Assembly: GCA_040954595.2 (NCBI GenBank) | Contig: CM082577.2 | Span: 15,197,903-15,261,902, forward strand | Direction: 5' to 3' | Length of the DNA stretch: 64,000 bases | Source of the DNA: Balanoglossus misakiensis | Lineage: Eukaryota; Animalia; Hemichordata | Shown here: positions 1 through 64,000 of the stretch, in pieces | How positions within the stretch are numbered: the stretch's first letter is position 1 | Layout of the letters: every line of letters starts with the position of its first letter | Program-made: the position numbers and the translations under genes | Notes under the pieces: model-generated | The model's input: the letters and a program-made list of their open reading frames with translations, nothing else | Database searches by the model: none | What the model was told of the DNA's origin: nothing

Positions 1-281
1 CCCAAATGTTTTCTTTGTGAACAAAAATACTGCCAGTGTGATTTTGTGTTCAAATCCAACTAATTATTATGTAAATTGACTTGTGATACCCTCTCTTAGC
101 ACAAAAAGCATAATTTCAGCCCCAAAATGGTTGCCATAGAAACATGTGATCACTAAACGGATATCATTTTTGTTCTTTTTGAGCCAAGATACCCTTATGG
201 TGAAATTTTTGTGGAAATCGGACCTATTATTATTAAAATTATTATTTTTATATAATTCTTTATTTAATTATTATTATTATT
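1..281. repeat. Interspersed repeat, copy 1 (ends in (TTA)n)
   Basis: Near-identical to 1628-1905 (cccaaatgttttctttgtga...ggaaatcggacctattatta...ttattat). Confidence 0.85.
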
Positions 282-1627
282 ACCAGTTAAGGGGTTTAAA
301 GAATTATATAAACAATTTATCAATTTAATAAGCACGGGTTTATTTTCTGTACAATCATTCCTGATTCTTCAGATTCATAATTTAGTGCTAAAGACAACAT
401 TTTTCAAAGTGGCCTATGTATCTAAAATTGCAGACGTTTCAACGCTTTCGGTTGGAGATTTTCTACATATTCACAAAAAGACCACGGGTATTGTTAAACA
501 CTATTTAAAACCTTGTTACCCGGTGAGTCTGTCTGGTGGCGTGTGTACGACAGATCTGAGGTACAAAACTTCTCTCGAAACCCAACGCGAGTTGGAGACC
601 GAGTTTATTTACGTACAACATTGTAGCAATTTTTCGTATGTTTGCGCGCGCTCCGAAGTCACACTATGTCAACGCGAGTGTGAACGAGCTGTTTCGCGTC
701 GTGACGTCTGCCCAGTTTTCGTGGCTAAAACGACAGGAATAATACCCCACTTGGCTTTAGAATTGCACATATCGTGAGATTTGAGCACCATAGAAACCGT
801 AGATATCGTGGAACAGGAAGGTTATTGTTCAAATCATTGCTTTTAATCGAAGTATTGACCTCTGAGTTATGCTACGTTTGTTTCGGTGTCAAACGGACGC
901 AATGTTTACACGGCAGCCAAATATAAACGGAGAAATAAATGAAGAAATGTTATCATGATACTTTGGATTTCGTGTTATTATTTCTCGGGAATTTTATTGT
1001 TTTCTCAGACGAGCTGACAGGACAGACACACGAGGCATCTCGCGGTTCCGTTTTCAGTGTTGATTTTCAGTGTTGAATTTGATATTTTGACTGTATTTGC
1101 GTGACAGCTGACGGGTCTTCGCATTCATTAGAAGCTATCGTGCGTCGCTGAGATTTGATTCTTCATATAATTAAACGAAAACTATTTCATAACCATACCA
1201 AATAAAACATTTCCAGAAATTTAGAAGTTTGCAGACTTTTCTGCTAAGTTGTCTATTTAGTGTTGAAGTCACGCTGAACTGCCAAATTTAACAGACTCAC
1301 CGTCAACACTCAAATAGTGTACTTCTTCTACGAGTGTGTTCTGTAACTGCCTTCCTTCGATAATCATACAACAACAAATAGACAGTAAACGTGTATGCAG
1401 TACCAATGGATTTATGTTTTAAAAATGGTCGACAGTCAGGAAATATGCATGAACAATCGATTGATTGGAATCCCCAGCGATACTATTATATCTTGTGATT
1501 TTTTGTAGTGAAACTGTGGAAATCGGCAGGCTGCATTGCCAGATGTTCTGCACATGCGCAGTTCCTCTGTCTTGAAAGAAAAGTCAAATTTCACCAACTT
1601 ATAAATATGTGCATTCGGAAAATAAAC

Positions 1628-1905
1628 CCCAAATGTTTTCTTTGTGACCTAAAATACTGCCAGTGTGATTTTGTGTTCAAATCCAACCTATTATTATTTA
1701 AATTGACTTGTGATACCCTCTCTTAGCACAAAAAGCATAATTTCAGCCCCAAAATGGTTGCCATAGAAACATGTGATCACTAAACGGATATCATTTTGTT
1801 CTTTTTGAGCCAAGATACCCGTATGGTGAAATTTTTGTGGAAATCGGACCTATTATTATTAAAATTATTTTTTTATATAATTCTTTATTTAATTATTATT
1901 ATTAT
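1628..1905. repeat. Interspersed repeat, copy 2
   Basis: Direct repeat of 1-281. Confidence 0.85.
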
Positions 1906-2103
1906 GATGATGCAACGAGGCCTGTGATGAACTGACTCAACAGAGCGTCGTATAATACCGAAATCAGAGGCAATTTTGTTGGTTATAGAAATAGGCCCCA
2001 TCATTTCACCAATACTCGAAACGTATTGATCAAAATTTCACCGTCGCCATTATTATGATGTTTGAGCCGATTTCTGTTAAAAAATAGGTCAAAGCAAACT
2101 TAA

Positions 2104-2898
2104 GATGGGTCCCTAGGATCTTTTTGCCCGTTGCTATGGGCCTTTATAGGACATTACACCCCGATTTGGACTAAGCCGTTTTCAGAGTCTAACAAGGGGC
2201 TGGTAACTAGTTAAAAATACGCACGATTGTGAGCGCGCGCCCCCTGACGCCATTGATATGCAAATTAGTTAGGTCAAATTTCAAAAGCCTAAGGCTTTTT
2301 ATTCCGTGACCTCAAAAACGAACTTGATACGTATTCATTAGTTGCTTGAACCAGGGAAGATCGTGACGGATTTTGTTTTCGAATATTATCGTTGTATCCT
2401 ACGATTTCAGCATACCCGTACCACACCTGAAAAAGTCATCGATTTTGGGTGTTTTTGGACGCACTCTTCCACTGGTATCGCTTCTTAGCACGACGAAAAC
2501 CGAAAAAACGATCCGTCACACTATGCGGAAGTGCGTTCTCAACAAGCAGGTCAAATTTGGCTGGCCTACGTCGCCTGTGAAAAAAGCCTTAGGGATTTTC
2601 GTGAACGGTACAAAATCTCTGTGTACAAAACATTGGATTTTTAGCGTTCGATCCAGTTACTGTGGTTACAGGACGCGCACGCTATCGCTGACCGCTGCTT
2701 TGCCGCATTAACGTGGCGGCCTATGGCCGGGCGGTAGCTGCCGTAAACATACTCAGACAGGGGGTGTGCACACAATCGTGTGTATTTTTAACTAGTTACA
2801 AGCCCCTTGTCGGACGTTCATAACGGTTTCGATCAAAATTGAGTGTAGTGTCCTATAAAGGCCCATAGCAACGAGCAAAAAGATCCTAGGGACCCATC
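2104..2898. mobile_element. Non-autonomous DNA transposon (MITE) with TTAA TSD, Kolobok-like termini
   Basis: TTAA|GATGGGTCCCTAGGATCTTTTTGC...GCAAAAAGATCCTAGGGACCCATC|TTAA; imperfect TIRs of >100 bp; no coding capacity. Confidence 0.8.
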
Positions 2899-3649
2899 TT
2901 AAACGTTCAACTTGGCATATTAGTCAGACTCGTGTAGTTCCTGAAGCACCTCGCTACAGCACATCGGCGTGTAGTGAACGAGAGTTTACTCCGCAAGTGA
3001 CGCACGGCACATAGGACTTGAGAGGGATATTTTTTCAGTTATTAGAATTTCCAATTACGTTTTCAAAACTTGCGGTTATTCCATGTTGAATGTATCACGT
3101 TTACGTCGTCGGAACTTCTCCATGCGAAATAAATTTAAATAGAATATAGTATGTGGATGTCTCCATCAATATGAAACCTGCCATCCACTTAGAACGATAC
3201 TACCGCAAACGTTGTTTACCTGATTGCCGTGTAACGAACTATCTGGTCGCGAAATCGCCTAATCTTGGCGCATTTTGGTAAATCAACCATTAACGCGCTG
3301 AATTCTCGTGATGTGACCATATTCCGTTTCGTTGATGCTGTTGTTGTTGCTGTTCCTTTATTCATTCTGCTTCTTGTTCACAATTGTTTTCCAAATAAGT
3401 TTTCGCGGGAAAACTCCTGACACATAGAACTCCTCCAAAAAACATGACAAATTGTATTATGCTAAAATACGTAATGCATCTGGAATAAAGCCTTTCTGGT
3501 TTTCAATAGCAGATAACTTGAATTGAAAGAGATGATCAAAAAAAACTCTTTGCACATAGCAGAGCTTCCAAGTCGACACAACATACAAAAAATTTCAACT
3601 TACACAGATCTAGATATGCTTCCATTGAGTAAAGGCCGATAGTGCTTGT

Positions 3650-6600
3650 AGCAATGTCTGATGGGGTTCTTGTCGGCAAAGCTTGGATTCATTTTGCAGC
3701 ATATCGCTGGCATCGTTCTAACATTAACATCTCAGTATCAGTAATTGTCCGAAGTTCACATGTATGAAAAGCTGCAGGCAAGCATATTTTTTTTCCAAAC
3801 CTCTGCACCAACAATGGGATTAAGACCATTTGGTCCCAGACCAGAGGTACGGAGGGATTGGAGAATACATCGGTTTTTTTGTATGAAGAAACCGTGCGAT
3901 CTAAAGATGGCAAGGTGTTATTCAGCTGCATACCAATAGTGATGATTGACTCGATTTCCTGTATAGCCTCGTTGTTTAAGAGAACACAACATGCATGGGT
4001 CAATTTTCACGTTCCGACTTTTTTTCTCCAAAAAGATATAAGATTGCTCTTATTAGTCGAAAGAGTCGAGAGGGAACAGAAATCACTGACAATATTAACA
4101 TGTCTTTGGCAGCTAGAGTGAGAAGGTGTCAAAATTGAAATATCATCAGCGAGTGCAGGTGCGCCTACAAAAGATGGGCCAATAAAACAGCCGATTTTAC
4201 TTGCTTCAAGCTCAATAAATTAAAGAAGTCATTGATATAAATTTAAAACAATCCTGTAGAGAGTACACTTCCCTGGCGAATTCCCTGTAGTATGGGGAAG
4301 TTTTTGATGTACATGTACCTATGGCAATTTCACAATGTTGGCCATGAAACATAATACTTAAGAGCCTCCAAAGTTTTGAGTTTATCCCCACATTGACAAT
4401 TAACTTTGTGTAAAGGCTATTCAACCACACAGTATCAGAGGCTTTATGAATATCTAGGCTGCACATGAAAACCTTGCTATGGCGTTCAATGTAATGAAAA
4501 ACGGTTTCTTGAATACAAAACGTTGTAGTGATATTACTAAGTCCTGGTTGGTAGCCTACTTGTAGAGGGTGGGGAATCTGTCTTTTCAAAAGCCACAGTT
4601 GTAACCGTTGGAAAATGCACAATTCAGAGAGTTTTTAGAGCGAAGGTATAAGCGAAATTCCCCGATAATTGTTGATATTACACTTGTCTATGTTGCCACC
4701 TTTAAAAATCGGGATAAGATACGCACATTTGAAACTACATCAATCATTGCATTAAACAAGTGAAGAAGACATTTTTTTCAGCACAGGTTCACTAAAAATA
4801 ATGTGGTCATACGTGATACAGTCTGGACCACCAGCTTTCCCACGTTTCAGCTTGCGCATAGCAGAAGTAATATCTTTAAGTGTAAAGTTGGACGACAAAA
4901 CATATTCACAGTTTAATGTACTTTCCATAGCTAATCTGTCAATGTCATTATCAAAAGTAAATTTGCAATTACTTGAAAATGTGCGGTCTTCCAGCGGTTA
5001 ATATAAATTTTTATAGAACTTAACAAAAGAGTCTACAACGTCTTTGGGGTCGCAGATCTTGCGATTGTCGATTTTAAGTACTGGGTTATGATAGTTATTA
5101 TGTTTCCTACGAACATTAACACAACGCCAAAATGTACTGTGATCGAGTTAGAGAGCCGCTTCGATGAAGTTATATTTTTTTCCTGTCACTTTCTCTCTGT
5201 TTCTTCCCAAGTTGTCGGCGAAATTCTCGTTTAGCTTCTTTGTATAACCGAAATGTTTCATGTTCCATAGGTTCCAAAGGTTTCATGTCTTCAGACTCAA
5301 TCCACTGTTTACGGCAATTCCGTGATTTCTGATGAAGCGCTTTGATCTGCGTCCAATACGGTTTTAAAAATGGCTTGAACTGCGAGGACGGAATCTTTTC
5401 ATTGGCAGTGTCACGCATTGTATTAATCAATTCATTTACTTATTGCTCAATGTCAGCTGGACATGATAACGGTTTGTTCATAGGGAGAGAATTTACTTCC
5501 TCAGCCAATGACGCACCGTACGTCAGTTGAACGTGTGCACGGTAGGGCATTCTTAACGAGCAGGTAATTGGTAATGGTCAGACAGATTGAGTGCATCGTC
5601 ACTGAGCACTTTGCAATCAACAATAGTGTCAACAATATCAGTTGACAGTAAAATGAAATCAATACTTGATTGGTACATGCCATCTGCTGAGCAATATGTT
5701 TTAACAGGGCCGGAACAAATCTGCAGAAGGTTTGCAGGCAGTAAGGAGCTCTCGTCCACGAATAGTTGTAAGGATTTTTCCCGTGTAGTGCTTGGCTTAA
5801 TTTTCCTACGTTGACCAAACAAGTTAGTATTGAAGTCTCCCATCATAATGACGTGACCAAGATGGTGTGGGTCACGACGTCACTTCCGGTTTAACCTGCT
5901 TTTCATGGGCAAAACATGGCCGGCCCAGCAGTTTTCTTTCAAGCACTTACAGGGGATATTTTGTGTGGTAGTTAAGGACGCGCGCCGTTTGACTTGCGTA
6001 ACTAACCACATATTTGCAAATATACCTGTATTTGTTGTACTCATTGTGCGTAAAATAAAAAAAATCTTTTGGTTTTCGTTAATTTTCGGTTTGGTATGTT
6101 TTTTTTTAAAACTGTACATATTTGAGAAGAACACTGCGCTGTAATAGAACGAATCGAAAAGCTGCAACGGTATGTTGGCCTACGGTAAGGCTTTTCACGA
6201 TCGTCGGGCATCATGCAGCTACGCCCCGTCGACGTATGGGCATAGCCTAGCCCCGCGGCCAGTAAATCGATCATTACGATCTCTTCCTGATAGACGGTTA
6301 ACATTCAAGCGCCCCAAAAATATCACAGAGAACTTCTTACCAATATGTGCACAACTAAATGTCCGGTGTCACAAAAATCGAAAATATCCTACGTAAAAGG
6401 TTCAAAGAAAGTGATCGGCCAGACGCATCAAACGTGTGTACTCGAGGCCAGCCGGAAGTCAAATGAACGGTTACGTATATTGGAACTCCCATGGTGCTTT
6501 GCAACGTGACCCACACCACCTTGACGTGACCGACAGGACTGTACGGGTGGTAAATATCTTGAAGCAGCTTGATGTAATCCAGGTACGAATCCACCGTGTA

Positions 6601-6960
6601 GTTCACGGGAGGTAAATAAACGCCAAAGATAAATAAATTCATATTAATTTCACAGGTAAATTTCAAGCCAATGATGCGTCATCATTTGAGTATATGTGTT
6701 CAATTTGTGGGATTAGCGATTTTCTGTAAAGAAGTGCAACACCTCCTTGTCCGCGGATCGAAAAATTGTTAGGGTCCAACTCATAAACCCTGCCTGAGGC
6801 ACCAACAGCAGATAAATCGCTGCCAATTGAATGCAGAAAAGGCAGTGTATGGGGGAAGAGCCAATGGTCAGTGATCACACATATACCCATTCTGTCGAGC
6901 AAATTGTCCAGATAAGGAACTGTTGAAATCACACTTCTGACGTTCCAGCATGCAAGTCTC
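3650..6960 (-). pseudogene. Decayed CR1/L2-group LINE ORF2 (AP endonuclease + RT)
   Basis: Fragmented minus-strand frames with GGVALLY, GVYLP, MGDFN, IDFI, SDH (APE) and RGISL, LDIHKASDTVW, PALADD (RT); many stops and frameshifts. Confidence 0.8.
5864..6517. mobile_element. TIR element inserted in the LINE endonuclease region
   Basis: GGTGTGGGTCACG...CGTGACCCACACC inverted termini split the endonuclease between the GVYLP and MGDFN motifs. Confidence 0.65.
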
Positions 6961-7267
6961 CGATGTTCAGTATTTGCACAGTTCTACAACGTCATCAGCA
7001 GCAGGCAGATGAATAAATGTGTGAGAATAAACTTCGGATTACTCATCATTGCCATCAGTGGTGTCAGCGGGAGGTTGACGTTGTTGACGTTGCTTGATAT
7101 GATCTGCAAATTTCTGCTCACCCATCCAGAGTCTACTGAAAACATTTGGAGGCCATGAATTTCTGTCCGGGGCACGCTGTACGTAGTCAACAAGCACATT
7201 AATTTTTCCAGCGACGGTACCTTTCCGCTTGCTAGATGTGACTCTGATAGACGTGAAATGAATATCA

Positions 7268-7620
7268 TTTTTAGGTCCCATTGGTATAGGGACCTAAAAA
7301 TACCATGGGACCTTATGGGATCGGTTGCGTCTGTATGTATGTATGGATGGATGGATGGATGTCTGTGTGTCCGTCCACATAAAAACTTGACAACCGCTGT
7401 GTGTATCACCTTGATATTTGGTGTGCAGATTCAGGCTGGGCTGTACATGGGAGTTTGTTCAAATGAAGTTGTCATGATTGTAGTGCAGGAGCTAAACCCC
7501 ACATTTTGGCATAATTGTGCACTTTGGGTTAAAAGCATGAAACTTGGTACACTTATGCATTGACCCATGGCGGCCATTTTCTGATATGGATCCAAAATGA
7601 CAGCGCCCTCTAGTGGCCAG
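7268..7620. repeat. Helentron/HINE-like non-autonomous repeat fragment
   Basis: Short inverted repeat TTTTAGGTCCC-N9-GGGACCTAAAA followed by a gtat/ggat microsatellite. Confidence 0.4.
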
Positions 7621-7629
7621 AAACGGACA

Positions 7630-8873
7630 CCGCTATATGAGAAGTACTGTACAGAACTAGTTAAGGATACTACCGGTTTCCTTCAACACATTGAGGAAAT
7701 CAACACAAAAGCACCGCTGCAATTCAAGCATATGCTAGCTCTTGATATATTATCACTCTACCCTAATATCGACATAGATGAAATAATAACTGCGATGGAA
7801 AAAGCCTTACGATCACACAAGGACACAAATCCAAGAGATATCGGTAAAATAACACAATTAGCCCGTTATGTTTTAGAAAATAATGTCTTCCAATTCAATA
7901 GTCAGTATTTCAAACAAATCTCCGCGACTGCCATGGGCACACCATTTGCAGTATCATTTGCAAATGTGTATATGAGTTGGTGGATGCGGAAGTTTTATTT
8001 AACAATTCCAAACCACCCAGACGTCACCTCCCGTTTCATAGATGATCTTGCTGCTCTTTCTATGGCTAATGAAGCAGACATACGCACATTCATGGTGCAG
8101 CTTAACAACTGCCATCCCAGGAAAAAAATTCACGGTCAAAATGAGTTCTACTTCTGTTCCATTTTTAGATGTCACACCTCATTTAATTAACCATACATTA
8201 GAGACCGATCTCTACTGTACACCTATTTCTTCTCACCGTTATGTACCCCCATGGAGTTGCCAACCCCTCTCAATCATTTATTCAGGTGCACTCCGCATTC
8301 GTCGCATTTGTAGTAAATCAGAATGGTGTGATCAAATATTATACAGAATTCCACAGTTACCTAAGAAAGAGTGGTTGTTCTAGAAAGATTATTGATCTAC
8401 AGTTTACTCGTGCTTCCTGCCAAAATAGGTCAGAACTTCTTGAATACAAATCAAAATCAATCAACACAAACGAATAGAGTTCCTTGGTTACAACATAAGA
8501 TCCACGCCAACCTCGTCTTAAAGATTTTAGTGATAATAGTCATATCATCCTTACATCATCTAGTCGTATGAAACAAGTGATGTCATTGCCACCAATCATC
8601 GCAGACCGCAAACCACCGACAATCGGTAGTATTCTTCACCACAATAAATTAAAGCAAGTTAGTTCTTTAAACATCACTTGGGATTGTAAACCCTGTAACA
8701 CGGGTATATATGCTTGTTGCTCTATTATACAGGATGTTAAATATTTAAAATCAACAGCGACAGGTAAATCTTTCCAAATTAAAGACGAGGTAAACTGTGA
8801 ATCAAATGTTACGACAGAACTTCATGACCTCTGCGCGCGATCTGTGCGGTACAGAAGTAATTTTCATGAGTGA
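7630..8873 (+). pseudogene. Penelope-like element RT remnant
   Basis: LDILSLYPNI, TAMGTPFAVSFANVYM, RFIDD, VPFLDV, ALRIRRICS and a Cys-rich linker, with frameshifts. Confidence 0.85.
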
Positions 8874-8929
8874 TAAGGTATATTCTGCCGTATTTTTATA
8901 CTCGCTTCGCTCGTAAAAATACTCGGCAG

Positions 8930-9860
8930 GAAACATCTTGTTTGAGTCCGGCTGGTATGTTTTTAGTAATGCTGGTGGGGTGGTTGCTTTCGCGGTGGCT
9001 ATATTGGAGTGTGATGTTTGGTTTTGTGTAGGGTTGGTATGTGTTTCTGGCCAGGTTGAATACAACCAGCCAGAATCAACGACTATCCCAACTATCATCC
9101 GACCAAGCCTCCTTCGACCAAATCGCACAGCCATACAAAAGGCAGTCGACGCCAGTGGAAACAAATACACTCTAAGCTACGAACCAACAACCTCCACGAA
9201 TAAAAGAAGAAACAGACAAAGAAACAACATCATCTCGTACAACCCCCATTAACAAAAACGTCAGCACCAACATCTGACAGAAATTCCTCCTCCTCGAAGA
9301 CAAATGTTTCCCGCAAGACAACAAATTCAGGAAAATATTCAACAGGAACACGATTAAAATTAGCTACAGCTGTATGAACAACACGAAGCAGATCATCGAC
9401 AACCACAACAAACGCATCATACGACAACAACACAGACGAGACAGACAACACCAAGACTTGCAACTGCCGACAAAAGGACAAATGGTGAAATGCCCGCTCG
9501 ACGGTAACTGACTCCAAAACTCCATCATCTACTAGGCCACAGTAACTCGCACAGACAACAACACCTCGGACACATACGTCGGACTAACCGAGAATGACTT
9601 CAAAACAAGATACAGAAACCACACTTCATCTTTCCGACTCGCACGCTCCAGGAACTCCACTGAACTCAGCAAACATATTTGGACTCTGAAGGACAACAAC
9701 ATCGCCCACACTATTTCATGGGAAATCCTAGCCAAAGCCAAGCCATACAACGGTGCAACCTCTGCTTAACAAGAGAAATTTATTATCATTCGCAACGCAG
9801 AAATTTATTATCATTTTACTCTCAATAAAAGAAACGAACTCGTGTCCTCTTGTCGACACG
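8930..9860 (+). pseudogene. Second Penelope-like fragment (GIY-YIG endonuclease end), with a short inverted piece at 8930-9060
   Basis: [26 protein letters not shown]...TYVGLTENDFKTRY, STELSKHIW; the minus strand at 8930-9060 gives a PPALLK RT-thumb-like piece. Confidence 0.75.
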
Positions 9861-10955
9861 ACGATACATGTTACATTACCGACACTAAAATGACTGACTG
9901 GAAGACTAAGTGTAATTTCATTTCATTTAACCTTGACACATTGACTTAAAAACATGCAGGCAGTTATACTGATTAGCGGTAAATATCAATTGCACCAGTA
10001 ATGAAATTAACTTTGTTATCATCATAATTTGTTTGTGGTCTCCAATAAAGTAATATAATAACAGTTGAGTCAAATAATAGTTTAGTCCAGTTGCCCTCGT
10101 AAATAATGGCACAGCCCTACGATGAATGGAATATGAGACTTCACATGCGCCTAACAGTGACTTTGAACAAAAAGTGAATCCTTGGTGACCCAATCGATGT
10201 TTTGTGAAACCAAGCGGCGTACACCTAGATGCAACGCAGGACTATACCTTATGCCCAGTTGCACAATGCTTTCTTCCCAAACGACGCAGAAATCCTTAAG
10301 AAGTGCGCACGGACCCACAAATCTTCTCTTCGCGCGAAAACTAAAAATTACAGACCAGAAATGGTCGCAATCTAACAATGACAAATAAAAGATGCAACAC
10401 TTCACCCTGTAAATCATATAACTTGTCAAGTTTATCCTGTCAATTCCCCTACGTGTGTGACTTTTGAAGAATGCGAGCCAGTATGTCTGGCATGGCAATG
10501 CACAACTAACACTTGTCTAGCACCCTTTATTGATATTTACATAAAATTCCGTGATCAGTTAGTCAATGGCCCACGGAAATTAAATCTTTGCAATATGCAA
10601 TACTGTTTTTAACTTGGTGTCCGAAAATTTTAATTATTCCAGCATGCACCCAAGTAAACTTTTCGTTGAGTCCTTCGGTAGGTGACATGTGTACATGCAC
10701 AAAGACTTTCTCTCTGTTATCTCGTGGAAAGTGTAGTGGTTGGGGCTATTGAAGCAGCAACGTTACGGTTGGTTGGTCTAAACAACCCCAGGAAGTAACT
10801 GCTAATACATAAATAAAGGAATACGGCGTAGCGCCTCCATTGAGCCCATGATCTCTCTTTCTGCAGTGGTTACAATTCTTCGCAAACACGCATTATTTGT
10901 CAAGTAGATAGTTCATATCTAAAATGATCGCAGATTAGCCGCACAACTCGCAACA

Positions 10956-11917
10956 ATGGGTTGTCTGAAAAGCTGTAAAATGTTACCAAATTGTGAAATA
11001 CCTGTGACATTAACTGTCGTTGCTACATTCGTGATGCTGTCGATGGCATTACTGCAGCAAGCAGGTAAGTCACTAATTTTAGATTTTTGCACGTTCAGAG
11101 AGTTTGAAGTTCCTCCAAAAAGGAGCTCATAATTCTTATCATTGTTTCATATACGGTTTAATAAGAATTAACTATTTGATATCCAGATTGCTCCATCCGA
11201 TGCGAGGGGAGGTATCACGCCGGAGCTTACTCGTTTTGTCGGTCTTTGGGTCTTCGCCTTGTTAAAGATGACAGCGAAAGAAAACACACAGCTATAGTAA
11301 ACACTTTAATTGAACGAGGCCTCGAAGCCATGCCGTTCTGGATAGATGGAAAGTTAATGGACGGAGGAAACATAGTCACAAGAGACGGGGACATTGTGAC
11401 CAACATGCCAGAGTGTGAAGGTTATAAGTGCCTCCAACTGAGGTGAGTTGAGCGTTTTGAAAATATATCAAAATATGGAAAATAATATTTGTTGTAGTCA
11501 TTTTAATATATATTCACTTAAAGAAGAACATTTTGGCAAATGCACACCCATACCTAGAGTTCATGGAAAATGTCCATCTATAACTCTGAGAAATGTCCAG
11601 TTTCGTCCAATCGTTACCTTTGAACACCAAACTTTTCCTGTAAAATACACACGGTACAACATTTTGCCTCATTTGTCTATTTTTCTAAAATTTAGATCAA
11701 TTTAACCTTATTCGCAATTTATCACCGGGTCTTAATTAAACTAAGGGGGGAAATTTAGAAAAATTCTAAATAGTTTGACAGATTTACGGTTGACTGGCAT
11801 TAATGGTGAAACTTTAATATAATTTCATAACTTTTTATTCACAGATATAATAGATGGAACTGTGCATCGTGTACGTTCGTCCTTAACCCTTTATGTGAAA
11901 ATACAAGTAAGTTATAG
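10956..11917 (+). CDS. Host C-type-lectin-like gene, 3 exons (10956-11064, 11187-11442, 11845-11917)
   Basis: GT-AG joins keep the frame. Product has a hydrophobic leader, then AYSFCRSLGLRL...FWIDG...CLQL/RYNRWNCASC...PLCE (CTLD pattern). Confidence 0.65.
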
Positions 11918-12079
11918 TTTAACCGTACCCATTTATGTTAAAATACAAGTAAGATCTTTCCAATTTAGTTCAAGGTGTTCCTGGCGAGTGATCAAATCTA
12001 TGCTGGGTTTTTTATCCTATAACATTTTGTCTTTTTACTCTCGTGACTTAATATCACGGGAGTAATGCCTTTTTAGCTC

Positions 12080-12820
12080 ATTTTCCCATTTTCTCTTTAA
12101 TGTCCATTTTGCTAGCATATTGATCCTCTATCATTTTTGCCTTTGTTGTCAGAGCGACTTTCTTTGCAGTGAGCTTTGCTAGTGCACTTGATGCAGTGCT
12201 TCTATATTTACTGACCTTGGAATTCGTGTATGAGCCTGCCATGGAAACACTGTAATTCCTGTGGAATATGCGGGTTCACATCGGTCTCTAGCCTGCATCA
12301 AAACATCTTCCATATGCTTGAAATGATCAGCAAGGCGTCCATGATTATCTTTATCATCCGGTTCGATGAGACCAACATACTGAATATGAACATCTTTAAA
12401 CCTATAGAAGGCAGCCTCAAGAGTGCCGTATATTTCTTCCAGCTCTTCCACTGGTCTTTTGTCCTCATATGTCTTGCATAGTTTCGTATAACAAACAGTA
12501 ACACGAGAGGCAAGACCTGCCCTTCTATGCCCAAGAAAGACAACTTCTCTTTTGTCCCATCCTTTGCCGACCTCGATCATCATTTAAAATATCACGCATC
12601 CAAGCGTCACTGCCTTGTGTACTGCCGGAAGCCATGATCATATGTTTATGTCCTTACACTTATGCGTTTGCTTCAAGTTCCGAATCTAAATCCAGGCCTC
12701 ACTTGATAGGACGTCTTTGTTAGGATGTATTATTGTTAAAATCGACGCCGTTCTCATGAGGTCAACTTGTGGCATTTCAGTTTTTGGCACATGGATTTAT
12801 TCTTGGATATGATAGCAACT
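12080..12820 (-). mobile_element. Partial duplicate of the BEL/Pao element 5' region (leader + gag start)
   Basis: Near-identical to ~20655-21366; the ORF MMIEVGKGWDKRE... is present in both copies. Confidence 0.85.
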
Positions 12821-13164
12821 GCGGGAAGCTGCGATTCTTACAAGATGTTCTCATGCAGCTAATACTGTTTTAAACTATAAATAACCAATCTGACAATGAT
12901 CGAATAGACAAATATTAATGTTCCGGGACCCAGGCGATCAGTGTACTCAATAAACAACTACATCAAAAGTGAATCTGGACTGCCCAAAACCGATGACGTA
13001 ATGTTCTATAAATACTCTGAGCTTGATGTATCGCGAACAAGTGAACACAATGAAACCCAAATGTCCTGCAATCGAACTCCAAACGTTCACAAAATTCACA
13101 CGGCTCAATTTTGGCTGTAACACGCCCCCCCCCCCCCCAAAAAAAAAAAAAATATGGGTCCTTA

Positions 13165-14330
13165 GGGACCGTTCAGTTTTTACGGCTTGGGGGGGGGGGG
13201 GTCGGCAAGTTTGTGTCATCGGTTTTCAAAATCAGGCCGACCCCACCTTCACCCAGCCCCCAAAAATGATGACCCCCCCCTTTGACAGACCCAAAAATAT
13301 GATGACCCCCCCCCCCACCCACGCCGAAAACATTCGCCGTCCTGATCGTATGTACACTGTATGCAATAAAGGGAATGAGGCTCGTCACACCTAGATTATA
13401 AATTTCTTAAAGTAATTGAATTATTTAATAATATCGTTGCAATAAAGAAATCTATGAACAAGATAAAAAGTCAATACAATAGATGCTAGAATTGGTAAAA
13501 CAAGAAAAGTGGCGGGGGTGGGAGTGGGAGGGGGTGTCCCCCTCCCACATAAGAAAATTTTGTAAAATACGGTGCTCAAAATTGCATTTTAATGAACTCA
13601 AAAGCAAATTAAGTCAATGTTAGGCAGGACAAATTTTGATTTTGCCACTCCACTCAAAGTAAGCATAGGGGTGGGGTGGGAATAAGTCTGCCCTGGTACA
13701 CTAGACAAACCAGCGGATAAATGATATGTTGCATAGAATGTAGGGGGTGGGTGTGGGAGGGGGTGTCGCCCTCCCACATAAGAAAATTTTGTAAAATATG
13801 TAGCTCAAAGTTGCATTTTTATGAACTCAAAAGCAAATTCATCTCAATGTTTGGGAGGACCAATTTAACTTTTTGCCATTCCACTCAAAGTTAGAAGATT
13901 TGGCGTCATCTTCGTCATGACATCATTTTAAAAACTTCCAGGATATAGAAGATGCAGCAAGAAACTATCCGTTATGCAAAATGGTTTAAACGATTATTCT
14001 CCTTTATGTATTAACTTTGTTAAATATTATCATCAGTGCGGGTTGGGGTGGCAAGCACTCTGCCCTGGTAGACTAGACAAACCAGCAAAAATCGAAATGT
14101 GGCAGAGAATGTAGGGGGTGGGTGTAGAAAATTTTGTAAAATAAAGGGCGCGAAACTGCAATTTTGTGGACTCAAAAGCAAAAGTTCGGTGGCAAAAGTA
14201 TGTGACCCCCCCTAAACGTTTAAAAAAACCAGACGACCCCCCCCCCTTTTGGACTTCAAAATTCAAGTGACCCCCCCCCCCCTGGATTTTGCCGCCCCCC
14301 CCCCCCCGGCCGTAAAAACTGAACGGTCCC
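13165..14330. mobile_element. PIF/Harbinger-like MITE with TTA TSD
   Basis: TTA|GGGACCGTTCAGTTTTTACGGC...GCCGTAAAAACTGAACGGTCCC|TTA; G/C-run subtermini; internal ~230 bp repeats. Confidence 0.8.
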
Positions 14331-14449
14331 TTACAGAAGAGCATTTCTAAAGTACTACAATACTCTTAACAAGAAACCAAACAACAAACTTGCTTTGGAA
14401 AACACAATGATAACTCTGCAGTGCCAAACATTAAATAAAATTCGACGCA

Positions 14450-17400
14450 ATCTTAAATAAATATACTTTTAAACACAACGGACTCATGACTCTTTTCTTT
14501 TGATGATGTAATTTACGACTATTTTCAACAAATTTCACTATTTTGCAATACTGAAATGTCAATTGGTCATTTAGTCCCTTTCACTTGTAGTTTCCAGTAA
14601 GCAGATCTTCGAAATAGGTCTGCATACATTGTCCGCATATGCAGTTTTCACCTCATCCGATCGAATAGCTCCATCCTTGGTTTGAGCCAATGGCCAATGC
14701 ATTCTAGGTTGTGATTCATCGATGAGGATCACCACATCGCCAACCTGGATGTTACGCCTTTTTGCGAGCCACTTTGAACCATTCATCAAAGTAGGAAGGT
14801 ATTCCTTCACCCAACGCCGCCAAAACTCATTCAACACAAACTGCACATGCCGCCAGCGTTTTCCATAGGCATCTCTGCATCAAAACATACCTGGCGGTGA
14901 TTAATGGCCTTCACCAGGGCGCAATAGGGTATTCGGTGTCAGTACAGGTGAGTCTCTGCTGTCATCTGACACGACTGTGAGTGGACGAGTGCTCACTACA
15001 TTCTCTACTTCTGCAAATACGGTGTCTAATCTCTCATCATCCAGGACTTGCAATTGGTTTCTCAGCAAGGACACGGGAACGTACAGTGCAAATTTGCCAC
15101 TCCTAAACTCCTCCCATGTGTGACGCAGTTGGTGGATTGAATTCCCATTCAATCTCACGGATCAACAGCTACTGCCTGGTACTCTAGCTGTCATTCCACT
15201 TCTTGATGGATTCTCTCAATTCTTTGTTCCCGCTTACAAAGTTCGTCCCGTTGTCTGAACGGATCTTCTTGGGTTTACCTCTTCTCGCTATAAACCTCAC
15301 CAGGGCATTTATTAACGAATCTCCATCCAGGGAATGCAAGTTTTCAATGTGTATTGGCCTCATGGTCAAACACGTGAACAAACATCCATATCTTTTCTCT
15401 TGGGATCTTCCTCTCTTCACAAAGAATAGATCAAAACAGCTAACTCCTGTGTAAGTAAATGGGGACACACTGTGGAGTGACTCTGACATCTGGTAGATCT
15501 GCCATTCTTTGTTTCTGGAATTCTCCTTTGAGACGCTTGCAGACGACACGTCCTCCGAAAACACTCTTCACTAAAGGGCGTGCTCGTGGTATCCAAAACT
15601 TCTGGCGTAGAAGAGACATCACAAATTCTCGACCGCCATGGTGAGATTCCCACTCGTGAACATCTCTAACCAGAAGCTCTGCAATATGATGTTCTCTCGG
15701 AACAATCATTGGATGTTTCGCTGTGTCTGCTATCGGTGCCATTTCCAATCTCCCTTTGATCTTCAAGTGGCCATCACAGTCATAGAATGGCTCTAATCGG
15801 TATATACAACTCTTCTTTTCTATCGGTCTTCCTGACTTCAGACACTGTATCTCTGCAGAATAGTTCATTTTCTGAGTGTATCTCAAACTAGCTTTCTCAG
15901 CGCCTTGAAGCTCTGCTACGGTGAGAAACTCTTCCATTTTTGGTTTCCCACATCGCTACCACTGACCGAAGTTTCTGTACCATGCAACGGCTTTCCGAAG
16001 CTGGAACCACGTCGAATAGTAACACATCAGTTGATTGACTGCGTCTTCTTGCTTCACAACAGCAGAGTACGCCTGTGTTTATTTTTTCACTTCACTGTCA
16101 CCGTCTAACATAGTAGGACAGTATACAGGCATAGATGGCCAACTATTTTGATTCTTCCACAAAAACTCAGGGCCGTTGTTCCATCTACGTCTTTCCAACA
16201 TGGCCTTTGCAGTTAAGCCCCTTAAGGCATCATCTGCTGGGTTTTCCTTTGAGCCGACATATCACCACTGGGTTGGGATGGAACCTTCGTGAATTATAGT
16301 CAGCCTTGTTGGCCACAAAGGTTTTGAATCCTTTTGTCTTGCTCCGGATGTAATGAAAGATGGTTGTACTGTCGGTCCAGAATACTGATTCCTCCAAGGA
16401 CATCGCTCCTCAGAAAATTGTCCATCCTTACGGCTGTTACTGCTGCACACAACTCAAGTCCAGGAATTGTAATCTGATGTATAGGAGCCAACCTGGACTT
16501 GGCAATCACAAGAGCACAATGGACTCTCTTCTAAGCATTTTCTATTCTCAAATAAGAAGTAACACCAAAAGCATCTTTTGAAGCATCTCCAAAGTGATGC
16601 AGTTGCCTGCGCACCACTTAACCAAACCCAGCTGGTATACGGCATCACGGTTCTTTGATCTTTTCCAACTCAGGCAATCCCATCAGCCATGTTTTCCATT
16701 TCTGGAGGTATTTCTGGGAATTTACAGGATCAATATCGGCATCCCGTATGGATCCATCAGAAGATATCTCAGTAAGGAAACTTGTTGCACAATAATATAT
16801 GCCGTTTTGTCATCTAAACTGGATTACTGGGATGCATTGCTGTACGGACTCCCTGAATCCTGTATCAATCAACTTCAAAAAGCACAAAATACTGCAGCCA
16901 GAATTATTACCCGCACGAGAAAATCTAACCACATTTCACCAGTTCTTCGTAGTCTCCATTGGTTGCAAGTTCGACACAGACTCGACTACAAAATTCTACT
17001 ACTAACGTACAAGGCTCTCAACCATCTTGCCCAAGTCTACATTCGAGATCAGATCAAGCTATATAAGCCTAGTCGTGCTCTGCGCTCCAGCTCAAGGAAG
17101 CAGTTTTGTGTAATAAACTACAGACTCTAAACATATGGTGGACGTGCCTTTTCCGTTGTCGCCTTACAACTTTGGAATTCTCTGCCATCTGACATTCAAC
17201 AGGCTTCTAGTGTAAACATTTTCAAACAAAAACTCAAGACATTTCTATTCGTCAAAGCCTTCAAACACTGATGTTAAACTTTCAGCGCCTTTGGAAATAA
17301 CTTTGTTATTGATTCTGGCGCTATATAAATGTTTATTTTGATTGATTGATTGATCCCAAGCTATTCCACGCTTACACTCATCTTGGAATATCTATTTTGC

Positions 17401-20400
17401 TTGGAGGACATACGGACTTAGAAATCCAATGGGGTCGTAGACGGAGCTGGTGATTCTCAATAATCCACAACGAGTGCATCCCGGAATCTTTTCTCGTATT
17501 TTGATACCAAACCTATCAGTTTCGGTATCCCAGTGAGAGCCCAATGCACGCTTCACGGGTAATGCATCACTGTCTAAATCAAGACTCTTCACTGTCTTGG
17601 CTTGATCATCAATTGGTACCGATTGGATGACATTCTTGCTGTTCGAGGACTATTTTGTCAGACGAAACCCAACTCTGAACAACAACTCGCACAGATTGTC
17701 TATCACTTGACTGGCTTCGTCATCTGAATTCAAAGATCCAAGGTAGTCATCCACGTAGAAATCTCTGTTCAACATATCTATCACTTCAGGAGCAAAGTCA
17801 GATGAATAGTCTTCTGCTGTTTTTCGTAGGGCATAACTGGCACAGCTTGGACTCCAAATACCTCAAAATAGGTGAACTGTCATCCACAGAATTTCTAGCT
17901 CGGCACCTATCTCTCCCCGTCTTTTCACTACAAAAACCTCAAGACATCTCTATGTTTGTCGGGTACCTTCACCTGATTAAATATTCCCTCTATGTCTCCC
18001 ATGATGGCGACTGGCTTTTCCCCAAAGCGTAGAAGCACTCCTATCAGGTTGTTGGTTAGATCAGGTCCCTGAAGTACCTGTTTGTTGAGGGAGGTGCCTT
18101 CATATTCCGGAGCGCAATCAAATACGAACCGAAATTTGTCCGGCTTATCACGGTGCACCACATTATGATGTGACAAATACCACTCACATCCTTCCGGTGG
18201 ATCTATCTGATCTAGTGGCACTCGTTCTGCATAACATTTGTTGATCAGGTCTTGAATGCATTCTTTGTACTTTTGGTGAAGGTCCTGGTTCTTTGCCAGT
18301 CTTCTCCCCAGACTCTGTAGTCTTCTTTCTGCTAATTTTCTCTTATTGGGCAATTTTGCTGTGGAGTCTTTAAAATGGAATGTCCAGACAATAATGTCCA
18401 TCCTTCAGAGAAACAGACTCATTCCCAACCTTGATAACTTTCTTGTCATCTTGAGACGGGTGTGGTTTGGACTTGGCAAGAATTGGTGCACTGTCTAAAT
18501 TCCAAAACTGCTCAACCTGCGACTCCAAATGATCATCTCTGCTGTTCGAACCTGCCTGAATGAAGTAGCTGGATACAGAATCATCAGATGATCTTCCAAC
18601 AGGTCCGTTTACCATCCGACCTAGAACAGTTCTGGTTGCGTATGGCTCATCCAGTCGGCCATGCCTAACTTCTAATTTATGAGTGCAGCACAATTATCTT
18701 GGCCAATTATAATTGAAATGTTACTCAAGTCATCATGTGGTAACTTCAGATCTTGTAGATGACTCCGCTTGGCAATGTCAACACTTGCGACATTTTGTGT
18801 CAATGTAGGAAATTATTGCAATGCAAACACTGTAGGCAGATCTTCCGTTGCGGCAACATTTTTGTCTGCTCCAAGGGTTTCCAAAGACAGAGAGGTTTCC
18901 TGTTCCTTCAACGGCAACTGGTCAGCCAGCGCTGTTGAACAAAATGTTCTGTTACTTCCAGAATCCAACAGTGCTTTGTCATGATGAACTTGATCTGACC
19001 TTTTCCTCTAACATAAACAGACACAGTAGGCAGCGCTATCTTAACAGAAAGTTTATCCTGAGCTGATTGCCCACAAGCATAGCTTTGTGTTTCTTCCTGT
19101 ACCTTCTCATCGGTATCAGTGTTTGGTCCTACAGGTAATACTGTGCCGCCTGTTAGTGGTGTAGAAAAGAAACCATCAGGAAGCAGGACTGCATGTTTCT
19201 TACCGCATATTTTACAGGACACACATTTGCTCGTTTGCAATTGCGGAGACCATGCAACGTAAACACAGTCACCCTTTCTTCATCATTTTAACTTGCTGTA
19301 CAGGAGTCATCTTCTTAAACTGTTCACAAACTGTCAGAGAATGGCCCTGGCCACAAATATGACAGTTCAGTTTGTTCTGTGACCTGGCGCTTGCTGGCCT
19401 GTTATTGGAAGATGCATGTCCGTCTTTGGGTGTACCTGTACTGGTAGCCTGTACTTTGAATCTGGCTCCTTTCCCCTGGTAACCGATTTGCAACCTTTAT
19501 CCACGTTCGCCTTTGACTGCAGCTCAATTTTCCCGAAGACAGGATCACAAGCTTCTTCAGCTACTCTTTCAAGAAATTCCACACACTCTTTAAAGGATAT
19601 CTGCCTCTGCCTGTCTTGATTTGATATGCATACTTTCGCCACCTTGATTGTAGATACATAGGCAAACGTGTCATAACCTTTACCATTCTCTCTTGGGAAT
19701 CTATATCACCCACACGGTTGATAGCTCTGAGTGTTTCCAAACACCCCCTGATTTCATCTGCAAACTCTTGTTGGGCTTCACCATCATTCGATTTTAAAGG
19801 CGGTACGTTGACTATTTTGTTGACCCATGATGCTTGGCTTATACTGTAAGGATCACCACAGCATTTTTTTTCAATAGCTCTTTGGCCCTTTTGTAACCCT
19901 CAGAGGGCTCAATCAATGCAAAGGATTTTAAAGCCGTACCAGCCTTTTCAATACAGTTTTCGAGTAGGCAAGTGACAAGTGAGTTTGTCAGCATCATTAA
20001 GTTATAGACTTGTCCACAAAACTGTCAAATGAGCTCATAAAAACTGCAATTCGCATAGGATTGCCCTCAAATTCCGCAATCTTGGTTTTAGGCAATCGAA
20101 TGGCATCAAAGAGTTGACGTTGTGCAACTCGCTGTCTTCTTTTATTGACACACCACCCTTTTCCAATACTTCAGTTTTCTCAACTGCTGCTTATGAGCGG
20201 GCTTGTTGATCAATGATGTCGTCATTTAAAGACACATGCAACCGAGAACATGAGGAAGACTTGGAGGATCTTTTTAACTTACTGGCTGGAACAGACGGGA
20301 AAGTAGCATCCACCTTCGACATTGCTGGAGACTGTGCCTTTGAATCGGGCCCCACCCAGCAGCCGCAGGATTCAAAATTGAACCATGGCGTGATTTTTCC

Positions 20401-21370
20401 ATCATTAAGATAAATGTATTCCCTGCAATATCAGGCACACGACAGTTTTGCTAATTTCTCTCCCTCTACCCTAGTGGCCTCCAACTCAGTTTCCATATCC
20501 AGTTTCTGCATATATTTCATCGCCTTCAGCTCCAAACACTCCTTTTCAACTTCTGCCTCTTCTACATATCGTTTTCCTCTTTAGAATTCTCTCTCTGCCT
20601 CCTCTGCTTTCTCTATGACTGCAATTTTACTGCGATGAAATTCTTACATCGTTTTACCCATTTTTTTATTCAATGTCTATTTCGCTAGCATATTGATCTT
20701 CTATCATTTTTGCCTTAGCTGTCAGAGCAGCTTTCTTTGCTACTACCTTTACTGACCTTGGAATTCGTGTATGAGCCTGCCATGGAAACACTGTAATTCC
20801 TGTGGAATATGCGGGTTCACATCGGTCTCTAGCCTGCATCAAAACATCTTCCATTTGTTGGAAATGATTAGCAAGGCGTCCATGTTTTGCTTTATCATCC
20901 GGTCCAATGAGACCGACAAACTGAATATTAACCTCTTTAAACCTATCGAAGGCAGCCTCAAGAGTGCCGTATATTTCTTCCAGCTCTTCCACTGGTCTGT
21001 TGTCCTCATATGTCTTGCATAGTTTCATATAACAAACAGTAGCACGAGAGGCAAGACCTGCCCTTCTATGCCCAAGAAAGACAACTTCTCTTTTGTCCCA
21101 TCCTTTGCCGACCTCGATCATCATTTAAAATATCACGCATCCAAGCGTCACTGCCTTGTGTACTGCCGGAAGCCATGATCATATGTTTATGTCCTTACAC
21201 TTATGCGTTTGCTTCAAGTTCGAATCCGAATCTGAATCCAGGCCTCACTTGATAGGACGTCTTTGTTAGGATGTATTATTGTTAAAATCGACGTCGTTCT
21301 CATGAGGTCAACTTGTGGCATTTCAGTTTTTGGCACATGGATTTATTCTTGGATAAGATAGCAACTGAAA
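14450..21370 (-). mobile_element. Decayed BEL/Pao LTR retrotransposon (gag-pro-RT-RNaseH-IN)
   Basis: Gag Cys-His knuckles (CHICGQGH, CKICGKKH), protease ALLDSGS, RT GPDLTNNLIGVLLRF and YVDD, RNase H AKSRLAP...LELCAA, integrase [27 protein letters not shown]; frameshifted; LTRs not resolved. Confidence 0.9.
16725..17355 (+). mobile_element. 5'-truncated L2/CR1 LINE inserted in BEL pol
   Basis: SKLDYWDALLYGLP...HISPVLRSLHWL C-terminus, then AATAAA-like signal and (ATTG)n tail. Confidence 0.85.
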
Positions 21371-21407
21371 AACTTTGTTGTCGGTCAGCCCTTTTTTCAC
21401 ATCTTTT

Positions 21408-21408
21408 T

Positions 21409-21445
<37 letters not shown>

Positions 21446-22690
21446 CAAAAACTTTATATAGCGCCAAAATCCAAAACAAAAAATTTTGCCCAATGAAGCT
21501 CATGGTTAAACCACACTGTATGCTCCTTCGAACATGTGAGTTTTAAGTTTTCTTTATAAAGTCTCCAGGTTTGTAGATTCCCTGATATAGAGGTAGTGCA
21601 TTCCACAGCTTAGGGGCTGCATAAGAGAAGGCCCGGCCGCCATAGGTCGTGTTTTTGTAGGTTGTACATGTTAAGAGTTTCTTGGTGGATGAACGCAGTG
21701 TACGATTGGGAGTGTATGGCTTCACTAGATCACTGATGTAAGCGGGAGTCTGGTTATGGATAACTTTGAAAGTTATCAACAAAATGTTCTAGTCGATCCT
21801 GAGACGAACTGGTAACCAATGGAGCTGGGAAAGAACTGGAGTGATATGCGTGAATTTCCTAGTGCGCATGACTTTTCTGGCTGAAGTATTCTGAGCTCTT
21901 TGTAATAGGGCGATTGTGTTTTCTGGGAGATCATACAGGAGTGAGTTACAGTAGTCAATTTTGGCAGATAGAGTTGCATGTACTAAGGTTTGGCAAGTCT
22001 CGTTGGTGATGTAACGTCGTACAGATCCAATTCGGCCGAGCTGACTGTAGATCGACTTGCAGGTGTACTTTATGTGTTGACTGAACATATGATTACTGTC
22101 GAAGATCATGCCAATATTGCGGGAGGATGAAACTGGTGTGACAGAAGTGGAACCAATGTTGACACTGTTAACAGGATCTGGTGAGCAGTAAAACTTGGAG
22201 CGAATCAGAAGGACTTCGGTTTTACTGTCATTGAGCTGGAGTTTATTATGGGTTATCCATTCCTTGATGTCAATAATGCAGGTTTCAATCGAAGACAGAG
22301 CTGCGGGAGAGTCACGATGAGAAAATGAACGATAAAGCTGGTTGTCATCTGCGTACTGGTGAAAATGTAGATGGTGCTTGTGTATCACATTTTATAGAGG
22401 AGCAATGTAGGTAGTAAACAAGAATGGCCCGACAACTGAGCCCTGAGGGACGTCGAAGCTGAGTTTTGATTGTTCACTGATGACATCGTTAATTTTAACC
22501 GACTGTTCCCATTGCTTCAAATATGAAGTGAACAATTGAGTGCGACACCGGAGATACCAAGATGCGAGAGTCGACAAAGTAATATATTGTGATCAATTGT
22601 GTCAAAAGCAGCGGAGAGATCAAGGAAGATGAGAAGAACATAGTTGCCAGACTCCACAGATAAACAGATGTCGTTGTGTACTTTCAAAAG
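21408..22690 (-). mobile_element. 5'-truncated L2/CR1 LINE
   Basis: LDLSAAFDT, VPQGSVVGP, YADD, LHWLPV motifs; (TTGA)n 3' tail at 21408-21442. Confidence 0.88.
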
Positions 22691-22984
22691 TGCAGTTTCT
22701 GTACTGTGGTATTTTTTGTATGCTGACTGTAATGGTACCTGGAGGGAGAGCTCAAACAGTGAGCAGCCATCTTTCTTTTTTGTTTACGTGCGTTGGAGCG
22801 GGGTGTCTTGAAACCGTCTGCATAACCGCATACCTGTACACAGTGAGTTGGGGCGCCTTGAAACTCAAGGCGTATTTAACTTGCGTTCCGTACGTACCGT
22901 TCCGTACGGCTTTTTTAGTGCACGCTAAATTCTATTGTTCTCAGTGCCAGATGTATAATAATGTATGTAACTGTAAACTGCTTT

Positions 22985-23870
22985 AACGCTTTCTTGTATA
23001 AATCTCATTTCGTTTGTTTACAAGTCACATGGTTATACTTTTTTGCACAATGCTCAATATAAACAATCGACTTATTCAAATAAACGTTATCTTATTACAG
23101 ACTATTCAAATAAACGTTATCTTATTACAGACTGTTGTTAAATATCCAGTAACTTGGACCTTTCTCATGCTTACAATATACAAAGGACAGCACAACTGCC
23201 ATGTGATAACTATAACTTGCAGGAAGGATTTCATACAATGTAGTACTTTTGTTAATTCCATTTGTCACAAGAAAAAAGTCTAGATGGCTTTGTGTAATAG
23301 GCCTTCTCCGCCGCCAGGTGTATTGCTTAACATAAGGATGAAACTTACGCCAAATGTCGCACAAATCATACAATTGCAAAATATATTTTTTATGAACGCC
23401 TTGCGATAGCATCAACCCAGTCGTTGTCTTTGTCACATCTTGAAAATTTGTTTACCTTTGGATCCAACGTAGTATTAAAATCGCCACAAAATACAATGTG
23501 GTCACCATCTAACATCACTTGATTTACAAAATTACAAAGACTAGCAAAAAATGACAATTTTGCAGAAGTACTGTTCGGAGCGTAATTACTGAAAAGACGG
23601 AGGGAAGATTCCTCTAAATCTAATTTTACACTGATAAATCTCCCAATGCTGTCTTTATGAACCTCACTAGTAGAAACAGGAATGCTATTTGAAAAAAAAA
23701 GTATTGCAACCCCCTAGCTATGTATTGTGCCGTGGTTATATAAATGTAACCTCCCCATACTCTATTCCATATTTTCTCATCACTCTTTTTACTATAGGTC
23801 TCTTGCAAGCAAATAATATGGAAACCTTTACTACGGCACCAATTGAAAATAAGGTTGCGTTTTGTTCTTT
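22985..23870 (-). pseudogene. L1/Tx1-clade endonuclease remnant
   Basis: LQETYS, YAPN, CGDFN, DIWRKFHP...YTWRR...HLDFFLV, GPSYWIFNNSL; disrupted. Confidence 0.75.
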
Positions 23871-23971
23871 CTAATGTTCAGTGTAACTATTGTACAAGCC
23901 ATAAATGAAAACACACACAAAGAAAAAAATCAGGAATATGATAGAAACTTTTTTGTCGGTCACCCTTTTTT

Positions 23972-24016
23972 TTCTTCTTCTTCGTCTTCTTCTTCTTCTT
24001 CTTCTTCTTCTTCTTC
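23972..24016. repeat. (TTC)n microsatellite, Tx1 insertion target
   Basis: Directly visible; abuts the element 5' end. Confidence 0.95.
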
Positions 24017-24223
24017 CATATTGGTTGACTGTAAGAAGGAGAGCTCCTGAATTGTGGTATTTTTTTCTCCACTGTGGACGGTGTTCCAGGAAAGTTTGAC
24101 ATTTTCTGGACTGTGATTGTCTACTGTTTCTCCGTGTGTGCTTTTTGGGACCTTTTCGACGAGGATTGCTGTGATTGCGGCAGATAACTGATTTGGTGCT
24201 TGTCACCAATCAGACCTGCCAAT

Positions 24224-25789
24224 ATGGCGGCCGGACGGGCTTGGGCTCAGTACGGCAACGACGTTACCCTGACAAGGCTGTCTATGAAAAACGCGTTGAA
24301 GATTGAGAGTCTGGAGGGGATAAGTGTGAACACCTATGTGGAGAAGATTGCGGAATTGGTTGAGGTTAGTGAAATTCTGGCTGCCTCCAGAATGAATAGA
24401 TCTGTGGTCGTGTTTTTGAAAAATATGCAATCGGTTGAAATGGTTTGCGCCTCAGGACTAACGATTGGCGAAGATTTTATACAGCCCCAACCGATGGTGA
24501 AACCAGCGACAAAGGTAATCCTTTCGAATGTGCCACCATTTATACCCAACGATTTGCTTGCTGAACGTTTGGAGTTATATGGAAAGGTCATTACGCAGAG
24601 TTTCCGGTATATTCCGCTGGGTTGCAAAAAGGCCGAACTCAGACATGTCAAGTCATTCCGACGCCAGGTGTTTGTGGTGCTTAAACAACAAACCGATATT
24701 GATGGTGTTTTGAATATTCTTTGTGACGGACATTTTTACCCTGTGTACGTGTCAACGGAGAACGCTAAGTGCTTCCACTGTAAAGAGGTCGGACACTTCC
24801 GGAAAGACTGCCCTGTTCTTGCCAGCGAAAAGGAGACCACAGGACTTAACACCGAGGACGTTAATACACATACGGATCACCAACAGGAACAAAATACCAC
24901 ATCAATTGAAAACACCAGCGATTCTTTACCGGTACATTCCAGTCAATATGTTGAAGGAAATACACAACCCAGCCAACCTGATGCTACAAATACGGAATTA
25001 CAGTCTTTCAGTGTCATCGATCATGATACGCCAGATGAAATGGATTCTGAACAAATACAGGGTGAGACATCATCACCACGGATGAACAAGCGTGACAGAT
25101 CGCCGAGCCCTGCTGACGACTTGACAGAGTCGCATTCAGAGAAGAAACGGTGTGAAATGGAAGAAAATCAAGAACAGTCTCCATTAACGTGTGAAGATAA
25201 TGAACAGTCTAATGTGAGTGACATTATTGGTGTTTCTGATGAAGAGAGGGTACGACCCCCTCCTTCAACTCATGATGTTCAGAATGTTTCCTCTGTTGAC
25301 AGTGTTCCCTCCTCCGAAATACATTCCATTCCTGAGGAGTCCCCATGTTGTTCTAACGCAGCAGCTATTGTATTACATGAAACAGGCAGCAGCCAAGAAA
25401 GCCTGGTTTGTTCTCAGCCATCTTCTTTTCCCCCTCCTTCAGGTATTCCAGTTCATAATGCTTTTGGTGTTTTATCAAATGATAGTGAGACCATGGACGA
25501 CGATGATACTGTTTCACGCAGTTCTTCGTTATCTGATTTGTCAACCATGAGTGAATTGTCTGATAAATCATCTGTTTGTTTGTCACAGAAATCCTTACTT
25601 GATTTCATAGAAGATATTAAGTATTCTAAAAAACCTATTGAGCAATCACAAGAATATTGTTCAGATTTAATGCTGTTAATGAAGTCTCTTTCTCACGTAC
25701 TGAAAGCTGGTGTTCTTTCTAGTAAACAGAAAACCCGTGTAGGAAAACTAGTTAAAAAGATAAGAATGTACGTTAAACATAACCATTAG
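24224..25789 (+). CDS. Tx1 ORF1 (nucleic-acid binding, CCHC zinc knuckle)
   Basis: AASRMNRSVVVFL, KVILSNVPPFIP, CFHCKEVGHFRKDC; first ATG at 24224. Confidence 0.9.
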   Translation: MAAGRAWAQYGNDVTLTRLSMKNALKIESLEGISVNTYVEKIAELVEVSEILAASRMNRSVVVFLKNMQSVEMVCASGLTIGEDFIQPQPMVKPATKVILSNVPPFIPNDLLAERLELYGKVITQSFRYIPLGCKKAELRHVKSFRRQVFVVLKQQTDIDGVLNILCDGHFYPVYVSTENAKCFHCKEVGHFRKDCPVLASEKETTGLNTEDVNTHTDHQQEQNTTSIENTSDSLPVHSSQYVEGNTQPSQPDATNTELQSFSVIDHDTPDEMDSEQIQGETSSPRMNKRDRSPSPADDLTESHSEKKRCEMEENQEQSPLTCEDNEQSNVSDIIGVSDEERVRPPPSTHDVQNVSSVDSVPSSEIHSIPEESPCCSNAAAIVLHETGSSQESLVCSQPSSFPPPSGIPVHNAFGVLSNDSETMDDDDTVSRSSSLSDLSTMSELSDKSSVCLSQKSLLDFIEDIKYSKKPIEQSQEYCSDLMLLMKSLSHVLKAGVLSSKQKTRVGKLVKKIRMYVKHNH

Positions 25790-25791
25790 TC

Positions 25792-28700
25792 ATGGATTTC
25801 ATTAGATATTACTTTTATTTATTGATAATGGTCTGTCTTACACTTTCAACTTTTAATGTACGAGGGTGTAAAGATGCGATGAAACGCTATCAAACTTTTG
25901 AGTTTTTGAAAAAATTTCAACGTTCGGATGTATTTTTTCTTCAAGAGACTCATTCTGTACCTTTTGATGAAGACCTCTGGAGACTGATTTGGAGGGGTCA
26001 TGGTGAATTTTCTCACCTCTCTTCAAATAGCAGTGGTGTTGCAATATTATTTTCACCTGGTTTAAAAGTTGATATTGTGAGTTCTCGCTCGGTAATTCCG
26101 GGTAGACTTCTTCATGTCAAAGCGACAATCAAGGATTTTACTTACAACTTTATTAATATGTATGCTTCTGTGGATCATAGTGAACGGCTTAATAATTTTC
26201 GTGAGCTGAAAAAGCTCTTGAATGACTTGCAAAATGATGACATTGTTATTGTAGGGGGTGATTTTAATTGTACCATTAATCCGGGTAAAGATAGATTGAA
26301 TGGCAAAGAACCTGATCATTTCTCTTCTGATTTACTTTCTAATATCATTCATCGTTTTAAATTGTGTGATGCCTGGAGACATTTTCACGGTCAAGACACT
26401 TTGAACTTTACCTGGAAAAGACAGAGTAGTGCGGCAAGACTTGATCGCTTTTACATACCTAAACATCTGTGCAGTAAAATTCAGTCTGTTTCTATTGTTC
26501 CTGGGTTTAAGTCTGACCATGATGTTGTCAATTTGGGCATTTCACAATCTAATTTTAAACCACGCAGTGCGGTTTGGTGTTTAAACACTGAATTGTTATC
26601 AGATGAAGTTTATTGCGAGCTCATTGCTGATTTTTGGGCGAATTGGAAATTGCGTAAAACACTTTATAGTTCTATTCAAGTGTGGTGGGACATAGGGAAA
26701 CAACAGATTAAATTTCTGACCCAGCAATATTGTACTGAAAGAAAATGGAAGAAAATGAATCTGAAACGCGACCTGGAGTGTGAATTACGTAACATTGAAA
26801 GTATTCACGGGAGAGGCTGTGAAGCGTTGGCCACTTTTGTTGAAAAGAGAAATCTATTGGACAAGATTATTCATTCGCAGGTGCAAGGCGCTGTTGTTAG
26901 GTCAAGGTTCAAACAGCTGAATGAAAGTGACAGTTCTACGTCATTCTTTTATGATCTGGAACGCCACAAAGGTGTGAAAAAATTCATGACTCATTTGCGT
27001 ATGATGAATGGTGAGCTCACAGAAAACCCGTCTCAAATTCGTCAATTAGCGAGAGATTTCTTCTCTGATCTTTACTCTCCAGATGCTGTTTCGATTGAGG
27101 CTCAAGATGTTCTTTTAAAAGATTTGCCGACTCTTAATGAAGAAAATGTGCGTGCTCTTGATTTGCCTCTTTCTTTTGAGGAATTTACGCAATCGCTGAC
27201 GCTTCTCAATAATAATGCTTCCCCGGGTATTGATGGTCTCCCGGCAGAGTTTTATAAAAAATTTTGGTCCACTCTTGGCAAAGATTGTTTTGAAGTTTTC
27301 ACTGCTGCGGTTCAGGATGGTACTCTTCCTTTATCTTGTAGAAGAGCTATTTTAACTTTAATCCCTAAAACAGGTGACAGTAGCTTATTGAAAAACTGGC
27401 GTCCTGTCTCTGTCCTATGTTCGGACTACAAAATTTTAACGAAAGCTTTGTCAATTCGTCTTCGGACTGTTTTATCAGATATTATTGATATTGATCAAAG
27501 TTACTGTGTCCCTGGAAGGCGTATTTCTGATAATATCACCCTTATTCGTGATGTTGTTCAGTATGCTAATGATCAGAATAGGACGCTTGGTATTTTGTCG
27601 TTGGATCAGGAAAAGGCTTTCGACCGGGTCCATCACAGTTACTTGATTAAGACTTTGCAGGCTTTTGGTTTTGGTCCAAATTTTATTAGCTATATTAGAC
27701 TCCTTTACTCTAGCACTGAAAGTCTTTTGAAGCTGAATAATGGGCTTACTGCACCAATCTCTTTTAATCGCGGTATCCGGCAGGGGTGCTCTTTGTCGGG
27801 CCAGTTGTACTCAATCTGCATTGAGCCTTTTCTACATAAAGTTCGTACTCAGAGTAACATGCGTGGTTTTGAACTTCCAAACTCCAATAGGAAGCGTTGT
27901 CACTTATCGGCGTATGCAGACGATATTAGCTTTCTGATGAGTCATGATGACGACTTTATGAATTTACAGCATTGGATTAACATGTATGAAAGAGCTTCTA
28001 ATGCGAGGATTAATTATTTTAAATCTAAGGGCTTGTGGTGTGGTAGATGGAAAGGGCGGGGTGACTCTCCTTTAAATATCAAATGGTCTTCCAGTGGGTT
28101 AAAATTGTTAGGTGTTTTTATCGGGAACGAGGCTGCCTATGCTGTTAAGAATTGGGAGGACATGAGTCGGATGATTGATGCTAAACTGAATGAGTGGAAG
28201 CGGTTTGCAACTGCGTTATCGTATCAAGGCCGTGTTTTGGTCATTAATCAGTTGGCCGCTACAAAGATTCTTCATCGTTTAGCAGTTATTTCACTTCCTA
28301 AAGATCTTATTGATGCTCTTCAGCAGAAATTTCTTAACTTTTTGTGGCAAGGTCGTCATTGGGTTGCTAGGGAAACTGTGTATCTACCCGTTAAAAAGGG
28401 TGGGCAGGGTCTTATTCATCTCCAGTCTCGCTTAAATGCTTTTAGGTTACAGCACCTTCAACGTTATTTATATGGGAATGAGAAACATCCTTGTTATTTT
28501 TTCTTTGACTATTATCTTGGCAATATCGAAGATCTACATTATGACAAACAACTTTTTTGTGTCGGTTTAAAAGATTTGAGAGTTAATACTTTTATGCCAA
28601 ACTTCTATCATGATGTGTGGAGGGTGATTAATTCGAGATCCTTGGTTATTAGACGTGATGGAAAACCCTTTACCATTGAAGGTGTTTTAAATGAGCCGCT

Positions 28701-29718
28701 GTTTTTGAACAAGTTAATAATTAACCCGAGCACGGGTCATTATTTTCCCATTGATCAGTTTGCTAGTGGGGGTCTGACAAAGGTTGTTGACCTTATAAAT
28801 TTAAATGATCGCAAGTGGAAAACTATTCATGAACTTGAATGTGTGCTTTCTATTCGTTCCCAACGTATTATTGCTTCTAAACTGCATTTATTTACAGAAG
28901 CAATTTTAAAGAGTTTTGGTACCATAATTAGCAACTTTTTTGATATTTGTACTTGTAGTCCCATTATTCAGGAGGCACTGAACAATCCATTGTATCACTA
29001 TACCCTCAGCACTTCACTTGCTGAAAAAGGCGATGATATTCAGACTTGTCTTTACAAACTTGAAAAAGGAGCTATTTATACCTTTCTTATTGATAATCTT
29101 TATGAGACTAGCGAGGGTTCTTCAAAATTCCCGACTGAATTGTTGTGTAATCCAGCTACTGTGAAGCCCAACTATGGCATAATCTATGATAGACCTATAT
29201 ACAAAAAAGAGGGTGACTTACAGTGGCGTTTCCTCCACGGTGCTATTTCTACAGGTGTCTATTTGCATTCGGCTGGTTATATAGACAGCGCGAATTGCCC
29301 GTTTTGTAGTAATCATATTGACACCATTAGGCATATGTTCGTTGATTGCCAGCGGTTGCATAACTTTCTTATTTTTATTCGTGGCATTGTTGAGAAAATC
29401 TGTGGCCTAGACACCATTCCTCAGAATTGGTACATTATTGGCCCTCCATACAGTAAGGGCAAAAAATCAGCTATGCGCCTTGCAAACTTTATTTTCATAA
29501 CTACCAAGTTAGTTATTCACATTTCCCACTATAACAAGATTAAAAATAAGTCCAGTTGCGATATATTTGATTTGTTTAGGAAGCGTGTGAAGTCGCGCTT
29601 AATGGTTGAGTATCAGTACTGCAATTTCACTAGTAATTTGACCTACTTTGAAACGTTTTGGGCAATGAACTCAGCCTTGTGTACTGTAAGAGATAATGAA
29701 CTTATTTTCTGTATATAG
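25792..29718 (+). CDS. Tx1 ORF2 (AP endonuclease-reverse transcriptase-zinc finger), 1308 aa, intact
   Basis: FLQETH, GGDFN, SDH; PGIDG, NWRPVS, LDQEKAFD, GIRQGCSLS, AYADD; CPFC...HMFVDC. Confidence 0.96.
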   Translation: MDFIRYYFYLLIMVCLTLSTFNVRGCKDAMKRYQTFEFLKKFQRSDVFFLQETHSVPFDEDLWRLIWRGHGEFSHLSSNSSGVAILFSPGLKVDIVSSRSVIPGRLLHVKATIKDFTYNFINMYASVDHSERLNNFRELKKLLNDLQNDDIVIVGGDFNCTINPGKDRLNGKEPDHFSSDLLSNIIHRFKLCDAWRHFHGQDTLNFTWKRQSSAARLDRFYIPKHLCSKIQSVSIVPGFKSDHDVVNLGISQSNFKPRSAVWCLNTELLSDEVYCELIADFWANWKLRKTLYSSIQVWWDIGKQQIKFLTQQYCTERKWKKMNLKRDLECELRNIESIHGRGCEALATFVEKRNLLDKIIHSQVQGAVVRSRFKQLNESDSSTSFFYDLERHKGVKKFMTHLRMMNGELTENPSQIRQLARDFFSDLYSPDAVSIEAQDVLLKDLPTLNEENVRALDLPLSFEEFTQSLTLLNNNASPGIDGLPAEFYKKFWSTLGKDCFEVFTAAVQDGTLPLSCRRAILTLIPKTGDSSLLKNWRPVSVLCSDYKILTKALSIRLRTVLSDIIDIDQSYCVPGRRISDNITLIRDVVQYANDQNRTLGILSLDQEKAFDRVHHSYLIKTLQAFGFGPNFISYIRLLYSSTESLLKLNNGLTAPISFNRGIRQGCSLSGQLYSICIEPFLHKVRTQSNMRGFELPNSNRKRCHLSAYADDISFLMSHDDDFMNLQHWINMYERASNARINYFKSKGLWCGRWKGRGDSPLNIKWSSSGLKLLGVFIGNEAAYAVKNWEDMSRMIDAKLNEWKRFATALSYQGRVLVINQLAATKILHRLAVISLPKDLIDALQQKFLNFLWQGRHWVARETVYLPVKKGGQGLIHLQSRLNAFRLQHLQRYLYGNEKHPCYFFFDYYLGNIEDLHYDKQLFCVGLKDLRVNTFMPNFYHDVWRVINSRSLVIRRDGKPFTIEGVLNEPLFLNKLIINPSTGHYFPIDQFASGGLTKVVDLINLNDRKWKTIHELECVLSIRSQRIIASKLHLFTEAILKSFGTIISNFFDICTCSPIIQEALNNPLYHYTLSTSLAEKGDDIQTCLYKLEKGAIYTFLIDNLYETSEGSSKFPTELLCNPATVKPNYGIIYDRPIYKKEGDLQWRFLHGAISTGVYLHSAGYIDSANCPFCSNHIDTIRHMFVDCQRLHNFLIFIRGIVEKICGLDTIPQNWYIIGPPYSKGKKSAMRLANFIFITTKLVIHISHYNKIKNKSSCDIFDLFRKRVKSRLMVEYQYCNFTSNLTYFETFWAMNSALCTVRDNELIFCI

Positions 29719-29954
29719 AATTTGTATAATCAGACTTGTATATCAGACTGTTAGGTTTTTTATAGAAAAAGGGCTTTTAACCTAACATATGGCAAGCACT
29801 AGACAATGAACATTTTTTCACTGTGTATATGTATAGATTTTATTTCTGTTGATTTACTTTCACCTGTAACTGTACATATATTTTTATAGCTTTATAATTT
29901 GGTAAAGTTATATTAAATGGTGCTTGAAAATCAAAAATCTTCTTCTTCTTCTTC

Positions 29955-32900
29955 CATATTGGTTGACTGTAAGAAGGAGAGCTCCTGAATTGTGGTATTT
30001 TTTTCTCCACTGTTGACGGTGTTCCAGGAAAGTTTGACATTTTCTGGACTGTGATTGTCTACTGTTTCTCCGTGTGTGCTTTTTGGGACCTTTTCTACGA
30101 GGATTGCTGTGATTGCGGCAGATAACTGATTTGGTGCTTGTCACCTATCAGACCTGCCAATATGGCGGCCGGACGGGCTTACGCTCAGTACGGCAACGAC
30201 GTTACCCTGACAAGGCTGTGTATGAAAAACGCGTTGAAGATTGAGAGTCTGGAGGGGATAAGTGTGAACGCATATGTGGAGAAGATTGCGGAATTGGTTG
30301 AGGTTAGTGAAATTCTGGCTGCCTCCAGAATGAATAGATCTGTGGTCGTGTTTTTGAAAAATATGCAATCGGTTGAAATGGTTTGCGCCTCAGGACTAAC
30401 GATTGGCGAAGATTTTATACAGCCCCAACCGATGGTGAAACCAGCGACCAAGGTAATCCTTTCGAATGTGCCACCATTCATACCCAACGATTTGCTTGCT
30501 GAACGTTTGGAGTTATATGGAAAGGTTATTACGCAGAGTTTCCGGTATATTCCGCTGGGTTGCAAAAAGGCCGAACTCAGACATGTCAAGTCATTCCGAC
30601 GACAGGTGTTTGTGGTGCTTAAACAACAAACCGATATTGATGGCGTTTTGAATATTCTTTGTGACGGACATTTTTATCCTGTGTTAGTGTCAAGGGAGAA
30701 CGCTAAGTGCTTGAACAAGCGTGACAGATCGCCGAGCCCTGCTGACGACTTGACAGAGTCGCATTCAGAGAAGAAACGGTGTGAAATGGAAGAAAATCAA
30801 GAACAGTCTCCATTAACTCGTGAAGACGATGAACAGTCTAATGTGAGTGACATTATTGGTGTTTCTGATGAAGAGAGGGTACGACCCCCTCCTTCAACTC
30901 ATGATGTTCAGAATGTTTCCTCTGTTGACAGTGTTCCCTCCTCCGAAATACATTCCATTCCTGAGGAGTCCCCATGTTGTTCTAACGCAGCAGCTATTGT
31001 ATTACATGAAACAGGCAGCAGCCAAGAAAGCCTGGTTTGCTCTCAGCCATCTTCTTTTCCCCCTCCTTCAGGTATTCCAGTTCATAATGCTTTTGGTGTT
31101 GTTTCACGCAGTTCTTCGTTATCTGATTTGTCAACCATGAGTGAATTGTCTGATAAATCGTCTGTTTGTTTGTCACAGAAATCCTTACTTGATTTCATAG
31201 AAGATATTAAGTATTCTAAAAAACCTATTGAGCAATCACAAGAACATTGTTCAGATTTAATGCTGTTAATGAAGTCTCTTTCTCACGTACTGAAAGCTGG
31301 TGTTCTTTCTAGTAAACAGAAAACCCGTGTAGGAAAACTAGTTAAAAAGATAAGAATGTACGTTAAACATAACCATTAGTCATGGATTTCATTAGATATT
31401 ACTTTTATTTATTGATTATGGTCTGTCTTACACTTTCAACTTTTAATGTACGAGGGTGTAAAGATGCGATGAAACGCTATCAAACTTTTGAGTTTTTGAA
31501 AACATTTCAACGTTCGGATGTATTTTTTCTTCAAGAGAGTCATTCTCTACCTTTTGATGAAGACCTCTGGAGACTGATTTGGAGGGGTCATGGTGAATTT
31601 TCTCACCTCTCTTCAAATAGCAGTGGTGTTGCAATTTCATTTCACCTGGTTTAAAAGTTGATATTGTGAGTTCTCGCTCGGTAATTCCGGGTAGACTTCT
31701 TCATGTCAAAGCGACAATCAAGGATTTTACTTACAACTTTATTAAAGGCACGTAAGCTGTAACTTTTGGGATAATTTTCATAATTTTTGTTTCACACTGC
31801 ACTACCATTAGTCCATGCAGATGAAGGCAGTGAACTATTCACAAGGATTATAAACCCTAAACATGAGTGCATATGCAAGTTTTAACCAGATAAATAATAA
31901 AGCTTTGCCGCAAGCGATTATTGCCGCCACCGTGGGAAAATGAAAGAAACAATAAAAATGTCGCATTTCCGGCTGTGAAACTTCATAAACAAAACATGAT
32001 CTCATCCACTTGAGCTCATGGAAGTAAATGTACACCACTGAGACATCAGATTTTCATTTTTCATTGCAATATTGCACTTTTTTAAAAATTTCAGGAATGT
32101 TCGTTTTTCTTTAATTTTTGACCATTTTGTCATAAATAAGTGTTGAGCTTGATATATTATCATGAAATAGCATTTAATAGATATAATTAAAAGCATATAT
32201 GACATTATTTAAAACTTTAATTTTTTATCCAGTTGCAGCTTACGTGCCTTTAATATGTATGCTTCTGTGGATCATAGTGAACGGCTTAATAATTTTCGTT
32301 AGCTGAAAAAGCTCTTGAATGACTTGCAAAATGATGACATTGTTATTGTAGGGGGTGATTTTAATTGTACCATTAATCCGGGTAAAGATAGATTGAATGG
32401 TAAAGAACCTGATCATAACTCTTCTGAGTTACTTTCTAAGATCATTCATCGTTTTAAATTGTGTGATGCCTGGAGACATTTTTACGGTCAAGACACTTTG
32501 AACTTTACCTGGAAAAGACAGAGTAGTGCGGCAAGACTTGATCGCTTTTACATACCTAAACATCTGTGCAGTAAAATTCAGTATGTTTCTATTGTTCCTG
32601 GGTTCAAGTCTGACCATGATGTTGTCAATATGGGCATTTCACAATCTAATTTTTCAACCACGCAGTGCGGTTTGGTGTTTAAACACTGAATTGTTATCAG
32701 ATGAAGTTTATTGCGAGCTCATTGCTGATTTTTGGGCGAATTGGAAATTGCGTAAAACACTTTATAGTACTATTCAAGTGTGGTGGGACATAGGGAAACA
32801 AAAGATTAAATTTCTGACCCAGCAGTATTGTACTGAAAGAAAATGGAGGAAACTGAATCTGAAACGCGACCTGGAGTGTGAATTACGTAACATTGAAAGT

Positions 32901-34808
32901 ATTCACGGGAGAGGCTGTGAAGCGTTGGCCACTTTTGTTGAAAAGAGAAATCTATTAGACAAGATTATTCATTCGCAGGTGCAAGGCGCTGTTGTTAGGT
33001 CAAGGTTCAAACAGCTGAATGAAAGTGACAGTTCTACGTCATTCTTTTATGATCTGGAACGCCACAAAGGTGTGAAAAAATTCATGACTCATTTGCGTAT
33101 GATGAATGGTGAGCTCACAGAAAACCCGTCTCAAATTCGTCAATTAGCGAGAGATTTCTTCTCTGATCTTTACTCTCCAGATGCTGTTTCGATTGAAGCT
33201 CAAGATGTTCTTTTAAAAGATTTGCCGACTCTTAATGAGGAAAATGTGCGTGCTCTTGATTTGCCTCTTTCTTTTGAGGAAATTACGCAATCGCTGAAGC
33301 TTCGGCAGAGTTTTATAAAAAAAAAGTTGGTCCACTCTTGGCAAAGATTGTTTTGAAGTTTTCACTGCTGCGGTTCAGGATGGTACTCTTCCTTTATCTT
33401 GTAGAAGAGCTATTCTACCTTTAATCCCTAAAACGGGTGACAGTAGCTTTTTGAAAAACTGGCGTCCTGTCTCTGTCCTGTGTTCGGACTACAAAATTTT
33501 AACGAAAGCTTAGTCAATTCGTCTTCGGACTGTTTTATCAGATATTATTGATATTGATCAAAGTTACTGTGTCCCTGGAAGGCGTATTTCTGATAATATC
33601 ACTCTTATTCGTGATGTTGTTCAGTATGCTAATGATCAGAATAGGACGCTTGGTATTTTGTCGTTGGATCAGGAAAAGGCTTTCGACCGGGTCCATCACA
33701 GTTACTTGATTAAGACTTTGCAGGCTTTTGGTTTTGGTCCAAATTTTATTAGCTATATTAGACTCCTTTACTCTAGCACTGAAAGTCTTTTGAAGCTGAA
33801 TAATGGGCTTACTGCACCAATCTCTTTTAATCGCGGTATCCGTCAGGGCAGCTCTTTGTCGGGCCAGTTGTACTCAATCTGCATAGAGCCTTTTCTACAT
33901 AAAGTTCGTACTCAGAGTAACATGCGTGGTTTTGAACTTCCAAACTCCAATAGGAAGCGTTGTCATATATCGGCGTATGCAGACGATATTAGCTTTCTGA
34001 TGAGTCATGATGACGACTTTATGAATTTACAGCATTGGATTAACATTTATGAAAGAGCTTCTAATGCGAGGATTAATTATTTTAAATCTAAGGGCTTGTG
34101 GTGTGGTAGATGGAAAGGGCGGGATGACTCTCCTTTAAATATCAAATGGTCTTCCAGTGGGTTAAAATTGTTAGGTGTTTTTATCGGGAACGAGGCTGCC
34201 TATGCTGTTAAGAATTGGGAGGACATGAGTCGCATGATTGATGCTAAACTTAATGAGTGGAAGCGGTTTGCAACTGCGTTATCGTATCAAGGCCGTGTTT
34301 TGGTCATTAATCAGTTGGCCGCTACAAAGATTCTTCATCGTTTAGCAGTTATTTCACTTCCTAAAGATCTTATTGATGCTCTTCAGCAGAAATTTCTCAA
34401 CTTTTTGTGGCAAGGTCGTCATTGGGTTGCAAGGGAAACTGTGTATCTACCCGTTAAAAAGGGGTGGGCAGGGTCTTATTCATCTCCAGTCTCGCTTAAA
34501 TGCTTTTAGGTTACAGCACCTTCAACGATATTTATATGGGGATGAGAAACATCCTTGTTATTTTTTCTTTGACTATTATCTTGGCAATATCGAAGATCTA
34601 CATTATGACAAGCAACTTTTTTGTGTCGGTTTAAAAGATTTGAGAGTTAATACTTTTATGCCAAACTTCTATCATGATGTGTGGAGGGTGATTAATTCGA
34701 GATCCTTGGTTATTAGACGTGATGGAAAACCCTATACCATTGAAGGTGTTTTAAATGAGCCACTGTTTTTGAACAAGTTAATAATTAACCCGAGCACGGG
34801 TCATTATT
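29955..34808 (+). mobile_element. Second, degraded and 3'-truncated copy of the same Tx1 element
   Basis: Highly similar to copy 1. ORF1 (30138-31379) has two in-frame deletions; ORF2 has frameshifts, a stop and a MITE; similarity ends at NPSTGHY. Confidence 0.92.
31746..32249. mobile_element. TTAA-TSD MITE (Kolobok/T2-like)
   Basis: TTAA|AGGCACGTAAGCTG...CAGCTTACGTGCCT|TTAA; Tx1 copy 1 shows the empty site (ctttattaatatg). Confidence 0.92.
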
Positions 34809-34809
34809 T

Positions 34810-34950
34810 AGAGAATAATGAACGCCCCAAAGACCCATAATGGACGAAAGCACACATTGTGCGCTATAATATACGAGGCGAAGCCGAGTATATTATGGAG
34901 CACAATGTGTGCTTGAGTCCATTATGGGTCTTTGGGCGTTCATTATTCTC
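34810..34950. repeat. ~140 bp imperfect palindrome with GCGAAGC centre at the Tx1/virus junction
   Basis: GAGAATAATGAACGCCC..AAAGACCCATAATGGAC..AAGCACACATTGTGC / GCACAATGTGTGCTT..GTCCATTATGGGTCTTTGGGCGTTCATTATTCTC. Confidence 0.9.
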
Positions 34951-35330
34951 ATTATTTTATAGTTTTGTCAATGCCAGTGAATTTGCAGACTTCAAAAAGT
35001 ATAGGTGCGAACACTTCAGACTCGGACACGGAGATCGAGAACGGAGCAATGGCGTACGCGTAAACAAAAGGTCACCTGATCGTGGTGTGTCAGTGTACTG
35101 TACATTTCTAGTATCATATTCAAACATCAGGAAATAAATAATGAAGGTTTATTAACGCATGTGAAAATTCATTTAAGGGTTCTGCTGAAATATATCATGT
35201 CGCGAGTTCGACAGGTATGTTCACGGTGTACCTACTTAAACGAGTAGGTTTAATTAAAAGTCACCACAACGCTCAACTACTTTCTACGTAAACGATCGGC
35301 GTTCATACTGTTCGAGAAGCTATCAGCAAA

Positions 35331-35768
35331 ATGACAGAACGGGCCTCTGTTCGAAACGGACAAGTATTTTATGTGTGCACAACGCTAGACTGCGAAGCTG
35401 TCGGTTTCAAATCTCTCGATGGACTCTGTTGTAGGTGTTACGCACTGAAGGCCCCGAACCCAGATAATCCTTGTACAGACCGGACTTTGCAACAGCCACC
35501 GGGTAATGCCACCCACTGTTCTTACCCTGCTTGTTCCAACGTCGCCGTATCGGAAAATATCCTATTATGCCGTGTATGTCTAACCATCTTAGACGAAAAG
35601 GGAAAGACACCCGGCAAAGAAAGACGCATGTCAACAATCAAAGAATCCACCACAGAAGACAATCCCTCTGTACCCAAAACTCTGTGCAGGTTTCCGGCTT
35701 GTACCCACTTCGGCAACGAAGATTGCGTGGGATATTGTAACGAATGTTATAAAGTGTTGACGAAATAA
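35331..35768 (+). CDS. Small protein with three A20-type zinc fingers
   Basis: Three C-x4-C-x11-C-x2-C motifs, e.g. CRFPACTHFGNEDCVGYCNECYK; AATAAA at ~35829. Confidence 0.8.
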   Translation: MTERASVRNGQVFYVCTTLDCEAVGFKSLDGLCCRCYALKAPNPDNPCTDRTLQQPPGNATHCSYPACSNVAVSENILLCRVCLTILDEKGKTPGKERRMSTIKESTTEDNPSVPKTLCRFPACTHFGNEDCVGYCNECYKVLTK

Positions 35769-35913
35769 TAGGATTTGACGCTTCCATAGTTTCGTTGTGG
35801 ACACACTTGACAGCATTCAAAAACTGGCAATAAAATGACCAACATAACTAATATTTTTTTCGTCTATTGTCTTTTGTAGTAAGGTCGCAATGCTTTCCCA
35901 GCATGCACGTGTC

Positions 35914-36789
35914 TCATTTGATCCCCGTGCATGACTTGTTAAAGACATGTCTTCGACGACAGTATGTGGACTTCCCATATTTATGTGCTGTTATCTTCGG
36001 ATTTAGTTTGTGAAGATGGTATTTAAGTTCGCAGTAAAATAATGCAATTTCTGATTCCATAATTTTTAGAACAGTCTTCAGTAGTGGCCAACATCTCGTT
36101 AAAACAACCACTAATATTATTCCTTTATACAAGAGAAATTCGAACACGTATTGGAGGCCAGCCACGGCGCAAATATCGGTCATGACAGTAGGGTTGCAAT
36201 CTCCACGAAGTGACACCCAAAAAAGTAACTGAAGTGGGTAGTACATGACATATCTCGAAAGTGTAATACTTTTGTACCACTGCAAATCTGCACACAACCC
36301 ACCGGCCCCGACACCTCTCTGTATCCAATAAATGACATCTTGCCACCAATTGCGGATGTTCGCGCAACCACCACGTGTGTTGAGAGCTGCCATGGCATCG
36401 AATATGTCCATATGCCAAGCGATTTCCGAATGAATAGGTTTTCCAGAAAAACAATGTCCTTCAAAACACCTTTTGAATTTCTCAAAACCTACGGCTAAAG
36501 GATCTATGATTCCTCTCAAATCTTTCACAATAGCGCTCAAAACAACACCTAAACCACCAGTGATTTCCTTGAACAACTTCACGAGAAACAATCCTATGAT
36601 TGAAACGACAGCTGTTGCCAGCGCGATGTACAAATATGAATTCCAAGGTGCAAATCTGTAAAGAGTCCGACATACAGCTTTTGTGAGATGCCAAGCGGAA
36701 AGCTGGTGTTTCACAGTATCCTTATGTCTGTATATCTGAGCCTCGTACTGGTACACGACTTTATCGTCTGCCTTGTGCCCTAAAACCAT
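35914..36789 (-). CDS. Multi-pass membrane protein, unknown family
   Basis: Open frame from the ATG at 36789; several hydrophobic segments and a Cys-containing loop; head-to-head with the terminase gene. Confidence 0.7.
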   Translation of the reverse strand: MVLGHKADDKVVYQYEAQIYRHKDTVKHQLSAWHLTKAVCRTLYRFAPWNSYLYIALATAVVSIIGLFLVKLFKEITGGLGVVLSAIVKDLRGIIDPLAVGFEKFKRCFEGHCFSGKPIHSEIAWHMDIFDAMAALNTRGGCANIRNWWQDVIYWIQRGVGAGGLCADLQWYKSITLSRYVMYYPLQLLFWVSLRGDCNPTVMTDICAVAGLQYVFEFLLYKGIILVVVLTRCWPLLKTVLKIMESEIALFYCELKYHLHKLNPKITAHKYGKSTYCRRRHVFNKSCTGIK

Positions 36790-36861
36790 GGCGCCCAGTG
36801 GTATCTCAAGATATAATATATTTATCACGTTATTAATGTGTAAAAATATTCTCTACCGGTC
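36790..36861. promoter_or_regulatory. 72 bp AT-rich bidirectional promoter candidate
   Basis: GATATAATATATTTAT lies between two divergent ATGs. Confidence 0.5.
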
Positions 36862-37566
36862 ATGGAGGCAGACAAGCTCAGCCCATTTGTCAGAGATGCC
36901 CAGAGAATGGACGCTCTCATTACACAGTGTAGACAACAACAAGACCAACTTAGGGGTGTGTTTTTAAGAAAACACGCGTACAAGGAAAACTATATGTTTT
37001 CTCGCGTTGAAGACGTAGACGCGAGACTGTCTTTAATGAAAAGGGCTATACAAACCATCCGATTGTTATGCAAGGGGAAACAATTTACGTTCGAACCTTT
37101 CCAGGAGGAGATGTGTAGGGCCATAATGTTAAGTCGCTTACGACATTTTTTTGGTGAGGAATCTAAAAAGTTTTTCTTGCCTGTGATGAAATACCTAGGT
37201 ATAATTTCAGCACACTTTGACGAGCGAACATGCGACAGAATCAACCTATCGAGAGTACGTAGCCAAATAGAAGAATATAACCATAAGTTTATCGTTGTCA
37301 TGGTACCGAGACGCTCTGGTAAAAATGCCACCGCGCAAATTATTGCCACGACACTTTTATTGTACGAACCAAATTGTTCAATCATAGTTTGGGCTCAAGA
37401 CATGAACTGTGCGTTACTGAACAAAGAAGGTATATGTGAAAATCTATCGCTGCTCAAGACAATATCTGACATACCATTCGATTTTCGCGTTTCCGGGGAT
37501 ACGGTGACAGTCGTAAGATGTGATGGTAGTAAAGGCACTCTGCGCGTAAAGCCTAATTCGCCTAAT
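36862..37566 (+). CDS. DNA-packaging terminase ATPase subunit, exon 1 (herpesvirus UL15-like)
   Basis: FEPFQEEM (cf. UL15 LELFQKM), FIVVMVPRRSGKN Walker A at ~37303-37323 (cf. VFLVPRRHGKT), G-SKGTLRVKPNSPN, then GTAAGT donor at 37567. Confidence 0.85.
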
Positions 37567-38143
37567 GTAAGTGTAAACACATTCCATCTACTATTATGTA
37601 TTTGCATTGTATCCAGTTTACATTTTGTGTTCAATATTTATTTCATTATTGCGTACACTTGGATGGTCATCTCAATGTAGTTGTATTTGTAGAGGCCTAT
37701 GGCAACTGGCCATGGCGAAAAGATAAAGGTGCCACGCTCGACACTCTATCACTATTTGATTTACGTTTGTGTATGGGTTCGAATGGCACAAAAGTCACAG
37801 GACGCAAATGTTTAGATCACAGTGTATCATTTTATTGCGTGTCATACCGATATACAAAGTTAGTACGTACAATTAAACGCTTTCTTAAAGAGTCAGTCAG
37901 TGTACTAATCTCAAAATGTGGTCGCTATCCATTCACACATGGATCATGCTTCCTTTGTCCCAATGATCGTAAAATTCATCCCATCACACCTGTTTAGATG
38001 TGTACAAATCAGCCGTCGAGAGTTCACAAATACTATTCTACTTAATCGCCATATAATGGTCACGAGAGGGCGCCGTCGCTTGCTGTTTTGTTAGTACAGC
38101 ACAGGTCAATCAAGGTCATCTATTGTGTTCTGTCACAGTCCGT

Positions 38144-40216
38144 TCAATTGGCAAATGCGAGGCAATTCATTCTTCGCGCTTGGCTGGCACACGACACTGC
38201 GTCAGTGGGTAGTTTAAGATGATCATATATTTCATCAAATCGACGTTTAAACGACTCTTGCATCACCGCTACATTTCTTTGGTGCATTTCCATTTGCCTG
38301 GCCTGGGACGCGACCGTCTGCGTTAACTCATCTACTTTCGAATTGAGCTGTGCCTTATCAGACTCCAATTGGACTATGCGCATTTCTCGCTCTTTTAGCA
38401 TAGCCATTACATTCTCCGCGGCTGCTGATTGCTCCCTACAGTTTTCCAACTCGGAACGGAGCGACTCGATAGCAGCTGCTTGTTCCGCACTATGTTCTTG
38501 GTGACGTGAAATGGCATTGTACAGACAAGCGCCCTGTTTCGAGTTGAGAAACTGTACGATAGCTTGAAAGTTCTCATGACTATTCCTTGTACGGGGGCTG
38601 TCTTTCACAAATTCTTTCAATAGTTGACATTCTATAGTGGCGATCGTGATATCGCGTTCTGTTTTCTTGAGTAGGCGACTACCGACCTTTTTCGACATGC
38701 CTGATGTGATCTCGTCAACGCCGAATACAACAGTGGCGCCTGCCAACACCGAGGACATGGCAGTGACGTAGCAACCTAACACAGTATAGCCGAATTTATC
38801 ATACTGTGTGCACAAGTCGACGCGTGAAGAGTTGGAATATTGCGGTTTTGAGCGAATGATTCGGGCCACGGTGGAAACAATCGCACTATTCTGACATGGT
38901 TCGTTGTTTTGACCGGATAATCCTAACGGACACTTGAATTTAGTTCCAGATCTGCTTTCTATCAGTTTTATTGCGATTCGTTTTGTTGGGCCAGACGATT
39001 CGATTACTTCAATGGTTGGGTTGTCCGGGATAATTGCGTCGTTAGAAACGGTTACATTTATCACTTTGCAATCTTCTAAGGGTTTCATAATCTTAAACCA
39101 ATAAATTGTCGCTGGATACACTTGTTCACCAACGTGCATGTAGTACAAATTGTTCTTTAATTGTGGGGGCAATTTATCGCAATCTCCATACAGCACAGGC
39201 ATCCCAACCACAGCCGCGGCAGAATTTATGTCATCCTCTGTCGACAGTTGAATCAAAGGAGGGGTTTTCGAGTCCAAGAAATCGCATACATAATTCTTGT
39301 TCCGTTTACAGTCTTTCATTCGCTTGCGCTTGGCAGTTACCGAAGTATTGTCTCCCAACAGCGAAAACTGATCGTTTCCACATTGCACAGTAATAAGGTT
39401 CCAGGCCTCTTTCGGAGATAGCACGTGATAATGCCCGTCTTTCATTAAAGCGATGCACGGAAAATCATTGCTTTGACCTTTCTGTAACATGTATGATATA
39501 GGTGTTCTGATTGCGTCGTGAAACTCTTTCATACAGTCATTATCGCTTGTGTATAATGACAGAATAGCACCAAAATTGCCGCGAATGGTCAAATGGCGTT
39601 CCGCGTCGTTCGATTGGTCTGGTATTAAATCCTGAGTATAAGACATCGGACTTTGTGCGTCGAGCGGGGGGTGAATTTCAGCGGCAGATGCGCGAATTTC
39701 CTCTGGAACTTGATAACTGGTGCATGGATGAGAAACTGCAGTGGCATTCTCTGACGGCCCCGGGTTATATTGTTCAGTGTGGTTGTCGGATCCACCGTGC
39801 CGGTCCGCGTGATAGAACGGAGAAGAGTCTATCGAACTGGGTTCATTATGGACTAAGAATTCGGTCGTTGCCTCTGTGGCATTCACGCTCGGGGCCTGAC
39901 GGGTATGATCTGATACGCCTAGCAACAAATCTATGATGTTTGGAGACTCGTTCACCATTTCGGCCGAAAAATCTTGTTCAATATCGTCTCCAAATAAAAA
40001 GTCTTGGACGGTGGTATAAGGCTCATCGCTCGATATATCAGGAGCCATTTCTACATCACAAGCCTGTATGACAAAAAATGAGGAAATGTATTAACAGTTG
40101 TGCGAAGACACAGTGGGTTAACAAACAAAATGCGTTTAATGTGTATATGTACTCACGGGAATTTGAACCTGTCGGAGTACCGTCTGTAGAAAATCACTAT
40201 AATCGGTTTGAGCCAT
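38144..40216 (-). CDS. Hypothetical protein with C-terminal coiled coil, 2 exons (40216-40157, 40063-38144)
   Basis: 634 aa ORF extended in frame by a 93 nt GTGAGT...CAG intron; TATAAA at 40253-40258. Confidence 0.8.
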
Positions 40217-40625
40217 CTTCAATAATAAGCTGTACTCGTGGTTGACGTTCGCTTTATACATGTGCAACGTGTGTTCACATCAACATGCATGGGTTAAATT
40301 CATGTATGTTGTTGTGTATCCATCCCAGTTTACGTGTAGGCCGTCGCGATCACGTGACAAAATACGAGGTCATTATTACCACCACAAGCTACATATAAGC
40401 TGCCGTGACCACGTTATGTGTATGTATTTGTATGTATAAATTACTTCATGTACGTGATGTGTAACTATAAAGGTGATGTAGTTACATCGAGACACCATCT
40501 TAGTACACACACACTGCACAACTTGCATAAAATGTAGTTCATACACGTATACAAGCACGGTGTTTTGTATCAAAAATAGTTTAATAACAGCTATTCTACA
40601 ATGACTTTAACAACCACTGTAAGTA

Positions 40626-41514
40626 TCATTCTGTCAAGTTCATTTTTTCGTCTAGGCCAGGGACCATCTTACACATTTCGGATAATGCTAGAGCTAATAT
40701 TCTGTTTTCCAGTTCTATATTGGATATTTTATCTATGGGGTTGTTTTCAAAATCTGTAACGCTTTCGTCATCATGCAACAACAATTTGAACCACAAAATA
40801 ATCGCTACGTATGAGTCACCTTCGAAATTGATGACGGATATTGAGTCATTTGCATAATCAGATATATCACATAGTACCGGCATTCCAAACTTCGCATACA
40901 ACCACCTGTTGGATCCTTCAACAAAACGGTCTGTTTTAAGTCTGGGTGTCTGTTCTACAAAATTACCTAACGCACGTGGGTTTGTAGTTAACCCAAGTTC
41001 ACGAAGGATATCATGGCTATTTTGCAAAACCATGGATTCTACCGCGTCTAAATAATGCATGGCTTGTACACTGCCATCTTCCCTTAGGAAAAGGGTTGAA
41101 CACCTATCAACACCAGGAGTAGCTAAAGCTTCCAGCGAAACAGTACACGCACTGGGGACTGATTGCCAAACTCCTCCACGTTGTTTATAAAAAGCTATGT
41201 ATTCTTTGAAACACGACCCGTGTGCTTGTATCGTTTTTATTTTATTTAACAGTATCATTGGATGGTGATTTTGCGACCTCCGGTGTGTTGATTGGTGAAC
41301 ATCCTCAGAGACGACCTAAACAGTTGCATTGATAGAGAGGAAGATAGAAAGAGTGGTTTAGTGGAAAGTAATATTTAGTCAAATGTTGGCAACCCGATTT
41401 ACATGTAGAATGACATGTACGTACCTCAGTTGTATTTTCAGTAGATATATCCCGGGATGAATCGTCGGGTTCATGAATAGGCGTTTCCGTATGTTGTTCT
41501 TGGATCACACGAAC
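40626..41514 (-). CDS. Paralog of the adjacent gene; exons 41514-41425 and 41315-40626, first exon not found
   Basis: Shares GMPVL...Y.A.I.WFK with the 38144 gene; phase-0 GT-AG joins. Confidence 0.65.
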
Positions 41515-41596
41515 CTACAAAAAAACAAACAAAAGTGTAACATTTTTAACATTGCTTGGGACCACTCCGCTTAATGGTTAGCACACACACACACAA

Positions 41597-42157
41597 TCGC
41601 TGGCTCGCCGTTGACTGGACCAGCGCGCCCTCAACCGTTAACAAACAAACGAACACCGCTTCGCAATGTCCCAGCGTAAATCTCTCTTGACAGTAAAGTT
41701 TAATTGGCGGTCCACGGGATACTAATTAAACAGTTTTCAAAGCAATGAAGCCCTTACACGGAGGCGTGAAAAACTAATTGTCCGCCTCGAGCTAGCTAAG
41801 TATTCGGCTTCAACCGACTCGCCATTTTTAAGCGCAGCCAGATAGTAGCGCGTGTTAACCCCCCCCCCCCCCCCACCCCAACCAAATCAGCGACGAACCT
41901 TCAATGCCGGCTGACTGGTAGCAGAAAACACAAACGACCTTGAATCACACCACGACAGTAGTCGGGTCTGTGAGCACCCCCAAACGCAAATTTATCGGCG
42001 AAAAACTACGGGAGCTTTTTGAAACAGCGACACTGGCTCGCTGTTGACTGTACCAGCGCGCCCTCAACCGTTAACAAACAAACGAACACCGCTTCGCAAT
42101 GTCCCAGCGTAAATCTCTCTTGACAGTCAAGTTTAATTGGCGGTCCACGGGATACTA
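41597..42157. repeat. Two ~125 bp direct repeats (41597-41725, 42030-42157)
   Basis: ctggctcgc...accagcgcgccctcaaccgttaac...ccacgggatactaa is duplicated. Confidence 0.85.
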
Positions 42158-42174
42158 AAATGATCGACCCAGAA

Positions 42175-43620
42175 GTGGCCAGTAACGTTTGAATTCCTAA
42201 TTTGCATACAGTTCCCCAACTTTGTTTAGCAATTTGCAACCCATTTCTGACAATAATTCACCCCAGGCACATTACTGGTACTATGAGTTTACTACGTGTG
42301 ATTTTTCATGAAGTTTTAAGAAATTCTTTACCTTCACTGACAAAATGTCAACGTGACCTTGAAGTTACAACTTTTGTAAACAAATATCTGCCATACCCAC
42401 ACAAAAATTAACCCCTCATGTTTTAGAAACATTATTAAAACCCTCTATTCATCATTTTGACACGAATACAATCCCCCCCTCCCCTTCAACTTGAAAGAGT
42501 TATCGCTGCCCGAGTTGTAGGTAGATCAAAATGCAAGTCATCGAGAGCTATTTGAGCCATAGATAAACAATGCGTAAATTTCTGCTGTATTTAGATAATA
42601 ATCGCGGTCTCTACGTCAGTCGACAACTTTTGCCGGGCCGTTGATACTTGCCATAACGTAATTCGAATTGTATATTTGCCATAGCGCTACAAATCTCATT
42701 CACCTGACATGTCTTATTTCGGGCCACCAACACGTTTTTGACAAATAGTTTACGATACAAGTCGATTGAAATGTGGCAAATAAATGTTGAATTAAACGTA
42801 CGTACCAGTTCTGTATCTCCGCCGGACAGATATATGTTGAAATCATTGGATCGACAAATCGGTGTTTCCTCTTGCAGTTCACGGAGAAGGCGGTTCTAAT
42901 AACAACAAATACCATAAAAAAATATTTGATAACATTGGATGAAGTTGTTAAATTCTCACAAAATCTATTTTACCTCATTTACATTGACAAGAGTATTTGA
43001 TACATCTCTGCACACTCTGGTGAGAATAAAAAACTTACGTAATCATCTTGCCCTAGTAATGATTCGGATATATTTTCATCCAGCCCAATCAAATCCATGT
43101 TGTCTGATAACAGTTTATACCAAGAAAATGGTAGCAACATGAAGACAACCCTAATATTTATACAAGAACACTTCAGAAGTTAATTAAAATCACATGTAGG
43201 CACTTGACGACAATTATTCATGCCATCAGACAGAAAATGACATTAGTTGGTCTCTCGTGTATAATTGTTTGACTCGAATATTGAAACTTGACGACAGACA
43301 TTGGACATGGTGCAACGCAAACGCTTGAACTTGCCAGTAACGTTTGCATTCCTCATTTGCATACAGTTCTGGCAATTATTTCACCCCGGGCACATTACTG
43401 GCACTATGAGTGTACTACATGTGATTTTTCATTAAGTTTTATCAAGAAGAATTTCTTTACTTCCACTGACAAAATTGTGAACACGAAATTCAAAGTGACC
43501 TTGAAGGTAACAAAAACAAAAAACAAAGAAAAAAAAAATATCTGCCATACCCACACAAAAATTAACCCCCTCAGGTTTTAGAAACATTATTAAACTCATC
43601 TATTCAAAATTTTGACATGA
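42175..43620. repeat. Two diverged ~290 bp direct repeats (42175-42470, 43325-43620)
   Basis: gccagtaacgtttg...gcacattactgg...atctgccatacccacacaaaa...tagaaacattattaaa is duplicated. Confidence 0.8.
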
Positions 43621-45631
43621 ATATATCCATGCAGCGTTGGAAAGGAAGTCATAACGTCATAGGTCAACATGCCTTGACTTAGTTCATGGGGAAGACAATT
43701 TTTACACCGTCATTACTCCTCAAGGGAGCCGCTCGCAACATTATAATTTCACGGTAACTCAGTTCAATATCTTCCTAGCCTACCCAATTTTTTTTCAAGA
43801 CAAGAAATCTTTTATGTGAGTCAGGGACCACAATTTCAGTCAACATACCGAAACTGTCTTTCTCGGGAACGCGTCGTTAAAACTTCACGAAAAATCATCC
43901 TATCATTGACTGTGGTGATTCATACCCGTACCACTCAGTGAAATAGATCTCTTTAGTCTGGGCGCCTTAATGAGCCCATTAAGCGCAAGAATGTTCCCTC
44001 AAGAAATAAAGACGGTCGGGAAACTCTCGGGCCTCATTATGGTTCGCTTAAATGTTGATTGGGTTCAACAATCCACTTAACTCTCCACACCCCCCACCTC
44101 CCTATCAGAAGCATGCCACATCCTGAACAGTTAATTAGCCATGCCAAGCACCTGTTTTCTCGGCGGTCTGCGACATTTCCGCAGGAAAACTGACATTTCG
44201 GACAGTTTTATTTGGTCAGTTCTAATTGTTTCTGTTGTAAAGGGCGGTGGGACGTGTAAAAAACGTCTTTATCATTGAATATTTCAATCATTTTACGACA
44301 ACAGAGTGTCACACTTTCGGGTATCGTAACATTCGACACTGGGATTTCACACTCAAGTGTAAAACACGAAAAATCACTTGTCGCGTCGGCACGGCTTTGG
44401 TCAATTTTTTGATAGTGTGAAGTAGATTTATCGCCGAAATAAGCTTAGCACTGTCGTTGATAATACAAATGAAAGCCATGGGTTGGATGAGATCCCCGGC
44501 GGAGATCGTCCGAGATGTCAACATCAAAGACACGGCTTTTCAAACGCACGGACTTCATTCCGCGACACAGTGAAGGCGTGTCGGGTCGCGGTCAGTGACC
44601 ATGGCAGCGCCGATATGCCAAGACGTCACTTGCGGAAGTGACCTCGTGTGGAGAGCTCATTTTGCGCGGTTTGAATGTTACTGACATCTAGCGAGAACTA
44701 TGACAGCTTCGATACATTAACGTATGATGAAATCATCGACTTTGTTTCTCAGAAATAAACTCATGGCATGAAAAATTAGGACGATAAAGAGAACGAGACA
44801 CTAGCTTTAGCGAAATCTACCGTGGCCATGGAAGGCCTACGCACGTTCATGGTTTGTTACGATAACCGGCCACATACGATGTTGAACGGATCAGAACATT
44901 GCAGCTTTGATTTCGTCTTTTTTTTCTTTCTTAACCTTTTGAACTCCTAAGGCCAAAAAAAAAAAAAAGAGTTTTGTTTAGCGTCCTCGCGCGCGTCACT
45001 TTTAAACATGCGCGTCGAGGCTTTTTTTTCGTAATTTTCGAACCCGGAAATCAACTGCAGTGTTTTCTCCAGGACGCGCGATTCCCCCTCTTTTACACTT
45101 GAAGCGCCCCTTGTAACAAGTTCAGGGGGCGACAATCGCCCCTTCTTGAGCAGCCCACCCGGCCAGTACATGCGCGTCCAAGCCTCCATAGCAGGCACCG
45201 TAGGTCAAAACACTGGGAAAACGGCCTATACATTTTAACTTCCCCCCCCCCCAAACTATGTTGTAGATGACTTTCACATTCATTTACGTGTAATTTAGCT
45301 CCAGGGCTATAGTGTGCAATTGTTGGAACAGCCTATCTGGATACCGTAGTGAACTTGTTGATATGGCGACTTTTGAAATTGGGTTGGCAGAACGTAACAA
45401 TTTTATGCAAATTAAAGAAACTGCGTTCCTGCCATGGCGATTATCAAGAATGTATCAGTTTATAATAATATAACCCGCCCAACAGGTTCGGATAATCGGT
45501 GTTCCACTGTATATTCAATATGGCGAGCTCAACATGTAAACACACAACTTCTCATCCCTCAAAAACATACAGGGGACCCATCTTAAGTAACGTCCAATGT
45601 AAAAGGTCACTGAACTCGTCAGCGTATTATG

Positions 45632-45895
45632 TGGCTACTCGTACATTGACCTTTTGGGGCGGGATTCTTTTTTGGCGCGCAACCACTAGTACCAGGCCCC
45701 AGACCAGGAACTGGCGACCCGCCGTTTGTTTCCAACGCCAAATTTGATTCTAATGTTGAATGTCCGAGAAAACAATTTATCTGACCTGTAGTTTTCTTGG
45801 CTCGCTTACGTTTTAATTTGGAAACTTTTAAAAGAATCAAACGCCACCGTCTTGATGACTGGCCCCTATTTTAATAATGGTTTCGTCGTTTCGCA
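45632..45895. repeat. ~260 bp repeat, second copy at ~47899-48142
   Basis: tactcgtacattgaccttttggggcggg...tggtttcgtcgtttcgc is present twice. Confidence 0.88.
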
Positions 45896-46008
45896 ATGGA
45901 AAAGGTCGCTGAACTCGCCAGCTGAAGCGATTGCGAAACAGCGAAACCACAAAAAACTGACATTATTTCCTTAAATACCACAGAGCGAAGGATGCATATT
46001 GCAATTAA

Positions 46009-46353
46009 AGGGACAAAGTCTCTCTCTCGCTGCCCTTTTTTTCCATTAATTATATTTGATACAAGACACCGTTTGTTATTCTACATGTGGATATATAGTG
46101 AATGAACGTTCAACCACCCGCAACTTCCATCCCTCTTATAGACAGGAGAGTGAAAAAAATCGCCAAAATGAATCATTGTTCTGTACCATTAATTCATTTT
46201 GGGCGAGTTTTTACTCTCGTATCATACAAGTGGGATGGAAGTTTTGTGTGGTTGAACGTTCATTCACTATATATCCACATGTAGAATAACAAACGGTGTC
46301 TTGTATCCAACATAATTAATGGAAAAAGGGCAGCGAGAGAGACTTTGTCCCTT
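46009..46353. mobile_element. Almost fully palindromic TTAA MITE, copy 1
   Basis: TTAA|AGGGACAAAGTC...GACTTTGTCCCT(T)|TTAA; empty paralogous site gcaattaagataataaag at ~47778-47795. Confidence 0.88.
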
Positions 46354-46373
46354 TTAAGATAATAAAGACTTTT

Positions 46374-46893
46374 GTCTTACCACTCCCATCAGCGTCTGAC
46401 CTTCGGCAGTCTACATGTCTGGTCATACATACATACATACATCAACATGTACATGTCTGATCAGCTGGCAGAAACAGTCAGTTGACTTCTGAGTGGCCTC
46501 GAGTCAATGTAGTATGTGTCACGCGCAAAGCACCATGGGAGTTCCAACATGAGTAAGCGTTGTGTCTTACCACTCCCATCAGCGTCTGACCTTCGGCAGT
46601 CGGCATACATGTCTGTCATACATACATACATCCACATATACTAGTACATGTCTGATCAGCTGGCATCCGGGTGTCCTATGGGAGTTCCAACATGAGTAAG
46701 CGTTGTGTCTTACCACTCCCATCAGCGTCTGACCTTCGGCAGTCGGCATACATGTCTGTCATACATACATACATCGACATACTAGTATACTAGTACATGT
46801 CTGATCAGCTGGCATCCGGGTGTCCTTGCGTCGGTGGTAGTGGTATATGTCACACGCAAAGCACCATGGGAGTTCCAACATGAGTAAGCGTTC
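46374..46893. repeat. Irregular tandem repeat, ~3 units of ~140-190 bp
   Basis: gtcttaccactcccatcagcgtctgaccttcggcagtc at ~46375, 46564, 46707. Confidence 0.88.
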
Positions 46894-47017
46894 CATTCTC
46901 CACGCAGAGAATAACCTTGCTAGGGAGTCCGACCACTATAGCCGCTATTTAGTGGCTATTGGGAAGACCCCCTATATAGTCTAGAATTATCCACTCCAAG
47001 TCTATGCGTGGAGAATG
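46894..47017. mobile_element. Tiny TIR element
   Basis: CATTCTCCACGCA...TGCGTGGAGAATG inverted ends. Confidence 0.55.
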
Positions 47018-48143
47018 TAAGAACTTTTCTGTAAACTTTCCGGGGCATATTATGGAAACTGGAAGCGAAAAACTGGACCATATTTTCGACCGCTGAAGGG
47101 GAGGTTTTAGCGTTTACATGATTTAAAATAACGCACTCTAGCGAAAGTTACCGCAAGTTGAAAATGCCTCAACAAACGTAGACTTGCTCCAAGTCTATGG
47201 GCTGTGTAGGGAACGTGTCGGCCCATACCCGAAACCACAAGCTCAGTCGCAAATTCGAAACTCGCCTCACTACCAAAAACACGCTTAAGGCAAGCATGCA
47301 TGCAAAAAAGTATTGAAATTATTTATTAAGACAAAAAACCACCGAAAACACAAAAAGTATTGAGATTTAAAAATCACCAAGCGACTAGTGGGCTAGTCTA
47401 CAACAAACGGTCTGTGAGCGGCCATTCAAAATGCAACGGTATGCTAATGAAGGTGGTGCGCTCTGGTTGATTGTCGCGATTTGTTTATGTTTTTTTTCAC
47501 TCCGTATGTCAGCTGGCATCATGGCGTACTGTTGCCAACGACGTAGTTTGAAGTTAGCAGGCAGACTAAACAGCGAGCGCGCAGCTTTATTGTGTGTATA
47601 TTTTGAAAGACTAATATGTAATGTGTGTGAAATTGCATGGGAGCCCCAAATCGATTTCACTGTACTATCTCATAGGCGTCTAACACATTCCAACGAAACC
47701 ACAAAGATCGAAACCTCAAAATGCGGCAGCAACTTACACTATTTCCTTAAATACCACAAGGCAGGGAGGCATGAATTGCAATTAAGATAATAAAGAAATT
47801 TGGACAAGGATACTGTGTTGTGTGAGTTACATGCGTTTCTATATATAACTACTACTCTTACCCCCCATCAGTGTTTGACCCTCGAAAGCTTATGGAATAT
47901 ACTCGTACATTGACCTTTTGGGGCGGGATTCTTTTTTGGCGCGCAACCACACCAGGAACTGGCGACCCGCCGTTTGTTTCCAACGCCAAATTTGATTCTG
48001 ATGTTGAATTTCCGAAAAAACAATTCATCTGACCTGTAGTTTTCTTGGGTCGCTTACGTTTTAATTTGGAAACTTTTTAAAAAATCATACGCCACAGTCT
48101 TGATGACTGGCCCCTATTTTAATAATGGTTTCGTCGTTTCGCT

Positions 48144-48925
48144 GTTTCGCTTCGTATGTGAAGGACTGTTTCTGCCAGCTGATCGGACATGTAAGATTTC
48201 GAAGTCACCGTTTCGCTTCGTATGTGAAGGCCGTGAAGTAAACTGACTGTTTTCTGCCAGCTGATCGGACATGTAAGATTTCGAAGTCACCGTTTCGCTT
48301 CGTATGTGAAGGCCGTGAAGTAAACTGACTGTTTTCTGCCAGCTGATCGGACATGTAAGATTTCGAAGTCACCGTTTCGCTTCGTATGTGAAGGCCGTGA
48401 AGTAAACTGACTGTTTTCTGCCAGCTGATCGGACATGTAAGATTTCGAAGTCACCGTTTCGCTTCGTATGTGAAGGCCGTGAAGTAAACTGACTGTTTTC
48501 TGCCAGCTGATCGGACATGTAAGATTTCGAAGTCACCGTTTCGCTTCGTATGTGAAGGCCGTGAAGTAAACTGACTGTTTTCTGCCAGCTGATCGGACAT
48601 GTAAGATTTCGAAGTCACCGTTTCGCTTCGTATGTGAAGGCCGTGAAGTAAACTGACTGTTTTCTGCCAGCTGATCGGACATGTAAGATTTCGAAGTCAC
48701 CGTTTCGCTTCGTATGTGAAGGCCGTGAAGTAAACTGACTGTTTTCTGCCAGCTGATCGGACATGTAAGATTTCGAAGTCACCGTTTCGCTTCGTATGTG
48801 ACGGCCGTGAAGTAAACTGACTGTTTTCTGCCAGCTGATCGGACATGTAAGATTTCGAAGTCACCGTTTCGCTTCGTATGTGACGGCCGTGAAGTCAACT
48901 GATCGGACATGTAAGATTTCGAAGG
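48144..48925. repeat. 82 bp tandem array, ~8 full near-identical units plus partial units
   Basis: Unit gtttcgcttcgtatgtgaaggccgtgaagtaaactgactgttttctgccagctgatcggacatgtaagatttcgaagtcacc at 48210, 48292, 48374 and onward. Confidence 0.97.
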
Positions 48926-49006
48926 TCAAACACTGATGGGGGGCGGTAAGACAAAAATCTTTATTATCTTAATTGTAATATACCTCATTCGCACTGTGGC
49001 ATTTAA

Positions 49007-49354
49007 AGGGACAAAGTCTCTCTCTCGCTGCCCTTTTTTCCATTAATTATATTTGATACAAGACACCGTTTGTTATTCTACATGTGGATATAAAGTGAAT
49101 CAAAATTCAACCACACGCAACTTCCATCCCTCTTATAGACAGGAGAGTGAAAAAAACTCGCCAAAATGAATAATCGTTCTTTACCATTTATTCATTTTGG
49201 GCGAGTTTTTAATCTCATATCATACAAATGGGATGGAAGTTGTGTGTGGTTTAACGTAGATTCACTATATATCCACATGTACATTAACATAACCAGTGTC
49301 TTGTATCAAACATAATTAATGGAATAAGGGTAGCTGGAGAGAGACTTTGTCCCT
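49007..49354. mobile_element. Palindromic TTAA MITE, copy 2
   Basis: Same termini and interior as 46009-46353, with TTAA on both sides. Confidence 0.88.
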
Positions 49355-49594
49355 TTAAGGAAATAATGTCAGTTTTTTTGTGGTTTCGCTGTTTCGCAAC
49401 TTCCACTTGCATATGCGGCGATTGACATAAGACAGGCCGGACCGCGTGACCTTTTCCACTTGGACATGAGACGTGAAAAATTGAATGGTACATGTGTCAG
49501 TGTTCAGTGCACAAAAGAATCTTACATAAACCCATCACTGCCCCTATTAAAATGCATAGTTTGTGTGTTTTTGTTTGTTTGTGTGTTTTTGTTT

Positions 49595-50190
49595 TAGAAT
49601 ACAATTAAAAGAAATTAAAAACAATATAAAAATATAAATAAAATAAAAACGAGATTACAAACAAAATTGAATAAAAAGAAAATTGAAAAGAAAAGACGAC
49701 AAAATAAAATGAAAAGAAATTAAAAACAACATAAAACATAAATAAAATAAAAACGAAATTACAAACAAAATAGAATAAAAAGAAAATTGAAAAGAAAAGA
49801 CAACAAAATAAAATGAAAAGAAATTAAAAACAACATAAAAACATAAATAAAATAAAAACGAGATTACAAACAAAATTGAATAAAAAGAAAATTGAAAAGA
49901 AAAGACGACAAAATACAATGAAAAGTAATTAAAAACAAAACAAAATAAACAAACATAAAAACGAAATTAAAAACAAAATTGAATAAAAAAATTTGAACAG
50001 AAAATAAAACAAAATACAATGAAAAGAAAATGATAAGAAAAAAGAAAAGAAAAATGAAAAGAAAATGAAAAGAAATAAAAAAAAACAGTAAAAAATAAAT
50101 AAAATCAAAACGAAATTAAAAAAAATGAATAAAAAAAATGGAAAAGAAAAGAAAATGAAAAGAAAAATAAAGTGAAATGAAATGAACATT
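49595..50190. repeat. A-rich low-complexity tract with ~110-120 bp periodicity
   Basis: aaaacgagattacaaacaaaattgaataaaaagaaaattgaaaag is repeated three times, then degenerates. Confidence 0.9.
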
Positions 50191-50708
50191 TTTTCACCCA
50201 TGGACGAAATCTGCCGTGAGCCTACAGGGCTGGGACCATATTTTCGACCGGTGAAGTAACCTTCGGAAAGTCGCCGCAATATCAATATTTCAGCAAATAA
50301 TTCCAAAATCCATTTGGATGGCACGAACTAAGACATGTTAGGGGAGGTTTTCGCGTTTACATGATTTAAAAATAACGCCGGTCTGTGAGCGGCCATTCAA
50401 AATGCAACGGTCCTGATGGTGCGCTCTGGCTATCGTTTACAAGTGTTGCGTAATGTAAGTGGAACCAGTATCTGGTTTACCATGGGGAGTCTGCAATCAC
50501 AGACAGTGTACATGCTTTTGGTCTTGTCAACAGAACTGTAAATCTCAAGACCATGGCAGTTGGCTTAAGCCAATCGAAAAATCGGAAATAAAATAGAGAG
50601 AAATAGTGTTAACAGCCCATCTCGCAAACATGCTTGAATCATTCCATAAATATAGGCCAAACAACCACGAGGCAGGGACCATTGGATTAACACAGACTTA
50701 ACTGGAAG

Positions 50709-51707
50709 ATGGGGATTCTGCAATTGCCGGACGACGTACTGGTCAGAATAATGAAGTTTCTACCAACAACGAAGCTGTATTTCGACATACGACGCGTGTG
50801 TCGGAAGTTTGCGGCAATTTGCCAGTATCCTGAGGTCTGGCAAAACATAAAGCTTTCCGCCTGGTGGCCGTATCTGACTTCACCACAACTCGAAGATGTT
50901 TTATCTCGCGCAAGTAAGTCGTGCAAACAATTAGACCTATCAGAAGCTTTGATATGTACAATTGACTTAGAGAATGACGATGGCTCTTATACAAAGACTC
51001 TACAGTCTGCGGAAAAGTGCCTCGCGCATTTTGTCAGAAAGTCCACCGGTTTATCCCACTTGAGTTTAAAGGGATTACAGGTAAACGCAAAAGCGTATGG
51101 ATCCATGCATGGACCGGAGGATGGATTTGGTTTCCTCAAATCGGCCAAAAACCTGCGTTCGTTGAATCTTAGTGGAACTGCATTCTCCAATGATGATTTG
51201 GAATGGCTGACAAACAATAAACTACTTCGTGAATTGCATCTGTCAAACACAGACGTAAATTCACTTGACGGCTTCCCAAGTCTACCCAACCTGAGGAAAC
51301 TGCGTCTGAACAACTTGGACATTGCGAATAGGGATCTAGAATATTTGGGAGCGTTGACTTCACTGGAATGTTTGTCGCTTAAGGGCTGTTTTAATTTAAA
51401 GATGGATCGTTTGCCGCCCAATCCTACTTTAAGGGTTTTGAATATAAGCAGTAGTCGGGCTTGGGGAAACTACGAAATTGACGAATTGTCAATGGAATGG
51501 TTGACAAATTTCCCCAATTTGGTCGAATTTTACGCCAAGGGCCGTTACTTTAAACAAATACTGACATTTCCACGCATGACCAAGTTACAACGCATCGATC
51601 TGTGTGACCCATATCCTTTCAGAGAATATGACAAACAGTCACTGGAACACGTGTGTTCGCGTACTCCAAATGCAGAAATAATTTTCAGTTCCTGGAAGCC
51701 TTACTAA
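50709..51707 (+). CDS. Intronless F-box and leucine-rich-repeat (FBXL-type) protein
   Basis: LQLPDDVLVRIMKFL...RRVCRKF...W F-box; LxxLxL repeats (LRSLNLSGT, LRELHLSNT, LRKLRLNN); CATAAATA box at ~50645. Confidence 0.9.
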   Translation: MGILQLPDDVLVRIMKFLPTTKLYFDIRRVCRKFAAICQYPEVWQNIKLSAWWPYLTSPQLEDVLSRASKSCKQLDLSEALICTIDLENDDGSYTKTLQSAEKCLAHFVRKSTGLSHLSLKGLQVNAKAYGSMHGPEDGFGFLKSAKNLRSLNLSGTAFSNDDLEWLTNNKLLRELHLSNTDVNSLDGFPSLPNLRKLRLNNLDIANRDLEYLGALTSLECLSLKGCFNLKMDRLPPNPTLRVLNISSSRAWGNYEIDELSMEWLTNFPNLVEFYAKGRYFKQILTFPRMTKLQRIDLCDPYPFREYDKQSLEHVCSRTPNAEIIFSSWKPY

Positions 51708-51847
51708 CTTAAAACATCTGTGTATGTGTCCCGGGCGATAATTGGCTGGATAGAAACTATATTAGACTATTATCATTGACATACAATAGTATAGGCGTTT
51801 GAGTGTTTTTTTCTTTAATTTCATAACATTGTTCTTATGTATTCTGT

Positions 51848-52018
51848 GGCTAGTTACACTTTGCGAAACAGCGAAACGAAACAGGGAAACGACGAAACCA
51901 TTATTACAATAGGGGCCAGTCATCAAGACGGTGGCGTATGATTTTTTTAACGCCACCGTCTTGATGACTGGCCCCTATTTTATTAATGGTTTCGTTGTTT
52001 CGCAAAGTATAACTAGCC
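51848..52018. mobile_element. ~170 bp hairpin MITE
   Basis: GGCTAGTTACACTTTGCGAAAC...GTTTCGCAAAGTATAACTAGCC; the arm sequence also occurs at 45841 and ~48089. Confidence 0.75.
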
Positions 52019-52279
52019 TATTCATGGTCCATATACAGTAGGAATAATTAGTTGAAAGTACAACACGTAAAGTTTCTGATGTACTTTCCGCCTGACTTAA
52101 TCTTAGTATGGAACGGTTTTATTTAGTTGTAGTATTACTGTATGTATTAATAGAATAAATATAATTATTATCTACTTGAATCGCCAGATCTCCTAGCTAT
52201 TTATTCGTGTGGGCATGACAATGAATGATTGATTGATTTGAGAAAAGACAACTTTTATTTCGATATTTCACAGAAACTA

Positions 52280-53281
52280 TCAACCAGTTGCGATCATGTG
52301 ATATCGATCCTCTCGCCTAATCCGGCGAGATATATACATTCCCATAAAAACGACTGTCAGGATGTACAATGGTAATCCGACACCCACACTCAATGCGATG
52401 ATGGTGGTATGGTGTCTCTCGTTTGATTTAGATAGCTTAGTGTCAAAAATCGAGCAATCACTTTTCACAATTCGAGCACGCAACGAGCGCTCTAAATCAC
52501 CACAAGACCAATTGCCGGTTGCGTTGGCGTGGTCACATTTACAACGGCAAATGTTATAAGTACATTTATACACGGCAGACCCACGAATGTCATTTTCTGT
52601 CTGCTGACACGATTGTTCAATGTCTGTGGTCAAGTTTCTACACCTGAGTCGTAAATTCTCATTCTGATGACAAACACATGGCTCCCTAGACACGTTCAAG
52701 CTACACAATTGTTCATTTATGAGTAATGTCCAATTCCCATACTCTTTCCACAAAACTTCGCGAGAACCGCACTTTTTTGTCACATTATGGCGATTTTCAA
52801 CCCACACGTCGATTTTACTATCGCGTGCCTGGTTTGTGCACAAATTTGGAATCAATTTGACTCGGATAGGTTTCCGTTTCACATCTCGGCATACTGGGAA
52901 ACCATCTGTACACACACACCTACAAAAAGCCAAATTGCATAGAAATGTTTCGATTCCTCTGTCGTTCGATAATATGGAACAATTCCCCTTGATGTCGTCG
53001 GGTAATAACCTGCAAAGTGGGGTCGTTGTTGAGTTGCCATCGAGCTCCAGGCATGAACATTGATCGATCGGATGCCCGAAATCACATGCTGGCGTGTCAA
53101 GTGTTCTTGTCCACACTCCGCGCCATTTCCATAATATAGTATAATGGATACATTCTTGGCCCAAATGTTGCGTTGCACTCCCAGAGTTGGAGATGCCAGG
53201 TGGCTGCATCACATCCGAATCTCCGGAGGCGCAATATCTCATAAACCAGATCGCTAACAGCACCTGGATTAAGATGCACAT
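52280..53281 (-). CDS. Type I membrane glycoprotein with two tandem Cys-rich domains
   Basis: Signal peptide; repeats ILWKWRGVWT...CRCVC and VLWKEYGNWT...CRCKC; N-x-S/T sites; C-terminal TM segment and basic tail. Confidence 0.82.
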   Translation of the reverse strand: MCILIQVLLAIWFMRYCASGDSDVMQPPGISNSGSATQHLGQECIHYTILWKWRGVWTRTLDTPACDFGHPIDQCSCLELDGNSTTTPLCRLLPDDIKGNCSILSNDRGIETFLCNLAFCRCVCTDGFPVCRDVKRKPIRVKLIPNLCTNQARDSKIDVWVENRHNVTKKCGSREVLWKEYGNWTLLINEQLCSLNVSREPCVCHQNENLRLRCRNLTTDIEQSCQQTENDIRGSAVYKCTYNICRCKCDHANATGNWSCGDLERSLRARIVKSDCSIFDTKLSKSNERHHTTIIALSVGVGLPLYILTVVFMGMYISRRIRREDRYHMIATG

Positions 53282-54339
53282 TATGCGTGTGTGCTGACAG
53301 AGTGTCCGCTATATCATTAATGATTACTTTTTAAACTTGCGCTATGGGTAATTCTTTTTGTTTTCGTCAACTCATTTGTGGTGGCTTAACAAGTCGCCGT
53401 AGCTGTCACTTTGACTATGTATATTCACATATCCCTCTGGAGAGGGGGCGGCGGGAGAATTGAGGGGCGGGATTTTAAACGGTTGAGGGTATGTAAGGGG
53501 GGGGGGAGATTTTAAATAATATTTACTTGGAGTCCACGAAAATGCAGTTTCGCACTGTTCCCCAACACAGAATACTAAAAAAATAAAAACAATGTTCAGC
53601 TTTAAAACCTACTGATGAGGGGAAACATCAGTTTAAAATTCTTTTCATGGGAGTGCTGTTTTTCTTTTTGACAAGATAGATAGGTGACGTGAAATAAGGT
53701 TGGGGGGAGGGGATTTCAGAATGTTGGCAGTTCGGAAGGGGGTTTTCAACATATTTTTGGTTGTGAAAATTAGCAGTAACAAACATTGAATTATCCCACC
53801 CCCAAATATGTTTGTGAATGAAGCATTAAACAAGGGTTTCTGTAGCGGACGGTTCTGTGAAGGTCACGCAAGCCGGTTACATAACGGAAATCCCGTGTGA
53901 CCGCCACATAAACGGCACAGTCAGGGCTGACTTAAAACCCCGGTGCGGAAAGTGCCGGGGTTCGGATTAACGTGTGTTTGTATAGTTGTTTATTTGGGAG
54001 TGGTCGTCGTGCATAATGACTGTGTAATTGCTCTCATGTACACAGAAAATAATTGAACACTTCACACTTCTACGCGATTGACAACTGTTTGAATGGCGTG
54101 GTTATTGTTTCCCAGGGACGCTTCTGAAAAGCACTGAAACCAGATTTCTCCCAAAATCATCGTTGTTTCATAAGCTCGTGTTCTTTTTCGTCGATAACTG
54201 TATGTTGTGCGTGTTTATAAAGCCAACTACTGTCGTTGTGTGGTGTAATTCTTTATGCTTGGACCTGTTTGGGCCGATTCTCATAGAGCCGAGATCGTTG
54301 GCCCGCACCGGGGTTTAAACACAACTTTCATATCATGAC

Positions 54340-55578
54340 TCATTCGGGCCATGTTAACAAGTCGTCGCAGCTGTCACTTTGAGCAGAGGAGAGTCCTCTG
54401 GTAACAATATCTTCATCAGAAAATCCGCTGGAGCTCGAATCATCTCCTTGATCGACGTCGTCAGAAAATGTGTAAAAGATCTCCTTGGGTAGAACCAAAG
54501 AATAAAGAATATCATTGTGTGTATTGCCGTACGCAATTATCTTATATTCAAGATTGACAATAAACTGCCTGGGACTCGACAAGTTGTGATCGTAATATTT
54601 GTTGAGCGAGAGTGATAATTTTTTGCCTCTGATATCATTAACGCCACTATCAAGGCATAGACGTTCCATCCAGGCAACAAATAAAGTGATCGCTTTGAAC
54701 GGTATAACCAAAGCAACACATTCTCCCTTGGCATCATGCCGCGTGGGGAAATCTCGGAATCCTGTCCGACTATTCTCTTCTAAGAGTTTCCCATCGAAAG
54801 CTTTGTCTAAGGATCTTTTGACATTACTATTCAAAACAGCGTGAATAAGCATAGTCTGCAGATCATCAAATTGGTATCTGTCATGAGTGTTAATCAAGAC
54901 TTTTAGCTGGCCATCTTCACTGCAAATTTTGTGACGGGAGAAATCACTTGTGTCCACCGAGAATCCTTTCTGATTCAACAAGAAATGCAGTGGTGACCCA
55001 ACGAAATTAAATGTGTTTGTCTCCTTGATTTTGCCCTCTTCTTGGCCATAAAACAACCCTCGTGTGAGAATGTTTGATATGATGCCGTGACTGGATATAT
55101 GCATTACGTCATTCGACGTAACCAATATACCTCGTCCGGCGGCAGTCTTATTTCTGATCATGTATTCTGGAAATAACGTTGTCTTGTTACCAGTTGCTGC
55201 CGGAATTACGAGTGCCTTATTACAACCGCTAGAATCCGCCAAGCAAACTGACCAAGTGTACATGTAATTGTCATAGTCTCGGTTGACAGATTCCTGGAGT
55301 CGCACATCGGCCTTTTCTAGTACCCACCATTTTGGCAAGGGGCCATCTGTAAAATCCTCTCCTACATCGTCACCAGAAATTATTACATCTCTAGAAGATA
55401 TTGACGTATTACTGACCGTGTGCTCACTCCATTTCTCCTTATCAATACCACCGACGCGGTACGAGTAGCTCCTTTCACTGTCACTTGTTTCAAATGCTGT
55501 GAAAGGAGTGTTCGCCGTTACCACTAGGGAACGCGAGATTGACCTATGTACCCACCTATTCGCTTTGACGTAGGCCAT
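54340..55578 (-). CDS. Hypothetical 412 aa protein with acidic C-terminal tail
   Basis: Long clean ORF, ATCATGG start context, GATATATTTAA box ~30 bp upstream; family not recognised. Confidence 0.78.
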   Translation of the reverse strand: MAYVKANRWVHRSISRSLVVTANTPFTAFETSDSERSYSYRVGGIDKEKWSEHTVSNTSISSRDVIISGDDVGEDFTDGPLPKWWVLEKADVRLQESVNRDYDNYMYTWSVCLADSSGCNKALVIPAATGNKTTLFPEYMIRNKTAAGRGILVTSNDVMHISSHGIISNILTRGLFYGQEEGKIKETNTFNFVGSPLHFLLNQKGFSVDTSDFSRHKICSEDGQLKVLINTHDRYQFDDLQTMLIHAVLNSNVKRSLDKAFDGKLLEENSRTGFRDFPTRHDAKGECVALVIPFKAITLFVAWMERLCLDSGVNDIRGKKLSLSLNKYYDHNLSSPRQFIVNLEYKIIAYGNTHNDILYSLVLPKEIFYTFSDDVDQGDDSSSSGFSDEDIVTRGLSSAQSDSCDDLLTWPE

Positions 55579-55716
55579 GATTTATACGGAGCAACCCCAT
55601 CAACTTAAATATATCCGTTTCATATCAATGAATGACACTCGATCGTCATGTTTGCACATTTAATCCAAACTGTACGTTTTGGATAACAAAAACTCACATG
55701 AATTTGTCATACAGTC

Positions 55717-56759
55717 CAGGGATCGTGTTAACGCAGAATTCCGCGTCCGGGACGCAAGCTTTTTTGCTGTGATGTCTGCGTCCGGGGAACCCCAGCTGAG
55801 CGCACACTGCAGTAATTAATGATCGTCTTGTAATTTTAAATTGTTTATTCAAAAACGCTTTTACGGCTTGCTAATCCAGAAGAATGACACTTGTAAACAA
55901 AAACAAAGTGTGAAATAATCATTTGACTAAAGCATGTTAGAGTTTTCCTGACAACAAAAGAAAAACTGGCTTCGTTTTTTCTTTGGCAGGTCCGCCAATT
56001 GCCTTGTCAACAAGTTGTGAACGATGTGTCATTAATTAGGGGCCGATGTCGAGAGCGGGTGGTCGCGCGCGATCGCGGGACGTACCCATGCAGCCGGCCG
56101 ACTGCATCGAGCGGTGGACCCGATGTACCGCGCACGGTCAATCGAACGCGCGTGACCTTGTTTTCGACAGTTCAGCGGGTGTCTTTGTTGACTCTCTGTG
56201 TTTGATTTCCGCAAAAAAAGAAAATTTCTCGCTTTTGATTATGCTTTTTACAGCCTGTCTATCTTCATTGGTGTACATGTAATCCTTTCACCCGTTTTCG
56301 CTTGAAAATCTTTGATTTATCCGACTCCATGTAGCTGGACTGGGTTAAATATGGGGGCAAAACTCGTCACTCTGACAATGATAGCTATGCATCGCTTCCT
56401 CACTGTGGTTCCCCGTATAAACACAGGGGGCTCTCCCTCCGCGATTTTATTGTTTGTTTGTTATTGTTGTTGTTATTGATTGGCAAAATCTTTTTCTCAA
56501 GCTATGTCAAACTTCAATGAACAGAAAGCCAGAAGGAAATTACTTTATAATAAAAAATGAAACGTTCATAGAAAATGAAAATAAATGTGGAAATACGCTT
56601 AAATTGTGATGTTGACTTCGCCAGTAAGTGTGTGGCGAGTACGTATGTGTTATAATATATTGAAAAAATGGGGACCCACAAAAATATTTAGGGACCCCTG
56701 ATTTTCACAAGGAAGGGGTCCCAGGGACCCCAAGATTTTGAGGCCTAGCGCAATCCCTG
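55717..56759. mobile_element. Probable hAT-like non-autonomous element
   Basis: CAGGGAT...ATCCCTG termini and gggaccc subterminal repeats; TSD not clean. Confidence 0.5.
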
Positions 56760-57122
56760 AATACACGTATATCCCCGCACCAGAATAAAGGCTGTTCCCA
56801 TTATTGACCACCCTCCCCTTATATGACATGCAACTATTGGCAAGGCGGGGGCATGACGGTGATCTTCTATGAATTGTCTATCTCCCCCCCCCCTCCCCTC
56901 AACCTCCTTGCCGGGTGAGATAATCGTGCTCACACGTCAGTTTAGTAACAGCGCGTTTAACAGAGATTTCTCATATGTATTCAGTTCTATTGTCAACTAT
57001 AACTGATTCGATCTCCGTCACATGTTTGTAGTCTCAATTTTCAAACTATTGGAAGGGCTCTTTGCTAACAAGCGTGTATTGGAAATATGTCAAATACAAT
57101 ACTAATATACTGTAATATAAGA

Positions 57123-57596
57123 CTAGATGCATAGACGGACACTCCAGTGAAGATTATCATCACATATTATGTACAGGTACATATGTAACCCCTTGGTGAG
57201 TTCCACGTTAAAATCTGCATGACAGAAAGATGAGTTTTGTTTACTGCACATTGTCGACGAAATTGCATCGGGAGGAGAGATTAATTCTATCACGCATCGT
57301 TCAGCGACAATATCTGGTCTAAACGTGACCTTTATAGCCCACAGGTAGACATTGCAGATTGCTTGTACACCCACAGATTCAACGAAAGGGCCAAGTTTGT
57401 CCGGAATGAACATCCACTCTGGTTTCACCGTATCTGTGGTCGCTCCTTGTCTCACGGGAGTCAATACAGGGACAGACAAGACGCACGTGACAAAAAGGCA
57501 CCCCACAAAATACACCAAACAAGCAACTTTAGTCCCGTCCGACTTCACTGGTTCATCGTCCAGTAAACGGGTGATGAAATCTTCATCTTCCTCCAT
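57123..57596 (-). CDS. Small type II-like membrane protein
   Basis: Acidic N-terminus, one hydrophobic segment, Cys-containing C-terminal part; divergent from the 57655 gene with a 58 bp gap. Confidence 0.65.
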   Translation of the reverse strand: MEEDEDFITRLLDDEPVKSDGTKVACLVYFVGCLFVTCVLSVPVLTPVRQGATTDTVKPEWMFIPDKLGPFVESVGVQAICNVYLWAIKVTFRPDIVAERCVIELISPPDAISSTMCSKQNSSFCHADFNVELTKGLHMYLYIICDDNLHWSVRLCI

Positions 57597-57654
57597 TTCA
57601 CGCAGTTACAGGGAGGAGATATGTTAATGTATTTTAATACATAGTGACAACGTC

Positions 57655-58140
57655 ATGGAGAGATTTCTTGTAATATTTACAACGTGTTTCATGGTCGCCT
57701 TGTCTGCAGAATTGCCAACCGTGTTAGTAGGTGATTTGTACGTCGGCTTATCACCTATATTTTATCCGAGTGCGTGTATTAATGAGAGTGGTGCAAGTTG
57801 TTTGCGTGAAATAAATGGATTGGTGTATGTAGACTGCGACAGACGGCTATGCGAACGCCCCTTTTCGCTCTCTCGTTGCACTGGGCAACAACCAGGCTAT
57901 AATAAGGGTGACCACGGAGAAGTTTGGGTGGAACCGGATAAGGGGTGTCGCTTTCTCGGAGGTTACTGCGCTTACACGGGTCGCAACAATCTTGTCGGCA
58001 TTTGTGTTCCGGCGTGGAAAAGGGACGTCGACCAACGTTTATTTCCTAAGTTGGTACCTCGTAATAGTATATGTCTAAGCAAATGTGACACGGATGTAGA
58101 ACTATGGGGTGGTGACGCATCATTCTGTACTTGTGGTTAA
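57655..58140 (+). CDS. Secreted Cys-rich protein
   Basis: Signal peptide MERFLVIFTTCFMVALSA and about 12 Cys in the mature part. Confidence 0.72.
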   Translation: MERFLVIFTTCFMVALSAELPTVLVGDLYVGLSPIFYPSACINESGASCLREINGLVYVDCDRRLCERPFSLSRCTGQQPGYNKGDHGEVWVEPDKGCRFLGGYCAYTGRNNLVGICVPAWKRDVDQRLFPKLVPRNSICLSKCDTDVELWGGDASFCTCG

Positions 58141-58256
58141 TGTCATCCTTCCAATTGTCGCCCACACGTAACGTCCTCTAACCCAATCTATTATTGACGA
58201 TTTATCGGTATTATTAACATGCTCAGAGGTTGAACAGAACGAAACGACTAGTTGAT

Positions 58257-59489
58257 ATGACAGTTATGTTTATCGTAACTGTCTTTTTACTGCATTGTTT
58301 ATGTTTATCCCAAACATTTTCATATATCTGTACAGAAGATCACAGCCATTGTGCAGGTCCTATCACCGAGTTAATGCGCGCATTCGATGTTGAATACTCA
58401 CTAACGGCATACCATCTAATTCCGGCAGACAATGAGGAAGTGTCTTGTAAACACTTTTCTACAGCGTTAGAATGTACTTGCACAAGCAGCGATGTCGTTA
58501 TTCATTATCCTGCGGATCACCTGATAACACTCCAGCGGAAAAACGACGACGTAATCACGGTTCTACCAGGATGTAATTCGACGTTTCGGATAGTCATAAC
58601 TGATCCCATGCTATCCGCAGATAGCGCCACCATGGGGCAAGAACCATACTGGTTGCGTGGGCCAGCCTGCGGATTGTTTGTAATACAGCGAGGCAACATA
58701 GTTTTGAAAGACATCACCGTTGACAACTCGGTTTGCATGCAAACCCTTGAAATTGAATACGGGTGTTGGCACAGGGTCGAGTCTGCGGCCATATTTGTTA
58801 CGGGGTTACATATAGTTTCTGATATTAAACTCAGTAATCTGAAAGTGGTGACGTCCGATAGAGATGGGAAGGAATGGAACGTCCCTCCTTTGCTCGCATA
58901 TTTTGCGAGTTCGTCCGCGTTTGAGGTTCTTCGTTTGCAAAATATTACCATTGACGAGATAGCGAACGTGTCAGTCAAATTTGAACAGTGCGTTGGCCAA
59001 GCACATGTAGGCACTAAGCACGGCGCCGAAGCTACTGTTGTCGTAGAATATTTTCCCCTTCTTGACACAAAACCATTGATTGTAGATACTCCTGTTACTA
59101 GAATTTTTGATATGTCCCAATGGCTAGGACCCACTCTCTTGTACAAAATATACGCAGACTATCGGCGCCAAGATCGAAACGAATGGACACTTTACTTGTT
59201 TGGTGCATTAATAGTGATTGCTATTACGTTCGTTGTTATTCAGATTACTATATGGTTTTGCAGGGTCGACTCTGGCAGTCACCCAGGAGATATTTACGAC
59301 GCATTAGGAGCAGTTGCTATGGACAAATTAAAACAACGCAAGAAGCGTAGACACCAACACGAGACCAAAAACTCTCATTACAACAAATATTCTGACTTTC
59401 GCAAATTGTATCATTCGTCTGACGAGGATGACGCAAATCGAGTTGTGTTTGACCAGTCACAGAGATTTTTACACAATGATAGACTATAG
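58257..59489 (+). CDS. Type I membrane glycoprotein
   Basis: Signal peptide from the ATG at 58257, Cys-containing ectodomain, TM LYLFGALIVIAITFVVIQITIWF, charged tail; AATAAA at ~59578. Confidence 0.8.
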   Translation: MTVMFIVTVFLLHCLCLSQTFSYICTEDHSHCAGPITELMRAFDVEYSLTAYHLIPADNEEVSCKHFSTALECTCTSSDVVIHYPADHLITLQRKNDDVITVLPGCNSTFRIVITDPMLSADSATMGQEPYWLRGPACGLFVIQRGNIVLKDITVDNSVCMQTLEIEYGCWHRVESAAIFVTGLHIVSDIKLSNLKVVTSDRDGKEWNVPPLLAYFASSSAFEVLRLQNITIDEIANVSVKFEQCVGQAHVGTKHGAEATVVVEYFPLLDTKPLIVDTPVTRIFDMSQWLGPTLLYKIYADYRRQDRNEWTLYLFGALIVIAITFVVIQITIWFCRVDSGSHPGDIYDALGAVAMDKLKQRKKRRHQHETKNSHYNKYSDFRKLYHSSDEDDANRVVFDQSQRFLHNDRL

Positions 59490-59691
59490 ACAAACGCAAA
59501 ATACATACAATTAAATTACAGCTAGACCGGTTTTGGTAATATTTGACACACTTTTATTTCCACCTTTGATACAACACAATAAACCTGACGTAGGTAATAT
59601 TTCCACTCAATTTGTCTGCTTGTTTCTTCGCATATACACACGGCGATCCCTGTTGAATATTTGGTCCCAAGGGTTGTTGTTGTTGTATCAA

Positions 59692-60831
59692 CTACTCCGA
59701 GTCCGAAATACACTCCCATGAATTTGTAGGCGAATCGTCCGTTGCGTCGTTAGTGGGCTTGAGTTGGTAATCATTCAACTATATACATAAGGAATAAAAT
59801 TAACATGGTCAAAATGGGTGATGTAGTGTATTGACACACTCACAAAAATGTATTTTGGCAATTACTATACCTGGCGCATACAGTCTTGTAATTTATCCTT
59901 GCATTGGTCAAGTTCTGTGAAGGTAGCATGTTTTTCACGCTCAGCCCTCAACAATTGTCTCCTGAGTAAATCTAATTCGTTTTGCATGGACTCGCACAGT
60001 GGCTGTAAATCATCCTTTACCGATTGTCGTGGTTCCTCTACCTATATAGAAAATGTATATGAATGGTGAGACGACTACGGGAAATTATATGCAAGAGAAA
60101 TACTACACTGATAAGTAACAATGACAGTCTGTATTCACCCGTTGTTGTTTTTGTAGTATGTTGTTATCTTCCAGAATCTGTTGTCTTTCACGTTTAAGAT
60201 CATCGATCTGAGCCTCTAGAGATTTTATCAGAGTTTTGGTGGCGCGAGAGTATGTAGTCAGTTCAGTTGTGGTACAGTCGTTTTTCATAGTCAGAGAGTG
60301 TATCTGGTCCGCTGCAAACTCTTTGTACTTTATCAACTGTTTGTTTTCTTCGTCCATTTCCTTAGCATTAGCCTCGTACTTTGCGGCCTGTTTATGCAAT
60401 TGTTCTATTTGTTTGACAGTAGACGATTTAAATTTGAGAAGATCGCGAATTTGTTTCTCTAAAACCTGATTGCGTTTTCCCAGAGTGGCGACTGCTTCAT
60501 CGACATCATTTCTTTCTTGTTGGTCAAAGTTCTGCCCATGCTGGTGTTGGTCAATGATTTTATCCTGTAGCGTCTCAATGAGTTTTCTCAAAGATTGAAC
60601 TCGTTCTCTTTCAGCCAGTAGTTCATTTAGCTGTGGTTGTTCGTCAGTCTTCTGCGACTGCAGGTGTTTAATTGTCATCTGCATATGTTCTACATCTCGT
60701 AGCCTGTCTTTGTCGTGAGTCGCTCTAATTTTCATCGCGATGCCTAAGTCGGTCGTCACTTCTTTCAATTTAGTGATCAAACCGTTTATATTATCTACGT
60801 TATGTGCTGGAGACTGTCGTGCGTTCGCCAT
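59692..60831 (-). CDS. Coiled-coil protein, 3 exons (60831-60139, 60041-59871, 59778-59692), ~316 aa
   Basis: Heptad-rich; two phase-0 GT-AG introns keep the frame; minus-strand AATAAA at ~59553; GATATATAAG box upstream. Confidence 0.75.
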
Positions 60832-60916
60832 GGCTGGTTATCTGCGAGGTGACTACACCATCACGCTTATATATCATCGAAATGGCATTTGTTTAACACA
60901 AGCACGTTAACTGTTC

Positions 60917-61029
60917 TAGACTCTCTCACAGCCGTTTGGCAAGAGAGAAACACCTTCTGGTGTTGTGGACACACATGCAATCAGACTATGAGCCTGCATG
61001 GACGGCGAGAGGGGCTGTGAGAGAGTCTA
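60917..61029. mobile_element. Tiny TIR element with TAG...CTA termini (Academ-like)
   Basis: TAGACTCTCTCACAGCC...GGCTGTGAGAGAGTCTA. Confidence 0.6.
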
Positions 61030-61154
61030 TATACATGTAATCAGAGATCTGCCCACGGTGGTCGGCGCCGGTCGCGCGCGACCGGCACTCTCAGGCCGAG
61101 ACCAGAACAAAAAGGTCGCGACCATTGCTATTGTTCGCTGTGATACACGCACTT

Positions 61155-61345
61155 TGGCGTGAGAAATTTTCTTTTTCGGCGGAAATCAAACACATGGGAC
61201 CAGAGAGTCCACAAAGACAGCCGCTAAACTGTCGATAACAAGGTCGCACGCGTTCGACTGACCGTGCGCGGTACATCGGGTCTACAGCTGGATGCAGCCG
61301 GCTGGGTCCCGCGATCGCGCGCGACCATCCACTCTTGAGATCGAC
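61155..61345. repeat. Inverted, diverged copy of 56047-56232
   Basis: Reverse complement matches ggtcgcgcgcgatcgcgggac...gatgtaccgcgcacggtca...tttgatttccgc...agaaaatttctc. Confidence 0.85.
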
Positions 61346-61694
61346 TCCAAAGTCGTTGTCACGGTCGGGATTGCTAATGGCCTCGATCGGTATAAAATTG
61401 TAGTCAATGAAACCCCAAAAATCGTCATCATTGTTGATGTGGCTGTCATGAAAATGTCCAGCGAAAAATTTGCTGTCTTCCGGGTTTACAAAGCAAAGGA
61501 AAGACGCATACTGTCAAAGGTCACGTAATTAGGTCATGTCGACAACGCTTACATCGAGCTCATGAATAGTAATAATCTCATTAATATGCATGAGCCCGAC
61601 AACCACTTCGTTTTGGCTCGGCAAAACCCTGTCATGTTCATGTGATACCAAATGTCGTAATATTAACGTACAGTTTGACTAAAAGGGATAAACC

Positions 61695-62328
61695 ATGTCG
61701 GATTTTATGCATCTATATTTCACCACGTGTTGTATGTTGGCCTTAGCGTCAAATTTCGCGTATAGCCACACCTTGCATAGCATTAACAGCTCATCGGATA
61801 GCATCCGAAGCCCCGAAACATTACCCATACAAACAGAGGAAGCCATTGACGACGTTGTGTCGCCACCAAACAGAGATGAGAATAGAATCAATTCGTCTCA
61901 TGCTAAGAGCGCTATTGAAAACAAAACAATATTCACAATGCATGACTACAGACAACTGAAAACTCGTCTGACCAATGTCACACACGTACAAGCGTAGTCG
62001 ATGTGACTAGTAGACACGTACATGTATGTACAACCTATTACGTAGTAGGGAAGCGGATAAGACATGCCAGAAGGTTCATGCGCAAGTGGGATTGTATTCC
62101 ACGCGCCTTTCGCAGACTAGATACATGACATCACGGACAAGATACTTCCCAAATTCGATACATTACGTCATGTACAGGAGGCCATCCGGACCAGCCGCCT
62201 TTTGCAAATTCAAAACATGGTGTCATAGGTAACAAATAAAACGATGCACAGAAATACAAAGTATGCATCAAATCATGACGCAAGAGTTTGATTCTTTCGC
62301 AATAGTGATGAATTGTAGTCATGGCTAA
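61695..62328 (+). pseudogene. Disrupted secreted-protein gene, possibly cystine-knot-like
   Basis: Signal-peptide ORF 61695-61997, then a shifted frame CQKV...RYFPNSIHYV...C...C..*...CTE...NCS. Confidence 0.35.
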
Positions 62329-62539
62329 CAGAAGCGCGTTAGTTATTTTACCGACGTCAACGAACGTGACATAAGCACAAAGTAACAAGAATGCCCTGAC
62401 CACTCACGATTGTTATTTAAATTAGCGCCATATATGAGGTCACCAGTATAAAACCGAGTAGAATGGCTAAGATAAAGAGAACTGACTGATGCTCTGACAC
62501 ATGTATGTGTGTTGAACGCCTGCGTGTACGGTGAGAATA

Positions 62540-64000
62540 ATGAGTTCTGGTGCCTCTGGTTCCGATTTTGCCTACCTATATCGTCGTGTGATTCAACTTT
62601 CTGAACCATCCAACGAAACAATCCCGAATGATGTGGACGATAGTTTTCATGCCAAAGGCACGTACGGCCTCTGCCAATTTCGACCAAGAAGCGGGACCAT
62701 CGTCAAACAGAGTCGTGGATTCAAGAGAGACCGGACGAAGTTACATATCAAGAATAATTTTATTACTAATCTGGAGACATCTCTCGCCAAAGAGGCTCTC
62801 ATTATGCGATACCTGAACAAAAAAGATGCGACGTCGTACAGATATCTTCCGAAACTGCTATCTTTTCAGATCGTGGCTTACAGACACTCGTCTGGAAACA
62901 TAATTCGGATGGTTCCGGAACTGCAAATGGAATTTGCCGGAGTAGACCTGCACAGGTTTTGCATCGTAGATGGCAATCTTGTCAACGTTCAACACTTACT
63001 GAAACAAGCATTAGAAGCGCTGCAGTTTCTCAGTGCGCATGGGGTACTTCATTGCGATATCACGTTGTCGAACATTACTTTCCATCGGGAACTGTCTCGG
63101 TTTAAGTTGATCGACTTCGGGTATGCTGAATTTATTCATGCAGATGTTGTCGATAAAATGGCGTTCACGTCACCGCATTCTGAGATTCCACTTGGTGCGT
63201 CTCGCATGAAGGCGCTACAGACAGGAAATAGTCCATATTCTAAATCGCATTTACCTCGCGGTATCTTGTTGCATTCTCTGGACCCGTGTCCTGAAGAAAA
63301 TACAATCAGTGCATGCACTCAGACGACACCGTTGCCGTACTATGACCCAAGTATTGCTCTGTCAGATGAAATAGAAACAGAATCATATAGCCATGAGAGT
63401 GATTGTTTTTCGTTGGCATGTGCAGCGGTGATGGTAATGGGTCTTCCCATGTACAGAGATAGAGACCTCGCGACAGTCACTTATCATATTCTACAATCTG
63501 TGACATGCCCGGTCCAAGCTCAACGTTGTATCGACCACTTAACGCGTGTCTGTCGCTCAATTAACTTACTTAGAGGGCCACTCGACGACATCGAAATTGC
63601 GTTCTGGAAGTCAATGATAAACAAAGATATACGACTGATACATGAACTGGGATTCAACTATCTGGGACCAAGGCTTCTCGATCGAGTTAATTGGATATAC
63701 GGCGACTATGTAGTTAAAGCCCTGAAATCGATGTTGCACCCTATCAGAAGTTTTAGATCACCTGCGGCTGATACTCTGCTTCTTTTGGATCAAGTGCCAC
63801 ATGTAACTGCTGATTATGACACGGATGTAGATGGCCTATCTCACGCTCGTCAACTCACAGACAGGTATATAGTCCACACAGCCAAGTACACTATCAGTCC
63901 GTCACACGACATCCCAGTTGCATCAATCACTCTGGCAACGCGTGTAGATGGACACCGATTTGTGCCAATATTCACTGATGATCGTCTCGTCGTTAAGTGG
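62540..64000 (+). CDS. Divergent Ser/Thr protein kinase, 3' end beyond the window
   Basis: Manual translation gives 487 open codons: AKGTYG, IVK, KEALIM, MEFAG, LHCDITLSNI, LIDFG, YYDPSI, SDCFSLA, MLHP...R; TATAAAA at 62447. Confidence 0.9.
   Translation, partial: MSSGASGSDFAYLYRRVIQLSEPSNETIPNDVDDSFHAKGTYGLCQFRPRSGTIVKQSRGFKRDRTKLHIKNNFITNLETSLAKEALIMRYLNKKDATSYRYLPKLLSFQIVAYRHSSGNIIRMVPELQMEFAGVDLHRFCIVDGNLVNVQHLLKQALEALQFLSAHGVLHCDITLSNITFHRELSRFKLIDFGYAEFIHADVVDKMAFTSPHSEIPLGASRMKALQTGNSPYSKSHLPRGILLHSLDPCPEENTISACTQTTPLPYYDPSIALSDEIETESYSHESDCFSLACAAVMVMGLPMYRDRDLATVTYHILQSVTCPVQAQRCIDHLTRVCRSINLLRGPLDDIEIAFWKSMINKDIRLIHELGFNYLGPRLLDRVNWIYGDYVVKALKSMLHPIRSFRSPAADTLLLLDQVPHVTADYDTDVDGLSHARQLTDRYIVHTAKYTISPSHDIPVASITLATRVDGHRFVPIFTDDRLVVKW

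Follow-up and report, generated by a model that had tools for sequence, protein, structure and literature searches.

To our knowledge, the herpesviruses known from invertebrates are nearly all malacoherpesviruses. Integrated herpes-like genomes have already been reported from lancelet, starfish and ribbon worm, so any novelty of the locus described here lies in its lineage and not in the phenomenon. These precedents are closer than the ones named in the first-pass annotation of this DNA. The lancelet element BelcheriHV-1, in the passages of its report that deal with these points, is integrated and repeat-flanked, has a middle block poor in genes and rich in repeats, shows very little polymorphism, and carries 27 ORFs with malacoherpesvirus homologs (PMC12373286). 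The lancelet and Capitella elements match malacoherpesvirus proteins at E 1e-95 or better. Invertebrate assemblies also contain other deep-branching herpes-like regions; DNA polymerase was the only basis for placing these, and the passages on them contain no terminase, intron or transcript analysis.

Three further systems are relevant for comparison. The terminase gene of Orthoherpesviridae (UL15/TRM3) is split by an intron of about 3.5 kb (PMC13595911), inside which UL16 and UL17 lie on the opposite strand, according to the part of the source that covers them (PMC3079670). Alloherpesviridae and Teratorn have a multi-exon terminase with distant exons, and Teratorn genes are intact, chromosome-resident and lowly expressed (PMC5601938). 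Mirusviricota, also eukaryotic Duplodnaviria, have a terminase that is in many cases split near Walker B, and chromosomal integrants are known; their known hosts are unicellular, in a host survey that excluded Metazoa.

We analyzed a window of 64,000 nucleotides from Balanoglossus misakiensis. Its right part (35150-64000) is probably a piece of a large DNA virus that has a terminase of herpesvirus type, likely represents a deep unnamed Herpesvirales lineage and likely resides in the chromosome with host repeats between its genes. It resembles UL15/TRM3 in terminase fold, motif, intron placement and the presence of opposite-strand genes within the terminase intron, and BelcheriHV-1 in its repeat-flanked setting, repeat-rich middle block and very low polymorphism. 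With Alloherpesviridae and Teratorn it shares a multi-exon terminase whose exons probably lie far apart and intact, likely chromosome-resident and presumably little expressed genes. BelcheriHV-1 differs in its 27 ORFs with malacoherpesvirus homologs, and unlike Teratorn, the element is apparently at low copy (against 30-40 copies) and has no recognized transposase or terminal repeat in the window. The element may belong to one of the reported deep-branching invertebrate lineages, or be such a region itself, which tempers its interest.

Terminase exon and its relatives

One exon carries the placement:

36862..37566, + strand: terminase large subunit exon 1, with N-terminal helices, an FEPFQ motif and the Walker A VPRRSGKN

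The exon encodes the N-terminal ATPase part of a Duplodnaviria terminase; its 3' limit, 88 residues from Walker A, is a phase-0 GT donor (N|GTAAGT). We modelled it with AF2 on 23 sequences (pLDDT 87), the single-sequence fold (pLDDT 40) being unusable. The best PDB match was HSV-1 pUL15 (6m5r_A; Z 14.7, rmsd 4.8, 188 residues aligned), with model residues 29-235 superposing on 53-342 of that chain, whereas phage terminases reached Z of at most 8.9. In a BFVD structure search, ranks 1-13 were all Herpesvirales terminases (13-18% identity, best E 2e-8), with TM(query) of 0.54-0.68 against at most 0.44 for phage rows, and 14 of the 16 matches with E <=0.001 were named herpesviruses. Resemblance to pUL15 thus exceeded that to phage TerL by both Z and TM(query). 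The best three structural matches were alloherpesvirus terminases, at 16-18% identity. Malacoherpesvirus terminases aligned structurally at 11% (OsHV-1 ORF109, rank 18) and 13% (soft-shell clam herpesvirus 5), a level that, on the modelled structure, would argue against membership in Malacoherpesviridae.

The intron position is also shared with herpesviruses of mammals and birds. Among orthoherpesvirus-type loci, a GT stands 83-87 residues from Walker A in 50 of 51 scorable cases, and the window terminase, split before Walker B, matches these in position and phase. All 22 unnamed database homologs read through the position as xVS. An LE[LP]FQ-type motif was present in 55 of 56 orthoherpesvirus-type loci and in every one of the 23 members of the window terminase family. 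The split before Walker B is not exclusive to Herpesvirales, since the same split is reported for mirusviruses. A bacterial prophage was rejected on account of the spliceosomal donor and the herpes-type N-terminus, and a host gene cluster because the top-ranked rows include no cellular terminase with this fold.

Links to herpesviruses were weak at the sequence level: the terminase profile reached E 0.17 against PDB, Pfam matched 0 of the 23 family members, and identity to orthoherpesvirus terminases was 15-18%. The single exon had no match among PDB sequences and phage records, in prokaryote genomes, or among longer proteins, where the searches were weak and one was limited to 798-2275 aa; in IMG/VR, the only match was one phage terminase, on Walker A only. 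No named relative was found in sequence searches, and the Walker A strings of the family did not occur in the literature search or in the supplement files searched.

The 22 unnamed database proteins have the features of the window terminase and outline a lineage that lies near none of the herpesvirus terminases compared. In a tree limited to orthoherpesvirus-type rows, the unnamed homologs and a single phage, the 14 orthoherpesvirus-type rows formed their own clade (99/98) with the window terminase outside, under a warning of long branches. The Walker A (VPRRHGKT in that family), the few-kb exon spacing and the invertebrate-type context also differ. Based on its fold, motif and intron position, we identify a herpesvirus-type Duplodnaviria terminase in an animal transposable-element context, probably from an undescribed lineage, in agreement with the terminase call of the first-pass annotation. 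That annotation's wider reading, an integrated and undescribed Herpesvirales lineage, held in part: terminase fold, motif and intron support the lineage and the repeats between viral genes support integration indirectly, but the 35 kb edge is probably not where the integration ends, and membership in Herpesvirales is drawn from a single exon of the sole viral core gene in the window.

No second terminase exon (Walker B and nuclease) was recognized within 26 kb of the first, a distance well beyond the orthoherpesvirus intron. Exon 1 would be joined, probably by long-distance or trans-splicing, to such an exon outside the window, and the completed protein would act as the packaging motor.

Gene content and the central spliced locus

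The other viral genes are as follows:

35331..35768, + strand: A20-like zinc-finger protein, 145 aa (Pfam zf-A20, E 2.9e-4)
35914..36789, - strand: 291-aa protein, two hydrophobic segments, no family; divergent from the terminase exon, 72 nt apart
50709..51707, + strand: F-box and LRR protein, 332 aa (Pfam F-box-like E 7e-9, LRR E 6e-9)
52280..53281, - strand: predicted type I membrane glycoprotein, 333 aa (26 Cys, 8 sequons)
54340..55578, - strand: 412-aa protein, no family
57123..57596, - strand: 157-aa protein, one hydrophobic segment
57655..58140, + strand: 161-aa Cys-rich protein, likely secreted
58257..59489, + strand: predicted type I membrane glycoprotein, 410 aa
60103..60831, - strand: 242-aa coiled-coil protein
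61695..61997, + strand: 100-aa frame with a signal-like N-terminus; weak
62540..64000, + strand: divergent Ser/Thr-type protein kinase (Pfam E 3e-11), open at the window end

Ten ATG ORFs of at least 200 aa were found in 35150-64000, against a mean of 0.02 (maximum 1) in 100 Markov resamples and none in 1-24000. The viral ORFs are all intact, with 9 substitutions in 17,244 nt relative to X1 contigs. The first-pass annotation had described tightly packed, mostly intronless genes; coding density contradicts this, at 0.75 in 35150-41320 and 0.60 in 50701-64000 but only 0.03 across 41321-50700, a block of about 9 kb (41.3-50.7 kb) made up of introns, MITE-like high-copy repeats, tandem arrays and one multi-exon gene. 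Its short divergent promoters were borne out by gene pairs with gaps of 72 nt and 58 nt. Its kinase and F-box/LRR calls were confirmed by the Pfam matches above in intact frames, and so were several membrane glycoproteins: the frames at 35914, 52280 and 58257 combine transmembrane-like segments with Cys and N-glycosylation sequons, and that at 57123 is also hydrophobic. The A20 call is less firm, as the frame is intact and matched but the score (21.1 bits) is slightly below the 21.6 cut-off.

The kinase has two unnamed homologs (40% and 32% identity). Its profile found no relative in IMG/VR, and in metagenomes found one true relative (L001) in addition to 79 generic kinase matches. From family function, host signalling and ubiquitination could be the targets of the kinase, F-box/LRR and A20-like proteins, and the envelope or the cell surface the site of the membrane proteins; as sequence predictions, the glycoproteins are only compatible with an envelope.

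Searches of the window with Pfam, PHROGs and NCBIfam recognized no capsid, portal, polymerase, maturation protease, Walker B terminase exon or transposase, in line with the earlier statement that no capsid, portal or polymerase gene is recognizable here. Helicase-primase, triplex and nuclear egress complex genes were likewise not recognized within the window, and no ORF apart from the terminase matched a herpesvirus Pfam family above noise. The main ORFs and 92 short frames contained neither piggyBac nor any other transposase, and the window showed no terminal repeats. Of the 109 short intergenic frames, the 92 searched had no family above cut-off; Rfam had no match in the window, and it contains no telomeric repeats. 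Two Pfam matches were discarded as noise: Herpes_UL6 on the 410-aa glycoprotein (13 bits, where the cut-off is 27; E 0.035) and Pox_VLTF3 on the 634-aa frame at 38144-40063 (E 0.14).

The middle block holds part of a minus-strand locus that the first-pass annotation had missed, as it had the young LINEs on the left:

38144..40063, - strand: terminal exon, ~640 codons, AG acceptor, acidic N-terminus, C-terminal coiled coil
40626..41315, - strand: terminal exon, 229 codons, AG acceptor, covered by an X3 contig
41425..41514, - strand: predicted 90-nt internal exon, phase 0 to 0
42704..42895, - strand: internal exon, phase 0 to 0; X3 supports its acceptor, its donor is a prediction
46005..46354, no strand: palindromic MITE-like element, very high copy, TTAA at both ends
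46356..46892, - strand: leader-exon unit, three tandem copies, identical GT donor in each (46381, 46571, 46714)
48164..48902, no strand: array of nine 82-bp units, 99% identical
49003..49358, no strand: second copy of the TTAA-flanked MITE-like element

One X3 contig covers the entire exon 38144-40063, whose frame had no family, Atlas or IMG/VR match. In this run a contig joins the third leader copy (46714) to position 42895 across GT..AG, and at AG acceptors two contigs terminate in some 30 letters that match nowhere in place. Run X3 is listed as 'DNA?' and no run is recorded as RNA; we infer that X3 is RNA, and missing X3 cover on the other genes is no sign of silence. Exons 41425-41514 and 42704-42895 are weakly similar (E 0.003). 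The 82-bp unit and the leader-exon unit have about 41 nt in common, on opposite strands, and depth suggests that the array is not a high-copy host repeat. The central locus would combine repeated leader exons with, probably, alternative last exons, one splice being seen in one contig and the others predicted, and may produce a latency-type transcript of a mostly quiet provirus.

Left flank, depth and probable chromosomal setting

To the left of the viral segment lie the following elements:

23972..29937, + strand: intact Tx1-type LINE of the host next to the viral segment, with a (TTC)n tract in front
24224-25789, + strand: ORF1 of this LINE, zinc knuckle
25792-29718, + strand: ORF2 of this LINE, endonuclease, RT, zf-RVT
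29938..34809, + strand: broken second Tx1 copy carrying deletions, at 95-98% identity to the first, cut off at 34809
34811..35130, no strand: high-copy repeat starting with a 140-bp palindrome, between the LINE and the first viral gene

The LINE at 23972-29937 is presumably Tx1, a name we assign from the order of its domains. The second copy carries a 512-bp TTAA-flanked insert (31742-32253). The left neighbour is a pair of young Tx1-type LINEs, the first intact, and not the decayed transposable-element landscape described earlier. At 35 kb GC content shows no step; CpG o/e shifts from 0.58 (BEL/Pao) and 0.78 (Tx1) to 1.07 in viral ORFs. Mobilization by the Tx1 LINE was rejected, with the LINE cut at its 3' end and another repeat standing between it and the virus.

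Public runs X1, X2 and X3 come from one sample, which may be the source of the assembly, and consist of contigs, whose depth is no copy number. Contigs of the deep runs X1 and X2 extend left of 35193 into non-window sequence at full viral depth, and so the window junction at 35.2 kb lacks independent reproduction. The 35 kb edge is therefore probably not the end of the virus or of the integration, and is likely a rearrangement or assembly breakpoint rather than a viral terminus.

The bin of the repeat at 34811-35130 reached a depth of 9,644 (X1) and 49,492 (X2), where viral genes stood at ~146 and ~480. In X1, bins of very high depth, in the thousands and up to 345,757, are interspersed at several positions from 41.8 to 62 kb with viral genes at ~120-190, and viral depth is flat across 29 kb at about half that of the adjoining LINE (232-292). 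High-copy repeats between viral genes support integration indirectly; intact viral genes interleaved with the animal's own jumping-gene repeats make it likely that the segment sits in the animal chromosome at low copy number.

Competing explanations and significance

The segment could be integrated and yet belong to Mirusviricota, or represent a third branch of eukaryotic Duplodnaviria, intermediate between mirusviruses and herpesviruses, that moved into animals. With no capsid, portal, polymerase, second terminase exon or transposase recognized, a mirusvirus-like relative stays conceivable, and the earlier caveat to this effect stands, as mirusviruses likewise split the terminase near Walker B. 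In the sections of the source that treat it, mirusvirus terminases outside two orders are mostly trans-spliced near Walker B, with parts ~30 kb apart (PMC12768974); the missing exon 2 suggests something similar here. No mirusvirus is among the 50 BFVD rows listed, from a library that may lack them, and the more distant terminase homologs include JGI and ENA records without known host. Two Aurantiochytrium mirusvirus terminases, compared by eye, have a similar helical stretch ahead of Walker A, but they read SPSQ instead of LE[LP]FQ and are unsplit at the intron site. The superposition of the N-terminal helices on pUL15 and an animal-like, membrane-glycoprotein-rich context also speak for the herpesvirus side, and we consider a mirusvirus-type origin unlikely.

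Quite unlikely, in our view, is a free or episomal persistent virus that was co-assembled with the host through shared repeats. In its favour, public contigs of this sequence have a different left junction, the one in the window lies where a truncated LINE meets a high-copy palindrome, as is typical of mis-joins, and the viral ORFs are intact with no CpG depletion; but high-copy repeats occur at many internal positions, including the introns of the spliced locus, viral-depth contigs reach up to or into these repeats, and in X1 and X2 viral depth is of the same order as that of the low-copy LINE. We give equally little weight to an incomplete relic, in which a partial viral fragment surrounds a spliced locus that was domesticated or is a host gene. 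X3 contigs lie mainly over the two central terminal exons, the introns there are long and repeat-filled, the 29 kb contain no recognized core structural genes and the left side looks deleted. Against this, the remaining ORFs are equally intact with near-zero divergence, the central exons have undepleted CpG (0.9-1.5) like the viral ORFs, and they lie on the opposite strand inside the terminase intron, as UL16 and UL17 do in the passages cited above.

If the preferred reading of a chromosome-resident herpesvirus-type virus holds, the lineage, about equidistant from the terminases of all three families and with 22 unnamed relatives, adds taxa with which Herpesvirales could be rooted and the proposed herpesvirus-mirusvirus link tested. 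The common intron position is a rare sequence-independent character for that question. A bolder version, which is possible but doubtful, is a fourth family-level Herpesvirales branch (or a bridge to mirusviruses): a chromosome-resident latent invertebrate virus, unnamed though widespread in sequence databases, that has the terminase intron of human herpesviruses and controls latency via a repeat-derived, alternatively spliced leader, likened to gammaherpesvirus latency transcripts. If true, the terminase intron and spliced latency control would predate the split of invertebrate and vertebrate herpesviruses. Latency in an animal without adaptive immunity could also be studied on a low-copy, intact provirus that is apparently transcribed, for which it would offer a natural example.

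Fold, intron and placement of the terminase exon

The exon called as a terminase (36862-37566, plus strand) gave modest matches when searched alone: the PHROG terminase match was weak (E 0.0012), and the Atlas look-alikes, terminase clusters among them, scored 0.96-0.97. In an exhaustive search, 23 proteins scored E <=0.001, of which 22 were kept as homologs; P0023, which is 696 aa long and matched in eight short pieces, was excluded. Sequence identity with the window exon was 67, 58, about 31 (four proteins) and 16-23%. None of the 20 homologs looked up, from ENA, Logan, NCBI and JGI, carried an informative name. The AlphaFold model built from the homolog alignment had a pLDDT of 87. In a search of BFVD with this model, Herpesvirales terminases occupied ranks 1-13 (13-18% identity). 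Three alloherpesviruses headed these ranks, in which orthoherpesviruses and one malacoherpesvirus were interleaved; OsHV-1 ORF109 was at rank 18, and phage rows had TM(query) <=0.44. The best solved-structure match was HSV-1 pUL15 (Z 14.7, rmsd 4.8, 188 aligned, model 29-235 on chain 53-342). Phage terminases took the four places after it (Z 8.0-8.9). Foldseek against the PDB agreed weakly (E 0.002, TM 0.56), and the sequence profile reached E 0.17 against pUL15. The terminase call of the first-pass annotation was thus borne out by fold.

The conserved part of the frame ends in N and then GTAAGT, a phase-0 donor that lies 88 residues from where Walker A starts. Reading through a donor of this kind gives x-V-S, which all 22 homologs have at 86-113 residues. 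Scanning IMG/VR with the orthoherpesvirus Walker A yielded 56 loci, of which 53 sat on contigs of 124-241 kb. The loci are unnamed and were treated as orthoherpesvirus-type by motif, size and pUL15 likeness. At 83-87 residues, GT was present in 50 and GC in one of the 51 scorable loci; of the five unscored, three had an earlier stop, one was cut by the contig end and one was a false match. An LE[LP]FQ-type motif lay upstream in 55 of the 56 loci and in all 23 family members (the window exon and its homologs). In three orthoherpesvirus-type loci (L098, L118 and L120) the frame breaks ~45 residues past Walker A, and their sequences suggest an extra terminase intron in one sub-lineage.

Terminase introns of Herpesviridae are given as ~3.5 kb in the accessible text of PMC13595911, and that of PMC13030845 describes three exons for the SalHV-1 terminase, a structure on which the available part of PMC11565193 is silent. 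A motif search of every frame of the window found no Walker B exon, so exon 2 would be >26 kb away or elsewhere. Since terminase exons of allo- and mirusviruses are distant or trans-spliced, according to portions of PMC13595911 and PMC12768974, the intron, judged from sequence, places the gene among eukaryotic Duplodnaviria generally. It matches orthoherpesviruses and is also compatible with mirusviruses, a caveat already attached to the first-pass annotation. Two mirusvirus terminases from Aurantiochytrium, given in the supplement of PMC12606086, are by eye unsplit at the intron site and do not have the FQ motif.

We constructed a tree of 42 rows, comprising the window, 22 homologs, 4 cluster members, 14 of the 51 orthoherpesvirus-type rows and one phage. 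The window grouped with nine rows, apart from the orthoherpesvirus-type rows, with support of 89/85 as drawn and 99/98 in the group test, in a tree that carries a long-branch warning and has no allo-, malaco- or mirusvirus rows. The viral segment belongs to no orthoherpesvirus and is probably outside Alloherpesviridae and Malacoherpesviridae. Its proposed membership of Herpesvirales is likely: fold, motif and intron agree with it, but all come from a single terminase exon. The mirusvirus host survey left out Metazoa, according to the accessible part of PMC10827195. A literature search, with most subscription journals outside it, turned up no paper on this terminase family or its intron. One of the cluster members lies on a 144-kb contig. 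Sixteen more distant exon-1 proteins (P0009-P0025), of which P0025 is on a 335-kb contig, formed two further groups with the same donor position and may represent further unnamed herpes-like or mirusvirus lineages.

The viral segment and its left flank

The first 24 kb of the window contain no ATG ORF >=200 aa, and hold fragments of a BEL/Pao-type LTR element (rve, DUF5641) and of LINE reverse transcriptases. The features that follow are listed below.

Features between 24 kb and the viral segment
24.0-29.7 kb: intact two-ORF LINE (zinc knuckle, endonuclease, RT, zf-RVT)
to 34809, where it is cut: second, broken LINE copy, 95-98% identical to the intact copy
from 34811: palindrome, 140 bp

A decayed transposable-element landscape had been described up to ~35 kb; this does not hold for the intact LINE. 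We take this LINE to be Tx1-type from its domain order. Both copies start at a (TTC)n tract (23972-24016 and ~29940), head to tail. Koshi elements of pufferfish target TTC, as stated in the available part of PMC3812793. The intact first copy may represent a young target-specific family. The 5' part of a BEL/Pao element occurs in two 90% identical copies (12081-12821 and 20653-21367) with a 134-152 aa frame. At 7585-8873, a decayed RT is followed by a frame resembling the start of a GIY-YIG endonuclease, which suggests what we presume to be a Penelope-type element. Judged by transposable-element content, the host is an animal. Telomeric repeats were not found in the window, nor was a transposase among its main ORFs and 92 short intergenic frames.

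Rightward from 35331, 10 ATG ORFs >=200 aa occur where 0.02 would be expected, in two blocks with coding densities of 0.75 and 0.60. The dense, intact gene landscape described for this segment stands for these blocks, but not for the 9.4 kb between them (density 0.03). CpG o/e rose from 0.58 in the LTR element and 0.78 in the LINEs to 1.07 in the viral ORFs, with no step in GC at 35 kb. Among the annotated genes, Pfam supported the kinase and the F-box/LRR protein and placed the A20-like finger just below cut-off, and transmembrane-like segments occur together with Cys and sequons in three frames, in line with the several membrane proteins claimed. The kinase retains a Gly-loop variant, the lysine, HCD and DFG. 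Of its two homologs, neither named, one is on L001, an 8.4-kb contig from a metagenome, where its neighbours are a 256-aa frame and a matrixin-like metalloprotease; no core viral gene was found on this contig. There (6868-8292), the 256-aa frame, of no family, overlaps the kinase homolog 3' and the metalloprotease is convergent, while the 5 kb upstream of the kinase homolog are gene-poor and repeat-bearing, resembling the window's middle block. In the window, a GC-rich, 80% identical 195-bp inverted repeat pair of moderately high depth (56036-56230 and 61161-61351) brackets the glycoprotein block, and a low-complexity A-rich tract with a 105-bp period (49598-50190) lies upstream of the F-box gene.

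Three public runs (X1, X2 and X3), from one sample and all kept as contigs, contain the stretch. Contig depth in X1, which like that in X2 is not copy number, was ~120-190 for viral genes over 35.2-64 kb, 232-292 for LINE pieces and thousands up to 345,757 for MITE-like and other repeat bins. Deep bins lay at 34.5-35.1, 41.8-49.4, 51.4-52.1, 53.4-54.7 and 60.7-62.0 kb. The pattern recurred in X2, at about 300-500. High-copy host repeats within a low-copy element would be expected to give depth contrasts of two to three orders. With the LINE as comparator, viral depth fits both an insertion that is hemizygous, and so at half depth, and one that is homozygous, next to a LINE present in two copies. 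Long X1 pieces showed 9 differences from the window in 17,244 nt. The deepest bins included three TTAA-flanked non-autonomous elements (31742-32253, 46005-46354 and 49003-49358) with terminal inverted repeats starting AGG, presumably Kolobok-like.

The junction annotated at ~35 kb was not recovered in X1 or X2. Contigs of X1 and X2 run left past 35193, at full viral depth, into ~335 nt absent from the window, so the virus reaches further left in that sample. This extension includes 55 nt resembling 35444-35498, and its sequence possibly encodes a second A20-like gene. The left viral edge in the window reflects a deletion, an allelic difference or a mis-join. The segment is a real feature and likely behaves like an integrated, largely quiet herpesvirus. 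In X2, a loose end at 35085 carries a doubled GATC site, and many contigs have short unmatched ends, which suggests a Hi-C library.

A spliced locus in the middle of the segment

The genes had been described as mostly intronless, which overlooked a spliced locus on the minus strand.

Exons of the central locus
46356-46892, minus: leader-exon unit, three copies
42704-42895, minus: predicted exon
41425-41514, minus: predicted exon
40626-41315, minus: terminal exon
38144-40063, minus: terminal exon

X3, listed as 'DNA?', has contigs covering 37902-40062 and 40594-41313, each with ~30 unplaced letters at its upstream end on the minus strand, and both ends fall exactly on AG acceptors. Positions 46714 and 42895 are joined in a further X3 contig, and the 3.8 kb skipped is a GT..AG intron. 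The leader donor unit is present three times (46381, 46571 and 46714), and the predicted exons 42895-42704 and 41514-41425 hold phase 0 into either terminal exon. We interpret X3 as RNA in which a shared leader would be spliced to either of two last exons (229 and about 640 codons); one junction is seen directly, in a single contig. The leader arrangement may resemble gammaherpesvirus latency leaders. The locus occupies the terminase intron, on the other strand, as do UL16/UL17 in the available part of PMC3079670; no homology to UL16/UL17 was found.

Near the leader unit is an array of nine 82-bp repeats, sharing ~41 nt with it, which we conjecture to be an origin or regulatory repeat. An inverted duplication (45931-46489 and 48809-49399) lies on either side of this array. 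The leader donor recurs near 48945 in its plus-strand arm, which would allow a spliced transcript running rightward to the F-box gene. The two MITE copies at 46005-46354 and 49003-49358 match better when aligned directly than when one is inverted.

Follow-up and report, generated by a model that had tools for sequence, protein, structure and literature searches.

The 64-kb stretch of DNA analysed here (the window) carries on its forward strand the front half of a herpes-type terminase ATPase, an intact exon that closes at a predicted splice donor. By alignment, this donor is homologous to the intron position of UL15-type herpesvirus terminase genes. The back half was not found in the window, and an even chance is given to the two halves being joined by trans-splicing. 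A split layout of this kind is already known, and the window is a new example of it. Less usual are the host and the lineage, together with the spliced expression of two opposite-strand genes behind the donor. The features are collected in Table 1.

Table 1. Positions of the features in the window (L002, metagenome contig of a relative; X3, one of three runs; P0001-P0007, related front halves).
Feature	Position	Strand	Evidence
Decayed BEL/Pao retrotransposon	14574..21124	-	DUF5641 E 3e-23, Pao peptidase E 3e-9
Host L1-type retrotransposon, two copies to the left of the viral stretch (which begins near 35193)	24224..34840	+	First copy intact, second broken
Predicted membrane protein, head-to-head neighbour	35914..36789	-	L002 homologue, 49% identity, E 3e-87
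Terminase ATPase exon 1, 235 codons, intact	36862..37566	+	tblastn, profiles, structure model
Q motif FEPFQ	37090..37104	+	E78 and Q81 invariant across 29 rows
Walker A PRRSGKN	37306..37326	+	R150, G153 and K154 invariant; GKN in window and P0001-P0007
5' splice donor GTAAGT, phase 0 (predicted)	37567..37572	+	Column conservation
Read-through tail, 37 hydrophobic codons, likely intron sequence	37567..37680	+	0/35 columns conserved after V-S
ORF, 634 aa from first ATG, C-terminal coiled coil, behind AG acceptor	38144..40063	-	Spliced X3 contig
ORF, 210 aa from first ATG, behind AG acceptor	40626..41315	-	Spliced X3 contig
90-nt open exon, phase 0	41425..41514	-	X3 joints to either the 634-aa or the 210-aa ORF
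Block within the viral stretch, mostly host repeats of high copy number, edges approximate	41700..50690		Contig depth, repeats
Further intron-poor, likely viral ORFs (F-box/LRR, predicted glycoproteins, kinase), short host repeats between	50709..64000	both	Two with L002 homologues

The Front Half of a Herpes-Type Terminase

The exon is enclosed in an ORF of 272 amino acids (36862-37680, +). As stated in the original prediction, it holds a Q motif and a Walker A motif with GKN instead of GKT/S, and both could be located; these are the marks of the ATPase N-half of a herpes-type terminase large subunit. The single ORF gave no significant match to Pfam or to PDB sequences. The CyHV-1 terminase matched exon 1 by tblastn (E 4e-8), an N-half profile built from three known front halves scored it at E 1e-15, and a profile of 29 relatives reached the HSV-1 terminase at E 1.6e-6 and T4 gp17 at 0.008. 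The structure model of the exon (pLDDT 84.7) had the HSV-1 terminase 6m5r as its top PDB match (E 5e-4), and frog and sturgeon herpesvirus proteins came first among the viral models matching its fold. Terminase-like clusters were also returned by the ESM Atlas (0.96-0.98).

The GKN of the Walker A motif was considered as a sign of decay and this was ruled out, as it is present in all eight rows of the window's clade (window and P0001-P0007). Sequence comparison indicates that it is a trait of that clade.

The Predicted Splice Donor

Exon 1 closes at 37566 after ...LRVKPNSPN, with GTAAGT directly next to it. The phase-0 donor at this point, and the hydrophobic, intron-like nature of the read-through, had both been proposed from the letters and held up when conservation was added. 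The alignment of the window with its three closest relatives (56-66% identity) has 100 invariant columns out of 235 up to the donor and 0 out of 35 beyond V-S. This dipeptide is the translation of a read-through donor and is a protein-level sign, the DNA at the donor having been read only for the window, for the metagenome contig L001 (GTAAGTAT) and for the reference viruses. A profile search returned 28 matches, 25 of them half-length gene calls that all carry V-S at the donor column (25/25, a count that may be slightly biased since the search profile itself contained V-S) and diverge right after it. The remaining three matches span the full length and lead into Walker B through S-A-R-G, A-A-R-G or S-L-R-G. 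The donor was judged real because conservation stops at V-S in the close relatives and in the half-length matches.

The acceptor named in the original prediction did not stand. The AG at 37691-37692, expected to give RPMATGHGER and a stop, opens RPMATGHGEKIK..., an unrelated run of 40 codons; nor is it the nearest, since usable AGs at 37615-37616 and 37679-37680 are closer to the donor. Of the 29 AGs in 37567-38200, not one is followed by x-x-R-G and a Walker B. The similarity of the post-donor sequence to that of L001 was not above shuffles (23 versus a mean of 19 and a maximum of 32), and no convincing complement of it was found in the window. Poly(A)-like hexamers lie about 300 nt past the donor (window +306, L001 +275); they fail to separate cis- from trans-splicing, because a sense AATAAA is also present in 11 of 27 orthoherpesvirus introns.

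The 272-residue ORF as a stand-alone protein with an incidental GTAAGT is highly improbable: its frame does stay open for 37 codons and no exon 2 was found, but Walker B is missing, the tails vary in length and sequence in every relative while all starting V-S, and spliced homologues use exactly this boundary.

The Junction Position Across Herpesviruses

In the profile alignment, the end of exon 1 falls on ...IVFASSHN of HSV-1, and spliced proteins run on from this boundary as N/xxRG...hhhDE (the slash marks the junction). In CyHV-1, exon 1 ends LASSGN/GTAAGT and the acceptor, CAG/SARGQ, lies 21,514 bp away on the same strand; this acceptor recurs in two other cypriniviruses. An in-frame AG followed by x-x-R-G and Walker B lies 2,982-3,703 bp downstream in 27 of 28 orthoherpesvirus loci, the 28th being cut short. 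These loci came from a pattern scan and are of the SSHNTN type only, apparently alphaherpesviruses, and the presence of the donor in all 28 is no test, since the donor was part of the scan pattern. One of these acceptors coincides with that determined by RT-PCR in duck enteritis virus (PMC3079670).

The window thus has a phase-0 GT donor at the codon boundary before x-x-R-G, the UL15 position. The two suggestions made beforehand, that the intron position is conserved and that alloherpesvirus terminases are also split, agree with the alignment of intron positions, which places the donor at a homologous and not at a different site.

Two discrepancies were noted in published material. The donor 10-mer printed in PMC3079670 differs from the donor sequence found at the orthoherpesvirus loci. 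The deposited terminases of CyHV-3 (P0042) and AciHV-1 (P0046) read SSNQ/SARG and GANVS/TARG at the junction, possibly annotation slips.

Search for the Back Half

No Walker B/nuclease exon was found on either strand of the window, 26.4 kb downstream and 36.9 kb upstream of the exon, in line with what had been reported from the letters. Back-half profiles (full, first 90 and first 40 residues) run over six frames, with stops read as X, gave best E values of about 1 or worse. As positive controls, held-out back halves of other families were recovered at E 5e-16 to 2e-8 with full-length profiles and at 2e-7 and 4e-6 with short ones; a strongly fragmented exon 2 might escape such profiles. There were no longer homologues among 498 candidates, which counts for little. 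A back-half profile of three cypriniviruses and P0028 retrieved nine proteins among 7999 candidates, all alloherpesvirus-like; these searches turned up no exon 2 for any member of the window's clade.

The Clade of the Window and Its Relatives

In a tree of 38 front halves and 222 columns (P0014 and the cluster mates omitted, orthoherpesviruses represented by 9 of their 28 loci), the window joins P0001-P0003 (99/97) and then P0004-P0007 (95/99), all of them GKN. This clade of eight falls outside the alloherpesvirus group (96/89), and apart from the orthoherpesviruses and from two further groups of front halves. The alloherpesvirus group is anchored by two named proteins (P0027 and P0028), and the deep forks are not settled. 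By its position in the terminase tree, the window appears to fall outside the Alloherpesviridae, and this sequence comparison does not place its virus among the named fish herpesviruses. No gene for a capsid protein, polymerase or helicase was recognised in the window (the alloherpesvirus core genes number 12). Among the structure matches, the soft-shell clam herpesvirus ranked 8th and OsHV-1 ORF109 17th with 11% identity; the tree holds no labelled malacoherpesvirus.

The two further groups (P0008-P0022 and P0025) break at the same column and are possibly mirusviruses. Their Walker A in the tree reads PRRNGKSK in 13 rows and PRRSGKS in two.

The DNA of the relatives comes from two metagenome contigs, L001 and L002, of one relative; other searches for related loci came back empty. 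The L001 exon is 59% identical to that of the window. Both contigs have the same head-to-head neighbour as the window and different genes behind the donor. Two genes found upstream of the exon in L002 sit 20 kb downstream of it in the window. The ORF behind the donor in L001 (901-2091, -) looks primase-like by eye and has no Pfam match. It is followed by a P-loop ATPase of more than 1,200 residues (2132-5770, +; AAA_5 E 0.039) with no ESM Atlas cluster above 0.9.

Likely Expression of the Genes Behind the Donor

Three runs (X1, X2 and X3) from one sample and one study, which may be the source of the window, were compared with it. X3 has joints at 40062-41424 and 41313-41423, with ends CT..AC (GT-AG on the minus strand), that are absent from X1 and X2. 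Although labelled 'DNA?', X3 appears to behave as RNA, because its contigs are confined to the two minus-strand genes and their leader exon and carry joints that X1 and X2 lack. The genes at 38144-42925 (-) are likely transcribed and alternatively spliced, antisense to the region behind the terminase donor. None of the four X3 contigs in 35140-41590 lies over the terminase exon, which has no bearing either way on use of the donor. The 90-nt exon is in frame with both ORFs and runs on to an upstream exon starting near 42806 (X3, window 38144-42925). The structure model of the 634-aa ORF is of low confidence (pLDDT 38.7).

The 13 viral ORFs examined are all open and free of stops. Candidate host-modulating genes are an A20-like zinc finger (35331-35768, +), the F-box/LRR gene (50709-51707, +) and the protein kinase (62516-64000, +). 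A weak Herpes_UL6 match (58257-59489, E 0.035) falls on a protein that resembles a membrane protein. The viral stretch also holds an inverted repeat pair (56036-56198 and 61201-61351) of about 150 nt, 85-89% complementary and 5 kb apart. Rfam gave no matches to E 0.1 on 34800-64000.

Host DNA and Probable Integration

The window is mostly transposon DNA, L1-type and BEL/Pao. An animal host is inferred mainly from the BEL/Pao element, which belongs to a class of elements that PMC3118150 describes as metazoan. The ORFs of viral appearance fall into two blocks, at about 35193-41700 and 50690-64000; host repeats separate these blocks and also lie inside them. Contig depth is 10- to 1000-fold over the viral part in most bins from 42964 onward, and one repeat, located between two viral ORFs at 51886-52012, also occurs at 45840 and 48088. 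The terminase contig has a depth of 146 in X1 versus 103-157 for neighbouring unique contigs, a rough sign. No run contig bridges the viral/host junction. The viral copy is nonetheless likely to be integrated in an animal chromosome.

A 5,782-bp X1 contig continues 335 letters left of 35193 with sequence that does not fit the window, so the window's left edge is not the sole form in the sample. The left junction may be polymorphic, since this extension differs from the high-copy host repeat that the window has there. The 335-letter extension holds a 55-nt second copy of 35444-35498. A second copy of 40372-41525, about 90% identical, is present in X1 and X2 at a depth of 35-57 versus 146-155 and could be a second allele or a second viral copy. 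In the host DNA on the left, the L1-type element at 24224-29718 (+) is intact with both ORFs open; a broken second copy (30162-34840, +) follows and has a 54-nt inverted repeat (34826-34936) at its end.

Discussion

In the mechanism proposed here, the spliceosome would join terminase exon 1 to a distant exon 2. Judging from spliced relatives, exon 2 would start x-x-R-G and continue into Walker B and then an RNase H-type nuclease; the arginine of x-x-R-G is the arginine finger in HSV-1. Since Walker B and the nuclease would lie on exon 2, the product of exon 1 alone should lack both ATPase and DNA-cleaving activity, and without splicing the transcript would yield a dead 272-residue product. The splice may act as a gate on late-infection production of the packaging motor; PMC13595911 suggests that the split terminase has a regulatory role.

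The original prediction offered a very large intron or trans-splicing, and this remains the right pair of options. The lean towards trans-splicing comes from same-strand genes in the gap and from shuffled gene order, neither of them decisive. Same-strand ORFs start behind the donor at 50709, 57655, 58257 and 62516, two of them followed by AATAAA hexamers (near 52155 and 59578) that a cis transcript would have to pass. Gene order points the same way, because the genes behind the donor differ wholly from those of L001 and two upstream genes of L002 are downstream here. Trans-splicing has been reported for mirusvirus terminases (PMC12768974), and in frog herpesviruses it is forced by strand, the first exon being on the opposite strand (PMC3230846).

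Ordinary cis-splicing over a giant, gene-filled intron, with exon 2 on the plus strand beyond 64000, is a serious possibility to which somewhat less than an even chance is given. The viral stretch is still open at 64000, and the roughly 16 kb of the 26.4 kb downstream that look viral (with rough edges) are less than the 21.5 kb of the colinear CyHV-1 intron. Carp and catfish herpesvirus layouts and orthoherpesvirus introns are colinear as well, and the genes that come first behind the donor run on the opposite strand, like UL16/UL17 (PMC3079670). Such an intron would nevertheless have to contain the same-strand genes and 41 sense AATAAA hexamers in 37567-64000, many of these in host repeats and likely later arrivals, and gene content behind the donor is not conserved.

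A separate question from that of cis or trans is whether the integrated copy has lost, or been cut off from, its exon 2, leaving an orphan exon. We consider this rather unlikely, given that all the viral ORFs examined are open and that two neighbouring genes are spliced in X3, even though host repeats close the viral stretch 1.7 kb upstream and interrupt it for about 9 kb downstream, and an X1 contig diverges at its left edge.

The wider reading is put forward tentatively and is, on balance, doubtful: an invertebrate herpes-like lineage outside the three named families would keep the ancestral intron and trans-splice its packaging motor, the host carrying an intact, partly transcribed copy. 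If true, it would be the first animal system in which trans-splicing of a viral terminase can be read from RNA, and the intron would date to before the split of these lineages. One boundary is common to the window's clade, the two other groups, fish herpesviruses and orthoherpesviruses, which speaks for a single old intron in the eukaryotic packaging gene. The trans-splicing hypothesised for alloherpesviruses could also be examined in such an integrated animal copy, for which there are DNA and likely RNA data.

Comparison with Known Systems

Herpes-like viruses inside animal assemblies have been described as Herpesvirales-like regions in starfish and ribbon worm (bioRxiv 10.1101/2025.04.19.649669) and in lancelet and Capitella (PMC5552708), and as Teratorn in fish (PMC5601938); the window resembles them by description. 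The available text on the four invertebrate cases does not mention a split terminase. For Teratorn the terminase is given in two parts (PMC5601938), and no counterpart of its piggyBac fusion was seen in the window. No publication on the split terminase of an invertebrate-associated herpes-like virus was found in a search that lay outside most of the subscription literature.

Terminases split over long distances, with junctions at shared positions, were described for mirusviruses and alloherpesviruses in 2025 (PMC12768974), and terminase splitting is reviewed in PMC13595911. In Mirusviricota, as in the window, the Walker A half is apart from the Walker B/nuclease half, and the halves are reported to be far apart, with their trans-splicing confirmed by metatranscriptomes (Medvedeva et al., PMC12768974). 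According to the same source, some mirusvirus sites match alloherpesvirus sites perfectly. By description, mirusviruses have unicellular eukaryote hosts and are intron-rich, whereas the window exon is without small introns and its flanks look animal.

The orthoherpesvirus UL15/UL89/ORF29 intron has the same codon boundary and phase 0 as the window; its donor lies 85-86 residues past Walker A, against 87 in the window, and opposite-strand genes come behind the donor in both. It differs in its 3.0-3.7 kb length and adjacent exon 2, the window having none within 26.4 kb. In OsHV-1, of the Malacoherpesviridae, the terminase gene is unsplit; that of the window is split.

Alloherpesvirus terminases are the best named matches of the window exon in sequence and structure, at only 25-28% identity and with PR[RQ]CGK[TS] against PRRSGKN in Walker A. 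These genes have three exons (PMC3230846), and trans-splicing of them is only hypothesised in PMC12768974. Within this family (CyHV-1/2/3, IcHV-1 ORF62/69/71, SalHV-1 ORF72/80/82 and the ranid viruses), CyHV-1 has the donor boundary and phase of the window, and its back half lies tens of kb from the front half.
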